This document shows positions 1-63,807 of a stretch of 63,807 nt of DNA, piece by piece. Each line of letters begins with the position of its first letter. Within the stretch, counting starts at the first letter, position 1. The DNA is from Leucoraja erinacea (taxonomy: Eukaryota). The position numbers were made by a program, and so were the translations under genes. Below the pieces are notes generated by a model. It was not told the origin of the DNA. It saw nothing but the letters and a program-made list of their open reading frames with translations, and did no database searches. The stretch spans positions 19,778,194 to 19,842,000 of the forward strand of contig NC_073400.1 in assembly GCF_028641065.1 (NCBI RefSeq), in the 5' to 3' direction.

Positions 1-1147
1 GGACTGTGTGCGGATGTGTGCATGGAGAGGTACATGCAACGATGTAGAGAGAGTCACATATGTAGAGAGTTATAATAATACGGTCCATGAGACAGAGATC
101 AACTGATGCATAGAGACTGGGATAGAGATTCTAATTAAAACAAAATGAAAAAGCAAACAAGTCAGAATGTTGGTACGGAAGAGGTCAGTGCAATGTGTTT
201 CTTCTCTGTATGTATCCTCTGTCACATGCAGAACATGCTGCCTATTACCCTATCACAGGCGGGTCTGAGGAGGAGTCAGTTCCTGATCTTTTCACTTATT
301 TTAAATCTCGCATCGCTGAAACATCACTTCAAGATGTGGCACTTTTCTTTGAGGAGGATCCCCTTCCTACTCTGTGCATCCCTCATCGCCGTCTTTGTAG
401 GTAAGTACAGATATTAATGATCAACTCTGGTTATCGATGGGTATGAGGATTGTGCAGGTTTTCCAACCCATTCAACCCATTGTGGTAATTTCCTGGCTTC
501 ATGCTAGCCCAAATGCTGCCACACTGTCATAAAGGTGGGACACACTGGTCTCTCATTCGGTCCATCTCTCTGTCATTCACAGCCCCTCTTCCATTCTGCT
601 GATGTTATCTTTCTTTATCTCTCTCTCTATCGAAACACTCCTTCTCTCACTGACCCTATTTCTGTGCCTCTTTCTCCAGTTCTGTCACTTTCTGCTGGTT
701 CCTGACATCTCTACAAACCTCTCTGTAGTTAACATTGTATTGCCATTTGTGCCTCGCTATCTCTCTCCCTCCCTCCCTCCCTCCCTCCCTCCCTTCAACA
801 ACCTCCCGCCCTCCACCCATTCCACTACTCTCGCTTTACATCCGCAGTCCAGCTCTATTTTTCACTTCACATACTTCTTGTTCAGCAAAGTGTTCTGAGC
901 CTGAACCACTTCCTGCCACCATTTGATGCAATGTTTGACCAAACACCCTCCCTATCAGAACCAGCTCATTGCACCCTGACAGCAGCTTCTGACTTCTACA
1001 GGGCTCTGGGCATTCAGACTATGAGCTCTGATGGATAACAGTAATGAACCCCAACTCCAAGTGAGATGTCTAATAACAGAATGGCACAACACAGCAGAGA
1101 CAGTTCCTTGCACACACACAAATGGAGGAGGAGGAGGGGGAAGATGA

Positions 1148-1182
<35 letters not shown>

Positions 1183-1610
1183 AAGAGAGAGAAACAAAGA
1201 CAGAGAGAGAGGGGTCAATTTGCAGAAGTTAAAAATTGTGTGTCATTGACAATGAGGAGGAGAATGAAGAACTGAGGAGGAGAAATCTGGTCAGCTGGGC
1301 AGGGAAATGAAGTTTACTCCAGAGAGGTGTGTGGTGAGATGTTTGGAGAAGCAAAACAAGGTTGGGAATACACAATAAATGAACCAGCAAATGGTTGGTG
1401 TTTGGAGAGGTTGAAAGCCAGATAATGTCATAGCACTGGGATGAAGGGCCTGATTTAAGATTCATGGGATCCACAGCGACTTGGACATTCAGATTCAGAA
1501 CTGGCTCACTCATAGAAGGTAGAAGGTTGTGGGGGGAGAGTGTTATTCTGGCTGGAGGTCTGTGACCAATGGAGTTCCAAAAGGATCTGTGTTGGGTGTT
1601 CAATATTATA
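1..1610 (+). repeat. Segmental duplicate block A (upstream region, leader exon, start of intron 1); partner ~40362-42110
   Basis: Long near-identical colinear sequence. This copy has an extra GA-rich insert (~1110-1425); the partner has a CR1 insert. Confidence 0.92.
334..400 (+). CDS. Gene 1 exon 1, signal peptide [22 protein letters not shown](A)
   Basis: AAGATGT start context, hydrophobic 22-mer, donor TAG|GTAAGT at 400/401 in phase 1. Conserved in the paralogous copy at 41148-41208. Confidence 0.85.
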
Positions 1611-4600
1611 TATAATATCTATCTCTCCCTCCTAACCCCATTCTCCTGCCTTTTCACCATAACCTCTAACACCTTTGGTATGGCGATATAAGGAACTGCA
1701 AATGCTGGTTTACCAAAAAAAAGAACCAAAGATATAAAGTGCTGGAGTAACTGCTGTGGGCAGCATCTCTGGAGAACATAGATAGGTGACGTTTTATCTT
1801 GGAACCCTTCCCCCGGACTGATTGTGCTGGGAAGTGGGGTGCGCGGGGATAATGTGGAAAAGAACAGTGGCCAGGCAGAAGAGTTCCCTAATATTGGAGA
1901 ATTCTATGGGTTGTAAGCGACAGATGGAATTTGAGGTGCTATTTCCAGTCTGCATGTAGCCTCATTTTGACAATGGAGGAGGTCCAGGACAGAAAGGCCC
2001 AGGTGATTTAAAAATAGTTAGCAGCCAAGAGATGCAGCAGGCCTTGGCAGACCGAGGGCTAGTGCTCGGTAAAATGGTTGCCGAATCTATGCTTCATCCT
2101 GTTGATGTAAAGGAGGCTACATCATAAACACCAGATGCAGTGGATGAGGCTAGACAAAGTGCAGGTGAACTTGTGTTCAACCAATGAAGGCAAATATTCC
2201 GTATACCTTCACCACCAGATCCACCTATGCTGCCACCTGTAGAGATCCTTGGACCGAGTATATCAAGATCCCTCTGTGTTTCAACACTCATTATGACCCT
2301 ACCATTCTTAATATGTTCTAATTCTATAACTTCCCAAAATGGCAAATTTTGCACTTATTAGAAACAAATTCCACCTGTAATCGCTCTGCCCATTTTAACA
2401 ACTGAACAGAGAGTGGTGAATCTCTGGAATTCTCTGCCACAGAAGGTAGTTGAGGCCAGTTCATTGGCTATATTTTTAAAGGGAGTTAGATGTGGCCCTT
2501 GTGGTTAAAGGTATCAGGGGGTATGGAGAGAAGGCAGGTACAGGATACCGTTGGATGATCAGCCATGATCATATTGAATGGCGGTGCAGGCTCGAAGGGC
2601 AGAATGGCCTACTCTTGCACCTATTTTCTATGTTTCTAACAGTATATTCTACAGTCTATGACCATGTTCCGAACAATGACTCCACTGATTTTTTTTTTGT
2701 GTCATCTGCAAACTTACGAATTAAACATTTTTATTGTACTCGGGCAGTAAGAATCCCAACAACAATCCCTGCAGTACACGACTGGTCACAGGGTTCCAAT
2801 AACAAAACCAACCCTCTACCAATATCTTCTGCCTCCAATCACCCAGATAATTTTGCATCCGATTGGCCAATTTTCCCTGGATCATGTGCTCTCACCTTTT
2901 GATCCAGTTTCTTGTGTGGTATTCAGTCACCCACCTGTCCTTACTTCCTCCTTCAGGGATCTGTGTAAGTGCACTCCAGGGGTCTGCTTCTTTCCAGGGA
3001 TCTGCCCCACCATATTACTCACACCCTACCATTTACCCCGTTCCTCCACCATGTTCACTCTCTCCAAACTCACCCCATCCCCCTTCATTTTCAGACCAGG
3101 TCCCATTTGCCGTGTCTGTTCCCCCTGACCCATCCGTCTATATCTGGCTGCCGGCAGTAACTTCTTTCCTCGGCCCCGGTGCAGAATGTCTTCACTCTGT
3201 TCCCCCCGTGGGCTCACTATGTGATGTAGGAACTGTGGGCCGGGTCTCTAACAGAGCCGGGAGCCAGACGATGGGCCGCATGGCCTACTCCTGTGCTCTG
3301 TGATTCTCCCAGCTCCGTTCCTCCTCCAGTCACCGAGCTCTCCTGCTGACTGCCTCTCTTGTCTCCTCAGCTGGGACTGGGGCCGCCGCTGCCAACGTGA
3401 CCGGAGCTCGGGGACACTCGGTCTCCTTACCTGCTGGGATCACAGCTGCACCGGATGTTGACAGCATTGAGTGGAGCCGGACATCACCCAACACCAAGAT
3501 AGCCAAGTGCTCGGCTGAGACTATTGAATACTATACCATCAACTACACGGGACGGGTAACTCTTCACTGCGGGAACTTCAGTCTGGAAATCCGTGATTTA
3601 CGGAGAGATGACGCTGGTGATTACCAGGTGGATGTTATTACACGTTCAGGAGGTGAAACTCGGGCAAGAGTTCGACTGGAGGTGTACGGTGAGTGAGACT
3701 GCCGCGGAAGCCCCCGGCTCCTGAACACTCCCAATTAATGGGCGAGGGCAGATCCTGTGCATTCCCCAGTTTATTGAACCTCACTGACTGCCAGTGTGCA
3801 GAGTGGGGGTCATGGTCCCAGTGTAGTGCCAGGCTGGGGGACAGACCCATCACATCCCGGACGCTGGGCCGTGAAGCATCGAATCGTGAACGGTTCCCAC
3901 GTTCTCACTGCTCCACGGGGAAGGGAATTTCCTTCAGACTCCCTGGTGAATTTTCTGGATGACACACACACCACCCACATTTGTGGAGGGATGGAATGTT
4001 TAGGGATTGGACAGAGGGACTGCTTGGGGTGGTGGTGCCAGTGCTCAGAGTGGCAGAAGGATGATGTTAGGATGGAGGAGGAAGAGCTTAGGCTGCTGGA
4101 CGGTGGGAGTATTTAGGGAAGTGGGTAGGGATCTGATTAAGCAGCTGCTTCAGTTGTAGGTGATGGCAACTTCTCGAGAGATGTTGGAGCTGCACTCACC
4201 CAGGTATTTGAAGAGTGTTCCCTTAAGTGCCTGTCCCACTTTTGCGACCTTTACAAGCAACTGCTGGGACCCGTGATAGGTTGCCAAAATTTTCAACATG
4301 TTGAAAATTCAGCGGCGACCAGAAAGACACTACGACTCTTTGGAGACCTCTCACGACCATACAGGCGACCCCTGGTGACATGTCGCGGGTGCCCACTCAT
4401 GACCATGGGAGACCGCTCGCGACCGTAGTCGTGAGAGGTCTCCAAAGAGTCGTGGCATCTTTCTGGTCATCGCTGAATTTTCAACATGTTGAAAATGTTG
4501 GCGACCTATCACGGTCGTCAGTCGCCTGTAAAGGTCGTGAAAGTGGGACAGGCGCTTTACACTCCTGACGTGCCATGTAGACGGGGAAAGGTCAGGGTGT

Positions 4601-7600
4601 CAGGAAGTGAGTCACTCCTACGGGATACCCAGCCTCAAACTTTCTCCAATAGCCACAGAGCATGTGTAATTAGTATTGTTGAGTTGCTGTTCCGTTGTTT
4701 TGATGATGTGGGACTTGCTGCTGGGAGAATCATTGAGTCTCAAGCACGGGGCTGTCTCCTGCTGACACTTCCATCACGTGGTTGCAAACTTCCCACTTAT
4801 CAGCCACTGCCTGAATGTTCTCTGGGTCCTGCTGCATGCAGTTGAGTTGATAATGGAACTGAACATTGTGCCATCATCAGTCAAATGTTGCAATGCCAGG
4901 AAGGTAATTGATGAAGCAGCTGGTTGAGCCCAGGACACTGCCCTGTGGGACACCTGCAGTGATGACCTGTGGCTCGGTTGACTGACCTCCAATGACCACA
5001 ACCATCTTCCTCCGTGTGAGGTGTGACTCACGTCAGAGTGTTAACCCCTGGATGTTCATTGATTTTAGTTTTACAAGAGCTCCCTAATGTCACTCAGTCA
5101 AACAATGCGTTGATGTTGAGGACAGTCATCCTCGCCTTATCTCTGCAACTCAGCTTTTCGTTCCACTCTTGGACCAAAGGCCTGATGAGATCTTCAGATA
5201 AGATCTTCAGCTTCAGTGAGCAGGTTATTGGTAATTGCTGTCTGATAGAAGTGTCAACAATAGCTTCTCTCACTTTGCTGGTGATCAAGAGTAGACCAAT
5301 TGGAAGGTGATCAGCTGATTGGATTCATCCTGTTTTTGAACAGCAAACATGAGGGGAATTTTCCACATTGTCACTGGATGCCAATGTTGCAAAAACAACT
5401 TGGCCAGACGTGCCACGACTTCAGGAGTACAGGTCTTCAGTACTATAGCTTGGAAGTTGCCTGGAGCTGGATATGTATAGGGGCTCTCTGCTGTTTCCTG
5501 GATAGACTGGATGCGGAGAATATGTTTCCATTAATGATTGAGTCCAGGACCCGAGGCCATAGCCTCAGAATAAAAGGACATATGGTACTTTTGGGGGACC
5601 AGCGTTATGACAGGCAGTTTGCCACTGCTACACGGGTGGTTTTAAACTGAATAAGGGGGGTGGGGTGTCAAATGGGATAGTCGAGGACGGAGTTAAAGAG
5701 AAAGAGAGTAAAGGGATGGTTAATGACCCCAGAATTAACGGGAAAGGAAGCTCACAAAGGGATAGGAGAGTATGGCCAAGTGTAAGAGGGATCGATGTGA
5801 AAGGTGAGATGTGTTAGGAATTAAAAGTTATTGTATATGAATGTGCGAAGTATAAGGAGTAAAGTAGATGAGCTTGAGGCTCAGTTAGAGTAGCAATGTT
5901 ACAAAATTTTGAGATTTAAAAAATCAAGTCTGTAATTTATCCCATCAGATAAAGCATAAAAAGAAGTTTAATTTGGCACCTAATTCACTTTCATATCTCA
6001 AGTATTTAAAAAGTTATGGCCATTTTCATACTCGGAAATTAGCATCTTGTTCCCTATTGATTTTCTATGGACATAACAAAAAAGCTGTGATCGTGAACAG
6101 TCAAAAGCACATAACCTTCTTAAAAATTAAGAGAACTGAATGAAATTTCAGTTATCATAGATTGAAGCATTCTGAAACAAATATAAAATAATCTTACTCG
6201 GATGACCTGAAATTAAAGCATATAATTAGTTAGTTACCCACTTGTAGCTAATTTCAAACTTCAATTACTAGATCTAAACATCTATCCATTTCTTAATAAA
6301 TGATTAACATTTTTAAATAGCCTAAGTGTCCAAATAATATTCACAAATAATTCACAATAAAACATGATTTTTAAATCTCATTTACATTAATTTATAGGCC
6401 AAATGGAAGGAATTTAGTGTTCAACTGCTGTGAATTAAAGTCCATTTTAAATCCGCTTTCTTGTGGGATCCTGTGAACGCGCTGGTTTAGAACGTTCACA
6501 TTGTGGTAGATTTGTGCTCTCAAATGCCCAGAAAAATACTGCGGGATATAATGGGCCCAAAATTAGCTACTCGCAATATTAAACTTTGTATAAAGTGATC
6601 TTAAGAAGCCCTTTTTAATGTAAAAAAATACTGCTACCCTTCAGATTTCTGCTCTATAGCTGGTTGCGAGCCGTCGGGGGTTTAGAGGTTAATTTTTAAA
6701 CTACTATAGCACTTAGGAAAAACTCGTAAAACTAATAATAGCTCATGTGAGGGAACCTACCAGCGAATTTTCGTTAATAATTAACTAGGCTGAACAAACT
6801 CGATTTGAACAGCCTAGAGAAAATCACGTTTTAAACCCGCCCCCCTCTAAACGGCGCCAAAATCGAGCACACGGGCTGGGACAGATTTTCAGTGACGCTT
6901 CAGGTACGCTTTGCAACATACCTAGTTAGAGGTTGGTAGATATGACATTGTGGAGATTACTGAGACGTGGCTGCAGGTGGATCGAGCCTGGGAACTTAAT
7001 ATTCAGGGTTATACATCCTATAGAAAGGACAGGCAGGTGGGCAGAGGAGGGGGAGTAGCTCGGCTGGTGAGGGATGGAATTCAGTCCCTTGCGAGGGAAG
7101 ACATAGGGACTGACGAGGTAGAAGTCTCATAATTGGTGTCAGGGACAGATACACCTGCCACTGGTAGCCTGGGTGGCCAGGTGGAGGTGCTACCAACCCA
7201 TTCCCATGGTGGACATTGAAATCCCCACCTAGAGGACATTCTGGCCTTTGCTGCTCTCAGGACATTTTCTAAGTGTCGTCCAACATGAGGGAGAGCCAGC
7301 TCATCCGCTGAGGATTGAGGGCAGTGATCAGGAGATTTCCCTGCCCATGTATCTGCTTTCAGTGAGGGTGACTCTGCAACCCCAGATCTCTGCTCTGTCC
7401 CTTTTGACAGTTTCTCCATTCTAACTACTTGGTTCCCCTCTCGGAATGTGTCCCATCACAAGACTGGGAATAACTTACTATTTACACCCCCGATTTGTGA
7501 GCTGTTTCAGTCTCTGTGGGGGAGACGGTGTGGGACCCAGGATCTGCATGGTGCTGGATTCACTCTGGAACATGGCACACTATCCCAGTCTGGGTCTACG

Positions 7601-10600
7601 CCCATCACAGTCCCAGGGCTGACACTCTTGGACCAGGTCCAGGACCGGCCTGGGCTGGGTCACACTCAGGTGCATAAGGGACACAGGGACCATTTGCAGA
7701 ATTGAAAAAAACCCTGCATCTGGATAGAATCTCCAGGTTCAATCATCCGTGATTGAATGGCGGAGTGGATTTGATGGGCCAAATGGTTTAATTCTACTCC
7801 TATCACATGATACAGAGCCATAAACAGGACATGGTGGATAGTTGGTGGATGATTGCGGGCAGTAGTAGTTGGAAAGGGGGCGCATCACGTGTGGACTTTG
7901 TGCAGCAACAACTCGCTGAACTGAAGGGGGGGGGGGGAAAGAGTTAAACTGGTAGGTGGAAATGAGCTGGGATCGGATTAAAGTTCACCTGTGGCTGTTG
8001 GAGACGGGGTGTTGGGTATTGTGGGGCCCACATGGACCTCCTTTACTCATCTTTCTTCTCTCTGCCCCAACCTCAGAGCCCGTGGAAGGAACACAGATTA
8101 AGGCTCAGAACATCACCGGGATCTGCAACCTGACCTGCTCCGTTACCTCAGGCGACCCCACCAGCTTCAGGTGGTGGAGGGGACAAGAACCTCTGGGAAA
8201 TGACAGCACCCACCACGTCTCGCAACATGGAGAGACGGTAGAGGTTCATCACACAGCAGGGGTCGGGGACGTTGAGTACAGATGTGAGGCCAGGAACCTG
8301 GTCAGTGAGGGCACGGCACAGATCCTGCTGACAGACAACTGCAAACAGGCCACATTTGGTGAGAGAAACACACTGCTGATACTGGAAATGTGTAATAAAA
8401 ACAAAAAATATCGGAAACACTCCGAAGATTCTACATCCAATGATATGAGAGAAAGATAAACAACAGTCCAGTTCGAAGATTTTATGTCAGCAATTGGAAA
8501 CGTTAGAAATCAAATGTATTTTATGTGACAGAGGTGGAATCGGAAATACAAAGAGAATGCCAATGATAGCGACAGAGAGACACACATAACAGAGGCGATG
8601 GTGGTGCTGGCTGAGAGATGGTGAATACTTGTTTTCTGTACAGAACCTGATTGTAGAAGGTGCAATTACGAGATGAATTACAGAAGAGAGAAAACAATCC
8701 ATGCTGGAACTGTAGGATTCCAAACTTTTATTCAACATCACGCTGAACAGACCTGCAAGCTTAGGTGTGTCCAAAATACAAAAAGAGAAATAGCAATTAG
8801 AATCTACACGAAATAAGTTAGCTCCAAAGAGAGAGTCACTGAGGGAAGAGATGTGTCTTAGGGCACTTTGTTACAAATAAGAAAGAACAGAAACTAATGA
8901 AGGTGCACTGTTAATAGATTTCCATAAAGCATTTGATGGAGATGTTCCATCAAAAGTTATTGAAGAAAATAAAAGCTTGTAGGTCAGCAGGATTTGTGTT
9001 GGAATGAACAGAAGGCTGGCAGGATAACAGGTAACAGAGTAGGTATAAATGAACAACATATAATATTGCCATAGGGCTTGTTCTGGAGCCTCCACTAGTA
9101 TATGAATTTTAACATGGCTCGTGTAAAAGGCCCAAAATGTAGGAAAGTAAGATATGAAGTGGACATAAGGTAATTATTAAAGGATAATAAGGCAAGATAA
9201 GTGAGCGGGCAAGGATCTAACAAATGTAGAATAACATGGTAAATTGTTTAATAACAAAGAAGCACATTACCCAACTAGTAAGTGATTGCAGTCATAACGT
9301 CATACAGACGTTAGGTCAAAGACTATGACTGAAGACGAGTCTTCAACCTAAAATGTTAACTGTTTCTCTTGCCACAGATGCGGCCTGACCTTCTAACTAT
9401 TTTCAGCATTTTTGGTTTTTACTTAAGAATGCAGCTGGAACTGAACAATTTAAGGCCCTCTTTAATCCTGCTTGATGTGTGTTTATAATGTCTCTCAAGC
9501 TCTGCTGACCCAGCAAGGGAGTAAATAAAATAATATTTACGTGTGTTGTTCACATAGGGAGAAAATAAAGCCATATTTGTGAATATAACATTGTCGTGTT
9601 TATCTCCACCTGGTGCTGCTTCATGTCCTCTGCGCTCCTCAGTAAACCAGGGTTGACCCCCCTCGGTGACAGGAATGGTGGCGTGAACCATGAGGTTACA
9701 GTCTGCGTGGTGGACAGTTCTGCTGCTGTCCACAGGAACGCATAGACCCCAGTTGTCAGCTGCATGATCTATTCTGAGCCTCTCCCACTGAGCTCAATTG
9801 TAGGTGCCACACAATATGATGGGGATGAGCCTTTGGTGTGAAGACCAGACTTGTCTCCACAAGGACTGTACAGTGATAAGTCTCATCATTGGTGTCAGGG
9901 ACAGATGCACCTGCCACTGGTAGCCTGGGGATGGCCAGGTCAGGCCAGATTATCCCTGGTCGCAGCCCACCATGGCCCGCTGTCCCTCAGGAGTTGGAGG
10001 CTCAGTCTGTGGAGGTGCTACCAACCCACTCCCATGTTGGACATTGAAATCCCCACCTAGAGGACGTTCTGGCCTTTGCTGGTCTCAGGACGCATTCTAA
10101 GTGTGGTCCAACATGGGGTAGAGCTAGTTCATCTGCTGAGGATGGGGGGGGGGGGGGGCAGTGATCAGGAGATTTCCCTGCCCATGTATCTGCTTTCAGT
10201 GAGGGTGACTCTGCAGCCCCAGATCTCTGCTCTGTCCATTTTGACATTTTTTCATTCTGACAACTTGGTTCCCCTCTCAGAATGTGTCCCATCACAAGAC
10301 TGGGAACAACTTGCTATTTACACCCCCGATTTGTGAGCTGTTTCAGTCTCTGTGGGGGAGACGGTGTGTGACCCAGGATCTGCATGGTGCTGGATTCACT
10401 CTGGAACATGGCACACTATCCCAGTCTGGGTCTGTGCTCATCACAGTCACAGGGCTGACACTCTTGGATCAGGTTCAGGACCGGTCTGGGCTGGGTCACA
10501 CTCAGGTGCACAAGGGACGCAGGGACCTTTTGAGGAAGTGAAAAAAAACCCTGCGCCTGGAGAGAATCCCCAGGTTCAATCATCCATGATTGAATGGTGG

Positions 10601-13366
10601 AGTAGATTTGATGGGCCAAATGGTTTAATTCAACTCCTATCACTTAAGATACAGAGCCATAAGCAGGACATGGTGGAGAGTTGGTGGATGTGAAGAGGGC
10701 GCATCACGTGTGGACTTCTCACAGCAACAACTCGCTGAACTGAGGGGGGGGGGGGGGGGGCAGGGAAGAGTTAAACTGGTGGGTGGAAATTAGCTGGGAG
10801 TGGCTTAATGTTGACGTGGCTCTTGGAGCCGGGGTGTTGGGTATCGTGGGGTCCACAAGGATCTCCTTTACTCATCTTTCTTCTCTCTACCCCATCCTCA
10901 GAGCCCGTGACAGGAACACAGATTAAGATTCAGAACATCACCGGGATTTGCAAGCTGACCTGCTCCGTGACCTCTGGCGACCCCACCAGCTTCAGGTGGT
11001 GGAGGGGAGGAGAACCTCTGGGAAACGGCACCATCCATCGCCCCCGGCGACACGGAGAGACGATAGAGGTTCATCACACAGCAGGGGTCGGGGACGTTGA
11101 GTACAAGTGTGAGGCCAGCAACCTGGTCAGTGAGGGCACGGCCCAGATCTGGCTGACGGACGACTGCAAACAGGCCACATCGGGTGAGTGAAACACACTG
11201 CTGATTTTGGAAATATGCAATAAAAACAGAAGATATTGGAAATGCTCCAACGGTTCAAAAGCCAATGATATGAGAGAAAGATAACCAACATTCCAGGTCG
11301 ATGATTTTATGTCAGAAATTGGAAAAATTAGAAATCAAATGTATTTTATGTGACAGAAAGGTGGAATCGGAAATACTGAGAGAATGCCAATGATAGCGAC
11401 AGAGAGACACACACATAACAGAGGCGATGGTGATGCTGGCTGAGAGATGGTGAATACTTGTTTTCTGTACAGAACCTGGCTGTAGAAGGTGCAAATAGGA
11501 GATGAATTACAGAAGAGAGAAAGAAATCCATGCTGGAACTGTAGGATTCCAAACTTTTATTCAACATCATGCTGAACAGACCTGAAAGCTTGGGTGGGTC
11601 CAAAATACAAAAAGTGAAATTGCAATTTGAATCTATGTGAAATAAGTTAGCTCCAGAGAGAATCACTGAGGGAAGAAATGTGTCTTAGGGCACTTTGTTA
11701 CAAACAAGAAGGAACAGAAACTAATGAAGGTGCACTGTTATTAGATTTCCATAAGGCATTTCATGGAGATGTTCCATCAAACGTTATTGAAGAAAATAAA
11801 AGCTTGTAGTGCAGCAGAATTTGTGTTGGAGTGAACAGAAGACTGGCAGGATAACAGGAAACAGAGTAGGCATAAATGAACAACATATAATATTGCCAAA
11901 GGGCTCGTTCTGGAGCCTCCACCAGTATATGAATTTTAACATGACTCGTGTAAAAGGCCCAAAACGTAGGAAAGTAAGTTATGAATGAGCATAAGGTAAT
12001 TATTAAAGGCTAATAAGGCAAGTTAAGTGAGCGGGCAAGGATCTAACAAATGTAGAATAATGTGGGTAACATGTTCAGACTGAAGAAGGGTTTCGATCCG
12101 AAATGTTGCCTAATTCCTTCGCTCCATAGATGTTGCCTAACCCGCTGAGTTTCTCCAGGATTTTTGTCTACATTTGATTTTCCAGCCTCTACAGTTCCTT
12201 CTTAAACATACATATAACTACAATCAAGCTATACACAATCAAAAGAAAAATACCGGAATGCAGAATATATATTTGCAGCATTGTAATGTTAGTTTCAAAG
12301 AAAAAGTCCAATGTTGGCAATGTGGTAGATTGCAAGATCAGGATTATACCTGGCTTATGGGTGGACCATTCAGTAGTTTGACTCCTGAGTTAGAGTCCTG
12401 AGGCTGGTAGTGTGTGGTTGTAAATGTTTGTATAGTCTGCCCAATGGGACCAGTACTTGATCCATAGCTTTCTAGCCTTGGAAATGTATGCCCTTGCCCA
12501 GAGGCTTTAATACTGTGAGAATATTTGCCCCACCACCTTCTTAGGGAGTGTGTTTCAGATTTTGTCTGCCCTCCAGGCGAAACAAATCTTCCACAGATCC
12601 TCTATAACCTTTCACTACTCTCCTTAAATATATATCTTCTATTAGAAAAATCTATTCACACTACAGGACTCAAAATTAACGATTGCCTGGGTGCCATTGA
12701 CCACTCAAAGCGCCGCCAGGCAACCAAACACCGAGTCATTTTACCCGGCTTGGCAACCAGATACTGGTTTGTACCAAAGATAGACACAAAAAACTGGAGT
12801 AACTCAGCATGTCAGGCAGCATCTCAGGAGAAAGGGAACGAGACGTTTTGTGTCGGCGGTGACGGCTGTATTGCGTGAGAAAGATACTAGGTGTGTGGTG
12901 ACGAAGGGTCGAAGCGAATGACGGGCACCGAACAGCGGCTCCATCTCCTCCTCCTCCCGCACCCCGCCCGCCCTGATAGCGGCCGCTACTTGCAAATGCG
13001 CTAACGGCGCTTAAAAAAAACCACTCCCGCACGCCGAGGTTGGGAGGAGGGAGGGAGGAGGCCTCGGCATGCGGGAGGGTTTGTTTTGAAAGCGGTTATC
13101 GCCGTTAGCAGGTTTGCAAGCAGCGGCCGCTATCAGGGAGGAGGAGGAGATGGAGCTGCTGCCGCTGCTGTGCAGGACCCGTCATTCGCTCCGACACTTC
13201 TGAAGCAGCTGCACCAAAGATACTATAACTATAGGATCTTCGAGCTGCACAGCTCGGCCCCGTTGGCCGGCGGAGGAGGGAGGCGGTGGCAAGGAATTCC
13301 CAATGGCCTAAGCAGCGGGACTATGTTGTCCGAGGAGCGCTGACCTTCCTTCCCCCAACTCGCCCC

Positions 13367-13413
<47 letters not shown>

Positions 13414-16400
13414 GTACGCCCCCCCCCTTTATCCTGAGACCCCTCCTCTACATCCCGCACTGATCCCCATTTCCGCCTCAATATTCAGTCCTCACTGACA
13501 TCCCCTGTGCTCCCCTCCCCATCTACCCCATCTATTCATCCTGCGCTGATCACCCTAACCACCTCGCATTAATTCTCCTGCCACCATACCCCCCCCCCCC
13601 CCCCCCCCCCATCCATCCTACACTGGTTCCCCAATTCACCCTGTACTTACCCCTTTCCCATCCATCCTGCACCTCCTCCATCCATCCTGTACTGATTCAC
13701 CCATCATCCATCCTGTACTAATCCACGCATTCATCCCGTACTGGCCCACCCTCCATTTACACTGCACCTTCCCCCATTCATCCTGTAGTGATTCCCCATT
13801 TATCCTGCACTGACCCTCCGATCCACACTGTACTGACCCCCCCCCCCCCCTTCCATTCATCCTGCACTGATCTCCCCCCCCCCCCATCCATCCTGTACTG
13901 ATCCTCCCATTCAAGAAGAATGGGGCGAAAGGTCTGAAGAAGGGTCTCGACTCGAAACGTTGCCTATTTCCTTCGCTCCATAGATGCTGCCTCACCCGCT
14001 GAGTTTCTCCAGCACTTTTGTCTATCCCCATCCATCCCGTACTGAACCCCCCATTCAACACCACTGACATCACCTGTGCTCTCCCCTCACAATTTTACCT
14101 ACTCCAACCAACACGTATTAATTCACCTGCCTCAATCCATCCATTCTGCACCGACTGCCTTCTAACCATTCTGCCTTTTAATTCCCAATGTTATTATTTG
14201 TTTTAATCTATAAAGATGGATTAATTAAATTGTGAACACATGAAACATTAAAACCGCAGTGTTCGATTGTCACTGTTACCGTTGACAAGTTAATACAGAA
14301 TTTATTTTAACGGCAAATCAATGCTCTTAATATGGAGTATCAGTACTGTAGTTATTTAATGAGCAACATTCACAACTATACGTACGCATATATGTTACCA
14401 TGGTCCAGGATTTATTGACACGGGTTGATCATACGCTGAATAATCCAACCACATTTTTGTTTGGAAGTGGAAAGAACTAATAGAAATTACAACGCAATGT
14501 GTAAAAAGAGTTGAGATACTGTCTTATAATTTTGCTGCATGTCATTGTGAGATATATCATGTCTTGATTGGTGAATGTCTAGTTTGTGACTTTACTTGAA
14601 GCAGAAATAATATGTGAATGCTTCATTGAGTATAATTCTGACTGGTAACTACGCACTTCGTCCGAGCACATTATTGCACGCGTCATGCAAGCCATCTTAA
14701 ATGACCACCTAAACTGTCATTTGGCAACCTAAAAAGCTGCCAAGGGAGCCCTGCACTATCTCCCCTATCTCGGTCCCTCATAATGTGATGCATCTATAAT
14801 AGTACTCCTCCACTCCCAGCCTCCTCCACTCTAAAGAAAAGAAACCCAACCAGTCCAGTCTCCGCTCATAACTGAAACATTCAATCTCAGACATTTTGGT
14901 GAATATCTGCACTGCTTCAGTGAAATCACACCCTTTCTATAGTATGATGGCCAAAATTGTACACAATATATTCCAGCTGGCTTAATCAATGTATTATAAC
15001 ATTGATCTCTGGAGGGTCTCATACGACAGAGGAACTGAGTACAGGTGCATAGTTCCCTGAAAATAACATCACAGGTTGACAGGATGGTGAAGAAGGCTTT
15101 TGGCACTGTGCCGTTTATCAGTATAGGCATTCAATATAGAAGTTGGGATGCTATGTTGCAGTTGTACAAAACCGTGATGAAGCCACCATTGGAATATTGA
15201 GTTCAATTTTGGTCAACATGCTATAGGAGATATGCCATTGTTGGAAAGCGTACAGAAAGATGTACAAGGACGTTGACATGACTCAAAAGACAGAGAGGTA
15301 GAGCAGGCTAGGACTTTATTCCTTGGAGAGTAGGAGGCTGAATGATCTTACAGGGGTGTATAAAATCACGTGTAGCATGGATAGGGTGAACATGGTCTTT
15401 TCTCCAGGGCTTTAGAATCAAGAAATAGAAGTCATAGCTTTAATGTGCGAGGGGAAAGATTTAGTGGAAACGTTTGGACAATGTTTTCCACACAGAAGGT
15501 GGTACATAAATGGAATGTGCAACCTGATGAAGTGGTTGCAGCGGGCACCATAATAACATTTAAAAGACAATAAAGTATTTCTTCTATCCTTATCTCACCT
15601 TTTGTCTTTTAAATCGCTGGACTTTGCCCAACTTTCTGCCTATCAACCCCCTTTCCTGTTTCTACCTATCATTTGCCGGGCTTTGCCCAGCACTCATCCA
15701 GCATTCCCCATGCGCCCCTCCCCCATGCACCACAATCAGTCCGAAGAAGGGTTCTGACCCGAAACATTACCTATCTATGTCCCCCAGAGATGCCGCCTGA
15801 CCCACTGAGTTATTCCAGCACATTGTATCTTTTTCTGGTAAACCAACATCTTCTTTCACCTTTATGGTGCAGCACTAGTCAAATACATCCTATCAAAAAT
15901 ATATTCTTCCACCTTTACCCTTTGCCTCCCATCACCAAGCTAATTTTGGATCCAATTAGGTAAATCACCTTGGATTCCACGTGGGGATGGAGGGGAATGT
16001 TTTGAGGGGTGGATAGAGGGTGGACTGAGGGCACCGAAACTGTATTAATGGAGGACTTCATCAAAACCCATGTGGCTAGATGGATCCCATCAACTCTCTG
16101 TCCGTGGGAGAGCTAGAATGGAAATGGAATAATTAAATTTTGACTCCTCTGTTGTTTTAGGACGAAGGAGATCATGGAATCAAATTATTATTATTATTTC
16201 GGTTGTTGCAGCTTGTGTAGCTGTTTGCATCATTTTTCTGGTCTGCTTCATCGTAAGGAGGAGAACAGGAGGAGGTCAAAACGCTCTAGTCACTGGAGGC
16301 AAGTATCTGATACCCAGCCCATGAGCCAGAGTGGTCGCAGTCCCAGGAAAGACTGCACATGGTGCTAGATGGGAGATGATGAATTGGTGCAGGAGAGGAC

Positions 16401-17971
16401 AGAGGATGAAATGGAGAAGGTGCACTCAGGGAGAAGAGGAAGTGGTGAGGGGAGGGAATAGTGGGTAAATGGGGTAGAGATTTGAGAACAGAGAAATATG
16501 AAGGTTGGAAAGGGAAATGAGTCACAGCACAAGGGTTGATTGCAGGTAGGGGAAGGGGGCAGTATCGGGAGGGAAGGAAGTACAAAGGTGGGAGGGACTG
16601 GGATGATCAGGAGGTAGATCGGGAAGGGCTAAGGGTGAGGAGGGGAGGGATAGAATGGTTGACAGGGATGAGGGTTAAAGTGACTGGGATGGAAAGGAGA
16701 TGATGCGTGGTGAGGGCAGGTACTCATCCTTCTTACTCTCCCCCACAGGCCCATCAAACATGGAGACTATCTATGCACAACCCCAGCCATCACAGAGACA
16801 TCCAGCCAACAGACAGCCTCGGGAGGAGAACGAGATGGTAAAGGGACACATATTGCCTCAGGGATGGGCGATCTGAACCCCTCAGTTCTCTGGGGCCATC
16901 CTTACTATCTCTGCAGCAGGCAGGACACAGAATCCCATATAGGCACAACACAACCTCACACTGAATTAGAAATCATAGTTGAGTAAGCTCTCACCGAACT
17001 CTGCCACAGTTCAAAGCAATAACAAGGCACAGAAATATCCCAAGCACTCAATGAAAAAAATTCAGATCAGACTGAAACTTATCTCAGCAACATCCACTTC
17101 AGGTTGGACAGGAGATGCTGCTTCATCCATCTCCACTCTCACTGGTAATACACTGTCCTCCCCCAAATCCCCAGTGATTGAGGTAGACTGTCTCTACACC
17201 CAGTCACTGGGGTACACTGTCCCAACACACAGTTACTGGGGTACATTGACCTCACACACCCAGTTACTGGGGTACACTGTGTACCCCCACACACCTAGTT
17301 AGTGTTTACGCCTTCATGAATTTGCCCATGCAATGGGTGACTAAGGATAATATAGAACAGTACATACAGAAACAAGCTCCCTGCAGCCCATAATATCAAC
17401 ACTGAACAAGAAGCCACGTTAAACTAATCTCTGTTTGTATGTGATCCACATCCATCCATAATTGTGCCTGTTCAAAAGCCTCTTAAGTGGGGCATTACTG
17501 GCACCCAGCATCTCTGAGTAAAATAATTGTCCCGCACATTTCTTTTAAAATTTGCCCTTCCAAATAAGAATGTAATTCTTCTGTTTTCAATACATATGAC
17601 AATTAAACACTTTTGAGTCTCGGCTCACCTTAAAGTTATGCCCTCTAATATTTGACATTTCCACCCTGGGAGAAAGGTTCTGACGGCCTGTCTTATCTAA
17701 CGCTCTCATAATTTATAAACTCTAATCCTCTGAACTCTCTCTGCTTTCTCAGCAGGCTCAGAACAAGGAGAGGCTGGAGATTCCTGCCACCATATATGAC
17801 ACAGTGAAATCTCCTGTGATGCCAGTTCCTGGACCAGCCAGACGAGGAGGGCACAGAAACCCCAGGGAGAGCATGATCCAAGAGTATGAAACAGTGAATT
17901 ATTCTGGGATCCCACACTTTGCCTCAATCAAGGGTAGAGGACGAGCCCATGGAAAATCCCACCCTTTATAG
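334..17971 (+). CDS. Gene 1: CD2/SLAM-family receptor, leader-IgV-IgC2-IgC2-TM-ITSM tail (~463 aa); join(334-400,3371-3688,8077-8358,10902-11183,16161-16298,16749-16837,17756-17971)
   Basis: Seven exons with AG acceptors and GT donors (one GC or weak GT), all phase-compatible, total 1392 nt with no internal stop. V domain lacks the B-F disulfide, C2 domains have 4 Cys, and the tail has TxYxxV; these are CD2/SLAM hallmarks. Orthology cannot be assigned by eye. Confidence 0.85.
2405..2640 (+). mobile_element. CR1 LINE 3' end
   Basis: GAGAGTGGTGAATCTCTGGAATTC...GAATGGCCTACTC..TTTCTATGTTTCTA, the same 3' terminus as 40510-40988. Confidence 0.85.
3371..3688 (+). CDS. Gene 1 exon 2, CD2/SLAM-type IgV domain
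   Basis: Pyrimidine tract and CAG at 3368-3370, donor G|GTGAGT, 318 nt, phase 1-1. Translation includes VTGARGHSVSLP, IEWSR, GRVTL, FSLEIRDLRRDDAGDYQV, RLEVY. Confidence 0.93.
4226..4556. mobile_element. PIF/Harbinger-type fold-back MITE
   Basis: Long TIRs AGTGCCTGTCCCACTT / AAGTGGGACAGGCGCT, internally palindromic, TTA on both flanks (4223-4225 and 4557-4559). Confidence 0.8.
4570..5450 (-). mobile_element. Degenerate non-LTR retrotransposon RT fragment
   Basis: Minus-strand ORF fragment ending RMTVLNINALFD resembles the LD.K.AFD RT motif; many stops. Confidence 0.55.
5891..6924. mobile_element. Non-autonomous TIR element inserted in a CR1 endonuclease fragment
   Basis: Imperfect TIR TAGCAATGTTACAAA / TTTGCAACATACCTA; flanking duplication GTTAGAG at 5884-5890 and 6925-6931. 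The CR1 frame (ITETWL) resumes after the insert. Confidence 0.8.
7122..9232 (+). repeat. C2 cassette duplicate unit 1
   Basis: From AAGTCTCAT..TGGTGTCAGGGACAGA to GGATCTAACAAATGTAGAATAA, colinear with 9878-12060. Confidence 0.92.
8077..8358 (+). CDS. Gene 1 exon 3, IgC2 domain copy A
   Basis: CTCAG acceptor, G|GTGAGA donor, 282 nt, phase 1-1. EPV..ICNLTCSV..FRWWRG..YRCEARNLVS..DNCK. Confidence 0.9.
9878..12060 (+). repeat. C2 cassette duplicate unit 2
   Basis: Same landmarks as unit 1; exon offset is 2825 nt. Confidence 0.92.
10902..11183 (+). CDS. Gene 1 exon 4, IgC2 domain copy B
   Basis: CTCAG acceptor, G|GTGAGT donor, 282 nt, phase 1-1, open frame. 17 aa differences from copy A by hand count. 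Confidence 0.9.
12664..14753 (+). mobile_element. hAT-like non-autonomous element, copy 1
   Basis: Termini CAGGACTCAAAATTAAC...AGCCCTG; GC-rich core and ATCC-rich degenerate repeats; inverted homolog of 18265-20023. No clean TSD, so the superfamily is tentative. Confidence 0.65.
13930..13965 (+). ncRNA. Minimal hammerhead-ribozyme-like motif
   Basis: AGGT-CTGAAGA-A-GGGTCTCGACTC-GAAACGTT-GCCT, with a possible 4-bp stem I (AGGT/GCCT). Confidence 0.5.
16161..16298 (+). CDS. Gene 1 exon 5, transmembrane segment (IIIIISVVAACVAVCIIFLVCFIV-RRR)
   Basis: TTTTAG acceptor at 16160, hydrophobic stretch followed by a basic stop-transfer RRR. The 3' end is either GAG|GCAAGT (16298) or GAG|GTCAAA (16274); both are phase 1. 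Confidence 0.85.
16749..16837 (+). CDS. Gene 1 exon 6, cytoplasmic, ETIYAQP motif
   Basis: CCCCACAG acceptor, ATG|GTAAAG donor, phase 1 to 0. Translation GPSNMETIYAQPQPSQRHPANRQPREENEM. Confidence 0.85.
17196..17300 (+). repeat. Short minisatellite with palindromic core CCCAGTTACTGGG
   Basis: ACACCCAGT(C/T)ACTGGGGTACA repeated about 3-4 times in gene 1 intron 6. Confidence 0.8.
17756..17971 (+). CDS. Gene 1 exon 7, cytoplasmic, ITSM TIYDTV and EYETV; true 3' end uncertain
   Basis: CTCAGCAG tandem acceptor, phase 0. AQNKERLEIPATIYDTVKSP...IQEYETVNY...SHPL* with TAG at 17969-17971. Confidence 0.75.
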   Translation, partial: AQNKERLEIPATIYDTVKSPVMPVPGPARRGGHRNPRESMIQEYETVNYSGIPHFASIKGRGRAHGKSHPL

Positions 17972-18264
17972 GTCAGGTGTTGACCATACTCCACCCTGGA
18001 TCCAAGGGCATGTACTTATCTCTGGACAGATGTTCCCGTGGTGTTGGGATGGAGAGGATCCCACTAACCTCAGCCCATCGGCAGCAGTGGGTGTGGATAG
18101 GTGGGAGAGCTACAGTAATATGGGTGGAGGTGGGATGGGTTGGAAAGGATGGGTGGGGAGGGTAAGGATGGGATCTTGGGGTTCCATGACACACAGTTGG
18201 GAAAAGTGATCACCTGTGGTTAGTGAGTGTGCACAACTGTGGGACTGGACCAGGCTGAACTGTT

Positions 18265-20023
18265 CAGGGCTCTCGCTTAACCTTTTTTCTCTGTTGCCAG
18301 CCGGGCAACCTTGGCAGCTTTTTAGGTTGCCAAATGGCAGTTTAGGTGGTCATTTAAGATGGCTTGCATGACGCGTGCGATAAAATGCTCGGACGAAGCG
18401 CGTAGTTGCCAGTCGGAATTATACTCAATGAAGCATTCCCATATTATTTCTGCTTCAAATAAAGTCACAAACTAAACATTCACCAATCAAGACATGATAT
18501 ATCCCACAATGACATGCAGCAAAATTATAAGACCATATAACCATATAACAATTACAGCACGGAAACAGGCCATCTCGACCCTTCTAGTCCGTGCCGAACA
18601 CGTATTCTCCCCTAGTCCCATATACCTGCGCTCAGACCATAACCCTCCATACCTTTCCCGTCCATATAACTATCCAATTTATTTTTAAATGATAAAAACG
18701 AACCTGCCTCCACCACCTTCACTGGAAGCTCATTCCACACAGCCACCACTCTCTGAGAAGTTCCCCCTCATGTTACCCCTAAACTTCTGTCTCTTAATTC
18801 TCAAGTCATGTCCCCTTGTTTGAATCTTCCCTACTCTCAGTGGGAAAAGCTTATCCACGTCAACTCTGTCTATCCCTCTCATCATTTTAAAGACCTCTAA
18901 TGAAGACCTCTTAGAAGGCAGTCGGTGCAGAATGGATGGATTGAGGCAGGTGAATTAGTACGCCTTGGTTGGAGTAGGTAAAATTGTGAGGGGAGAGCAT
19001 GGGGGATGTCAGTGGTGTTGAATGGGGGGGGGGGGGGGTCACTACAGGATGGATGGGGGTAGACAAAAGTGTTGGAGAAACTCAGCGGGTGAGGCAGCAT
19101 CTAAAGAGCGAAGGAAATCGGCAACGTTTCGGGTCGAGACCCTTCTTCAGACTATTCCCCCCCCCCTTCTTCTTGAATGGGAGGATCAGTACAGGATGGA
19201 TGGGGGGGTCAGCACAGGATGAAAGGGGGGAGGTGGGTCAGTGCAGTGTGGATCTGAGGGTCTGTGCAGGATGAATGGAGGATCACTGCAGGATGAATGA
19301 GGGGAAGGTGCAGGGTAAATGGAGGGTGGGTCAGTATGGGATGAATGCATGGATTAGTACAGGATGGATGGGGGAATCAGTACAGGTGGAGTTACAGGAT
19401 GGATGGGAAAGGGGTAAATGCAGGGTGAATTAGGGTACAAGTGTAGGATGGATGGGGGGGGTATGGCGGCAGGAGAATTAATGCGAGGTGGATAGGGTGA
19501 TCAGCGCAGGATGAGTAGATTGGGGGGGGAGATGAGCACAGGGGATGTCAGTGAGGACTGAATAGAGGCGGGAATGGGAATCAGTGCTGGATGTAGAGGA
19601 GTGGTCCCAGGATAAGGGTGGGTGTGGTTGAAGGGGGCGAGACAGAGAGAGAGAAAGAGAGAGAAGGGGGGCGAGGTGGGCAGGAAGGAAGGTCAGCGCT
19701 CCTCGGACTGCCTTGGTCGTTGGGAACTCCTCGCCACCGCCAGCCAACGGGGCCGAGCGGTGCAGCTCTAAGTCCTATAGCTATAGTATCTTTAATGCAG
19801 CTGCTTCAGAAGTGTTGGAGCGAATGACGGGCCCCACACAACAGCAGCAGCGGCTCCATCATCTCCTCCTCCTCCCTGATAGCGGCCGCTGCCTGCAAAC
19901 CCGCTAACAGCGTGTTCAATACAAACCCTCCCGCACGCCGATGCAAAATGACTCGGTGTTTAGTTGCTCGGCGGCGCTTTGAGTGGTCAATGGCACCCGG
20001 GCAACCGTTAATTTTGAACCCTG
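18265..20023 (-). mobile_element. hAT-like non-autonomous element, copy 2 (inverted), with a nested CR1 fragment at ~18535-18900
   Basis: Termini CAGGGCTCTCGCTTAAC / GTTAATTTTGAACCCTG; reverse-complement match to copy 1 along most of its length. Confidence 0.68.
19123..19150 (-). ncRNA. Minimal hammerhead-ribozyme-like motif
   Basis: Reverse complement CTGAAGA-A-GGGTCTCGACCC-GAAACGTT with a perfect stem II. Confidence 0.45.
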
Positions 20024-21599
20024 CTATTAAAGAATTGTGAAAACAGATCCTTATTCCCTATGACTGGAATCCAGGATAATTCTAAATGGGAACAATGCAA
20101 TGACAGAACAATTATATGTAGCTTTCAATTTTATCTTCATAAATGTAGGCACAAATAATCTTCCATGGAACCAAGTATCTGACAAAAACCAGTATGAGTA
20201 AAGAGCAGAGAAAATTAACAAGGAATCATATTAGTGAGTCTACCATCAGTAAAGAAGAAAATGCTGGAAACTAACAGGGTTAGACAGTCATCCTGTGTTT
20301 AAAAAGGAGAAATCATGCTTAACAAATCAACTGGAGTTTTTACAGGAGACAACTGGTAGAAAAGATCAGGGGTGACCAGTGGATAGGTGTATTGAATTGT
20401 GCAAAAGCTTTTAATGAAGACCCGGAAAAATTGTAAGTGAGCAAAATTAAAGCAGGTGGTTTGGATGGGTTGAGAAGTGCAGGAAAGAAAAAACTGTTGG
20501 AATGAACAGATTTTGGACCAGGTGAGAGACAGTGACCAATGGGGTAGGGGAATGATCAGTGCTGGGAACTGAACCATCACAACATGGATCAATGATTTAG
20601 GTGAAAGAACCAAATGTGATATCTCCAACTTTGCAGATGACTCAAAGCTTTAATGGGTGGTACAGGTATGTGTTGGTAAAGTGTAGAAGCTTATAAAGTT
20701 GCAGAAATAGCCATAGGCCTGTGGATTGGGAGCTTTATAGAATTCAACTGATGAGAAAGACAAAATAAAAGACTCCAAGCATGTTTCCAATGCACGAGTT
20801 GGAAGTTCTCAATGCCATCCTGAATTTTGAACATTCATGGGCCAAGGACCCCCTGAAGACAGTGTGAAGCTGTATTTCTTCAAGGAAATTTTGAGCACAT
20901 CCATCTGTCCACCTTGTAATCCAAGCCTGTGTTAGAGCTTGGAACAGTTAGGCTGTGGGCCGAGCATCAAAGATGCGTCTAGAAATAGGATTTTGTGACC
21001 CAAGTCACCAAACTACATGAACATTTCCACAGATTTGAATGAAATATAATTGAGAAGAAAGTCATAACTCGTAATTGCCGAACGTTGCACATTAATCAAT
21101 TAAACTAATTAGAAAATGAGATCGGAAAAATAGGCGCCGTCTAGTGGCTAATGCCCGTATTACACCATGGGCAGCCTATTTCTGTGTTGCAGTCCATTTA
21201 AACTATATATTATTATACCAATATATATATATGTAACGTAAATATGAATGTAATCATTGATAATTAAGTATTATTATATTATATAAAAATAATATAGAGA
21301 TTTTAAACAAAATTCAAGGAGGAACAGATTAATTGCCATTTTATCTGTGAAACTGTTTTTTCTGTTCAAATTAAAACACTAGAACGCTTCAGACAGTTAC
21401 CAGACAGTCTTATCTGGCAAGAATGTGCTGTTAATAACACAGGCCGAACTAATCTTCTGAACTGAAAGCACATATAAAAGCTCAAGGTTGCAAGCACGTC
21501 ACCAAACCCTTCAGCACGGAGAACTATGAGACCGTCTCCTTTTGAAATGGCCATGATATGAGGCATCTGTTCCACACTATATGACCTATTATCATATTA

Positions 21600-24500
21600 T
21601 CCAATTACGCGCAATAAACTCAACCAATGTTAAAAGCGTAATGTCCTATACTAACACGATTAACTATATAGCAGGAAGGGTGGGGGAGGATAGACATATA
21701 TTTTAATTACTAAATACTAATAATGAATTAACTAACATACAGGTAAATGAAAAGTGTAATTTTTGACGAGGTATTTTAACCCATAATTACTTTTATTTTA
21801 ATCCAAATCTTCTACCTTCCCTTTTATTTTATTCTATTTTAAACTGTTCAGCGATGACCTGATATGATAATTTTGGTAACAATTAGAGGGAACCGACTAA
21901 CGTTGGGTCAAATTCTAATAGGGGGATAAGGCCCAGTGCATAATCTCATCGACGGAGGTCAATTTAAAAACAAATCTAGCTACCTTAGGTGGCCTTTTTG
22001 TAATTTATCGCTTTTTTGATAAATTACATTCACTTTTTTTGTTTATTCACAATTATGTGTTGTATGACTCAATCATTTTTATGTACACTTTATTTTATGT
22101 TTTTCTCTTTCCCTTAATTATGTTTAATAGTGTCAGGAGATGTAGAACTGCTGTAGAAATTATGAAGGACAACTCTGGATTCGGGATTCTGAGGTACTTG
22201 GCTGCATCACATGAATCATACAGTCTGGTAATAATAGCCAATGCAAGATAATAGTCGAATAAATATCGGAGGTCTCACCTTCTGTAGTTGGAACATCAGA
22301 GGTGCGAATGAGCCAATTAAAAGAGGTAAAATTCTGGCACAATTAAAATCATTAAATATGGATATTGCTTTCCTACAAGAGACACATTTGAAACAACAAA
22401 CTCAGATCAGATTAAGGGCAAATTGGATAGGTCAAACCTATTACTCCTCATTCACCTCTAAAGCAAGAGGCACGGCCATTATAATTCGGAAGGGCATACC
22501 TTTTAAATTAAAGAATTCCATATCTGATAAAGAGGGAAGATATGTTATAGTCACAGGAGAAATTTACAATACACCATTAACTATGATAAATATTTACGCG
22601 CCTAATTTTGATAACCCACAATTTTTTAGGAAAATCATAGATTTAATCGCAGAGCATAATTTTCAAAATATAATAATGGGGGGAGATTTCAATTGTGTTA
22701 TAGATCCATACTTAGATAAATCAATAAAGCTAGGGAAGCGTCTTGTTAAAACTAAGACCTGTGAATTTTTAAATACTTATATAAAAAATAATAACATAGC
22801 TGATGTTTGGAGAATAGCAAATCCAAGTGGTAGGGAATACTCATTTTATTCATCAGTTCACAAAACGTATTCGCGAATTGACTATTTCTTATTGGACACA
22901 AAATTGATCCCGTATACGAATAAACCATCATATCATAATAGTATTATTTCTGATCATTCACCATTGACTTTTATACTTAAAATTGAGGGAATGCCGAGTA
23001 TAAAACCTTTTTGGAGGTTCAATGCACACATATTAAATAACCCGCAGGGTTATGAGTATATAAAAGAACAAACAAAACTTTTTTTCGAAATAAATGACAC
23101 ACCGGGTATTTCTGCACCGCTATTATGGGAAACCTTCAAGGCATATATTCGCGGTGTCATAATCTCTTACCAAAGTTTTCAAAATAAGGAAAATAAAAGA
23201 GAACTTCAGCGGATAGCACAGAAAATAAAATTATTAGAACTGGACAATGCAACTGACCCAACCATAAATAAACATAATAAGATAACTTTATTGAAATATA
23301 AAGTCAATAGAATACTATCGGCTAGAGTAATAAGATTATTCCAAATTACAAAACAAGCACACTTCGAATTTGGGGATAAGCCACATAAACTACTTGCGAG
23401 GCAACTGAAGCAACGAGAAAAGGAAAAAACTATTACAAAAATTAAATCGGACAAGGGTGAGTTTCTAACATTGCCTAAGGATATTAATAAGAGGTTTGGC
23501 CAATTTTATCATAATTTATATACATCTAAAATAAAGACTGATGTAAGTAAAATTACAAATTTTTTAGATAATTGCAAGCTCCCAAAATTGGATAGTTTAG
23601 AACAAGAGCAATTAGGAGCACGGATTACTAGTGAAGAAATAAAACAAATAATAAACTCACTGAAAAATGGGAAGACCCCAGGACCAGACGGCTTTAGTAA
23701 TAAATTTTATAAAAGATTTCAGGAGTCAATTGTACCAAGATTATTCAATTTATACATGCAGGCTTATACTGAAAATAAACTACCAGAAACCCTAGCAGAA
23801 GCAACAATAACGCTTATACCAAAAAAAGATAAAGATTTAGATGAACCGGGTTCTTATAGAGCTATTTCACTTCTAAATACGGATCAGAACATTTTAGCAA
23901 AGATTCTAGCTAGAAGGCTAAATAATTATATTAACAATTTAATAAATACGGATCAAACGGGATTTATACCCAAAAGGCAATCATTTAATAATTTGAGAAG
24001 GCTTTTTAATATAATGTACTCTCATAATGAGGACAATGAAGATATCTCAGTGGTCACGTTGGATGCAGAGAAGGCATTTGATCAAGTAGAATGGCAGTAT
24101 TTATACAAGGTACTCCAAAAATTTAATACGGGAGAGAATTTTATTAGATGGATTAAATTACTTTATGATAGACCTACGGCAAGAATATTAACTAACAATA
24201 CGCTATCTCCAAAATTTTACTTATCAAGGGGTAATAGGCAAGGGTGTGCCTTATCACCATTGCTATTTGCCCTTATGATAGAACCGCTGGCCGAAAGGAT
24301 TAGAAATCACCCGAATATTGACGGATATAACAGCAAGGACTCAAAGAATAAAATTTAATTATATGCTGATGATATCCTTTTATATATTACTAATACACAA
24401 ACGTGTATACCCACCTTATTAACACTAATTGAGGAATTCGGCTCTTTTTCAGGATATAGAATAAATTGGAATAAAAGCGAAATTATGTCTTTAAAACCAC

Positions 24501-26360
24501 AGGATTCGAGACACTTACTAAAATTCCCCTTCAAAATTGCAACAGAAAAATTCAAGTACCTGGGTATTCAAATTACGAGAAGACACAAATCATTATTTAG
24601 TGCCAATTATATACCACTATTAAATAAACTGAATGATACGATTAAATTTTGGAAAACGCTCCCGCTCTCATTGATAGGTAGAATTAACGCTATAAAAATG
24701 ACTTTCTTACCACAATTAATATATTTGTTTCAAGCGATCCCAATATATATTCCAAAATATTTTTTCAAAAAATTAGATTCCACTATCACTAATTTTATAT
24801 GGGACTACAGAACACATAGAATTCAACGAAAGCATTTGTGCAAATCTAAAGAAGTTGGGGGTTTATCATTACCTAACTTTATATATTACTACTGGGCAAT
24901 GCATATTAAGAACATAATGTACTGGCTGGATAGTTCCACTCAGCAGTTGGAGTGGATAAGAATGGAGAAAGAGGAGTGCTATCCGCACGATATAGGAACG
25001 ATCCTGCTCTCACCGATAAAATTGAATAGTATAATATATCAGAAGAACCCAATTATTCACAATATAATAAGAATTTGGAAACAAATAAAATTATCCTTGA
25101 AATTAAATAATTTATCAGTACTAACCCCACTATTGAACAACCCCGCATTCAAACCTTCTCTCATCGACAACACATATCAACAATGGGATAGACTGGGGAT
25201 TAGGAAAGTAGGGGATATGTATGAAGTGGACAAACTCAACAATTAAAATTAAAATTTAAATTGAAGGATAATCAATATTTTAAATATATACAGGTATGTG
25301 ACTTTATGAAGAAATATACACATAGATTTCAAACTATATTTTTAGATCCTTTAGAAGAAGCAATGAATATTAAGGCTGATTCACAAAAATTAATATCATA
25401 CTTTTATAATAATATATTAAATAGAGAATCACCCTCAACAGAAGCATTAAGGGAAGATTGGGAACATGAGCTAATGATAAAGATCTCGAAGGATAGATGG
25501 GAAAAGTATTTGATGAATACACATAACTATTCTATTAACGCAAGACATAATTTAATTCAATTCAAATTATTACATAGACTATATTATTCAAAAACGAGGT
25601 TGAATAAATTTTATCCAAACGTCTCTCCCAGATGCGATAAATGTTTGTTTCAAAACGCTAATATAACACATTCATTTGTAGGATGTACAAAGTTGAATAA
25701 ATTTTGGAGTGATATATTTGATATATTTACAAAGCTTTTCAAGTCAAGAATAGAACCCAAAACGGAATGGATTATATTTGGAATAATAGGAGAAGATATT
25801 GAAAGAAATTGATACTTAAATTTTGGAAAAATACAACCACACCAACTGTTAAAATGTGGATTAGGAATATGATGGACATAGCACGCCTTGAAGAAATGAG
25901 ACTCCGACTAATAGATAAATATGACCAATTCTCAAGGAGTTGGTCTCCTTTCATCGACTTTTTGGAATCATGTGATGCAGCGGTACCGTAAAGATTGCTG
26001 ATTTCAGTTCATGACGCGGATAGATCTACATCTCCGAATACAGATTTGAAAAATTCTCTTTTAAGGGGCCTTCTCTTCTATTTCTACTTTCCACTTTCTC
26101 TCTTCCTTTTTTATTTTTTATATACACACTTCATGTTTTTCTACTCTACCATCTATTTTTCCACTTTTTCCTCTTTCTATTGTTTTCTTTTTCTTGTCTT
26201 GCTTACTTTCTTCTCATAACATAAAACTAGAGGTTGTACATAGAATGGATTACGGTATTACATAGTTGGCACCTAAAATTAGGTTCCACTGTACTGTTTT
26301 GTGCTGTATTAACTTCTAATAAAATAAACAAAAAAATAAAAAATAAAAAAATAAAAATAA
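21600..26360 (+). mobile_element. L1-clade LINE, 5'-truncated (ORF2 and 3' UTR), nested in the Academ-like element
   Basis: APE domain (SWNIRG, FLQETH, GGDFN, YSRIDY, SDHSP), RT (PGPDGF, LDAEKAFD, RQGCALSP, YADD), C-terminal CDKC..H, AATAAA and A-rich tail at 26318-26360. The 5' boundary is approximate. Confidence 0.93.
22241..25991 (+). pseudogene. L1 ORF2 (endonuclease-RT) with one nonsense codon and two frameshifting deletions
   Basis: TAA at 24356-24358 just before LYADD, and the same frame resumes; frame changes near 25240 and 25810. Confidence 0.9.
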
Positions 26361-26855
26361 TATGATGAATATCATTTTGAGTGTGTTTTTTTAATGACAC
26401 TGTCGCAGAGGTCCTGCTCCTGAACCAGCCTAATTAATGGGTTAGGGCAATTCTTGAGGGTTCCTTCCTTTACTGAACCCCACTGACTGCCAGTGTGCAG
26501 AGTGGGGGTGACGGTCATAGTGGGACCGGGGCAGTGCCAGGCATGCATGTTTCAGTCGCTTTCATAGGAAATTAAATGAGACTGCAGCAGATATCCCAGG
26601 TAATAAGGGCTCATGAACCTGCTTAATTAAAGGATCAGGACAGATCCTCTAGGTTTCCCCATTTACTGAACCCCGCTGACTGCCAAAGTGGGGAGAGTGG
26701 GGGTGACGGCCATAGTGGGACTGGGGCAGTGCCAGACCTGTAAGAGACCCGTCTTATTTCTGATGTAAATGTCACATCCTGGCCAAGAATCGAATGCTCT
26801 GTTTACTCGATGAATATTCATTTTAAGCTACAATGAGCTTATATTTATGTTATAG

Positions 26856-26890
<35 letters not shown>

Positions 26891-26939
26891 ATCCCCGATG
26901 GTGCCTTTGCAAATGAGGGCTATTACCTTAAACCTAAAA

Positions 26940-27150
26940 GAACCCTGAAAGTGTTGCATTGTTTATCTGTAGTTTGTTTGTGTGTCTGTGTGTGCCTTTC
27001 AAACATGTATCTGTGGCTGTATGTACGTGTGGATGGATATATGTGTGCATGTATGTTTGGATGTGTACATGTATGTCTGTGTGCGGATTTATGTGTGCAT
27101 GTATGTGTTTGCATGCATGGAAGTGTGCGTATGTATGTATGTGTGGATCA
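26940..27150 (+). repeat. Degenerate (GT/ATGT)n microsatellite
   Basis: Direct reading. Confidence 0.9.
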
Positions 27151-27964
27151 GTGGGTGGATTGTCGCAGTCATTCACTGCCACGCCATTATTATAAGTAAT
27201 TCACTCATTGTTTAAATAATTTGACCAAATAAACAGTGAAACGATCCATATTAAAATAAAACTTATATAATAATAATTTTTTTCCACAATTTATTTATTT
27301 TGTGTACTTTGAACATTTACAAATGATGCAATGCGCTGGTAGGACATGCCTACGGCCAGTGTGCTCGACAGTTGCTGTTTGTTGACTATGACTTGTCATG
27401 GATCGAAGCAGTCTCTTTGGGGCCGGCTCATCTGCTTCACCATCAGGAACTGCCTCTTGAGGTAATTCACCTGCTTCAGGCTTTTCAACGTCTTGAACTC
27501 AATTGAAAGAGGAAAAAGAAAACAGAATAGGAATGAAAAGTAAATTAAATCAACATCCTCAAATATATCTTTTCATTTTTCAAATTAACATCATATGACC
27601 ATAAGTAAAAAGATTTGTTGTTTGAGTCCTATCATTACCTTTCTTCCTTCTAGACTTTGCTATCGCTCGATTTATTGTTATGTTGCAGAAGCACTCTGCA
27701 TGATAACCCGGGATACACTGCTGCCTCCTAATAATAGAAGATAATATGTGTCAGGGTGTATTTTACATCTTTTCATGTTTCATATTATGTAAGACAATAT
27801 CGACATATCAATGAGGAAATTAAATATGTGTGCATGTCCAGGTAGGTGGGATGGCAAGTCTGCAAATTATCAAATTAGTGTTCATTAAAGCACAGTGAAT
27901 GTCCACACAAAACACTTTTGTGTGGACAGGCTCTGAAGCATAGAGGGGCAGAAGCTGCAGAAAA

Positions 27965-28460
27965 AAAGAATCTCATATTACTTAGGTCTGCATGGACTTC
28001 GATTCATAAAACGTCAATCTCTTCTTAATGTCAATGAGACTGACACTGTAATTTACAGCCATAGATAAGACTTCAAGTTCAAGTGCAGGAGCAGAGGGTG
28101 CAGAATAGCTAGAGAAAGAAACATCTCATAGTACTTGGGTCTGCATGGACTTCAATTCATAAAGTCAAGTCAAGTTTATTTGTCACATACACATACGAGA
28201 TGTGCAGTGAAATGAAAATGGCAATGCTCGCGGACTTTTGTGCAAAAGACAAACAACAAAACAACCAAACAAATTATAAACACAAGTGTCAACCTCTATT
28301 TAATGTCAATGAGACTTACACTGTAATTTACTACAATTGATAAGTAATTTCAAGTTTCAGTAGAGGCTATAGAAAAAAAAAAATCTCGTAGTCATTAAGT
28401 CTGCATGGACTTCAATTCATAAAATTTAAACCTCTTCTTAATGTTAATGAGAATAACAAT
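27965..28460 (+). repeat. Three imperfect ~100-bp repeats inside the Academ-like element
   Basis: TCTGCATGGACTTC(G/A)ATTCATAAA..TAATGT(C/T)AATGAGA occurs three times. Confidence 0.8.
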
Positions 28461-30084
28461 AGGTTACTACCATAGAAAAACTAGTTCACATATCACCAAT
28501 TCATTTCTACAGAAAAATCAACCATTTCTGACCATTTCTCACTGCAATGGAAGCCAATAAATAGCGATCGATATCCCTCCGTTTTTCTCCCGTTGTCGGG
28601 GCCTGAAAACGGCAGCTACAGTCGGCACCATCTACAGCATCCCCCACCCGCCCGCCTGCGGAGATGATGTGCGGCTCCGCGTTCGCGAATCGGCCGCTTC
28701 TTAATTGAGACCGCGGCTTCACTATACCGCGGGTACCTAGGCCCCGCGATCGGAGCACTTTTTCCCGGTAAGTTATCGCAGGCAGCTCCGAGATTAGTTG
28801 TTAAAGACTTATTACTCTACAACAAGCTGGCATTAGTGACAATGTTTAATTGACTGTGTTATGGAAACATATAGTTTAGGCCCTCAATTTCATGAATGAA
28901 TTAAATGTATTCACATTATAAAAGGGTGCAATTAAATTAATTAAAGTCCATACAGATAGATTTTCATAAATTCAGACTTTAGATCTTACCTTGCAGTTAG
29001 AGTTGATTCCTGGCTGTCTTCTTGTGTTCCAGCACCTCAGCAGCGACTTTGCTTTCAAGGCTTTCTTCTACTTCAATCTACTTAACAGCACATTCTTCAG
29101 CCTTTTTAATGCTTTTCTCACTAAATTCAATTACCCTGCGGCAAGTTTCCACAACATTTATTCCACAGAACAACAAATCGGAATCTCCAGTAAAACAGGC
29201 ATCTGCTGGGGCAGCCTCAGCCATGTTGTGTGCTAGCCTGAAGCAAAGCGTGTGATTGGCCAACTGGCAAACAACTCAATGTTAAACGTGCTTTGATTGG
29301 ACTCAAAATGACCCGAAATGTTTCCGTTTTTTCTCTAATTTAATAAAAAATGTGCAAGTCCTCTTCATGACGAGTTTCAGGGGTGATTTATATAATTTAT
29401 TTTACACAATATGTGAAAATTTCATGTAGTTTGGTGACTTGGCTCACGAAACTGTAGAATAAAGCTCCTCGGCCCACAGCCTAAGTGTCCGTTTCAGGAG
29501 TTTCATGAGTCTGGTGTTGGGCTTGTACTCTTATCTATGACACCACGGCTGTGCCTAACTTGCTTTCCACTTTGAAACATTGTAGCTGTAACCAGCCTAT
29601 AAGTAGGCCTGCATAATTGCCAACTAGTCCTCTGAAGGTCAAACCTGAGGAACAACCTCCACTCTCGATTGCTGAGCCACGATAGTTCAACATTTGAAGT
29701 GTAATGATTAATTTTTAAAGTTAATATAGCTAAAATGCAAATGATTAAAAATATAGCATGACAAAAAGTATGTTGATCTTGGCTGACCATCTGAAAGACA
29801 TTAGCTGATCTTTCGCCAATGAAGGGTTCGTGCTGTGTGCATCAACATGACGAGTAAAGCAGAGCAATGGGAATGCGATCAGGTGAGGCCCCCTTACCAG
29901 CTGAGTAGGAACTGCTTTGAGACAGAGTAAAGCCCTGTCACTCCTTTGAAACATCCATATTTTATTAAGTCCTCACATTTTCGGACTGTCTGATGAGAGA
30001 GGATATGTCAGGGTAGGCCGGTGCCCTTCCTCACACTTATTCCTAGGGAATGAAGCATGTGTATCCTGAGTGTGCCATTATAGA

Positions 30085-30330
30085 AACATAGAAAATAGTT
30101 TAGTTTAGAGATACAACATGAAAACAGGCGCTTCGGCCCGCCGAGTCTGCACGGACCAACAATCCCCGCACATTAACACCATCCTACACTAGGGACAATT
30201 TATATCAAGCCAATTAACCTACAAACCTGTTATGATTTTGGTGTGAGGGTGGAATCTGAGGTTCTTGGAGAAAACCCATGCAGGTCACAGGGAGAACGTA
30301 CAAACTCCGTACAGATAAGCACCCGTCGGT
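30085..30330 (-). mobile_element. SINE of the same family, reverse
   Basis: Reverse complement of the 30890-31180 body (GGAGAAAACCCATGCAGGTCACAGGGAGAACGTACAAACTCCGTAC). Confidence 0.75.
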
Positions 30331-30334
30331 GCAG

Positions 30335-30600
30335 GAGTCGGCCATTCTGCCCTACCACCGCTATTCAATATGATCATGGCTGATCATCCAGAATCAGTAA
30401 CCTGTTCCTGCTTCTCCCCATATATCTTGATTCCATTAACACCAAGAGATATATCTAACTCTGCCTTCTGTAGCAGAGAATTTGTCAAATTCACAACTCT
30501 TTGGCTGAAAAAGTTTTTCCTCATCTCAGTCCTAAATGACCTACCACTTATTCTTAAACTGTGACCCCTGGTTCTAGTCTCTGCCAACATGGGGAACATT
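30335..30600 (-). mobile_element. CR1 3' fragment
   Basis: Minus ORF TRTRGHSLRISGRSFRTEMRKNFFSQRVVNL. Confidence 0.85.
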
Positions 30601-30889
30601 TCACTTCCCCTTCTCTGGGGACAGCTTTCCTTTTCGTAGAAATGTTTAAACACCATGCATGATGGGAAAGGACGATTTTAAAAAGGAAGTGACAGCAATA
30701 TTAATTGCCTCATATTGTGTTTTGAATTGAATTCTGTCTTTAATTTGTGTACTAGTCATGTCTCTACTATTTATTTCATTCCCCTTACATGTTTTTCCTC
30801 TACCTGCTAAATTTTTGTAAGATGTCCTTGAGACTCTTGAAAGGCGCCCATAACTAAAATTTATTATTATTATTATTAATATTGATTCA

Positions 30890-31180
30890 TGGCGGCACAG
30901 TGGCACCACAGTAGAGTTGCTGCCTTACATCGCCAGAGACCCGGGTTTGATCCTGACTATGGATGCTATTTGTACGGAGTTTGTACGTTTTCCCTGTATC
31001 CGCGTGGGTTTTCTCTGGGTGTCCGGTTTCCTCCCACACTTCAAAGAGGTATAGGCTTGTTGATTAATTGGCTTCAGTAAAATTGTAAGATTGTCCCTAG
31101 TATGTAGGGTAGTGTTAATGGTCGGTGCGGACCCATTGAGCCGAAAGGACTGTTTCTGTGCTGTATCTCTCAAGTAAAGC
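30890..31180 (+). mobile_element. tRNA-derived SINE (HE1/V-SINE-like)
   Basis: A-box-like GGCGGCACAGTGG, B-box-like GGGTTTGATCC, central CCGCGTGGGTTTTCTC..CCGGTTTCCTCCCACA, CR1-like tail. Confidence 0.8.
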
Positions 31181-31189
31181 CAAAAATAA

Positions 31190-31690
31190 TCCATTGCTTC
31201 AGAAAAGAGGAAGGAAATCCAAGAAGGCCCTTCAAATGAGGCCATGTGGGTAGAAACATTTCTGGAGAGTCAACCACGGGTGTCCCAGCAGAAGATAGAG
31301 AAGCAGAGGTGCTGACGAATTCTGAGCAGTTTTAAGCCCCACGTTTGAGGGGTGTCCCCACCAGACTCCATCCCTCAGTATCCAGCAGCTGAAGGACCCG
31401 AGAATATGATCCTCCCCCACAGAGCCTTGGTGTTGGCTGCACCAAACATCAGCGAGTCCCTCAACATGGACATCTTGCTGTACTGGGAGGTCAGGTTTCA
31501 GGCAGACCAAACATTGTCTTTCAGAGTTGATGATCGCCCAGCAACATTTGATGTCCATCTCCGAATGTGGCATGGGAACAGCCCATCTTTCAGATAGTGC
31601 TCAGTTATGGAGCTGCTCAGGATGAACCCTTGCATCATTCTCCAAACTGTCTTTGCAAATGCACACTCAGTGAAGAGGTGGGCAGCAGTC
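31190..31690 (-). mobile_element. Tx1/L1-type 3' fragment
   Basis: ETAAHLFTECAFAKTVW zinc-knuckle-like motif on the minus strand. Confidence 0.65.
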
Positions 31691-33174
31691 TCCTCTCTGT
31701 GGAAATAAGAACTGCAGATGCTGGTTAATACACAAAAGGCCACAAAGTGCTGGAGTAACTCAGCGGGTCAGGCAGCATCCCTGGAGAATGCGGATATATG
31801 ATATTTTGCGTCAAGACCCTTTTTCAGTGTCTGTAGCAGCTGTCCAGAGGGCAGCGTGTCAGATTCCGACAGTACAAGGATTTTACAGGGAGGGTCTCTT
31901 AACGCGAGCCTTGTGAGGTCTTGGTGTATGTTGGTGGGTTTTGGCGATTAGGCATTTTGGCAAATACACGACAAAATAATCTGCTCAGGATACCATGCCA
32001 CAGGATCCATCAAAACCTTGTCTTGTATACTTTCAGAATGTTCCATGCTGACCACTACCCAATGGACTTATAGTCAAAGGTACATAGACACAAAGTGCTG
32101 GAGTAGTTCAGCGGGTCAGGCAGCATCTCTGGAGAAAAAGGATGGGTGATGGTTCAGGTCCCTCTGAGATACTCCAGCACTTTGTGTCTATCTTTGATAT
32201 ACATCCACATCTGTCGTTCGTTGTTTCTACATTGTGGTCAAATGTTTGAGGCTTTAAGAACTTTTCAACCAAGGACAGGTGGTGCGGCAATGATACAGCC
32301 TTCTGACCCAATAATGAATTCATGATCTTCTGATGCAGGCAGAGTTATCAGAAGTGATGTGTTTTTGCTGGAAATCATTTGTTTGTGACATTGGCTCAGG
32401 TTTTGGTCGCCTCTCCATTAGCACACACTGACCTGCTACTTCCACTTTTCTTTGTTATTTTCTAACTTCTTAATTACCATCCTATCAGAGATTCACTGTT
32501 CAAGCCATCACTCTCCTTTGCAAATTAAAACAAACATTTTGGTATTTTTCACAGTTCAGATGTCATATGGCCTGAACCGTTAACCGTTTTCATTTGCTGT
32601 CTGACCTGCTGATTTTTTTGCTCCATTTTTGCTTTAGATTCACTACATGTATTTTTCTTTTTAAACGTTCATAGTTTGCAGTTTGTTTAATGGAATGCCT
32701 TGGAAATTTTTCAGTCGAATAATATATTTTCCAAAAAACGTCTTTTTATTTATAAATATCTGTTTATTGTCTTCGCAATGGCCTCGCCTTTAACACCTGT
32801 CCCTGAACCTGCTCCCTCTCATCCAGCAAGGACTCGTAGTCCGTACAGGTGAAATAGATATTCACATACACCTCCTTTAATCTCTTCAAAAGATAGATGT
32901 TGGATGCAAAAGTATTGGATTGGACAAGTGACTGTATTTCAATGCCTGAGCAATAGTGGATTTCCAAAGCTAGCCATTGGATTGGAGAAATGAGTGGCCA
33001 ATAAATTGCCATATTGAGCAGCCAATGAAAGGAAGATTAAATGTAGCAAAATGGCCCATTGACAGTGAAGTTGTTTTAGTTTTTAGAGTATTAGAGATAC
33101 AACGCGGAGTATTTGGCTCACCAAGTCTGCACCGACCAGCGATCCCCGCACATTAACACTATTAACCATATAAC

Positions 33175-33925
33175 CATATAACAATTACAGCACGGAAACA
33201 GGCCATCTCGGCCCTACAAGTCCGTGCCGAACAACTTTTTTCCCTTAGTCCCACCTGCCTGCACTCACTCATACCATAACCCTCCATTCTCTTCTCATCC
33301 ATATGCCTATCCAATTTATTTTTAAATGATACCAACGAACCTGCCACCACCACTTCCACTGGAAGCTCATTCCACACCGCTACCACTCTCTGAGTAAAGA
33401 AGTTCCCCCTCATGTTACCCCTAAACTTCTGTCCCTTAATTCTGAAGTCATGGCCTCTTGTTTGAATCTTCCCTATTCTCAAAGGGAAAAGCTTGTCCAC
33501 ATCAACTCTGTTTATCCCTCTCATCATTTTAAAGACCTCTATCAAGTCCCCCTTAACCTTCTGCGCTCCAGAGAATAAAGACCTAACTTATTCAACCTAT
33601 CTCTGTAACTTAGTTGTTGAAACCCAGGCAACATTCTAGTAAATCTCCTCTATACTCTCTCTATTTTGTTGACATCCTTCCTATAATTGGGCGACCAAAA
33701 TTGTACACCATACTCCAGATTTGGTCTCACCAATGCCTTGTACAATTTTAACATTACATCCCAGCTTCTATACTCAATGCTCTGATTTATAAAGGCTAGC
33801 ATACCAAAAGCTTTCTTTACCACCCTATCTATATGAGATTCCACCTTCAAGGAACTATGCACGGTTATTCCCAGATCCCTCTGTTCAACTGTATTCTTCA
33901 ATTCCCTACCATTTACCATGTATGT
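33175..33925 (-). mobile_element. CR1 RT 3' fragment
   Basis: LYKALVRPNLEYGVQFWSP and TRGHDFRIKG..FFTQRVVAVWNELP. Confidence 0.9.
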
Positions 33926-33944
33926 CCTTTTTTTTTTCTTTTTT

Positions 33945-34165
33945 CTACACACACTAAGGATAATTAACACTTACACCAAACCAATTAACCGACAAACATG
34001 TACGTCTTTGGAGTGTGGGAGGAAACGGAAGATATTGGTGAAAACCCACGCGGTCACGGGGAGAACGTACAAACTCCGTACAGACAGCACCCGTAGTCGG
34101 GATCGAAAACGGATCTCCAGTGTCGTAAGGGCTGTAAGGCAGCAACTCTAGCACTGCGCCATCAT
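33945..34165 (-). mobile_element. SINE of the same family, reverse
   Basis: AAAACCCACGCGGTCACGGGGAGAACGTACAAACTCCGTACAGAC..CACTGCGCC. Confidence 0.75.
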
Positions 34166-34375
34166 ACTGAGGTAAAGCACTGTTGAGGTGAAGTGTGTTG
34201 CGGTGCCGTGTTCAGGGTAAGTGAAGGGCTTTGGCCCAGGAGGCTTTGCTAAGGCTGAAAGAAGGTAAAGGTAGTTTCTGTTTCTTTGTGTGATGATTGT
34301 GTTTTTTCCCTATTAGTTTTTGTGGAGTAGAGATGGCAGGTAGAATGGTGAAATGTTCTTCCTGCAAAATGTTAG

Positions 34376-35398
34376 TGTAATTTATTGGGGCAAATCCTCC
34401 AAAATCATGGAAGAACTCGGATAAGGACATGGACATTTTAAAAAGACAAATTTGCTGGCTGCAACGGAAAACCCCCCAATCCACAAACCTGTCTGGCATG
34501 TGGACTTGCGCATCAAACAACTGGGCGAATGGTGTGGGGAGGAAAGGCTGAGACGGAGATAACGAGATTATCTTGGATACACAAAGGAAGGAACCAAGCC
34601 TCAGCAGACGGTGGTAAACAGGCCAGCTGCAAGCTCAATCACCATCTTGGATGACCCATCCATCGAGACAATAGGAGCCCGTCCAGGCGATGGGATAACG
34701 ATCAGGCTGAGGGATCATGACATCAGCAAGCCCCTTATCATCGGAAGCCTATTGTTCATGCCAGATCGAAACTGGGTATCATCAAAAGAACCCTTTTCAT
34801 CCAGAGGACCACCTGGGGGTTTCAAAGTAAGCTCAGGTATAAAAACAGGAGTCAAGCCAGAACTCACTCTTTTTCCTGCCCTGCTGGATGGCTCGTGAGC
34901 CCAACTATAACTCTCTTTCTGCTCTGCTGGACAGCTCGTGAGCCCAACTGTAAGTACCCCAGTGACCTGGTGAAATTCCCGAAATAGTATAGAGGTTAAG
35001 AAAATATAGGGGGGTAAAATTGTGTAAAGTAAGTTTTACGATGTGCCCGATAGTTTTCCGTCCATAGTCTTAGTTTAAAGCATAAGTTTAGCCACGTATT
35101 ATGCAGTGTTGCTGAGATTCGATTTCTCATTGTTCAATAAAGCCTGTAAATTTTAGACTTGCTTTGAGTCCATCTTGGTTTCTGTTTTCTCTCATCGGCA
35201 CACTCTGGTCAATTCAAACTTTTATCATATCCCACCATAATTCCGAGGTCTAGAACCTAGGGGAATCCCTTTTGTTGTATTCTCTCTCTTGGAAACCGCT
35301 CGAGTGGAGTGGTGGCCGTTTGACCCCCCCGACAAGGGAGAGAATAACTCGGGCAGTTGGGCCTGAAGGGAAATAAAGGGAACCGCAAAACCCCTACA
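34376..35398. mobile_element. Probable solo LTR interrupting a CR1 5' region
   Basis: TGTAA...CTACA ends, flanks TTAG/TTGG (3 of 4 match), internal AATAAA near 35135. CR1-like sequence joins across it. Confidence 0.45.
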
Positions 35399-37830
35399 TT
35401 GGGTCAGGGATACTGCTGGTATCTCTGATGACTATACCTGTGGGAAATGTGTCCAAGAGCAGCTCCTTCCAGACCACGCTAGGGAGCTGGAACTGAGGCT
35501 GGACAACCTCAAGATCATCGAGTGAATGTGAGCATCATAAACAGGAGTTATAGCGATGTGATCACTGCCAAGGTACAGGAAAGAAGTACAAGGGTGACCA
35601 CGAGGAAAGGGAGTATTGATTAAAGAGCCCAATATGACATAACTGATGGCTTGTCCAGTTAAGCTATATGGATCAAATTGAGGGGGGGGAGAGGATGACC
35701 ATCTTGTTAGCAGTGTACTACAGGCCCGAAAATAGGCAAAGGGAATCAGAAGAACAAATATGCCAGGACATTTCAAGCAGCTGTAAGACTAATAGGGTTG
35801 TCATAATGGGAGGTTTTAACTTTCCCAATATGGACTAGGACTGTCATAGTGCCGAGAGTTTAGACAGGGTGGAGTTTGTCAAATGTGTTCAGGAAAGTTT
35901 TCTTAGGCAAGATGTAGAGGGCCCTACAGGGGTGAGGGCAAAGCTTAATCTACCTGTACGAAATTGGAAAGAGCAAGTAACTGAAATGTTATGAATAAAG
36001 ACCGGGAAGGCCCACGTTGAAATTCTGAATTGGGACAAGCCCAACTTTAGTATTAGACAGGAACTTGCTCAAGTTGATTGGAGCAGGTTGTTTGTGGGCA
36101 AAGGATCATCCAGAAAGAGGGATACTACTCAAAAGCGGTCGGGGTACCGCACCCATGGTTGGAGTTGAATGCCGTGGTGGAATGAGACTAACCCCAGGTC
36201 CTGACACGCATGGGCGCCCAGCAGGGTGACGTTAAGCATGTGATGACAAAAGTTCAGGCATGCATGTTCCTGTAAGAGTGAATGGCAAGCCAAGTGTGAG
36301 TAAGGAAGCCTGGATGATAAAAGAAATTGAAGCTCTGGGCAAGAGAAAAGAGGCATGGTCCCATACAGGTAGATGGGAGCAACTATCTCCAGAGCAGTTT
36401 CGGAACCATACTCGAAAATTGGGCAAGTGATAGCTCTGGCAGACAATAGTAAGGAAAATCCAGAGATTGTTTAAGTAAATGGGTAACTAGAGAAATAATA
36501 AGGCACCTCAGAAACTAATGCTGTCATGTCTGTGTGGAGACACAGGAGATGCGCAAAGTCCTCTGATTATTTTTCCACTGGTTTTTACCATGGAGAGGAC
36601 ATGAAGGCTGGGGAACTTCATGAAATGTAAATGTCTTGAGCACAGTCCTTATTACGGTCGAGTAGGTGATGGATATCCTAATGCTCATGAAGGTAGATAA
36701 ATCTCCCCAGCCTGAACAGATATCTGAGAACACTGGGAAGCAAAGGATACTGCAGGAGCCTTGGCTGAGATATACGAATCATCATTAGACATGGTTGAGA
36801 TGCTGGACGACAGGAGGGTGGCTAATGTTGTGCCTCTATTTAAGAAGGGCTGCATCTTAAAAGCCTGGGAACTATAGAGTAGTGAGGATAATATCTGTGG
36901 TGGCCATGTTACCGGAGAGGATGCTAAGGGGTAAGAGATATATGCATTAAAGTAGACAGCAGCTGATGAGGGATGTGCTGCATGTGGGAGATTATGGCTT
37001 TTGACTCGGATTACATTTTTTGAAGAACTAACCTAAAAGGTTGACAAGCTGAAAGCCATAGATGTCGCCTAGATGGACTACCGCAAGGCCTTTGATAAAA
37101 ATCAACATGGTAGGCTGTTCTGGAAGATTAGATCACATGGGATCTAGGGAGAGACAGCTGTCTGGAAAGTGATTTTGATTGATGGAAGGATGGAGAGGGT
37201 GATGTAGAGGGCTGTTTTTCAACTGGAGGCCTGTGGCTAGTGAGGCACAGGCTCAAGGATCAGTGCTGGGCCCATTGCGGTTTATAGCTTTATATCAACG
37301 GATGAGAATGTTCAAGGAGTGATTAATAGGTTTGCAGATGACACTAAAGTGGGTGGTATTGTACATTGCAAAGATGATTATCAAAAATAACAGCAGGCAC
37401 TTTGATCAGTTGGGCAAGTGGATTGAAGAATTGTTAATGTAGTTTAATGCAGATACGTGTAAGATGTTGCATTTTGGAAAGTCAAACCAGGGCATGATCT
37501 ACACAGTGAATGGCAAGGCCTTGGGGATTGTTGTGGAGCAGTATCAAGGAGTGCAGGAATATAGTTACTTGCAACTCGTGTCACAGGTAGATAGTGGGCT
37601 TTTGGTACATTGGCCTTCATTAGTTAGGATATTGGGATGTTACAATTGTACAGGCATTGGTGAGGCTGCATTTAAAGTACTGTGTTCAGTTTTGGTCACC
37701 CTGTTAGAGGAATTATAATTCACAAATTCGGAACACATCTGATCTTTTAACAGTCCCATTTTCCTGAACTAACTCCATAATAGATTGGGACTGTATTCTC
37801 TCTCAGGATGCTTCTCCCAGTTGGGAAATC
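35399..37830 (+). mobile_element. Long degenerate CR1 LINE
   Basis: Recognisable endonuclease and RT remnants (GGFNFPN.D, FADDTK, MLHFGKSN) with many stops. Confidence 0.75.
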
Positions 37831-38989
37831 TAGACCTGGAGGTATAGTTTGAGCATGAGGGGACAGTCATTTATAACTTCAGCGGAAGAGAAGAAATTCC
37901 TCCCCCCACGATTAATTTTATTCTCTTTCCCCGAGGCGGTAGAGGCTCTGCCATCGAGTTTAATTAAAATGGAGAAAGATGTGGCCCATACCGAGTGGCC
38001 CATACCCACACATTGTATAAGGGTAATACATCGTGGGAACAGGCCCTTCAGCCCAACTTGCCCACACCGACCAACATGCCCCATCTACTCTAGTCCCACC
38101 TGCCTGCATTCGGCCCACATCTCTCCAAACCTATCCTATCCATGTATCTGTCTAACTGCTTCTTAAACTTTGCGATAGTACCTGCAGACATTACTTGCGG
38201 ATATTGTCAGTAACTACCTAATTGGGAGCAGAACGAGACAGATGATCTTGGTTAATCTTGCTAGCGGTTAGAGGCTGACCGAACAGTGATCTCCGTGGCC
38301 CGCGGTGAGGTCCAGGCCCCACAGCTCATCAACAGACACCATTTCTTCCTCCTGTTCAAAGATCATAGGTTAGCAAGGATCAAAGATTCCCCCGCCCATC
38401 TCACGGTGGTTCTGCCGGACCTCGGCCAATTGACCAGTCCCGTCCCACATCACCATGGCCGCCAATGGCTCTCACACAGCGAAGCCAGGGCGCCACACTT
38501 TCCATGGTCCCCAGTCAGCGCAGCGGCCAAACGGAGCCCGAGACTGCAGGATTAATGGATGCATTTCGCGGGAGTGGCTATTCCATAATTCGCAACCCAC
38601 TCCCGCAGGCCCGTACAAAGTTTTCCAAAAAGGGGGTGGCATGACAGGATTCCAAAAATGTTATGTGAAATAATGTGCACGCAGCGCACATCACAAGCGG
38701 GAAGCCCCTCACGTCCCAGTTCCAGGGCCCGCTTAAGGGGTTTTAGATTGTGGCGCATTCTGAGCTTTATTTTGGAGCTTTTTGCACTAAATTTAAAGAA
38801 AAACTTTTTGTAGAAAATGTCGTGTGTTGATTTGATTGCCTGTTACTGTTAGACTGTGTTAGTGTGTGCAGTGCACCTTTAATGGTCCTCCTGACCTAAC
38901 AACTTCACATCACATCAACTTAACATCAAATAGTTCAGTTTTCCGAGAATGTAACTGTGCAAACCTACTCACCACTTTGTCCATATCAT

Positions 38990-39203
38990 GGGCAAAGTCA
39001 TAGTGAATGTGCATTAAGACGAGTGCAGAATGGGGAACTCAGTACAGGATGAATGGGAGTGGGTCAGTACAGTGTGGATCGGGGGTCTGTGCAGGATGAA
39101 TGGAGGATATGTGAAGGATGAATGGGGGACGACAGTGCAGGATGGATGGGAAGGGGGTCAGTACAGGATGAATTGGGGGACCAGTGAAGGGATGATGGAT
39201 GAA

Positions 39204-39236
<33 letters not shown>

Positions 39237-39409
39237 GAGAACCAATGCGAGGTGGATAGGGAGATCAGCGCAGGATGAATAGATGGGGGGGGGGGTAGAT
39301 GGAAAGGGGAGCACAGGGGATGGCAGTGAGGCTGAATAGATGGGGAATTGGGATCAGTGCGGGGTGGTGAGGATGGGTCCCAAGATAAAGGAGGAGGTTC
39401 AAGAGAGAG

Positions 39410-39450
<41 letters not shown>

Positions 39451-39800
39451 TTGGGACAGAGGAGGTGGTGAGGAGGAAGGAATGTCAGCGCTCCTCGGAC
39501 AACACCGGCATCATCGCCTCGCAGCCCGTCCCTGCCCACCACCAAAATGGGGGGCAGTTGGGACCTCCTCGCCACAGCCTCCCCTCCTCGCCAGCAAACA
39601 GAAAGGTGCGGGGCCGAGCGGTGCAGGTGCTTCAGACGGCGGAAGGGGGCCTCCCCCTTCTTTCCCTCCTCCCAGCCTCAGCATGCAGGAGGGTTTGAGG
39701 TATGAGGGCGTGCATGGTGCAGAAGGAAGTGGAGCCGCCATCGCCACTGTTGCTGCTGTGCGGGGCCCGTACAGGCGGTGGCATGTAATTTGAGTCGGTT
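38990..39800 (-). mobile_element. Partial third relative of the hAT-like element core
   Basis: Shares GGATGAATGG repeats and GTCAGCGCTCCTCGGAC..GGGGCCGAGCGGTGCAG with 19200-19900. Confidence 0.6.
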
Positions 39801-39834
39801 CACGAGCTTGCCCGCCGCATGTATTTTCTGCGGT

Positions 39835-40324
39835 GAGAAGGAGACCGTGTTCCATGTGTACATGAGAGGTTACTGCCCCTCTACCAATATCTGAAGGGGT
39901 TGTTCCTCAAGTTCTGGGTGCATTTTAGTCCCACGATTCCAGTGTTTGGACATAGGGCACGGAGTGAAGAGAGCCGATGGGGGTGGGATTTCCCTGACGG
40001 TTTGCTCCTGGCCTGGCCAAGATGGCCATTCGCGGGTCCAAGCAGAGGGCGGTCAATGGTCAGGCTAGAGTCAGCTGCCTGCCCCTCTTTAAGGGCCTAC
40101 GTCCGTGCACGTGTGTCCCTGGAGAGGGAACACACGGTGTCCACGGGAAGCTTTGAGGCCTTCCGTGGGCGCTGATCACCACGTGGGGTTGAGAGTATTG
40201 TAAACAATGAATGCACTGTTATACTATAATGATTATTTGTTATAGTGTAATTTCTGATTATGTTTTGAGGTGTTGTATCATACGATTGTGTTGAATAAAG
40301 GTTTTTGAAAAGGAAAAAAAAAAA
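39835..40324 (+). mobile_element. Tx1-type LINE 3' end with poly(A)
   Basis: GAGACCGTGTTCCATGTGTAC (ETVFHVY), AATAAA at ~40293, A-run at 40313-40324. Confidence 0.65.
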
Positions 40325-40509
40325 GAGATTGGAAGTAAAAAAGAAACAGGGAGAGAGACTAGGACTGTGTGTGGATGTGTGTATAGAGAGTTACATGCAA
40401 TGATGTAGAGAGAGTCACATATGTAGAGCGTCGCAAAAATAGGGTCCATGAGAGAGAGTCACCGATAAAACAAAATGATAAAGCAAACATCAGAATGTTG
40501 GTACGGAAG

Positions 40510-40988
40510 GTGAGGTTATCCCTGGGATGTCAGGAATTTCATATGAAGAAAGAGTGGATAGACTCGGTTTGTACTCGCTAGAATTTAGAAGATTGAGGGG
40601 GGATCTTATAGAAACATACAAAATTCTTAAGGGGTTGGACAGGCTAGATGCAGGAAGATTGTTCCCAATGTTGGGGAAGTCCAGAACAAGGGGTCACAGT
40701 TTAAGAATAAAGGGGAAACCTTTTAGAACCGAGATGAGGAAAACATTTTTCACACAGAGAGTGGTGAATCTCTGGAATTCTCTCCCGCAGAAGGTAGTTG
40801 AGGCCAGTTTATTGACTATATTTAAGAGGGAGTTAGATGTGGCCCTTGTGGCTAAAGTGATCAGGGGGTATGGAGAGAAGGCAGGTACAGGATACTGAGT
40901 TGGATGATCAGACATGATCATATTGAATGGCGATGCAGGCTCGAATGGCCGAATGGCCTACTCCTGCACCTATTTTCTATGTTTCTAT
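40510..40988 (+). mobile_element. CR1 3' insertion with GGAAG TSD, absent from the paralogous block
   Basis: GGAAG at 40505-40509 and 40989-40993; the empty site is TACGGAAGAGGTC near 174-186. Confidence 0.9.
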
Positions 40989-41147
40989 GGAAGAGGTCAG
41001 TGCAATGTGTTTCTTCTCTGTATGTATCCTATGTCACATGCAGAACATGCTGCCTATTACCCTATCACAGGCGGGTCTGAGGAGGAGTCAGTTCCTGATC
41101 TTTTCACTCTTATTATAAATCTCGCAGCGCTGAAACATCACTTCAAG

Positions 41148-41208
41148 ATGTTTTCTTTGAGGAGGATCCCCTTCCTACTCTGTGCATCCCTCATCGGCAT
41201 CTGTGTAG
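41148..41208 (+). CDS. Gene 2 exon 1, signal peptide [20 protein letters not shown](A)
   Basis: Paralog of 334-400 with an in-frame 6-nt deletion. Donor TAG|GTAAGT intact, phase 1. Confidence 0.8.
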
Positions 41209-44200
41209 GTAAGTACAGATATTAATGATCAACTCTGGTTATCGATGAGTGTGAGGCTTGTGCAGGTTTTCAGTGCATATAAAGGCCATTCAACCCATTG
41301 TGGTAATTTCCTGGCTTTATGCTATCCCAAATGCTGCCACACTGTCATAAAGGTGGGACACACTGGTCTCTCATTCCGTCCCTCTCTGTGTCATTCACAG
41401 CCCCTCTTCCATTCTGCTGATGCTATCTTTCTTTATCTCGCTCTCTGTCCAAACACTCCTTCTCTCACTGACCCTATTTCTGTGCCTCTTTCTCCAGTTC
41501 TGTCACTTTCTGCTGGTTCCTGACATCTCTACAAACCTCTCTGTAGTTAACATTGTATTGCCATTTGTGCCTCGCTATCTCTCTCCCTCCCTCCCTTCAA
41601 CAACCCCCGCCCTCCACCCATTCCACTACTCTCGCTTTACATTCCCAGTCCAGCTCTATTTTTCACTTCACATACTTCTTGTTCTGCAAAATGTTCTGAG
41701 CCTGAACCACTTCCTGCCACCATTTGATGCAATATTTGACCAAACACCCTCCCTATCAGAACCAGCTCATTGCACCCTGACAGCAGCTTCCGACTTCTAC
41801 AGGGCTCTGGGCATTCAGACTATCAGCTCTGATGGATAACAGTAATGAACCCCAACTCCAAGTGAGCTGTCAAATAACAGAATGGCACAACACAGCAGAT
41901 ACAGTTCCTCGCACCAGGTAGTTTCGTAGCACTGGGATGAAGGGCCTGATTTATGATTCATGGGATTCACAGTGACTTGGACATTCAGATTCAGAACTGG
42001 CTCACTCATAGAAGGCAGAAGGTTGTGGGGGAAGAGTGTTATTCTGGCTGGAGGTCTGTGCCCAATGGGGTTCCAAAAGGTGGATCACTATTGGGTGTTT
42101 AATATTATATATATTTATATTGGTGGAGTTGCAGACAGTGAGGAAGGTGTCAAAGATTACAGCAGAATATAGATCAACTACAGAAATGGGCAGAGAAATG
42201 GCATGTGGTTTGATCTAAATAAGCAAGTATGAGGTGTTACATTTAGGGAGGACCAATGTCAGAGAAAAGTATATTGTTAATTGCAAGGCCCTTAACAGTA
42301 TTGATGTATTGAGGGATTTTGGGGTCCAAATCCACAACTTCCTGAAAGTGGCAACACAAGTCGATCAAGTGTAAAGAAGATCTATGGTCGTAAGGTCATG
42401 TGATAGTAGATAGATGGGAGGGGGAGAGGTGTAGGGGGGAGAGAGGGGAAATAGTGGTGAGGGAGAGGGGAGGGTAAGAGTGCGGAAGAGGGGTAGGGGG
42501 AGTGGTGGTGGAAGAGGCAGAGATGGGTAGGGGGGAAGAGGTGGGGAGAGAGGGGTTAGGGGGGGAGGGGAGAGAGGGGGGAAAGGGAGAAGGCGAGAGG
42601 TGTGCAGGAGGGGGTGAGAGGGGTGGGGGAGGGGAGAGAGGAGAGGGAGGAGGGAGGAGTAGGGAGGGGGAGAGGTGGAAGAGTGTGGAGGGAGGGGGAG
42701 AGTGGTGGGGGGGGGTTGGGGAAGAGTGGGGTGGGAGGGGGAGAGGGGTGAGGGGAAAGAGTGGGAGGGAGGGGGAGGGGTGAGAGGAGTGGGAAGGGGG
42801 GAGGGGGAGGGGAGGGGGGGCAGTGGGAGTGGTTGGAAGAGGGACGGGGAGTGGTGGAAGAGGAACAGAGGGGTATGGGAAGGGAGGGGGGAGAGGGAGA
42901 GGGAGGGAGGGGGAAGAGAGAGGAAGGGGGGGAAGAGGAGGGAAGGGAGGGGGAGAGAGGGAAGGGAGGGGAGAGAGGGAAGGGAGGGGGGAGAGAGGGA
43001 AGGGAGGGGGGAGGAGAGGGGGGGTGGGGAGGGAGAGTGGTGGGGTAAGGGGGAGAAAAGGGGAAGAGTGGGGAGGGAGGGGGTAGGGGGAGAGAGGGAA
43101 GGGGGTGGGGGAGAGAGGAGAGGGATGGAGGGGGTGAAGACAGGGAGATGGAGGGGGGAGGGAGAGAGGGGTGGGTGATGGAGGCGAAGAGGGGAGATGG
43201 GGTAAGGGGTTAGAGGGGGAAGAGTGGGGAGAGAGGGAAGGGAGGTGGGGAGGGAAGGGAGGTGGGGGAGAACGAGGGGAGGAGAGGAGATGGGAGAGGG
43301 GAAGGGGGAGGATAGAGGGATGGGGGGAGGGGGGGAGAGAGATGTGTGGGGGAGGGGGGGGAGATGGGGTGGGGGGGGAGGGGGGGAGAGAGGGGGGGGG
43401 GGGGAGGAGGGGGAGGGGGGAGAGAGGGGAAATAGTGGGGAGGGAGAGTGGGAGAGGGAGGTTAGGAGAGAAGTGGAAGAGTGGGAGGGAGGGGTAGGGG
43501 GTAGTGGAAGAGTGACAGGGGCAATGGTGGATGAGGAACAGAGAGGAAAAAAGGGGTGGGGGAGAGAGGGAAGGGAGGGGGAGAGAGGGGGTGGGGGAGG
43601 GGAGAGGGGTGGGGTAAGGGTAGAGAATGGAAGAGTGGGGAGGGAGGGTAGGGGGAGTGGTGGAAGAGGGGTAGGGGAGGGGGCGGGAGGGAAGCGGGGG
43701 GGTAGAGAGGGAAGGGGGGGTGAGGAGAGGGATGGGAGAGGGAGATGGGTGAGGAGAGGGAGAGGGGTGAGGAGGGGAGGAGGGGGGAGGAAAGAGGGGT
43801 GGGGGAGGCGAGGAGCGAGAGGGGGGGGAGAGAGAGGTGTGGGGGATGGGGAGGGAGGCAAGGAGGGAGATGGGATAGGGGGGTAGAGGGGGAAGTATGG
43901 ATGGAGGGGGAAGTGTGGGGAGGGGAAAAGGGGGTGGGGGAGAGAGGGAAAAGTGGTGGGGTGGGGGAGAGGCTGGTTCTGGGGCTGGTGCTGGGGCTGC
44001 TGCAAAGGCATATGTAAATGGTTCCATTCCGATTGGACACTGTGAGCATTGGGCATTGTGACATCACACGATAGGCGAGGGAGGTGAGTAAGAGTGTGGA
44101 GGGAGGGGGAGAGGGGGGGAGAGAGGAAAAGGGGTGGGGGAGGGTGGGGGGTGTGGGGAGAGGGGAGAAGGGCGGAGAGGGAAGGGGGGTGGGGGGAAAG

Positions 44201-47200
44201 GGGGGGATGAGGGTGGGAGAAGGGGGAGGAGAGGGGGAGGAGATGGAGATGGGGGGAGAGGGATGGGGAGAGGGAGAGAGGGATGGGGAGAGGGAGAGAG
44301 GGATGGGGAGAGAGGGAGAGAGGGATGGGGTAGGGGAAGGAGGGGTAAGAGTGTGGAGGGAGGGGAGAGGGGTGGGGGGAGAGAGGGGGAAATAGTGGGG
44401 AGGGAGAGTGGAAGGAGGAGGGGTTGGGACAGTCCATCTGTTCCCCATTCCCTTTCACCCCCAATCCTCTTTCTCTATTCCCACACACGTGATGACGCAC
44501 TTCGACACAGGCTGCGGGGGTGGAGGGGAGGGGCTGGGGCTTTTGCAAAGGCATATGTAAATGGGTCTATTCCGATTGGACATCTGTGAGCATTGGGCAT
44601 TGTGACATCACACGATTGAACGTTCACCAACATTCTATGGGTGAGAAGTCATTTAAAAAAAAAAAAAATTTAGGGGAGGGGGGGGAGAAGGATTTTATTA
44701 AAAATGTGTAATCTCTACTGAAATGGAAAACATTTCGGCGATTCTACGTCTGGTGTTGACGTAGCAAGGAATCAAAGGCTGGCAGTCACAAGTCAGGCAG
44801 AAAGTCGGCCGGTCGGACACAGACTTTTAATATATAATAGAAGATAGATAGATATACACACATGAATAAATAAAATGATAAAGTGCAAATAAACAGATTA
44901 TGGGCTATTAATGTTCAGAGTTTTGTCCGAGCAGAGTTTAATAGCTTGATGTCTGTGGGGAAGTAGCTATTCCTGAACCTGGTCGTTGCAGTCTTCAGGC
45001 TCCTGTACCTTCTACCTGAAGGTAATGAGGAGATGAGTGTGTGGCCAGGATGGTGTGGGTCTTTGATGCTACTGCCAGCCTTTTTGAGGCAGCGACTGCG
45101 ATAAATCCCCTCGATGGAAGGAAGGTCAGAGCCGATGATGGACTGGGCAGTGTTTACTACTTTTTGTAGTCTTTTCCTCTCGGGCGCTCAAATTGCCGAA
45201 CCAAGCCACGATGCAACCGGTCAGCATGCATACTGTGCACCTGTAGAAGTTGGAGAGAGTCTTCCTTGACAAACCGACTCTCCGTAATCTTCTCAGGAAG
45301 TAGAGGCGCTGAGGAGCTTTTTTGATAATTGCGTTAGTGTTCTCGGACCAGGAAAGATCTTCAGAGATGTGCACGCCCAGGAATTTGAAGTTCTTGACCC
45401 TGTCAACCATCAACCCTTTGATATAAATGGGGCTGTGGGTCCCCCTCCTACTCCTTCCAAAGTCTGCAATCAGTTACTTGGTTTTGCTGGTGTTGAGGGC
45501 CAGGTTATTGCGCTGGCACCATATGGACAGTTGCTCAATCTCCCTTCTATATTCTGACTCATCCCCATCAGTGATACGCCCCACAACAGTGTTGTCATCA
45601 GCGAACTTGATGATGGAGTTCGCACTGTGGTTGGCTACGCAGTCATGGGTATAGAGTGAGTACAGCAGGGGGCTGAGCACACAACCTTGAGGTGCTCCCG
45701 TGCTGATTGTTATCGAGGCTGACACATTTTCCATCAATACGAACAGACTGTGATCTGTGGATGAGGAAGTCGAGGATCCAGTTGGAGAGGGATGCGCAGA
45801 GACCCAGTTCTGCGAGTTTGGTAACCAGTTTGGAGGGGATGATTGTGTTGAATGCCGAGCTGTAATCGATGAATAACAGCCTGACATATGAGTTTTTGTT
45901 GTCCAAGTGGTCCAGTGCGGAGTGGAGGGCCAACGGGATCGCATCCACCGTTGATCTGGCGGTAAGCAAACTGCAGTGGGTCGAGGTTTTTGTCGAGGTA
46001 GAAGTTGATTTGCTCCATGATCAGCCTCTCAAAGCACTTCATCACCACCGGCGTTAGTGCAACTGGTCGATAGTCATTGAGGCACGTCACCTTACTCTTC
46101 TTGGGCACCGGTATAATTGATGCCCTTTTAAAGCAGGTGGGTACCTCAGACCTCAGAAGTGAGAGGTTGCAAATGTCCGTAAACACTCCCACCAGTTGGT
46201 CCGCATAGGTTTTTAGAACACGACGGGTATACCATCAGGTCCAGGTGCTTTTCGGGGGTTCACCCCTCTGAAGGATTTCCTGACGTCGGCCTCTGTGACT
46301 GAGACTGAAATGCCATCACAGCGAATGGGGGATCGGGAAGGCACTTCAGTACTCTCCCTGTCAAAGCGTGCGTAAAACGCATTGAGCTCGTCAGGGAGTG
46401 ATATTGACCAAATGAGAGCAGGTGGGACTAGTGTAGCTGGGACATGTTGGCCGGTGTGGACAAGTTGGGTCGAAGGGCCTGTTTGCACACTGTATCACTC
46501 TATTACTCTGACTGTCTCCTGATCTCCATCTCATTTGTTCTCTCCGTGTTGTCTCTCTTTGATGCTACCTCCATCTCTCTCTCCCTTTTTCTCCTTTTAT
46601 TCACTCTATTTCCATTTTATGTCATTAATACCATACGCACATTATGAACAAAACTGTGTATTCAGCCCACAGCTTCCTGTCACACAGCAAAAGATCAGGT
46701 CACGACTCCGCTACAGTGCCGAGCTCTCTCAGCACCACACTGTAGGGGCCCCTCATTGCCCCTCCCACAGCACAGTGCTCTGTTCCCACTCATCCCACAA
46801 CGTGGCGCTCCCTACCCCACTCCGTCCCAGACCCACTTCCACTGGCATGGAGCTCCCACCCTGCCTACTCCCCCACCCCATGGCACCGAGCTCTCCATCC
46901 CTCCCTTTGTGCAGTGCTCCCTCCCCGCCCCTCTCAGAGTGTGGTGTGCCTGCATTGCCCTTCCCACAGTGTGGCACTCCCACAGCATCGCCTATCGTGC
47001 AGTTCAGTGCTTCCTCAGAACCGGAGCATTCTGGAGGAGCAGTGATGGACAGCGCATTTATAGGAGAGATACAAACCAGGAGAGAGGATGGGAGAGACTG
47101 AAGTAAAAGTAGCCTTGATCTAAGTTAATGAAAAGTTTGATGGGCTGATTGGCCACATGTTCCTGATTCAAATGTTCATGGGAGTCATAGAGATTGGGGG

Positions 47201-50200
47201 AGAGTTTGAGACACAGCGGGGGGAGGATGCGGGGTGTAGAGGATGGGGGATGGGGAGGAGGAGTGAGAAAATCCATGGGGTATAGGAGGGATGAAGAGGG
47301 AAAGGACTGGGATGGAGAAAGGAGAGAGAGAGAGAGAGAGGGAGAAGGAGTGAGGGAGGGAGAGAGGGTGAGTGTGGGGATGTGTGAGAGGGGGTTGTGG
47401 GAAGGCAGTGTTGGGGGTGTGAGGAGAGATGTGGAATGGTGGTTTTGGGAGAGGGAGGGTGGGGGTGTGTGAGGAGAGGGAGGAAGGGAGGGGGGGGGGT
47501 GTCAGAGGGAGTGGTGTGTGTGTGGGGACCCCAGTGAGAGGTAGGGCGGGGGTGCTGGGGGGAAGGAGGAGCTTGGTGAGGGAGGAGGTGTCTGGTAGGG
47601 AGGGTGGGGCTGTGTGGGAGGGTGGGGGCTGTGGGATGGGAGGAAGGGAGGGAGTGGGTTGGGGAGGCAGAGGTGGAGCTTGATGCTGAGGTTGTCTCTG
47701 CTCTCCCAGCTGTTGGTGCCCTGGACGTGAAGGCCCCGGAGTACCCGGTCAACGCCAGCCTGCGGCAGCCGGCCTGGTTACCGGTACAGGTGGGCGACCT
47801 GCCCCCGGACGCCGAGATCACATGGAAATTCACGGGCAAGGGAGGGACCTCCTCTTCCAACATCGTTCGCTACGAAGCCACGGAGAAGCGAAGGAATTAC
47901 TTCTATGGCATTCAGTTCGAAGGTCGGGTGAAGCTGCTGGACAACTTTACCCTGGAGATCGACAGCGTGAGGCTGGAGGATGTGGGGACGTACACCGTGT
48001 TGGTCACTACGTCCACCAAGGAGCAAGCACATGTGTATCTGCAGGCGTACGGTCAGTCCCTTTATGCCTCACCCTGCCCCTCCGCTTCTCTCCCGCTGCA
48101 TGGAGACGGGGCAATGCTGGTGAAGGGTGTGTGTGTGTGTGTGTGATCAATCCATACCCTCACTCCTCAGCAACGCACTCCCTCCTGCCCGCTGCCCACT
48201 CACTGCCTGAACTTGTCCTCAGGGAAATAGAGCTGAGGCCAGCGTCAGACCAGTGAGGAATGGCCTCCTCCTGCTCCTATTCCATGTTCTGATGTTCTCC
48301 TCTCTCCAATGGGAACTGCTTAAACCTGGGGTGGAGGAGAGATTTCCTAGTCAGACCATCTATATCAATGAAGGTACACAAAATTGCTGGAGAAACTCAG
48401 CGGGTGCAGCAGCATCTATGGAGCGAAGGAAATAGCCGACGTTTCGGGCCGAAACCCTTCTTCAGACTGTGATTCCCTGCTCCGAATCATTGGTTTAGGG
48501 ATTCTACAGATTTCTCATTGTTCAGCAAACTAAAAATAATCTTCCGTTCGCTACCTCTCTTTCCCCTTGAAGGAGGAGCGTTATAATGGATTTGCTTTTC
48601 ACACCGCATGAGGCCATTTGTTCCATTGGGACCAGGCTGGGCCCCAGGGAACAATCCCACAGTCCCATTCCTCTGCTCCTTATTTCCATGTAGACCAGCA
48701 GGTTTTCGTTTTTTTTCCTCTATCTGTCTCACTCACTCACTCACTCACCCACACACCCACACACCCACACACACACACACACACAAAGCAGCTGCACTTA
48801 GATTCCACCAACACACTGAGCAATTTACAGCAGGCAATTAACGTATTTGAGATGAGGTGGGAAACAATTGTCGGAGCATTGATTCGGTGTAAAACCCACA
48901 CGGTCATGAGGAATGTGAAACACCGGACCACACCGGTGTAAACCCACACGCCAATTGAAACACTTTGTTGAAAACGGAGGGACAAAAAAAGGGTGGTGGA
49001 GAACAGAATGCATAGCACACTTTTTCGGTCTGACATTTGTTGAAGGGCAGAAGCGAAAAATTCCAATCCGAAGATGGGGGACCTGGGGGACACACGCACT
49101 GGCGGGGTGAGAGGCATGCGGAGCACACGAGGTAATGCACCAGTCTAGCGGGCGGAGAGGAGGGCATCCGTGCCCGGAGGTCCTGAACAGAGACAGGATT
49201 GTGCCCTGGGGCTCCATATCCCTTCTCCTCCTTTTCCCTGCAGAGAGCCGGTGTAGGAGTCAGGGGTGGGAGGTGGCCAACAGTAAAGTTAGGCCAGGAA
49301 ATTGACCCTCAGGTTGCGGGGAGAGGCAGCTGCGGCGGTAGGAGACTGAATGCATCCACTGAACATTTTGTTGATTGAGAAGAAGGGTCCCAATCCGGGG
49401 GGCCCCGGGGACTCACGCCCACTCGGCGGGGGTGAGTGAGAGGTGTCCGACTTGCACGGGCGGAGAGGTCGGAGCTCCTGAACTGTCGGATGTGCCCTGG
49501 GCTCCATATCACTCTCCTCCTTTTCCCTGCAGAGCAGAAGGGTGGAGGGGCCAAACAGCTTAGGCCACGCCTGCACGGTGTGCTGAACGAGATGAACTTT
49601 GGCCCCCGTCAGGTGTCCGACTTGGGCGACGAGCTCCTGCTGTCGCTGGGGGCCTCCGACAGAATCGACTACGCCTGCACGGTGTGGAATCCCGTCAGCC
49701 GCCAGTCCGCCAACTTCACCAGGGAACGCGTGTGTGAGCAGCATTCAGGTAGGTCTGCACAAACGTCGGAACAGGGCAACAATGGGCAAGCAAGAGACAG
49801 GCAGCAGGGTAACACATTCCACAGGAGGAGCTCATGGAAACAGGTCCTTCGCAGCTCAGTGAGCTGTGACCCTCTCACTTCATCCATCTCGCAGAGATTG
49901 AGTGAGGCATGACATCCGGGTTTTATAGTCCCTCCCCCCTGCCGTCAGCTGGGGCGGCAGAGAGAATGGTGACATTTTTTAAAACATTAATAACTCTCTG
50001 ATTTTTCATCGATGGGAAAAATCCCATGGTCCTGTCGGGCGGAGGAGGATTCTGAGCGAGGTGGCCAAAATTGATGGCCGTAAATGGCGGCGTTCTCTCG
50101 GAAATCACGAAACAGAAAGTCGAAAGCGGTCAAGATCTTAGTTTTAGTAATACCTGTATAGATAATAAGGCAAGATAAGTGAGCGGGCAAGGATCTAACA

Positions 50201-52309
50201 AATGTAGAATAATGTGGGTAACATGTTCAGACTGAAGAAGGGTTTCGACCCGAAACGTTGCCTATTTCCTTCGCTCTGTAGATGCTGCCTCACCTGCAAA
50301 GTTTCTCCAGCATTTTTGTCTACCTTCCATTTTCTAGCATCTGCAGTTCCTTCTTAAACATACATGTAACTACAATCAAGCTATACACAAGCAAAAAGAA
50401 AAATTCCAGAATGCAGAATATATTTTTGCAGCATTGTAATGTTAGTTTCAAAGTTATTGTAATGTTAGTTTCATTTACAAATCTTCCACAGATCCTCTAT
50501 AACCTTTCACTACTCTCCTTAAATATATATCTTCTATTAGAAAAATCTATTCACACTACAGGGCTCAAAATTAACGGTTGCCTGGGTGCCATTGACCACT
50601 CAAAGCGCCGCCGGGCAACTAAACACCGAGTCATTTTGCCCGGCTTGGCAACCTATTCATACTATCTCCCCTATCTAAGTCCCCCATGATGTGGTGCATT
50701 TATAACAGCACTCCTCCACTCTCAGCCACCACCACTCTAAAGAAAACAAACCCAACCAATCCAGTCTCCCCTCATAACTGAAACACTCAATCCCAGACAA
50801 CATTTTGATGAATCTCCTCTGCATTGCTCCAGTGAAATAGAAACATAGAAAATAGGTGCGGGAGTATGCCATTCGGCCCTTCGAGCCTGAACCGCCATTC
50901 TGTACGCTTTCCAACTTAATGGCATATCTCCTATTTCATGTTGACCAAAATTGAACTCAATACTCCAAGTGTGGTTTCATCACAGTTTTGTACAACTGCA
51001 AAATATGATCATGGCTGATCATCCAACTCACACCCTTTCTCTAGTGTGATGGCCAGAATTGTACACAATATATTCCAGCTGTGGCTTAATCAATGTATTA
51101 TAACATTGATCTCTGGAGGGTCTCGTACGACAGAGGGACTGAGTACAAGTACATAGTTCCCTGAAAATAACATCACAGGTTGACAGGGTGGTGAAGAAGG
51201 CTTTTGACATGCTGCCGTTTATCAGTATAGGCATTCAATATAAAAGTTGGGATGCTATGTTGCAGTTGTACAAAACTGTGATGAAGCCACAATTAGGGGT
51301 ATTGAGTTCAATTTTGGTCAACATGAAATAGGAGATATGCCATTAAGTTGGAAAGCGTACAGAACAATGTACAAGGATGTTGACATGACAGTGAGAGGTT
51401 GAGCTGGCTAGTACTTTATTTCTTGGAGAGTAGAATGCTGAGTGATCTTACAGAGATGTATAAAATCACGTATAGCAGAGATAGGGTGAACATTGCCTTT
51501 TCTCCAGGGCTTTAGAATCAAGAACTAGAAGTCATAACTTTAATGTGCGAGGGGAAAGATTTAGTGGAAAAGTTTGGGGCAATGTTTTCCACACAGAAGG
51601 TGGTACATAAATGGAATGTGCAACCTGATGAAGTGGTTGCAGTGGGTACCATAACAAAATTTAAAATACAATAAAGTCTATCTTCTATCCTTATCTCACA
51701 CCTTTTGTCTTCTCTAATTTCAGGTAGTCCTTGGTTTCTCCCTCCTTCCCCTCCCATTCCCAGCTCTCCCACAGCGTACTATCTCCGCCTCTTCCTTTCT
51801 TTTTCGTGCGCCCCACCCCACCCCCCCCCCGACATCAATCTGAAGAAGGGTCTCGACGTGAAACGTCGTCACTTCCTTCGCTCCATAGATGCTGCCTTAC
51901 CCGCTGATTTTCTCCAGCAACTCCCTGGTCAATTTGTCCCTTCCCACCCAATCCACCCCCTCTCCTGGCACTTTCCCAGGCAACCGCAGGAAATGCTACA
52001 TTTGTCGCTTTACCTCCCCCCTTGACTCCATTCAAGGACCCAAGCAGTCTTTCCAGGTGCGGGAGAGGTTCACCTGCACCTCCTCCAACCTCATCTATTG
52101 CATCCAATGCTCTAGGTGGCAGCTGCTCTACATCGGTGAGACCAAGCGTATCTTCAGTTTAAACCAGCATCTGCAGTTCCTTCCTACACACACGATAACA
52201 CGATACTATAAGATTGAACTTTATTAATCCCAGGAGGGAAACTGTGTGTATATATATATTATACACACGCGTACACACGCACGCACACGCAAATACACAC
52301 ATCTTATCT

Positions 52310-52397
<88 letters not shown>

Positions 52398-55300
52398 TAT
52401 TATATAAAAGTCTGTGGCTGCCGCCTGCCGTCCGTCCGTCCGGCTGCCTTTCTTCCTTTTGATTCGCTACTCCTTCCTATCAGCTTCCAACACACTTCAA
52501 AACAAAGTTGCAAGACAGGAACACTCTGAACTTTTCACCTCAATGGGATATCACAGCAAGTGCTGCAACAGGAGGGGGAGGGCCAATTGGTATTGCAATT
52601 TGAACTGCTGCAGCAAGCAGGGGAGGTGCAATTGGATTTTTTTTTCAATCCACTGCTGAGGGAGGCAGGGGAGTGCTGGAATCTTACATTTGGGAACGGC
52701 TTCAGTTCCGTTGGAGGAGACGGGTGCAAGGTGGAATATTGGGTTGGGGGAATCACACCATTGGGGGAGCAGACCCAACGGGTCTGCACTTGGTCTAGTA
52801 TGCTTTTAAAACTCTGGCCCCATCCGACCGACTGCCGACCGGCGCCCTTCCTGCCTTTCGATTCGTGCCCGATACTCGCAGATGTCCAATCGGAATGGCT
52901 GATGCTCGCAGATGTCCAATCGGAATGGATTCATTTGCATGTACGGCTGCCGGCTGCATTTCTTCCTTTGATTCATTGCCACGCCCAATCCAGACGCTCA
53001 CTCTCCGAGATATTTTCCATTTCGGTGCAGATTTCGCTTTTCTTTCTAAGTATCGGCTCCTCATTTCATTTTGTCGTGTTGAAGTTCACGTTTTTAATCA
53101 AATCCTTCACCCCCACCCACCCACCCCCAAGTATTTCAAAAAATAAACAGGCTTCTCCATTTACATGTCAGCTTCCAACACACTTCGAAACAAAGTTGAA
53201 AGACAGGAAGACTGAACTTTTCACTGCTGCAGCAGGCAGGGGAGGTGCCATTGGATTTTTTTTTAAAGAGGCAGGGCAGTGCTGGAATCTTACTTTTGAG
53301 AACGGCTTCAGTTCCATTGGAGGAGACGGGTGCATGGTGGAATATTGGGTTGGGGGATCACACCATTGGGGGAGCAGACCCAACGGGTCTGCACTTGGTC
53401 TAGTATATTACTAAAAGTCTGATCTTGACCGCTTTTGACTTGCTGTGCTGTGATTTCCGAGAGAACGCCACCACTACGGCCGTCATTTTTGGCCACCACG
53501 CTCAGAGCCCCCTTCCGGGACCGGAGGGATTTTCCCATCGATTAAAAATCAGAGAGATATCAATGTTTAAAAAAAAATTGCTATTCTCTCTGCTGCCCCT
53601 GCTGGTGGGAGGGGGGGAGGGACTATAAAACCCGGAAGTGGTGTGCATCACTCAGCCTCTGCAAGATGGAAGAAGCCAGAGGGTCATGTCTCTCTGAGCT
53701 TTGAATAACACTAAACACATGTCTACTCAACTGTGAGTCCCCTTAATGTGCTTTGAAAATGAAAATATGGTTGGTTTGAAGTTAAAAGGCACAACTACAA
53801 ATGGTGGTTTGGGTGCTTTGGCTTGCAGTTAAAAGGCACTACTGCAAATGGTGGTTTGGGTGCTTTGGCTTGAAGTTAAAAGGCACTACTTTAAATGGTG
53901 GTTTGGGTGCTTTGGGTTTAAGTTAAAAGGCACTGCTGCAGATTGTGGTTTGGGTGCTTTTGCTTGAAGTTAAAAGGCACTACTGCAAATGGTGATTTGA
54001 GTGCTTTGGGTAACATCCTGTTTGCACTGTATATTGATTTTAGATAAAACGCTATCACTTACGGCTGTGATTTTTGGCCATCTTACTCAGTCCCCCTCCG
54101 CTCAGCAGGTGCAGAGGATTCTTCCCATCAATGAAAAATAAAAGTGTTATTACTGTTTAAAAAGTTGAGAATCACTCTCCTGTCAATCATGCCATGAAGG
54201 CCACACCTTTTCCAGAGGGAGGGGGAGGGGTTATAAAACCTGAAAGTGAGGGTGTGGCTCAGTCTCTGCATGATGGGGGAGGGAGAGGTCACAACTCTGT
54301 CTGAGCTGTGAATCAACTGAACACACTGAATGTCTACTGAACTGTGAGTTTGGTGTTTTGTGTGGTTTTATGGTGGTTTCACCCTGATTGAAATGGTATG
54401 AAACTGCATTTGAATGTGGTGGCGTAGCACCCTGCATGAAATTGTATGAAGCTGCATTTGAATTTGGTGACCTTACACCCTGCTTGAAATGTTATGAAGC
54501 TGCACTTGAAGTTGGCAGCCTTGCACCCTGCTGAAAGTGGTATAAGACTGCACTTGAATTTGGTGGCCTTGCACCCTGCTTGAAATGGTATGAAACTGCA
54601 CTTAAATTCAGTGGCCTTGTACCCTGCTTGAAGTGGCAGGAAACTGCACTTGAATTTGGTGGCCTTGCAGCCTGCTTGAAATGGAATTTCAAGGAATAGC
54701 CATGAGTCAACTGCCAGCCCACCAGCCGCAAGTGAGCTGCCAGCACATCAGGCTTGAGGGACTGAGCTGCCAACCCAAGAACCCATACCAGTTCTCCATA
54801 AAGCCCCCCCACTGGCCACCAATATTGGAATTGGTGGAGAGGTGGAATATTGCGTCGGGGGACCAGCCTTCCTGTGTGAACATGGGACCCAACAGGTCCC
54901 AATTAGTCTAGTAATCGTATATGTTTCAATAAGATATCCTCTCATCCTTCTAAACTCCAGAGTATACAAGCCCAGCCGCACCATTCTCTCAGCCATTGTG
55001 GGAATTAACCTTGTAAACCTACTCCCTCAATAGCAAGAATGTCCTTCCTCAAATTAGGGGACCAAAACTGTACACAATACTCCAGGTGTGGTCTCACTAA
55101 GGCCAATACAATTGCAGAAGGACCTCTTTGCTCCTATACTCAAATCCTCTTGTTATAAAGGCCAACATGCCATTCGCTTTCTTCACTGCCTGCTGTACCT
55201 GCATGCTTACTTTCATTGACTGATGAACAAGGACCCCCCAGATCCCGTTGTACTTACCCTTTTCCCAACTTGACACCACTTAGATAGTAATCTGCCTTCC

Positions 55301-58300
55301 TGTTTTTGCTACCAAAGTTGATAACCTCACATTTATCCACATTAAACTGCATCTGCCATGCATCAGCCTACTCACTCAACCTATCCAAGTCACCCTACAT
55401 TCTCATCTGTCATCTGCAAATTTGCTAATGTTACTTTGAATCCCTTCATCTAAATCATTGATGTATATAGTAAAAAGCTATTAAAGAACAACAGAAGGTA
55501 ACTAAAAAGGCAATATCGTGAAAAAATATAAAGAGTAAGAAAGAGGCAAGAGTGGAAGTTGGATCACTGGAGAATGATGCAGGAGAAGTGACAATGGGGA
55601 ATAAAGAAATAGCAGAGGAGTTAAATAACTTTTTTGCGTCAGTCTACACAGTGGGAGACACCAGCAATGTCCCTGAAATTCAAGAGAGCCAGGGGTTGGA
55701 AGTTAGTGGGGTGGTTATTACGAGGCAGATGGTGCTTGGGAAACTGAAAAGGCTGAAGTCACCTGGACCAGATGGACTGTACCCTAGTCTTCTGAAAGAG
55801 GCGGCTTTAGTGATTGTGGAGGTATTGACAGTGATATTTCATAAGTTCATAGGTTATAGGAGTAGAATTAGGCCATTCGGCCCATCGAGTTTACTCCACC
55901 ACTCAATCATGATTGATCTCTGCCTCCTAATCTACAATTTTACTTTTTTTTCAAGAATCACTAGAGACAGGAGAGGTCCTAGATGATTGGAAAGTTGCCA
56001 ATATTACCCTATTGCACAAGAAGAAGCAAAGCAGAATAGTGGGATCTATAGGTCGGTTAATCTGACTTTGGTCTAAAATCTTGGTAAGATTTTAGAGTCC
56101 ATTATAAAAGATGAGGTTACAGAGTACTTAGAAGTTCACGATAAAATAGGTCAAAGTCAGCATGGCTTTGTGAAGGGGAGGTCTTGCTTGACAAATTTGC
56201 TGGAATTCTTTGAAGAAGTAAATAGGAGGACAGACAAAGAGTCAGTAGATGTTATTTACTTAGATTTTCAAAAAGCCTTTGATAAGGTGCCACACGTGAG
56301 ACTGATAAGGAAGTCGAGAGCCCACGGTATCAAAGGGCAGATACTAGCATGGATAGCAGGTTGGCTGCATGGCAGAAGACAAAAAGTGGCAATAAAAGGT
56401 TTTTTTTCTGGTTGGCAGCCAGTGACTAGTGACGTTCCGTAGGGGTCGATGCTGAGGCCGCTACTCTTCAAGTTGTATATGAATGATTTGGACGAGGGGA
56501 TTGAAGGCTTTGTGGCCAAGTTTGTGGATGATATGAAAATAAGTGGAAGGTCAGGTAGTGCAGAGAAAGCAAAGAGTCTGCAGAAGGGCTTGGGATTGTG
56601 GGCAGACAAGTGGCAGATGGAATATAGTGTAGCAAAGTGTGGAATGATGCATTTTGTTCAGAGGAATAAAGGTGCAGACTATTTTCTAAATAGGGAGAGA
56701 ATCCAGAAATCGGAGGTGCATGATGGTCGGTGTGGACTCGGTGGGCTGAAGGGCCTGTTTCTACACTGTATCTCTAAACTAAACTTCTATAAGATGTATA
56801 TTATACAGATCATCCTCGTGCTCCAAAGAATAAAGTCCTAGCCTGCCCAAACTCTCCCTATAGCGTTGGCCCTCACGTCCTGGCCACATTCTTGTAAATC
56901 TTCCCTGTACTCTTTCCAGCCGAACAGCATCCTTCCTGTAGCAGGGTGACCAAACCTGAACTCCATTAACCATTCGTCAGCTCACCTGCCCAACTAATCA
57001 AGATCCTACTACAATATGTGACCCAGGATCTGCACGTGCTGGATTCACTCTGGAACACAGCACGCTACCCAGTCTGGGTCTGTGTCCGTCACAGTCCCAG
57101 GGCTGCCACTGTTGGCCAGGTTCTGGGCCGGTCTGAGTTGGGTCACACTCAGGTTTTTAAGGAACACTGGGACCACTCACAAGTGACAAAAGATATGGAA
57201 CTGGAGAGATTCCCAGGGAACAGAGCCATAAACAGGACACAGTGGAGAGTTTGTGGATGGGTGCAGGGAGTGTTCGGGAAGGGGGCACATCACACGTGTG
57301 GACTTGACGTGTGGGAAATGACATCACCCATCACCTCGTGGGACATGGAAAGACAATACAGGTTCATCACACAGCAGAGGTCGGGGACGTTGTGTACAGG
57401 TGCGAGGCCAGGAACCAGGTCAGTGAAGGCACGGCACAGATCCGGTTGAAGGACGTCTGCAAACAGACCACATCTGGTGAGTGTCAGAGGGCGAATCAGG
57501 TTTGAAGAATGTGGTGGTTTAATTGTTCATTGAGACAGTGCAGAGGGAGCTTCACATTTTGTTTTCCCTTCCAAGGACTTTATTCAGTAATTGCATATTA
57601 CAGTGTACCAGAAAGTACAAAAATGTTCAAGTCACATTGCATCAGGCAATCATCATAAAACACTAATGGCATCTTTACAATGCATTCATTGTAAAGATGC
57701 GGAAGGTCATTGTTCACGGAAGGCCACCAGAGTCCCCGTGGACACCACATGTTCCCTCTCCAGGGACACAATGGGAGCCAACAAAGAGCCATTGATCTTG
57801 ACAAGGCACTCTGCAGCAGTGTTCTATCCATGCTCTGTGAGTGTGTAAATGGACAGCGCTGTCACAGTTATTTGATGTCAGTCTACAGTGCGGGCCCCGA
57901 GTTCTTGCTGAGTTTGTGAACAAGGCCCAGTGCAGTCTCTCTGATGAGTGATCCCCTCTTCTTTCACCAGGGTTGAGTAGCTGTCTCTGTGGATGTTGGT
58001 TGAGGGCCACGGTCGTAGCCGTCCTGCTTCTGATTCTCATCTCAGTCACTGTCGCCACCCACATCATCAGTGAGTGCTGTTTTTAAGTGTTTGCAGTTAA
58101 AATGTAGAAACAATGAACTGCAGCCATTGTTTAATTCAGAAAAGGTCACAAAGTGCTGGAGTAGCTGCAGCAAGGAAACAGGTTCGCTTGGACATCTCCG
58201 AACTCTCCCTACCGTTTCTGAATATCACCGTCTCCATCACAGGAGACAGACTATTGACCGACATCTACTACTAACCTACTGACTCCCATAGATATCTAGA

Positions 58301-61034
58301 CTACACTTCTTCCCACCCTGCTTCCTGAAAAGACTGTCATCTACTCCCAATTCCTTCATCTATGCTGCATCTGCACCCAGGACGAGGCTTTCCATGATCA
58401 TCGGAGATGTCCTCATTCTATAGGAAACGGAATTTCGACTCTTCCATTATAGATGAGGCTCCCACTAGGGTCTCCTCGATATCCCGCAGCTCTGCTCTTG
58501 CTCCCCATTCGCAACAAGGAAAGAGTCCCACTTGGCCTCACCTTCCACCCCACCAGCCGTTGCATACAACATATAATCCTCCAACACTTTCACCACCTCC
58601 AACGGGATCCCACTACTGGCAACATCTTCCCATCTCCACCCCTTTCTGCTTTCTGCAGACACCCTTTCCTCCGTAACTCCCTAGTCAACTCGGCCCTTCC
58701 CACTCAAACCACCTTCTCCCCAGGTACTTTCCCCTGTAACTGCAGGAGATGCAACACCTGTCCCTATACCTCCCCCTTCAACTCCATCCAAGGACCCCAA
58801 CAGTCATTTCAGGTGAGGCAGGGGTTCACTTGCACCTCCTCCAACCTCATCTATGGTATCCGCTGTTCCAGGTATCAACTTCTGTACATCGGTGAGACCA
58901 AGCGCAGGCTCAGCGATCGTTTCGCTGAACACCTCCGTTCAGTTGCCTTAACCTGCCTGATCTCCCGGTTGCTCAGCAGTTTAACTCACCCTCCCATTCC
59001 CAATCTGACCTTTCGGTCCTGGGCCTCCTCCATTCTTAGAGTGAGTCCTAGCGCAAATTGGAGGAACAGCACCTCATATTTTGCTTGGGTAGCTTACACC
59101 CCAGCGGTATGAATATTGACATCAAATAGCCCTTGCTTTCCCGATCTTTCTATCCCCGCTCCCTTCCCAGTTCTCCCATCTCTTACTGTCTCCGACTACA
59201 TTCTATCCCTGTCCCGCCCACTGCCCTGCCAGCAATCTGAAGAAGAGTCTCGACCGGAAACATCACCCATTCCTTCTCTCCAGAGATACTGCCTGTCCCG
59301 CTGAGTTACTCCAGCATTTTGTGTCTACCTTAGGCTCAAGGATCCGACTAGTAGAACAGAAAAAGGCTCACTCATCTGTTTAGTTACAAATTTGTTTTTT
59401 TGGCAAGAGAGAACAAAAAGAACACTTGTCTCGGTATGCCCAGGGTCCAGTTTTACAGCAGCACACATCTCTCTCTCTCTCTGCCTCCATCTGCGGCGCT
59501 GATCGCGTCTCAGCCCGTCGGAGAACCGCTCTCGTACATGAACTTGAAAATTTCTCATATAACATTCCACCCCTTGAACAATCTGGTTACCGTCACATCC
59601 GGCCCACAGGCTTTACCTCGTCACATCCGGCCCACAGGCTTTAGTAAAGTCCACACGGTCGCACATAGAAGGCTGTAATATTATAGCCAACAAGATTGTC
59701 CCAATGGTCAGTTCCCAGTGCACCACTGTTGTCCACCAGCCTCCAAACATCCCGAAAGGCCACCATCCTCCCGGGAGATTGTAGTCATGGTACTGTTCTC
59801 CGACCCTTCCCCATGGCTTCCAGGATGTGGTCAGCGAGGATGGTGATGTTCTCTTTTACCTCACTCAGTGTCAAACCAGTCACTAAGTCTGTATGACCAC
59901 GCATGGTATAAATTAACCTGTTTTGTCAGAGGTCCCAAACTTTAATGTCATCAATACCATCAGAGATTATCTGATCGCTGTGTCATTAAACGTTGCTGCC
60001 AGTACCTGGCACGTGTTTTGAAACATATGGATTGCAGCCTTCTTCTGAATGTCCTATAGTTTAATTGTCTCGTCATTGCTTCCTGTACAGCCGTTGTGCT
60101 GGATAACATGAATTCAGAAAGGATGTGTGACCTTTAAGACCCTTGATTCGTTCACCCGTTTCATTATCTCACCGTCACACTGACCACTCCGAGCTCACTG
60201 AGTCCACACCGTCACACTGACCACTCAGCCACAGCGCCATGGGTCACAGACTGTTCAGGGAAATTCTCGTATAACAGTAGCTCAGCAGTTCAAGAAGCAT
60301 CTCTGGGGAACATGGATAGGCGGGTTTCTGCTCGATATCCTTGATTGTAGGGGCAGGAGAAAAAGGGTGGAAACGGGAATGGCAGGACAAAGCATGGCAG
60401 GTAAAAGATTGACAAAGGCGGGAGAGGGTGGTTGTTGATAGGCAGATGGTTAAAACAGAGGCCAGAGATAAGAAAGGAAGGTGAGAGACAGGTTTAAGAG
60501 CTCCAGCTTGTGAAGCCAGATGGGGATAATTAGTAAGTGGTGACCTAAAAATGGAGAATTTAATATTTATTTCACTGGTTTTTTTGAGCTATCCACATGG
60601 AATACGAGGTGGTCCTCCATTTAGTGTATGGCCTCACTCTGACAATGGACGAGGCCTAGGACAGAAAAGTAAGTGTGGGAATGGGGAGGGGAGTTAAAAT
60701 GATAGCAAATGGGAAATACAGTTGGCATTGGCGGACCAACCGTAACTGTTCATTGAAACAGACAATGAGTCCATGCTTGGCCTGCCCAGTGTACAGGAGG
60801 CTATGTTGGGAAAACTGGATGTAGTAATAGAGGTTAGAGGAGGTGCATGTGAACGTCTTTCTCAGCTGGAAGGAATGCTAGGGTCACTGGATAGAGGCGA
60901 GGGTGACGGTAAACGGACAGGTGTTTCATCTCATGTGGACTCTCGTAGGGTGCACTGACTTCTCTCCTATCTCTCTCCCCACAGGCGCCCGCCCTGTCAG
61001 TGGAACTGCAGACAGGCCTCACAAGACTGAATGA
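41148..61034 (+). CDS. Gene 2: CD2/SLAM-like protein, leader-IgV-(half C2)-TM-short Tyr-free tail; join(41148-41208,47710-48051,[49533-49748],57971-58069,60985-61034), 255 aa or 183 aa if the half-C2 exon is skipped; may be a decaying pseudogene
   Basis: All exons have AG/GT ends and compatible phases (768 nt, or 552 nt without the half-C2 exon). No intact C2 exon found. Confidence 0.65.
42410..44480 (+). repeat. ~2 kb G/A-rich polypurine low-complexity tract
   Basis: Almost only G and A on the + strand, with one ~110 bp interruption duplicated at ~44500-44615. Confidence 0.95.
44500..44850 (-). mobile_element. Helitron-like 5' end on the minus strand
   Basis: Reverse complement TCTTCTATTATATATTAAAAGTCTGTG matches the Helitron-like start at ~52392; it also shares CCAATCGGAAT. 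Confidence 0.5.
44880..46430 (-). mobile_element. Rex1/Babar-type LINE RT fragment
   Basis: [69 protein letters not shown]. Confidence 0.9.
47710..48051 (+). CDS. Gene 2 exon 2, CD2/SLAM-type IgV domain with no cysteines
   Basis: CTCTCCCAG acceptor, G|GTCAGT donor, 342 nt, phase 1-1. [50 protein letters not shown]. Confidence 0.9.
48438..48465 (-). ncRNA. Minimal hammerhead-ribozyme-like motif in a Penelope terminal repeat
   Basis: Reverse complement CTGAAGA-A-GGGT-TTCG-GCCC-GAAACGTC: core boxes, stem II, palindromic ACGT stem III and GUC site. Stem I is weak. Confidence 0.5.
49244..49340 (+). pseudogene. Degenerate N-terminal part of an IgC2 exon
   Basis: Good acceptor CTTTTCCCTGCAG followed by AG-CCG-GTG (EPV-like), then stops and frameshifts. 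Part of a ~290 bp tandem duplicate of the 49533 exon region. Confidence 0.55.
49533..49748 (+). CDS. In-frame but internally deleted IgC2 exon (C-terminal half only)
   Basis: CCCTGCAG acceptor, CAG|GTAGGT donor, 216 nt, phase 1-1. Retains [15 protein letters not shown] but lacks the B-strand Cys and C-strand Trp. Confidence 0.6.
50162..51710 (+). repeat. Paralog of gene 1 post-C2 intron (12010-12300, 12580-12760, 14754-15600)
   Basis: Colinear near-identical text. The hAT-like element is reduced to about 95 bp here. Confidence 0.88.
50232..50259 (+). ncRNA. Minimal hammerhead-ribozyme-like motif
   Basis: CTGAAGA-A-GGGT-TTCG-ACCC-GAAACGTT; stem I is not evident. Confidence 0.45.
51835..52195 (+). 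mobile_element. Penelope-like element fragments (terminal repeat and GIY-YIG piece)
   Basis: [27 protein letters not shown] flanked by the CTGAAGAAGGG terminal repeat. Confidence 0.85.
52308..52395 (+). repeat. (TCTA)n microsatellite
   Basis: Direct reading; it abuts the Helitron-like 5' end. Confidence 0.98.
53768..54010 (+). repeat. 47-bp minisatellite, ~5 copies
   Basis: Unit TGGTGGTTTGGGTGCTTTGGCTTGAAGTTAAAAGGCACTACTGCAAA. Confidence 0.92.
54390..54690 (+). repeat. 48-bp minisatellite, ~6 copies
   Basis: Unit GAAATGGTATGAAACTGCACTTGAATTTGGTGGCCTTGCACCCTGCTT. Confidence 0.92.
54912..55445 (-). mobile_element. CR1 RT fragment
   Basis: [31 protein letters not shown]; [11 protein letters not shown]. 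Confidence 0.88.
55490..56720 (+). mobile_element. CR1 RT fragment
   Basis: [38 protein letters not shown]. Confidence 0.9.
57311..57476 (+). pseudogene. 5'-deleted gene-1-type IgC2 exon remnant
   Basis: [55 protein letters not shown] with donor G|GTGAGT. The acceptor and first half are deleted (upstream intron homology jumps from GTGTGGACTT to GGGAAATGAC). Confidence 0.85.
57971..58069 (+). CDS. Gene 2 transmembrane exon ([33 protein letters not shown])
   Basis: CTTCTTTCACCAG acceptor, A|GTGAGT donor, 99 nt, phase 1-1, hydrophobic stretch. Confidence 0.8.
58195..59330 (+). mobile_element. Penelope-like element 3' part (RT C-terminus, Zn-finger linker, GIY-YIG, terminal repeat)
   Basis: [44 protein letters not shown], followed by the CTGAAGA..GAAAC repeat. 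Confidence 0.9.
60985..61034 (+). CDS. Gene 2 probable terminal exon, short tail [16 protein letters not shown]
   Basis: Strong pyrimidine tract ending CCCCACAG at 60984, phase-compatible with the TM exon, TGA at 61032-61034. Confidence 0.6.
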
Positions 61035-62084
61035 CTTCCCCTCACCTCTTTCCTTCTCCACATCTGCTTTTCCACCTCCCTCTGCCACTGCTCCTCACTC
61101 ACTTCCCTTCCTCTCCTCTTCCCCATTTTCTCTTTCCCGTCCCTCTCCTTCCCGGCACATCTCTCCGTACTTCCCCTCTCGCACTCCCTACTCTACAAAG
61201 GGAAGTCAGCAGGAAGGTTGGGAGGGTGAGAAGAGTTATGGCAGCCAGAGGTGGGGAGGGTGAGGGACGGATAGGGAGGAGAGATAGAGAGAAGTGACAA
61301 AGAATAAGAGGAAATGGATGTAGAGGGTTCGGGTGGGAGGGAGGGGGTGGGTGGGTGTCAGGAATAAGAACAGTCAGGAATAAGATGGAGGGGTTGGAAC
61401 AAAGATGGTTGGCATGGGGAAGGACAGATGAATGAGGGAGGATCATAGGGACAGAGAGTGGGGGAAGGGCAGAGCAGAAGGAGGTCTGGAGGTGTAAAGA
61501 GTAGAGTGAGGATGGCTGGGTGGGGCTGTGGATTGGGTGAGCATGGGAATGGAGGCTGCCTGATGGGGAGAGAGGGAAGAGAATGTTGATTGGGAATGGC
61601 AGGTGACAGAGTGATCAGGGGTCAGGAAGCCGGGAGGAGGTCGAAGGACTGAGGTTGGAGTGAGAGAGAGTCTGGGAAGGAGAAGAGGGTTTGAGGTGGT
61701 GAGGTGTTGTGACTGCGAGTCGAGCAGGTGAGACCAGGAGAGGGAGAGAGCCGTGGGCACAGAATCAGAAGAGAGCCTGTGCCCAACCAATGATCCCAAG
61801 AAACAGCGGACAGTTCCTGGAACCAAAGACGGCTGCAAAGGTTTCCACTTGTGTTTGTTCTGTGATGAAATTGCCAGTTTGTCTGTAATGACCGGACATC
61901 CCCTCCTCCCCTCCTTCCTCCCCATTTCCTTCACTCTCCCCCTCCCCCTTCCCACCTGTAAAGGGCCTGTCCAACTTTGCGATTTGTTCAGCGACTGCGA
62001 GCGTCAGTGACTGACACCTGTAGTCGCCCTAACAAAACGTCAAGTTGTACGTCAATCTACGACAGGCTACGACATAGAAACATT

Positions 62085-63010
62085 GAAATTAGGTGCAGGA
62101 GTAGGCCATTCGGCCCTTCGAGCCTGCACCGCCATTCAATATGATCATGGCTGATCATCCAACTCAGTTTCCTGTACCTGCCTCTCTCCATACCCCCTTC
62201 CCTAACCACAAGGGCCACATCTAACTCCCTCTAAAATATAGCCAATGAACTGGCCTCAACTACCTTCTGTGGCAGAGAGTTCCAGAGATTCACCACTCTC
62301 TGTGTGAAAAATGTTTTTCTCATCTCGGTCCTAAAGGATTTCCCCTTTATCCTTAAACAGCGACCCCTTGTCCTGGACTTCCCCAACATCGGGAACAATC
62401 TTGCTGCATCTAGCCTGTCCAACCCCTTAATAATTTTGTGAGTTTCTATAAGATCCCCCCTCAATCTTCTAAATTCTAGCGAGTACAAGCCAAGTCTATC
62501 TAATCTTTCTTCATATGAAAGTCCTGACATCCCAGGAATCAGTCTGGTGAACCTTCTCTATGGCAAGAATGTCTTTCCTCAGATTAGGAGACCAAAATTG
62601 TACTCAATACTCCAGGTGTGGCCTCACCAAGACCCTGAACAACTAGAGTAGAACCTCCTTGCTCCTATACTCAAATCCTTTTGCTATGAATGCTAACATA
62701 CCATTCGCTTTCTTCACTGCCTGCTGCACCAGCATGCCTACTTTCAATGACTGGTGTACCATGACACCCAGGACTCGTTGCATCTCCCCTTTTCCTAATC
62801 GGCCATCATTTAGATATAGTCTACTTTCCTGTTTTTGCCACCAAAGTGGATAACCTCACAATTATCCACATTATAATGCATCTGCCATGCATTTGCCCAC
62901 TCACCCAGCCTGTCCAAGTCACCTTGCAGCCTCCTAGCATCCTCCTCACAGCTAACACTGCCCCCCAGCTTCGTGTCATCCGCAAACTTGGAGATGTTGC
63001 ATTCAATTCT
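62085..63010 (-). mobile_element. CR1 RT 3' fragment
   Basis: [49 protein letters not shown]. Confidence 0.9.
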
Positions 63011-63807
63011 GCGTCACCCACCTTCACAACACAAGAAGGTTACACTGAAGTATAATAATCACATTGGAAATGAACTTATCTACAATAAATCTGAGGACCA
63101 ATAACTTTTTAAGAAATAAATTGTTTATTTAATAGCTCAAAAATAACATCATATTGAAAAAACAGCAATTTGTTTAACAAGAAAGGTTTAACGTCAACAA
63201 AAATAACTGTATATATTTAACGCCATATTTCAAAGAACACCATACTTATACAAACATTTTATTCAAGAACAATAGTCAGATCTGACAATGACGTTACAAT
63301 TTACATCAACTCCAATGAACTTCAAGAAGGCAAAAAGATCTTTATTTGTTCACCACATTAGAATGAACATCATTTCAGATGTTCTTAATAATGTACTTTG
63401 TACATTTATGTACTTTTGTACTTTTCATTCTTTATGGGCACTTTGGCCCTGGCTATCTTCAGCCAAATAATCTAAAAAGCTTTGAAAGTCGGCGCGTTAT
63501 ATACCCGCGTCACTGGGCATCACCCGCAGGACAGCGTACGTCAGCGTGTGACAGGACGCACGACATGACAAGACACCCAGTTGTCGTCTGAAGATTTTGA
63601 ACATTCCAAAATCCAGGGGCGGCAGGGAGACACCGCGCGTCTCCACATGCGCCACCCCGCGACAACCTCTTTTCAGTCTGTCGCTGAAAATGTCGCCCAA
63701 CTGGGGCTCCGATGTTAAAGCCCCCGGTGGACGATGGTAAGTCCTGTGGCCATTAAGCCGCGCCGGGCGATGTTAGGCCCCGGCTCCTTGTCCTTTAAAC
63801 CCCACGA

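Follow-up and report, generated by a model that had tools for sequence, protein, structure and literature searches.

An ITSM-bearing SLAM-family receptor gene and a downstream mosaic of three receptor lineages in the little skate

Immune receptors in activating/inhibitory pairs are believed to arise when phase-1 immunoglobulin exons from different receptor genes are joined. An arginine near the outer end of the transmembrane (TM) segment, combined with a short tail, is a hallmark of FcR-gamma-coupled receptors. In mammals, CD48 and one form of CD58 are GPI-linked, and SLAMF8 and SLAMF9 combine a short tail with a TM that bears no charged residue. For Xenopus, an expanded CD2/SLAM family with NxxR-type TMs has been described (Guselnikov et al., 2011, Immunogenetics 63:679, as cited in PMC4536121).

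Here we analyze a stretch of 63,807 nucleotides (the window) that equals the Leucoraja erinacea (little skate) sequence GCA_028641065.1, chromosome CM054030.1, at 100% identity, which confirms the cartilaginous fish host supposed in the initial annotation of this DNA. The window is best explained as a fast-turnover (birth-and-death) SLAM/CD2-family cluster of this species; the SLAM cluster of Amblyraja radiata extends over 21.9–22.8 Mb. Between 28.5 and 58.1 kb, the sole model called by NCBI is LOC129708542, which joins an ORF at 38.4–38.6 kb to a read-through of the V2 exon and is probably wrong. The features discussed below are collected in Table 1.

Table 1. Positions of features in the window (A. 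radiata loci and proteins are given by our own identifiers, L and P).
Feature	Position	Strand	Remarks
Gene 1 (intact SLAM-family receptor)	334-17971	+	
Leader block 1 of gene 1, from the upstream region and 5'UTR through the leader exon into intron 1	1..1618	+	Matches block 2; A. radiata L004 9792-11476, 87% with gaps
Gene 1 exon 1, 22-aa leader, phase 1 donor G/GTAAGT	334..400	+	
Gene 1 V exon (V1), V-set without canonical Cys pair	3371..3688	+	Pfam V-set 2.9e-12, Receptor_2B4 8e-6
Gene 1 C2 exon a	8077..8358	+	In tandem cassette
Gene 1 C2 exon b, tandem duplicate of exon a	10902..11183	+	
Gene 1 TM exon, GC donor AG/GCAAGT	16161..16298	+	Same splice implied by A. radiata P0217
Gene 1 cytoplasmic exon with TIYAQP	16749..16837	+	
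Gene 1 last exon with TIYDTV, EYETV and stop codon	17756..17971	+	90.5% identical to P0217 tail
Interspersed repeat inserted in block 2 upstream region	40510..40978		~170 bp before ATG; ~15-bp target-site duplication
Leader block 2	40979..42113	+	Continues upstream of the repeat at 40362-40509
Type-2 leader exon, 20 aa, intact donor	41148..41208	+	
G-rich (GGA/GGG) satellite in putative intron	42400..44620		GC skew 0.88, self-matches
Segment colinear with A. radiata SLAMF6-like gene	46395..49851	+	L001 11544-14272; high-copy repeats at both ends
V2 exon	47710..48051	+	89% aa identity to A. radiata P0002
C2 exon of SLAMF6-like fragment	49533..49748	+	72 codons, four deletions (11, 3, 22, 24 bp), ORF open
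3' part of short-tailed SLAM unit	55526..63807	+	Colinear with tandem units in A. radiata L002, L003, 91-97%
Half C2 exon, gene-1 type	57311..57481	+	~290-bp deletion took acceptor and 5' half; in-frame stop just upstream
TM exon with conserved Arg, 33 aa	57971..58069	+	
Tail exon, (S) + 15 aa, then stop	60985..61034	+	Identical to A. radiata P0161 tail

Gene 1 and its orthologs

The three tail motifs ascribed to gene 1 are present on the forward strand: TIYAQP at 16766–16783, TIYDTV at 17789–17806, and EYETV at 17882–17896. TIYDTV is a canonical ITSM (T-x-Y-x-x-[V/I]). TIYAQP is not, because it has proline at +3, a position at which relatives in Rhinoraja and Pristis have valine, and QEYETV has no threonine at -2. 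The V exon scores 26.5 bits against the Receptor_2B4 profile (cutoff 21), and its lack of a B/F-strand Cys pair is as expected of a CD2/SLAM N-terminal V-set. Similarity searches gave 294 matches at E ≤ 1e-3; among rays and sharks, the best-matching proteins bear SLAMF5/6/8/9-, Ly-9-, CD48- or 2B4-like names, NCBI's '-like' names being automatic. The canonical TIYDTV, the V-set and 2B4 profile matches, and these relatives together uphold the initial assignment of gene 1 as an ITSM-bearing SLAM-family gene.

The orthologs of gene 1 are the A. radiata SLAM family member 5-like proteins XP_032898511.1 and XP_032898512.1 (P0225 and P0217) and Rhinoraja longicauda XP_078277103.1 (P0216). They have in common with gene 1 an MWH-type leader, V, C2, TM (IIIISVVAACVAVCIIFLVCFIVRRR), a tail of TIYAQP/V, TIYDTV, and EYETV, and the order of exons, and the introns of gene 1 are colinear with theirs at 95–97% identity without gaps. 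In the little skate, the C2 exon is present twice in tandem, within cassettes at 7181–9248 and 10009–12075 that are 89% identical, whereas the A. radiata locus has a single cassette. Both exons carry C-x-L-T-C ... Y-x-C ... C, that is, two Cys pairs. Judged from its predicted parts (leader, V, two tandem C2 domains, TM, and a tail with an ITSM, a near-ITSM, and YETV), gene 1 appears to be a working receptor, and, as the mammalian SLAM receptors suggest, its signals presumably pass through SAP-type SH2 adaptors. Its family is already annotated by NCBI in several rays, and gene 1 is an ordinary representative; protein searches did not recover its product among little skate proteins.

Three sources of the downstream mosaic

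The initial annotation joined a second leader, V2, C2, TM, and tail into a "gene 2", and held that it was no simple duplicate of a whole gene. The histories of these exons are indeed incongruent: the leader is of gene 1 type, V2 and C2 are SLAMF6-like, and the TM and tail belong to a short-tail subfamily. We therefore refer to this assembly as the mosaic.

The first source is a second copy of the leader module that pre-dates the Leucoraja/Amblyraja split. The repetition of the gene 1 upstream, leader, and intron block, over 1.1–1.4 kb, is real: positions 167–1113 match 40979–41914 at 92.7% identity and 1418–1614 match 41914–42113 at 91% (E = 0), and the first ~700 bp of the two blocks are 95.9% identical without gaps. 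The two leaders are an in-frame 6-bp deletion and four substitutions apart, and both end in G/GTAAGT. In A. radiata, where our comparison at the gene 1 locus reaches as far as block 2, this block also lies downstream of the gene 1 ortholog and has the same 6-bp deletion. In a tree, it groups with its A. radiata counterpart (support 0.93 and 0.96), and 11 sites favor orthology versus five that favor grouping within species. Given the orthologous site, the shared deletion, and the tree, block 2 is older than the split between the genera, and the "recent" duplication proposed initially is contradicted. Since five sites favor within-species similarity, some conversion may have occurred. The A. radiata model P0010 uses a type-2 leader, and its V and C2 are gene-1-like. 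The repeat inserted upstream of block 2 is absent from the corresponding A. radiata site.

The second source is a repeat-flanked fragment of 3.4 kb, holding V2 and C2, from a SLAMF6-like ITSM receptor whose leader, TM, and ITSM exons the fragment has lost. Both of its exons are of the type of the A. radiata 'SLAM family member 6-like' protein P0002 (298 aa) and are colinear with the P0002 locus alone, with flanking introns at 96–98% identity and identical splice sites. In P0002 the C2 is intact, with two Cys, and the protein is completed by a leader (MSIPCGGLLLWLMSA), a TM, and an ITSM tail (ETVYATV) of its own; the little skate copy has none of these, and no homolog of the P0002 leader, TM, or tail was found in the window. 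In A. radiata, ~0.57 Mb separate the P0002 locus from the gene 1 ortholog, and the two are on opposite strands. As had been claimed, the ectodomains of gene 1 and the mosaic are barely alignable, with V1 and V2 matching over 53 residues alone (41%). The accompanying idea, that an old ectodomain gained a new control region, is too simple: the leader, TM, and ITSM exons of the fragment's own gene are lost, and its C2 is crippled.

In this fragment, V2 is intact (Pfam V-set 8.7e-7). The C2 exon has kept its frame because its four deletions sum to 60 bp, and it contains an internal frame-shifted stretch, has lost the A and B strands and the B-strand Cys, and gave no Pfam Ig-domain match; the mosaic thus has no intact V-C2 ectodomain. 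Relative to A. radiata, V2 is 94.4% identical and its own introns are 95.8–98.0% identical, so the exon changes faster. These changes are mostly derived in the little skate copy and nonsynonymous, and the functional V1 shows the same faster-than-intron pattern. Plain decay does not predict an exon outpacing its introns.

The third source is the 3' end (half C2, TM, and short tail) of a unit of the short-tailed SLAM subfamily with Arg in the TM, its own MD-type leader and V missing. The half C2, TM, and tail are 87%, 94%, and 100% identical to those of the A. radiata 'Ly-9-like' protein P0161, and they also match Rhinoraja P0160. Further short-tailed elasmobranch genes are Rhinoraja P0166, Hemitrygon XP_072886340.1 (P0016) and P0170, Mobula P0168 and P0179, and Pristis P0175. 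A normal member carries an MD-type leader, a gene-1-like V, and a complete C2, all of which are missing from the window upstream of the half C2; the MD-type leader is present in A. radiata and Rhinoraja and absent from the window.

The TM of the mosaic retains the Arg and His conserved in the short-tailed subfamily. The Arg is kept in eight of eight ray sequences and replaced by Lys in the basking shark. Three residues before it, all ray sequences have Cys rather than the Asn of N-x-x-R. Within the outer third of its TM, the unit thus has a basic residue, and its short tail has no signaling Tyr; the 16-aa tail predicted for the spliced mosaic is Tyr-free, as stated in the initial annotation. 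Skates, stingrays, mantas, and sawfish share a short-tailed SLAM subfamily in which a charged TM residue is conserved, and the basking shark has a relative with Lys; our literature search found no paper on this subfamily. Judged from the predicted TM, the Arg suggests an activating receptor coupled to an adaptor, and not a ligand or decoy.

A relic or a working gene

Because all of its exons are phase 1, the mosaic reads as one open ORF of 255 aa, with canonical splice sites (good AG/GT). With the C2 exon skipped, an intact ORF of 183 aa results. Beside this open ORF stand changes that may be disabling: the V2 gene no longer has its ancestral leader, TM, and tail, one C2 is frame-shifted inside, and a second C2 is halved and has no acceptor. 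No gene model in the NCBI annotation of the window matches the mosaic. In two RNA runs from unspecified tissues with no positive control, depth over V2 and C2 was ~0 in one (X10) and one to three mismatched reads in the other (X14). The few V2-like X14 reads are confined to the exon and may come from another copy or allele, since each has 6–10 mismatches.

Taken together, the damaged C2, the half-deleted C2, the upstream repeat, the missing gene model, and the lack of reads make a relic the most likely status. We consider it somewhat more probable than all other readings that the mosaic is a non-functional or barely expressed by-product of birth-and-death exon shuffling among three gene lineages; within this explanation, what is inferred is that the mosaic does not function and in which order the rearrangements took place. 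Several observations count against it: the ORF is open with good AG/GT sites, and the C2 deletions keep frame. Fast nonsynonymous change in V2, RNA data that have no control, a few exon-only V2-like reads, and an A. radiata comparison that ends at block 2 belong to the same side of the ledger.

A tentative alternative, which we regard as possible but doubtful, is that the mosaic is a working chimera: a SLAMF6-like V placed on an Arg-bearing TM and short tail, of the activating type coupled to ITAM adaptors, behind a gene-1-type leader and promoter. Such a receptor may have the shortened C2 as a stalk, or no C2 at all, and the stingray gene P0016 is annotated with V-TM-tail isoforms that have no C2. 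The two intact ORFs and their canonical splice sites, the conservation of the TM Arg and tail across rays (Lys in the basking shark), the mostly nonsynonymous, lineage-specific changes by which V2 outpaces its introns, and the exon-confined X14 reads are all consistent with this possibility. However, the C2 exon would contribute a domain minus its A and B strands and one Cys, the upstream region is split by the repeat, and the mosaic has no gene model. In addition, a search with V2 yielded two NCBI models and no other V2-containing protein, and the mismatches in the RNA reads weaken their assignment to this copy.

We give little credence to the reading first proposed, in which an old ectodomain came under gene 1 control through a recent duplication or conversion, the outcome being an ITSM receptor co-expressed with a Tyr-free ligand or decoy. 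The shared block, the Tyr-free tail, and the five sites of possible conversion agree with it, but block 2 has its ortholog in the other genus, the C2 exon is impaired, and V2 drew three reads at most in the two control-less RNA runs. Furthermore, the TM and tail come from a third, ray-conserved type with a charged TM, unlike GPI-linked CD48/CD58 or SLAMF8/9; the mosaic is probably not a co-expressed partner of this kind for gene 1. We hold it equally improbable that the arrangement stems from an assembly misjoin, or from a private structural haplotype within a multigene cluster rich in repeats, with the three pieces not adjacent in most little skates: the junctions between pieces do fall in high-copy repeats and the order of units differs strongly from that in A. 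radiata and Rhinoraja, but the window contains no N, the deposited chromosome runs unbroken through the segment, DNA contigs of relatives cover 46461–48714 colinearly, and our data gave no read-level sign of a misjoin.

Comparison with paired receptor systems

Relic or not, the locus is a clean, datable case in which phase-1 Ig exons of three receptor genes have been joined into a new ORF. If the mosaic were expressed, which we think unlikely, it would be an activating-type receptor that has just been made; elasmobranch SLAM genes would then form true paired sets of ITSM-bearing and adaptor-coupled members, with the birth of a pair caught here. If the short-tailed subfamily couples to ITAM adaptors, paired SLAM signaling would be old in jawed vertebrates and not a Xenopus peculiarity.

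Like mammalian CD48, CD58, SLAMF8, and SLAMF9, the short-tailed genes of skates combine a V-C2 ectodomain with the absence of ITSMs. They differ in their charged TM residue from GPI-linked CD48 and the GPI-linked form of CD58 and from SLAMF8 and SLAMF9, whose TMs are uncharged. A further parallel is with Xenopus: by the account in PMC4536121, frog and skate both show a lineage-specific SLAM expansion in which ITSM-tailed members occur with short-tailed members whose TM has an Arg close to its outer end. Paired activating and inhibitory receptor families in general offer a similar comparison. In the skate the motif reads C-[W/R]-L-R, as against N-x-x-R in Xenopus, and adaptor coupling in the skate is putative.

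Gene 1 and existing annotation

Gene 1 encodes an open product of 463 aa with both C2 exons, or 369 aa with either one, and has Pfam support for V-set and 2B4-type domains. Both copies of its tandemly duplicated C2 cassette are open and can be spliced; there is a single cassette in A. radiata, and the Rhinoraja model P0011 has two C2 domains. The three tail motifs reported in the initial annotation (TIYAQP, TIYDTV, and EYETV) were all present at the positions claimed, TIYDTV being the only canonical ITSM. TIYAQP ends in P, and the Rhinoraja and Pristis relatives have V at that position. The donor of the gene 1 TM exon (16298/16299) is GC (AG/GCAAGT), i.e., this is a GC-AG intron. The thorny skate protein P0217 (XP_032898512.1), a minor isoform at the A. 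radiata ortholog locus that shares the leader type, TM, and tail of gene 1, implies identical splicing downstream of the TM exon. P0011 reads through the homologous GC donor and ends in KYLIPSP; this model may have been truncated by the annotation pipeline. The A. radiata ortholog locus (L004; 22.47-22.49 Mb, forward strand) is colinear with window 1-18264, with an ungapped intron identity of 95-97%. The gene 1 V exon, V1, is 91.8% identical to its A. radiata counterpart, versus ~95.5% for the flanking introns. A V1-exon search of sequencing runs found no run carrying V1.

Window 28465-58146 is 100% identical over 29,682 bp to CM054030.1:19806658-19836339 (assembly GCA_028641065.1, Leucoraja erinacea), and the window contains zero Ns. 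A single NCBI model lies in this interval, LOC129708542 (XP_055510318.1, P0001; 215 aa). It links an intergenic ORF to the second V exon, V2, which is read through at both of its splice sites; the model is probably a mis-prediction. Up to 58.1 kb, the NCBI annotation has nothing over the second leader, the second C2 exon, or the TM exon. Between the genes, an AT-rich stretch contains ORFs of 706, 295, and 195 aa that resemble endonuclease and reverse transcriptase; a relatively young LINE is their most likely source.

Features of the SLAM-family cluster, in window positions
Feature	Position	Remark
Gene 1 exons	334-400, 3371-3688, 8077-8358, 10902-11183, 16161-16298, 16749-16837, 17756-17971	
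Gene 1 C2 cassettes	7181-9248, 10009-12075	89% identity
ORFs between genes	22238-25809	
Leader blocks, first stretch	167-1113, 40979-41914	92.7% identity
Leader blocks, second stretch	1418-1614, 41914-42113	91% identity
Weaker upstream extension	1-181, 40362-40509	74% identity
Upstream ATG ORFs	210-296, 41022-41207	
G-rich satellite	42400-44620	
LOC129708542, intergenic ORF	38369-38641	
LOC129708542, V2 read-through	47580-48143	
Segment colinear with P0002 locus	46395-49851	
GCCTGCACGGTGTG in damaged C2	49556-49575, 49670-49690	
Segment colinear with short-tailed units	55526-63807	91-97% identity
Half C2	57311-57481	match to P0161/P0160
TM exon	57971-58069	match to P0161/P0160
Tail exon	60985-61034	match to P0161/P0160

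Three sources of the mosaic exons

The exons proposed as a second gene (leader 2, V2, C2, TM, and tail) trace to different places, and their mosaic origin is well supported. Self-comparison upheld the copied leader block; gene 1 carries ~300 extra bases between the two matching stretches. In the second copy, a 469-bp interspersed repeat, with a ~15-bp target-site duplication (ATGTTGGTACGGAAG / ATGTTTCTATGGAAG) ~170 bp 5' of the ATG, splits the upstream part from the rest of the block. An in-frame 6-bp deletion and four substitutions separate the two leader exons, each of which retains the G/GTAAGT donor; the deletion together with GGCATCTGT distinguishes the type-2 leader from that of gene 1.

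A. radiata also has a second block, 9.3 kb downstream of its gene 1 ortholog. Sequence homologous to window 37775-40509 comes before this block, the same order as in little skate, and the block's leader has the same 6-bp deletion and ends in GICV. The L004 sequence extends ~660 bp into this block. With Rhinoraja as the root, a tree built on ~700 bp paired the type-1 blocks (0.96) and likewise the type-2 blocks (0.93), and 11 informative sites favored orthology, 5 within-species similarity, and 0 cross pairing. These data indicate that the block duplication is older than the genus split, so the "recent" duplication that had been proposed is not borne out. Slight gene conversion between the blocks is possible. 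The A. radiata protein P0010 (XP_032898521.1) joins a type-2 leader to a gene-1-like V and C2; since its gene range is 361 kb, this model was treated with caution. Two residues distinguish its leader from the L004 type-2 leader, and A. radiata may have a further type-2 leader copy.

An upstream ATG ORF (MYP[LM]SHAEHAAYYPITGGSEEESVPDLFT...) is found in both blocks, in frame with the leader in block 2, as it also is in the A. radiata model, and out of frame in block 1 by a 2-bp difference; in A. radiata it is probably 5'UTR translated by NCBI. The G-rich (GGA/GGG) satellite that follows leader block 2 spans 2.2 kb with a GC skew of 0.88. A smaller satellite at 47.1-47.6 kb is missing in a DNA contig of one relative (X4 record 12).

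A protein search with the V2 ORF returned two matches only, P0001 and the A. radiata "SLAM family member 6-like" P0002 (298 aa, 89% identity). The P0002 protein has a leader of its own, keeps both cysteines in an intact C2, and includes a TM and an ETVYATV-containing tail. Homologs of its leader, TM, and tail exons were sought in the window and none was found. The P0002 locus (L001; 21.89-21.92 Mb, reverse strand) lies ~0.57 Mb from the gene 1 ortholog, on the opposite strand, and its colinearity with the window is restricted to one segment, abutted at both ends by very-high-copy repeats. Intron identity between this segment and L001 (95.8-98.0%) is the same as for orthologous DNA in other places, so the V2 fragment is either the ortholog, relocated, or a duplicate that arose at about the time the genera split.

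Compared with A. radiata, the C2 exon that accompanies V2 has lost 11, 3, 22, and 24 bp in four deletions, which total 60 bp and leave the reading frame open. About 15 codons are frame-shifted between the first and third deletions, the B-strand Cys is lost, and a Pfam search of the remaining 71 residues gave no Ig match. In this exon GCCTGCACGGTGTG, usual at the F-strand Cys, is present a second time in place of the ancestral B-strand sequence, and a small templated or slippage event may have accompanied the deletions.

The 3' exons belong to a third source. The end of the window is colinear with the 3' portions of three or more A. radiata units arranged in tandem (L002, L003). Since the C-terminal ends of the short-tailed proteins P0161 (A. 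radiata, "Ly-9-like") and P0160 (Rhinoraja) match the window exons, the TM and tail exons proposed for the second gene are real and conserved. Reading the tail exon as a C2 relic in another frame was dropped for want of support at the DNA level. The half-C2 exon has lost its acceptor and 5' half to a ~290-bp deletion. The short-tailed units have MD-type leaders in A. radiata and Rhinoraja and, in A. radiata, a gene-1-like V exon 5' of C2; a search of the window for MD-type leaders found none, and this V exon is also missing. Rhinoraja has at least two tandem whole gene-1-type units ~125 kb apart (L006, CM130186.1:20373196-20420014; L005), with MD-leader short genes between them, and the cluster layout is different in each of the three skates.

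A relic or a working gene

We lean towards the view that the mosaic is a relic or a marginal transcript. Its C2 exon is damaged, its second C2 exon is half deleted, and a repeat has been inserted in its upstream region. No gene model covers it, and the V2 search yields just the two NCBI models. The RNA evidence is weak: depth was 0 in run X10 and 1-3 reads in run X14, in ~5% of each run, from unspecified tissues and with no gene 1-expressing control. The comparison used window 44701-50700, which includes V2 and has leader 2 outside it; X14 reads covering the second half of the V2 exon had 6-10 mismatches.

A working chimeric receptor of the activating type is a less probable reading, and one we consider unlikely overall, despite several features in its favor. 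All mosaic exons are phase 1 with canonical splice sites, so leader 2-V2-C2-TM-tail can be read as an open 255 aa product (183 aa without the damaged C2), and stingray has an annotated V-TM-tail isoform. V2 (47710-48051) is 94.4% identical to A. radiata, versus 95.8-98.0% for the introns; 15 of its changes are nonsynonymous and 4 synonymous. The contigs of runs X1 and X4 extend over introns, so these runs were taken as genomic DNA at low coverage from relatives (~98% and 95.5% identical). Of the 13 sites at which X1, X4, or the X14 RNA reads differ from the window, 11 carry the A. radiata letter in those runs, indicating that the V2 changes are derived in the window copy. At least 11 changes in 342 bp exceed the neutral expectation (Poisson P ~0.0008 at ~1% per lineage; 0.08 at 2%), assuming that X1 is orthologous to the window V2. 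V1, from a functional-looking gene, likewise has an exon evolving faster than its introns. This excess of divergence in V1 and V2 over flanking introns suggests diversifying selection or conversion acting on the V domains of the cluster.

The small remainder is shared by an assembly artefact and the original proposal of a recent copy serving as a co-expressed, Tyr-free ligand or decoy partner, against which the orthology of the type-2 blocks between genera speaks.

A short-tailed SLAM subfamily with a charged TM

The locus adds a new instance of a familiar kind of process, in a family that is already known. The more interesting by-product is the short-tailed elasmobranch SLAM subfamily with an Arg in its TM, which is conserved in skates, stingray, manta, and sawfish (P0161, P0160, P0166, P0170, P0168, P0175, P0179, P0196). 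A literature search on SLAM genes in cartilaginous fish returned nothing relevant and no paper on this subfamily. Its tail reads S[RH]PGTG..RLHKAE. The TM exon is skipped in some annotated isoforms (P0174, P0181) and the C2 exon in another (P0016). The Arg in the outer part of the TM is invariant in rays, with Lys at that position in a basking shark relative, and an invariant His lies near the inner end. These sequence features make the subfamily look like an activating, adaptor-coupled counterpart of the ITSM genes. An outer-TM Arg is described in a passage of PMC4536121 as a mark of FcR-gamma-coupled receptors; the skate TM differs from the NxxR motif in having Cys at the N position. According to the same passage, citing Guselnikov 2011, such Arg-containing TMs occur in the expanded CD2/SLAM family of Xenopus.

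Follow-up and report, generated by a model that had tools for sequence, protein, structure and literature searches.

Receptors of the SLAM/CD2 family are thought to work through two-domain ectodomains that fit the gap of about 15 nm where antigen receptors bind their ligands, and the membrane-proximal C2 domain of these proteins is marked by a two-disulfide pattern. The mammalian SLAM family combines this four-cysteine membrane-proximal Ig domain with a type I transmembrane arrangement, an immunoreceptor motif of the ITSM type (TxYxxV) in the tail and a clustered placement of the genes, and SLAMF1, SLAMF5/CD84, CD2 and CD48 have an N-terminal V domain that lacks the canonical disulfide. Homophilic or CD2-family ligand binding and the recruitment of SAP/EAT-2 are further marks of the family. 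Ly9/SLAMF3, with its V-C2-V-C2 order, is the example of a SLAM ectodomain lengthened by internal duplication. In an experimentally elongated form of CD48 the effect on T-cell recognition was flipped from enhancing to inhibitory (PMC2195552).

The V domain without the canonical disulfide, a membrane-proximal Ig domain with four cysteines, the type I transmembrane segment, the ITSM in the tail and the clustered placement are shared by a gene that we describe here from a window of 63,807 nucleotides of the skate Leucoraja erinacea. It is a complete, predicted gene model on the plus strand, in which a leader, a V exon, two tandem membrane-proximal exons (C2-A and C2-B), a transmembrane exon and an ITSM-bearing tail follow one another (Table 1), and, unlike in the mammalian family, a three-domain ectodomain is possible. 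This arrangement is an old tandem duplication of the membrane-proximal Ig exon, and we consider it probable that both copies have been kept as usable coding exons. Ly9 doubled the whole V-C2 pair, whereas the Leucoraja duplication took in the C2 exon alone, so that the binding V domain stays single and the stalk alone grows. Relatives of the Ly9 kind are also present in shark and ray (P0003, P0012).

Table 1. Coordinates of the predicted receptor gene, the duplicated units and the degraded third copy within the window
Feature	Position	Strand	Basis
Leader exon with start codon ATG at 334, end phase 1, donor gtaagt	334..400	+	Match to the leader in Amblyraja ortholog P0153
V exon, 318 nt, phase 1-1	3371..3688	+	Pfam, solved-structure relatives, splice sites read
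Duplicated unit A, ~2.1 kb	7122..9248	+	Direct repeats, blastn
C2 exon A, 282 nt, phase 1-1, donor TTG/gtgaga	8077..8358	+	Open frame, Pfam, gene model, AlphaFold2, RNA contig
Junction between units	9249..9877	.	Comparison with the surroundings of the Amblyraja unit
Duplicated unit B, ~2.1 kb	9878..12075	+	Direct repeats, blastn
C2 exon B, 282 nt, phase 1-1, donor CGG/gtgagt	10902..11183	+	Open frame, Pfam, gene model, RNA reads
Transmembrane exon, phase 1 at start, GC donor GGAG/gcaagt	16161..16298	+	Gene model
Cytoplasmic exon with TIYAQP	16749..16837	+	Gene model
Last coding exon: ITSM TIYDTV, EYETV, stop TAG at 17969-17971	17753..17971	+	Gene model; tail 92% identical to Amblyraja P0153
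Third unit copy, degraded, in neighbouring SLAM-like gene	57017..57481	+	blastn, translation

The assignment of this putative receptor to the CD2/SLAM family, already made in an earlier note on this DNA, is supported from several sides. The V domain is recognised by Pfam as V-set (2.9e-12) and matches Receptor_2B4 with 26.5 bits (cut-off 21); among solved structures it comes closest to SLAMF5/CD84 (2pkd, 5.6e-9), followed by CD2, CD48 and SLAMF6, and neither the B-strand (SVSLPAG) nor the F-strand (DYQVDV) position holds a cysteine of the canonical pair. The ITSM TIYDTV stands at residue 405 of the longest predicted form, TIYAQP and EYETV are found in the same tail, and SLAM-like genes are clustered at the locus. 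The Amblyraja ortholog, named SLAMF5-like, is 86% identical to the gene model over its full length, and the GC donor of the transmembrane exon is identical in Amblyraja and Rhinoraja. The C2 exons, each of which keeps four conserved cysteines, are placed by Pfam in I-set/Ig_3, and for exon A AlphaFold2 predicts an Ig sandwich (pLDDT 82.8). In sequence and fold they look like a generic I-set/C2, a point of difference from the mammalian family: their profile meets the C2 domain of SLAMF6 (2if7 122-192) with 3.3e-4 only, below titin, CEACAM and others. A structural model of the V-C2-C2 arrangement from Rhinoraja P0001:62-365 was folded without an alignment, reached a pLDDT of 50 and was set aside.

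The earlier note had described two open 282-nt exons with intact splice sites in units of about 2.1 kb placed 2825 nt apart, and all of this was recovered: the direct repeat families of the window are spaced by 2819-2837 nt, and blastn aligns 7181-9248 with 10009-12075 at 89.2% identity over 2093 nt and also pairs 7122-7182 with 9878-9940. Both exons are preceded by cctcag, followed by gtgag and open in frame when one base is given by the preceding exon; they agree at 249 of 282 nucleotides (88%) and at 82.6% of amino acids. Because each is 282 nt long and in phase 1-1, inclusion of A, B or both keeps the frame, and the three in-frame isoforms that had been proposed come out of the gene model as predicted products of 464 aa when both exons are included and of 370 aa for A alone and for B alone, the two shorter ones differing at 17 residues. 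The sequence between the units carries on the 3' flank of the unit at 9250-9308, continues with a filler (9309-9592) containing a SINE-like piece at 9327-9414, and ends with the counterpart of the stretch immediately preceding the lone unit of Amblyraja (9593-9877). Another SINE at 12076-12213 lies directly 3' of unit B, and the left edge of unit A adjoins a repeated element (6924-7122) with loose ends and very high depth in the read layout. We considered non-allelic homologous recombination between the SINE copies found 3' of both units as the mechanism of duplication, yet it stays unproven because the left breakpoint was destroyed by this repeat.

The duplication is not recent. Substitution identity between A and B is 91.25%, while the flanks of the Leucoraja window are 94.4-95.2% identical to those of Amblyraja and either unit is 92.7-93.0% identical to the Amblyraja one; as the divergence of A from B (8.75%) exceeds that of the flanks (~5%), the duplication predates the split of Leucoraja from Amblyraja. 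The syntenic Amblyraja locus (L003) has one unit, the 5' part of which is closer to A and the 3' part closer to B (Fisher p 0.038), and with Rhinoraja taken as outgroup no clean phylogeny could be obtained for A, B and the Amblyraja unit, the conflicting site patterns numbering 11, 18 and 8. We read these conflicts as mosaicism, and Amblyraja probably lost its second copy by unequal crossing-over. The syntenic Rhinoraja locus (L001) has its own 5.65-kb tandem unit with 97-98% identity and different boundaries, which on these measures is a duplication separate from, and younger than, the Leucoraja pair.

Extra C2 domains are also met in the NCBI models of other species, which are themselves predictions: Rhinoraja P0001 has 2 of them, and Hypanus P0151 and P0002 have 4 or 3 and differ by exactly one 95-aa cassette, the Hypanus gene having four C2 exons of which one annotated isoform omits exactly one. 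Like the Rhinoraja duplication, that of Hypanus is an independent event of another unit size and age, the Leucoraja pair being much older (91% versus 98% identity). In the C2 tree the duplicates cluster by lineage, and a 2-aa deletion found in the C2 domains of Leucoraja and Amblyraja is absent from those of Rhinoraja and Hypanus. The copy number of the cassette is labile in skates and rays, with independent gains in Rhinoraja and Hypanus. The statement that CD2/SLAM members are normally V-C2 is true of most relatives found; the description of V-C2-C2 as atypical is weakened by the V-C2-C2 and V-(C2)3-4 models of Rhinoraja and Hypanus. Our search of the literature for the SLAM family in cartilaginous fish, skate, shark, teleost and Xenopus returned no paper on these genes.

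It would be logical to ask whether both exons are still alive. Aside from the shared 2-aa deletion, exon A keeps all 29 columns that are conserved in 23 relatives and exon B keeps 28, and only one of the 17 differences between them falls into such a column (p 0.012), namely H48R in B. Both exons retain the four cysteines, the WW motif and the YxCEAxN motif, and they contain no stops and no indels, although the intron rate would predict 2.3 of the latter. Taken for B alone, this constraint is statistically weak (about 0.2 from the conserved columns and about 0.16 from intactness). The ratio dN/dS cannot tell a live exon from a dead one, because it spans 0.6-1.5 for every pair in the family, true orthologs included.

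The traces of RNA bear on the same question. The match of a 180-nt contig of X6 covers 8186-8358 and stops exactly at 8358, after which 7 unlike letters follow, and this departure from the genome at the exon end indicates that the donor of exon A is used. On exon B, X24 places about 206 letters and X35 places 96, in the orientation that a plus-strand gene requires, those of X35 stopping at about the donor; reads matched at 95% likeness could stem from an unseen close paralog. Depth on exon A was zero in the 5-6% of X24 and X35 that was read, which is not evidence of silence. At the protein level, a collection of 5.8 billion proteins, queried with exon A by itself and within its 167-aa ORF, yielded no product of the Leucoraja genome but relatives and one unspliced Logan ORF only, and a full-length search with Rhinoraja P0001 gave no protein flagged as the Leucoraja gene's own.

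The best surviving alternative, which we still regard as unlikely, is that one of the copies has become a pseudo-exon, silent or in decay, which splicing invariably leaves out, so that the receptor is an ordinary V-C2 one and the second exon is merely unbroken so far. One neutral copy would stay intact with a chance of about 0.13-0.16, which is not very improbable; exon A has the weaker donor (gtgaga) and a substitution rate twice that of the flanks (Fisher p 0.015), B is altered at H48R, and a single copy suffices in Amblyraja. Decay of this kind has already happened to a third copy in the window, overlooked by the earlier note, which has lost the 5' half of its exon and keeps the 3' half at 57311-57475. 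Against a pseudo-exon among A and B speak the spliced contig for A together with the sense-strand reads for B that stop near its donor, the cysteines and motifs kept by both exons, and the persistence of the duplication beyond the split from Amblyraja.

Somewhat more improbable is the possibility that A and B are strictly used one at a time; the gene would then encode a pair of V-C2 receptors distinguished by their membrane-proximal domains, a V-C2-C2 form would never be made, and we would be dealing with an ordinary case of duplicated exons within a rapidly evolving cluster of immune genes. Mutually exclusive splicing is known to arise from exons duplicated in tandem (PMC9013439), and the Leucoraja pair resembles such exons in that the two are homologous neighbours in one gene, matched in length and phase (PMC9013439, PMC9741552). 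The RNA data sets, too, show one exon each (A in X6, B in X24 and X35), and the A-B junction (8358>10902) was not found in any read or contig of these three sets; with 1-3 reads per set, however, the numbers are far too small to carry this reading. What is more, the pair differs from mutually exclusive exons in that no frame shift, too-short intron or incompatible splice sites forbid double inclusion, 282 being 3 x 94, the intron between the exons being 2543 nt long and the sites of both being ordinary GT-AG, and models of the relatives place 2-4 C2 domains one after another.

That the tandem arrangement is an artefact of assembly, with two haplotypes or two paralogs stitched together, is hardly credible: the 8.75% of substitutions and 15 indels between the units are far above an allelic difference, the spacer contains sequence that precedes the unit in Amblyraja, and contigs of an independent sample (run X4, labelled as another organism) tile the junction at 8953-9687, 9658-9877 and 9848-10158, these unitigs overlapping by 30 nt each across the 3' flank of A, the spacer and the 5' part of B, at a similar contig word depth of ~40-60 on units, spacer and flank, although this depth is that of X4 rather than of the source individual's raw reads and does not measure copy number.

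Returning to the retention of both exons, the duplication arose before the Leucoraja lineage separated from that of Amblyraja, and we propose that both copies have since been retained as usable coding exons and that the spliceosome could include A, B or both with the frame unbroken, so that the outputs would be V-C2 receptors of 370 aa or a V-C2-C2 receptor of 464 aa with a stalk one Ig domain longer. Both exons, we infer, reach protein. It is possible, and we put it forward tentatively, that the V-C2-C2 form is made in substantial amount; that the gene gives mainly alternative single-C2 forms is a slightly more doubtful proposal. With two intact C2 exons the gene could yield a normal or a taller receptor, and by analogy with the mammalian work (PMC2195552) ectodomain height may affect synapse spacing in the skate as well.

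If the longer forms are made, the repeated gain and loss of stalk domains with a constant V domain and ITSM tail would be a natural evolutionary experiment on the spacing rule. We may even imagine, with little confidence, that the cassette is a regulated switch of height and identity, with A-only, B-only and A+B forms in different leukocyte types and with the repeated C2 gains reflecting selection on ectodomain length; if so, these genes would put the size-segregation model of immune-cell contacts to a natural test. Public annotation labels these ray genes misleadingly, for instance as 'HEPACAM2-like': the 'HEPACAM family member 2-like' proteins of Rhinoraja longicauda (XP_078277110.1, V-C2-C2) and Hypanus sabinus (XP_059828667.1 and isoform X1, V-(C2)3-4) belong to the same family, the former coming from the same syntenic locus and the isoforms of the latter being one C2 cassette apart.

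According to our analysis, this locus is best read as a SLAM-family ITSM receptor gene with a labile C2 cassette, of which two usable copies have been kept in this lineage. The two C2 exons, A and B, are part of one complete gene on the plus strand, whose coordinates are collected in the table together with the other features of the window. The V exon scores above the Pfam cut-off for Receptor_2B4 and has no canonical cysteine pair; among solved structures SLAMF5/CD84 is its best relative, with CD2 and CD48 next. The cytoplasmic tail carries the canonical ITSM TIYDTV as well as TIYAQP and EYETV. Joined in silico, the exons give products of 464 aa with A and B, 370 aa with either one alone and 276 aa with neither, and all four splice combinations share one stop; the one-C2 products share 86% identity along their entire length with 'SLAM family member 5-like' of Amblyraja radiata. 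The GC donor that follows the transmembrane exon (GGAG/GCAAGT; 16298/16299 in the window, 23251 in the Amblyraja locus L003, 36784 in the Rhinoraja longicauda locus L001) is identical in the three skates. The NCBI model of the Rhinoraja protein (P0001, XP_078277110.1) runs through this donor and terminates early at ..GGKYLIPSP.

Features of the window (plain window coordinates)
Feature	Position	Strand	Remark
Gene 1 leader	334-400	+	
Gene 1 V exon	3371-3688	+	Pfam V-set and Receptor_2B4
Direct repeat unit A	7122-9248	+	carries exon A
C2 exon A	8077-8358	+	282 nt, open
Direct repeat unit B	9878-12075	+	carries exon B
C2 exon B	10902-11183	+	282 nt, open
Gene 1 transmembrane exon	16161-16298	+	GC donor at its end
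Gene 1 cytoplasmic exon	16749-16837	+	
Gene 1 last coding exon	17753-17971	+	
Gene 2 leader block	41070-41207	+	near copy of gene 1 leader
Gene 2 V exon	47748-48050	+	divergent
Third unit copy, degraded	57017-57481		5' half of its exon deleted
Gene 2 C2 exon	57299-57478	+	truncated, stop just upstream
Gene 2 transmembrane exon	57970-58071	+	tyrosine-free
Gene 2 last exon	60987-61031	+	

Repeat alignment, frames and splice sites confirmed what the earlier note had reported, namely two open 282-nt C2 exons in duplicated units. The units are 89.2% identical over 2093 aligned nt, with a start-to-start distance of 2819-2837 nt. Upstream of both exons lies a long polypyrimidine tract with cctcag at its end, gtgag stands directly 3', and the frame is open when one base is borrowed from the preceding exon. 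The exons agree at 249 of 282 nt and in 82.6% of residues, and both are assigned to I-set/Ig_3 by Pfam; exon A, modelled with 25 aligned relatives, is predicted to fold as a seven-strand Ig sandwich (pLDDT 82.8), to which the nearest solved structures are generic I-set/C2 domains.

It is very unlikely that the tandem arrangement is an assembly artefact. The copies differ by 8.75% substitutions and 15 indel events, which is far more than an allelic difference. Contigs of another sample (X4, filed under another organism label) occur in every bin of the stretch, with three (8953-9687, 9658-9877 and 9848-10158) overlapping end to end from the 3' flank of A through the spacer into B. Their word depth stays at about 40-60 across the units, the spacer and the flank, contig depth not being a measure of copy number.

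Both exons have remained intact. They contain no stops or indels, where the intron rate predicts 2.3 indels, and in simulation the probability that one neutral copy stays intact is about 0.13-0.16. Among 29 columns that 90% or more of 23 relatives share, A retains all 29 and B 28 (the change is H48R), a two-residue deletion aside. Of the 17 A/B differences, just 1 affects these columns (hypergeometric p 0.012). This deletion at residues 17-18 (8124-8129 and 10949-10954 region; CN--LTC vs CNFTLTC) is common to A, B and three Amblyraja C2 domains, both residues being present in all other aligned relatives, and the domain that carries it is still predicted to fold. The dN/dS ratio, 0.6-1.5 for every family pair, orthologs included, is uninformative here. 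Exon A evolves at twice the rate of its flank (20/282 vs 64/1727, p 0.015). The exon region overall also diverges faster than the remainder of the unit; between A and B, divergence is 12% in the exon and near flanks (7893-8408) against about 7.4% elsewhere in the unit. Such fast divergence fits a fast-evolving immune gene and also allows some relaxation.

A and B were both traced in RNA, never within one data set. A 180-nt RNA contig of X6 matches 8186-8358 and continues with 7 letters unlike the intron, and thus is spliced at the donor of exon A; none of the X6 contigs lies on exon B. In the raw RNA runs X24 and X35, of which 5-6% each was read, the depth on exon A is zero, and exon B is covered over about 206 and 96 letters, respectively, on the strand expected of a plus-strand gene, the X35 letters stopping at about its donor. 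The joint 8358>10902 is not listed in a table that requires three reads. So few reads do not discriminate between co-inclusion and alternative use. Exclusive use is not enforced by gene anatomy, because the 282-nt length is divisible by 3, the intron between A and B measures 2543 nt, and GT-AG sites flank both exons. Of the proposal that the cassette makes a V-C2-C2 receptor or switchable C2 domains, the SLAM-type gene and the in-frame isoforms are supported, and the choice of isoform is left undecided by RNA.

In a search of 1.84 billion representative proteins with exon A, most of the matches were shark and ray proteins of 260-370 aa with one C2 domain, named SLAMF5-, SLAMF8-, Ly9- or CD48-like by NCBI. 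All of the nearest relatives identified come from skates. More domains occur in predicted models that are misleadingly named, for example as 'HEPACAM family member 2-like': Rhinoraja P0001, from the syntenic locus, is V-C2-C2-TM; Hypanus sabinus P0151 contains four C2 domains, and its predicted isoform P0002 is the same protein minus exactly one 95-aa cassette; the Ly9-like P0003 and P0012 are V-C2-V-C2. Our literature search found no paper on these shark and ray SLAM-like genes.

The locus is syntenic with its Amblyraja and Rhinoraja counterparts. In Rhinoraja the C2 exon has its own tandem duplication (L001:21518-32855), which is a separate and younger event, because its unit is 5.65 kb, head to tail, with copies 97-98% identical. 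In the C2-domain tree duplicates cluster by lineage, window A with B and the four Hypanus domains together, with the Rhinoraja domains apart. Substitution identity between A and B is 91.25%; set against the flanks, which are 94.4-95.2% identical to Amblyraja and about 89.7% to Rhinoraja, this dates the window duplication before the Amblyraja split and after that of Rhinoraja. Amblyraja has a single unit (L003:18185-21170), 92.7-93.0% identical to A or B, whose first 750 nt are closer to A (31 vs 47 differences) and last 750 nt closer to B (48 vs 61; Fisher p 0.038). Since such a mosaic is expected if unequal crossover between A and B had left one unit, it suggests a secondary loss of one copy in Amblyraja.

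Were A and B both included, the distance of the one binding V domain from the membrane would grow by one Ig domain. By analogy, stalk length could matter, because lengthening mammalian CD48 made it inhibit T-cell recognition instead of enhancing it (PMC2195552). Used singly, A or B would yield two receptors with 17 residues different in the stalk domain; general cases of one-at-a-time use of duplicated exons are described in PMC9013439. The longer-stalk receptor and the one-at-a-time pair are both inferred products.

A second SLAM-like gene (41070-61031, plus strand) matches Amblyraja P0161 and P0152 in type. Between the two genes, at 22241-25812 (plus strand), there are long LINE-like ORFs (705, 253 and 183 aa) whose sequence resembles endonuclease/reverse transcriptase. 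Very high-copy repeats at 6924-7122, 10579-10623 and 12076-12213 stand out in every run by extreme contig depth and numerous loose ends; the left edge of unit A consists of one of these repeats, and a SINE lies directly 3' of unit B. About 2.2 kb of low-complexity sequence at 42365-44554, with long ORFs rich in Pro/Ser/Leu (minus strand) and Gly/Glu/Arg (plus strand), is probably a non-coding simple repeat.
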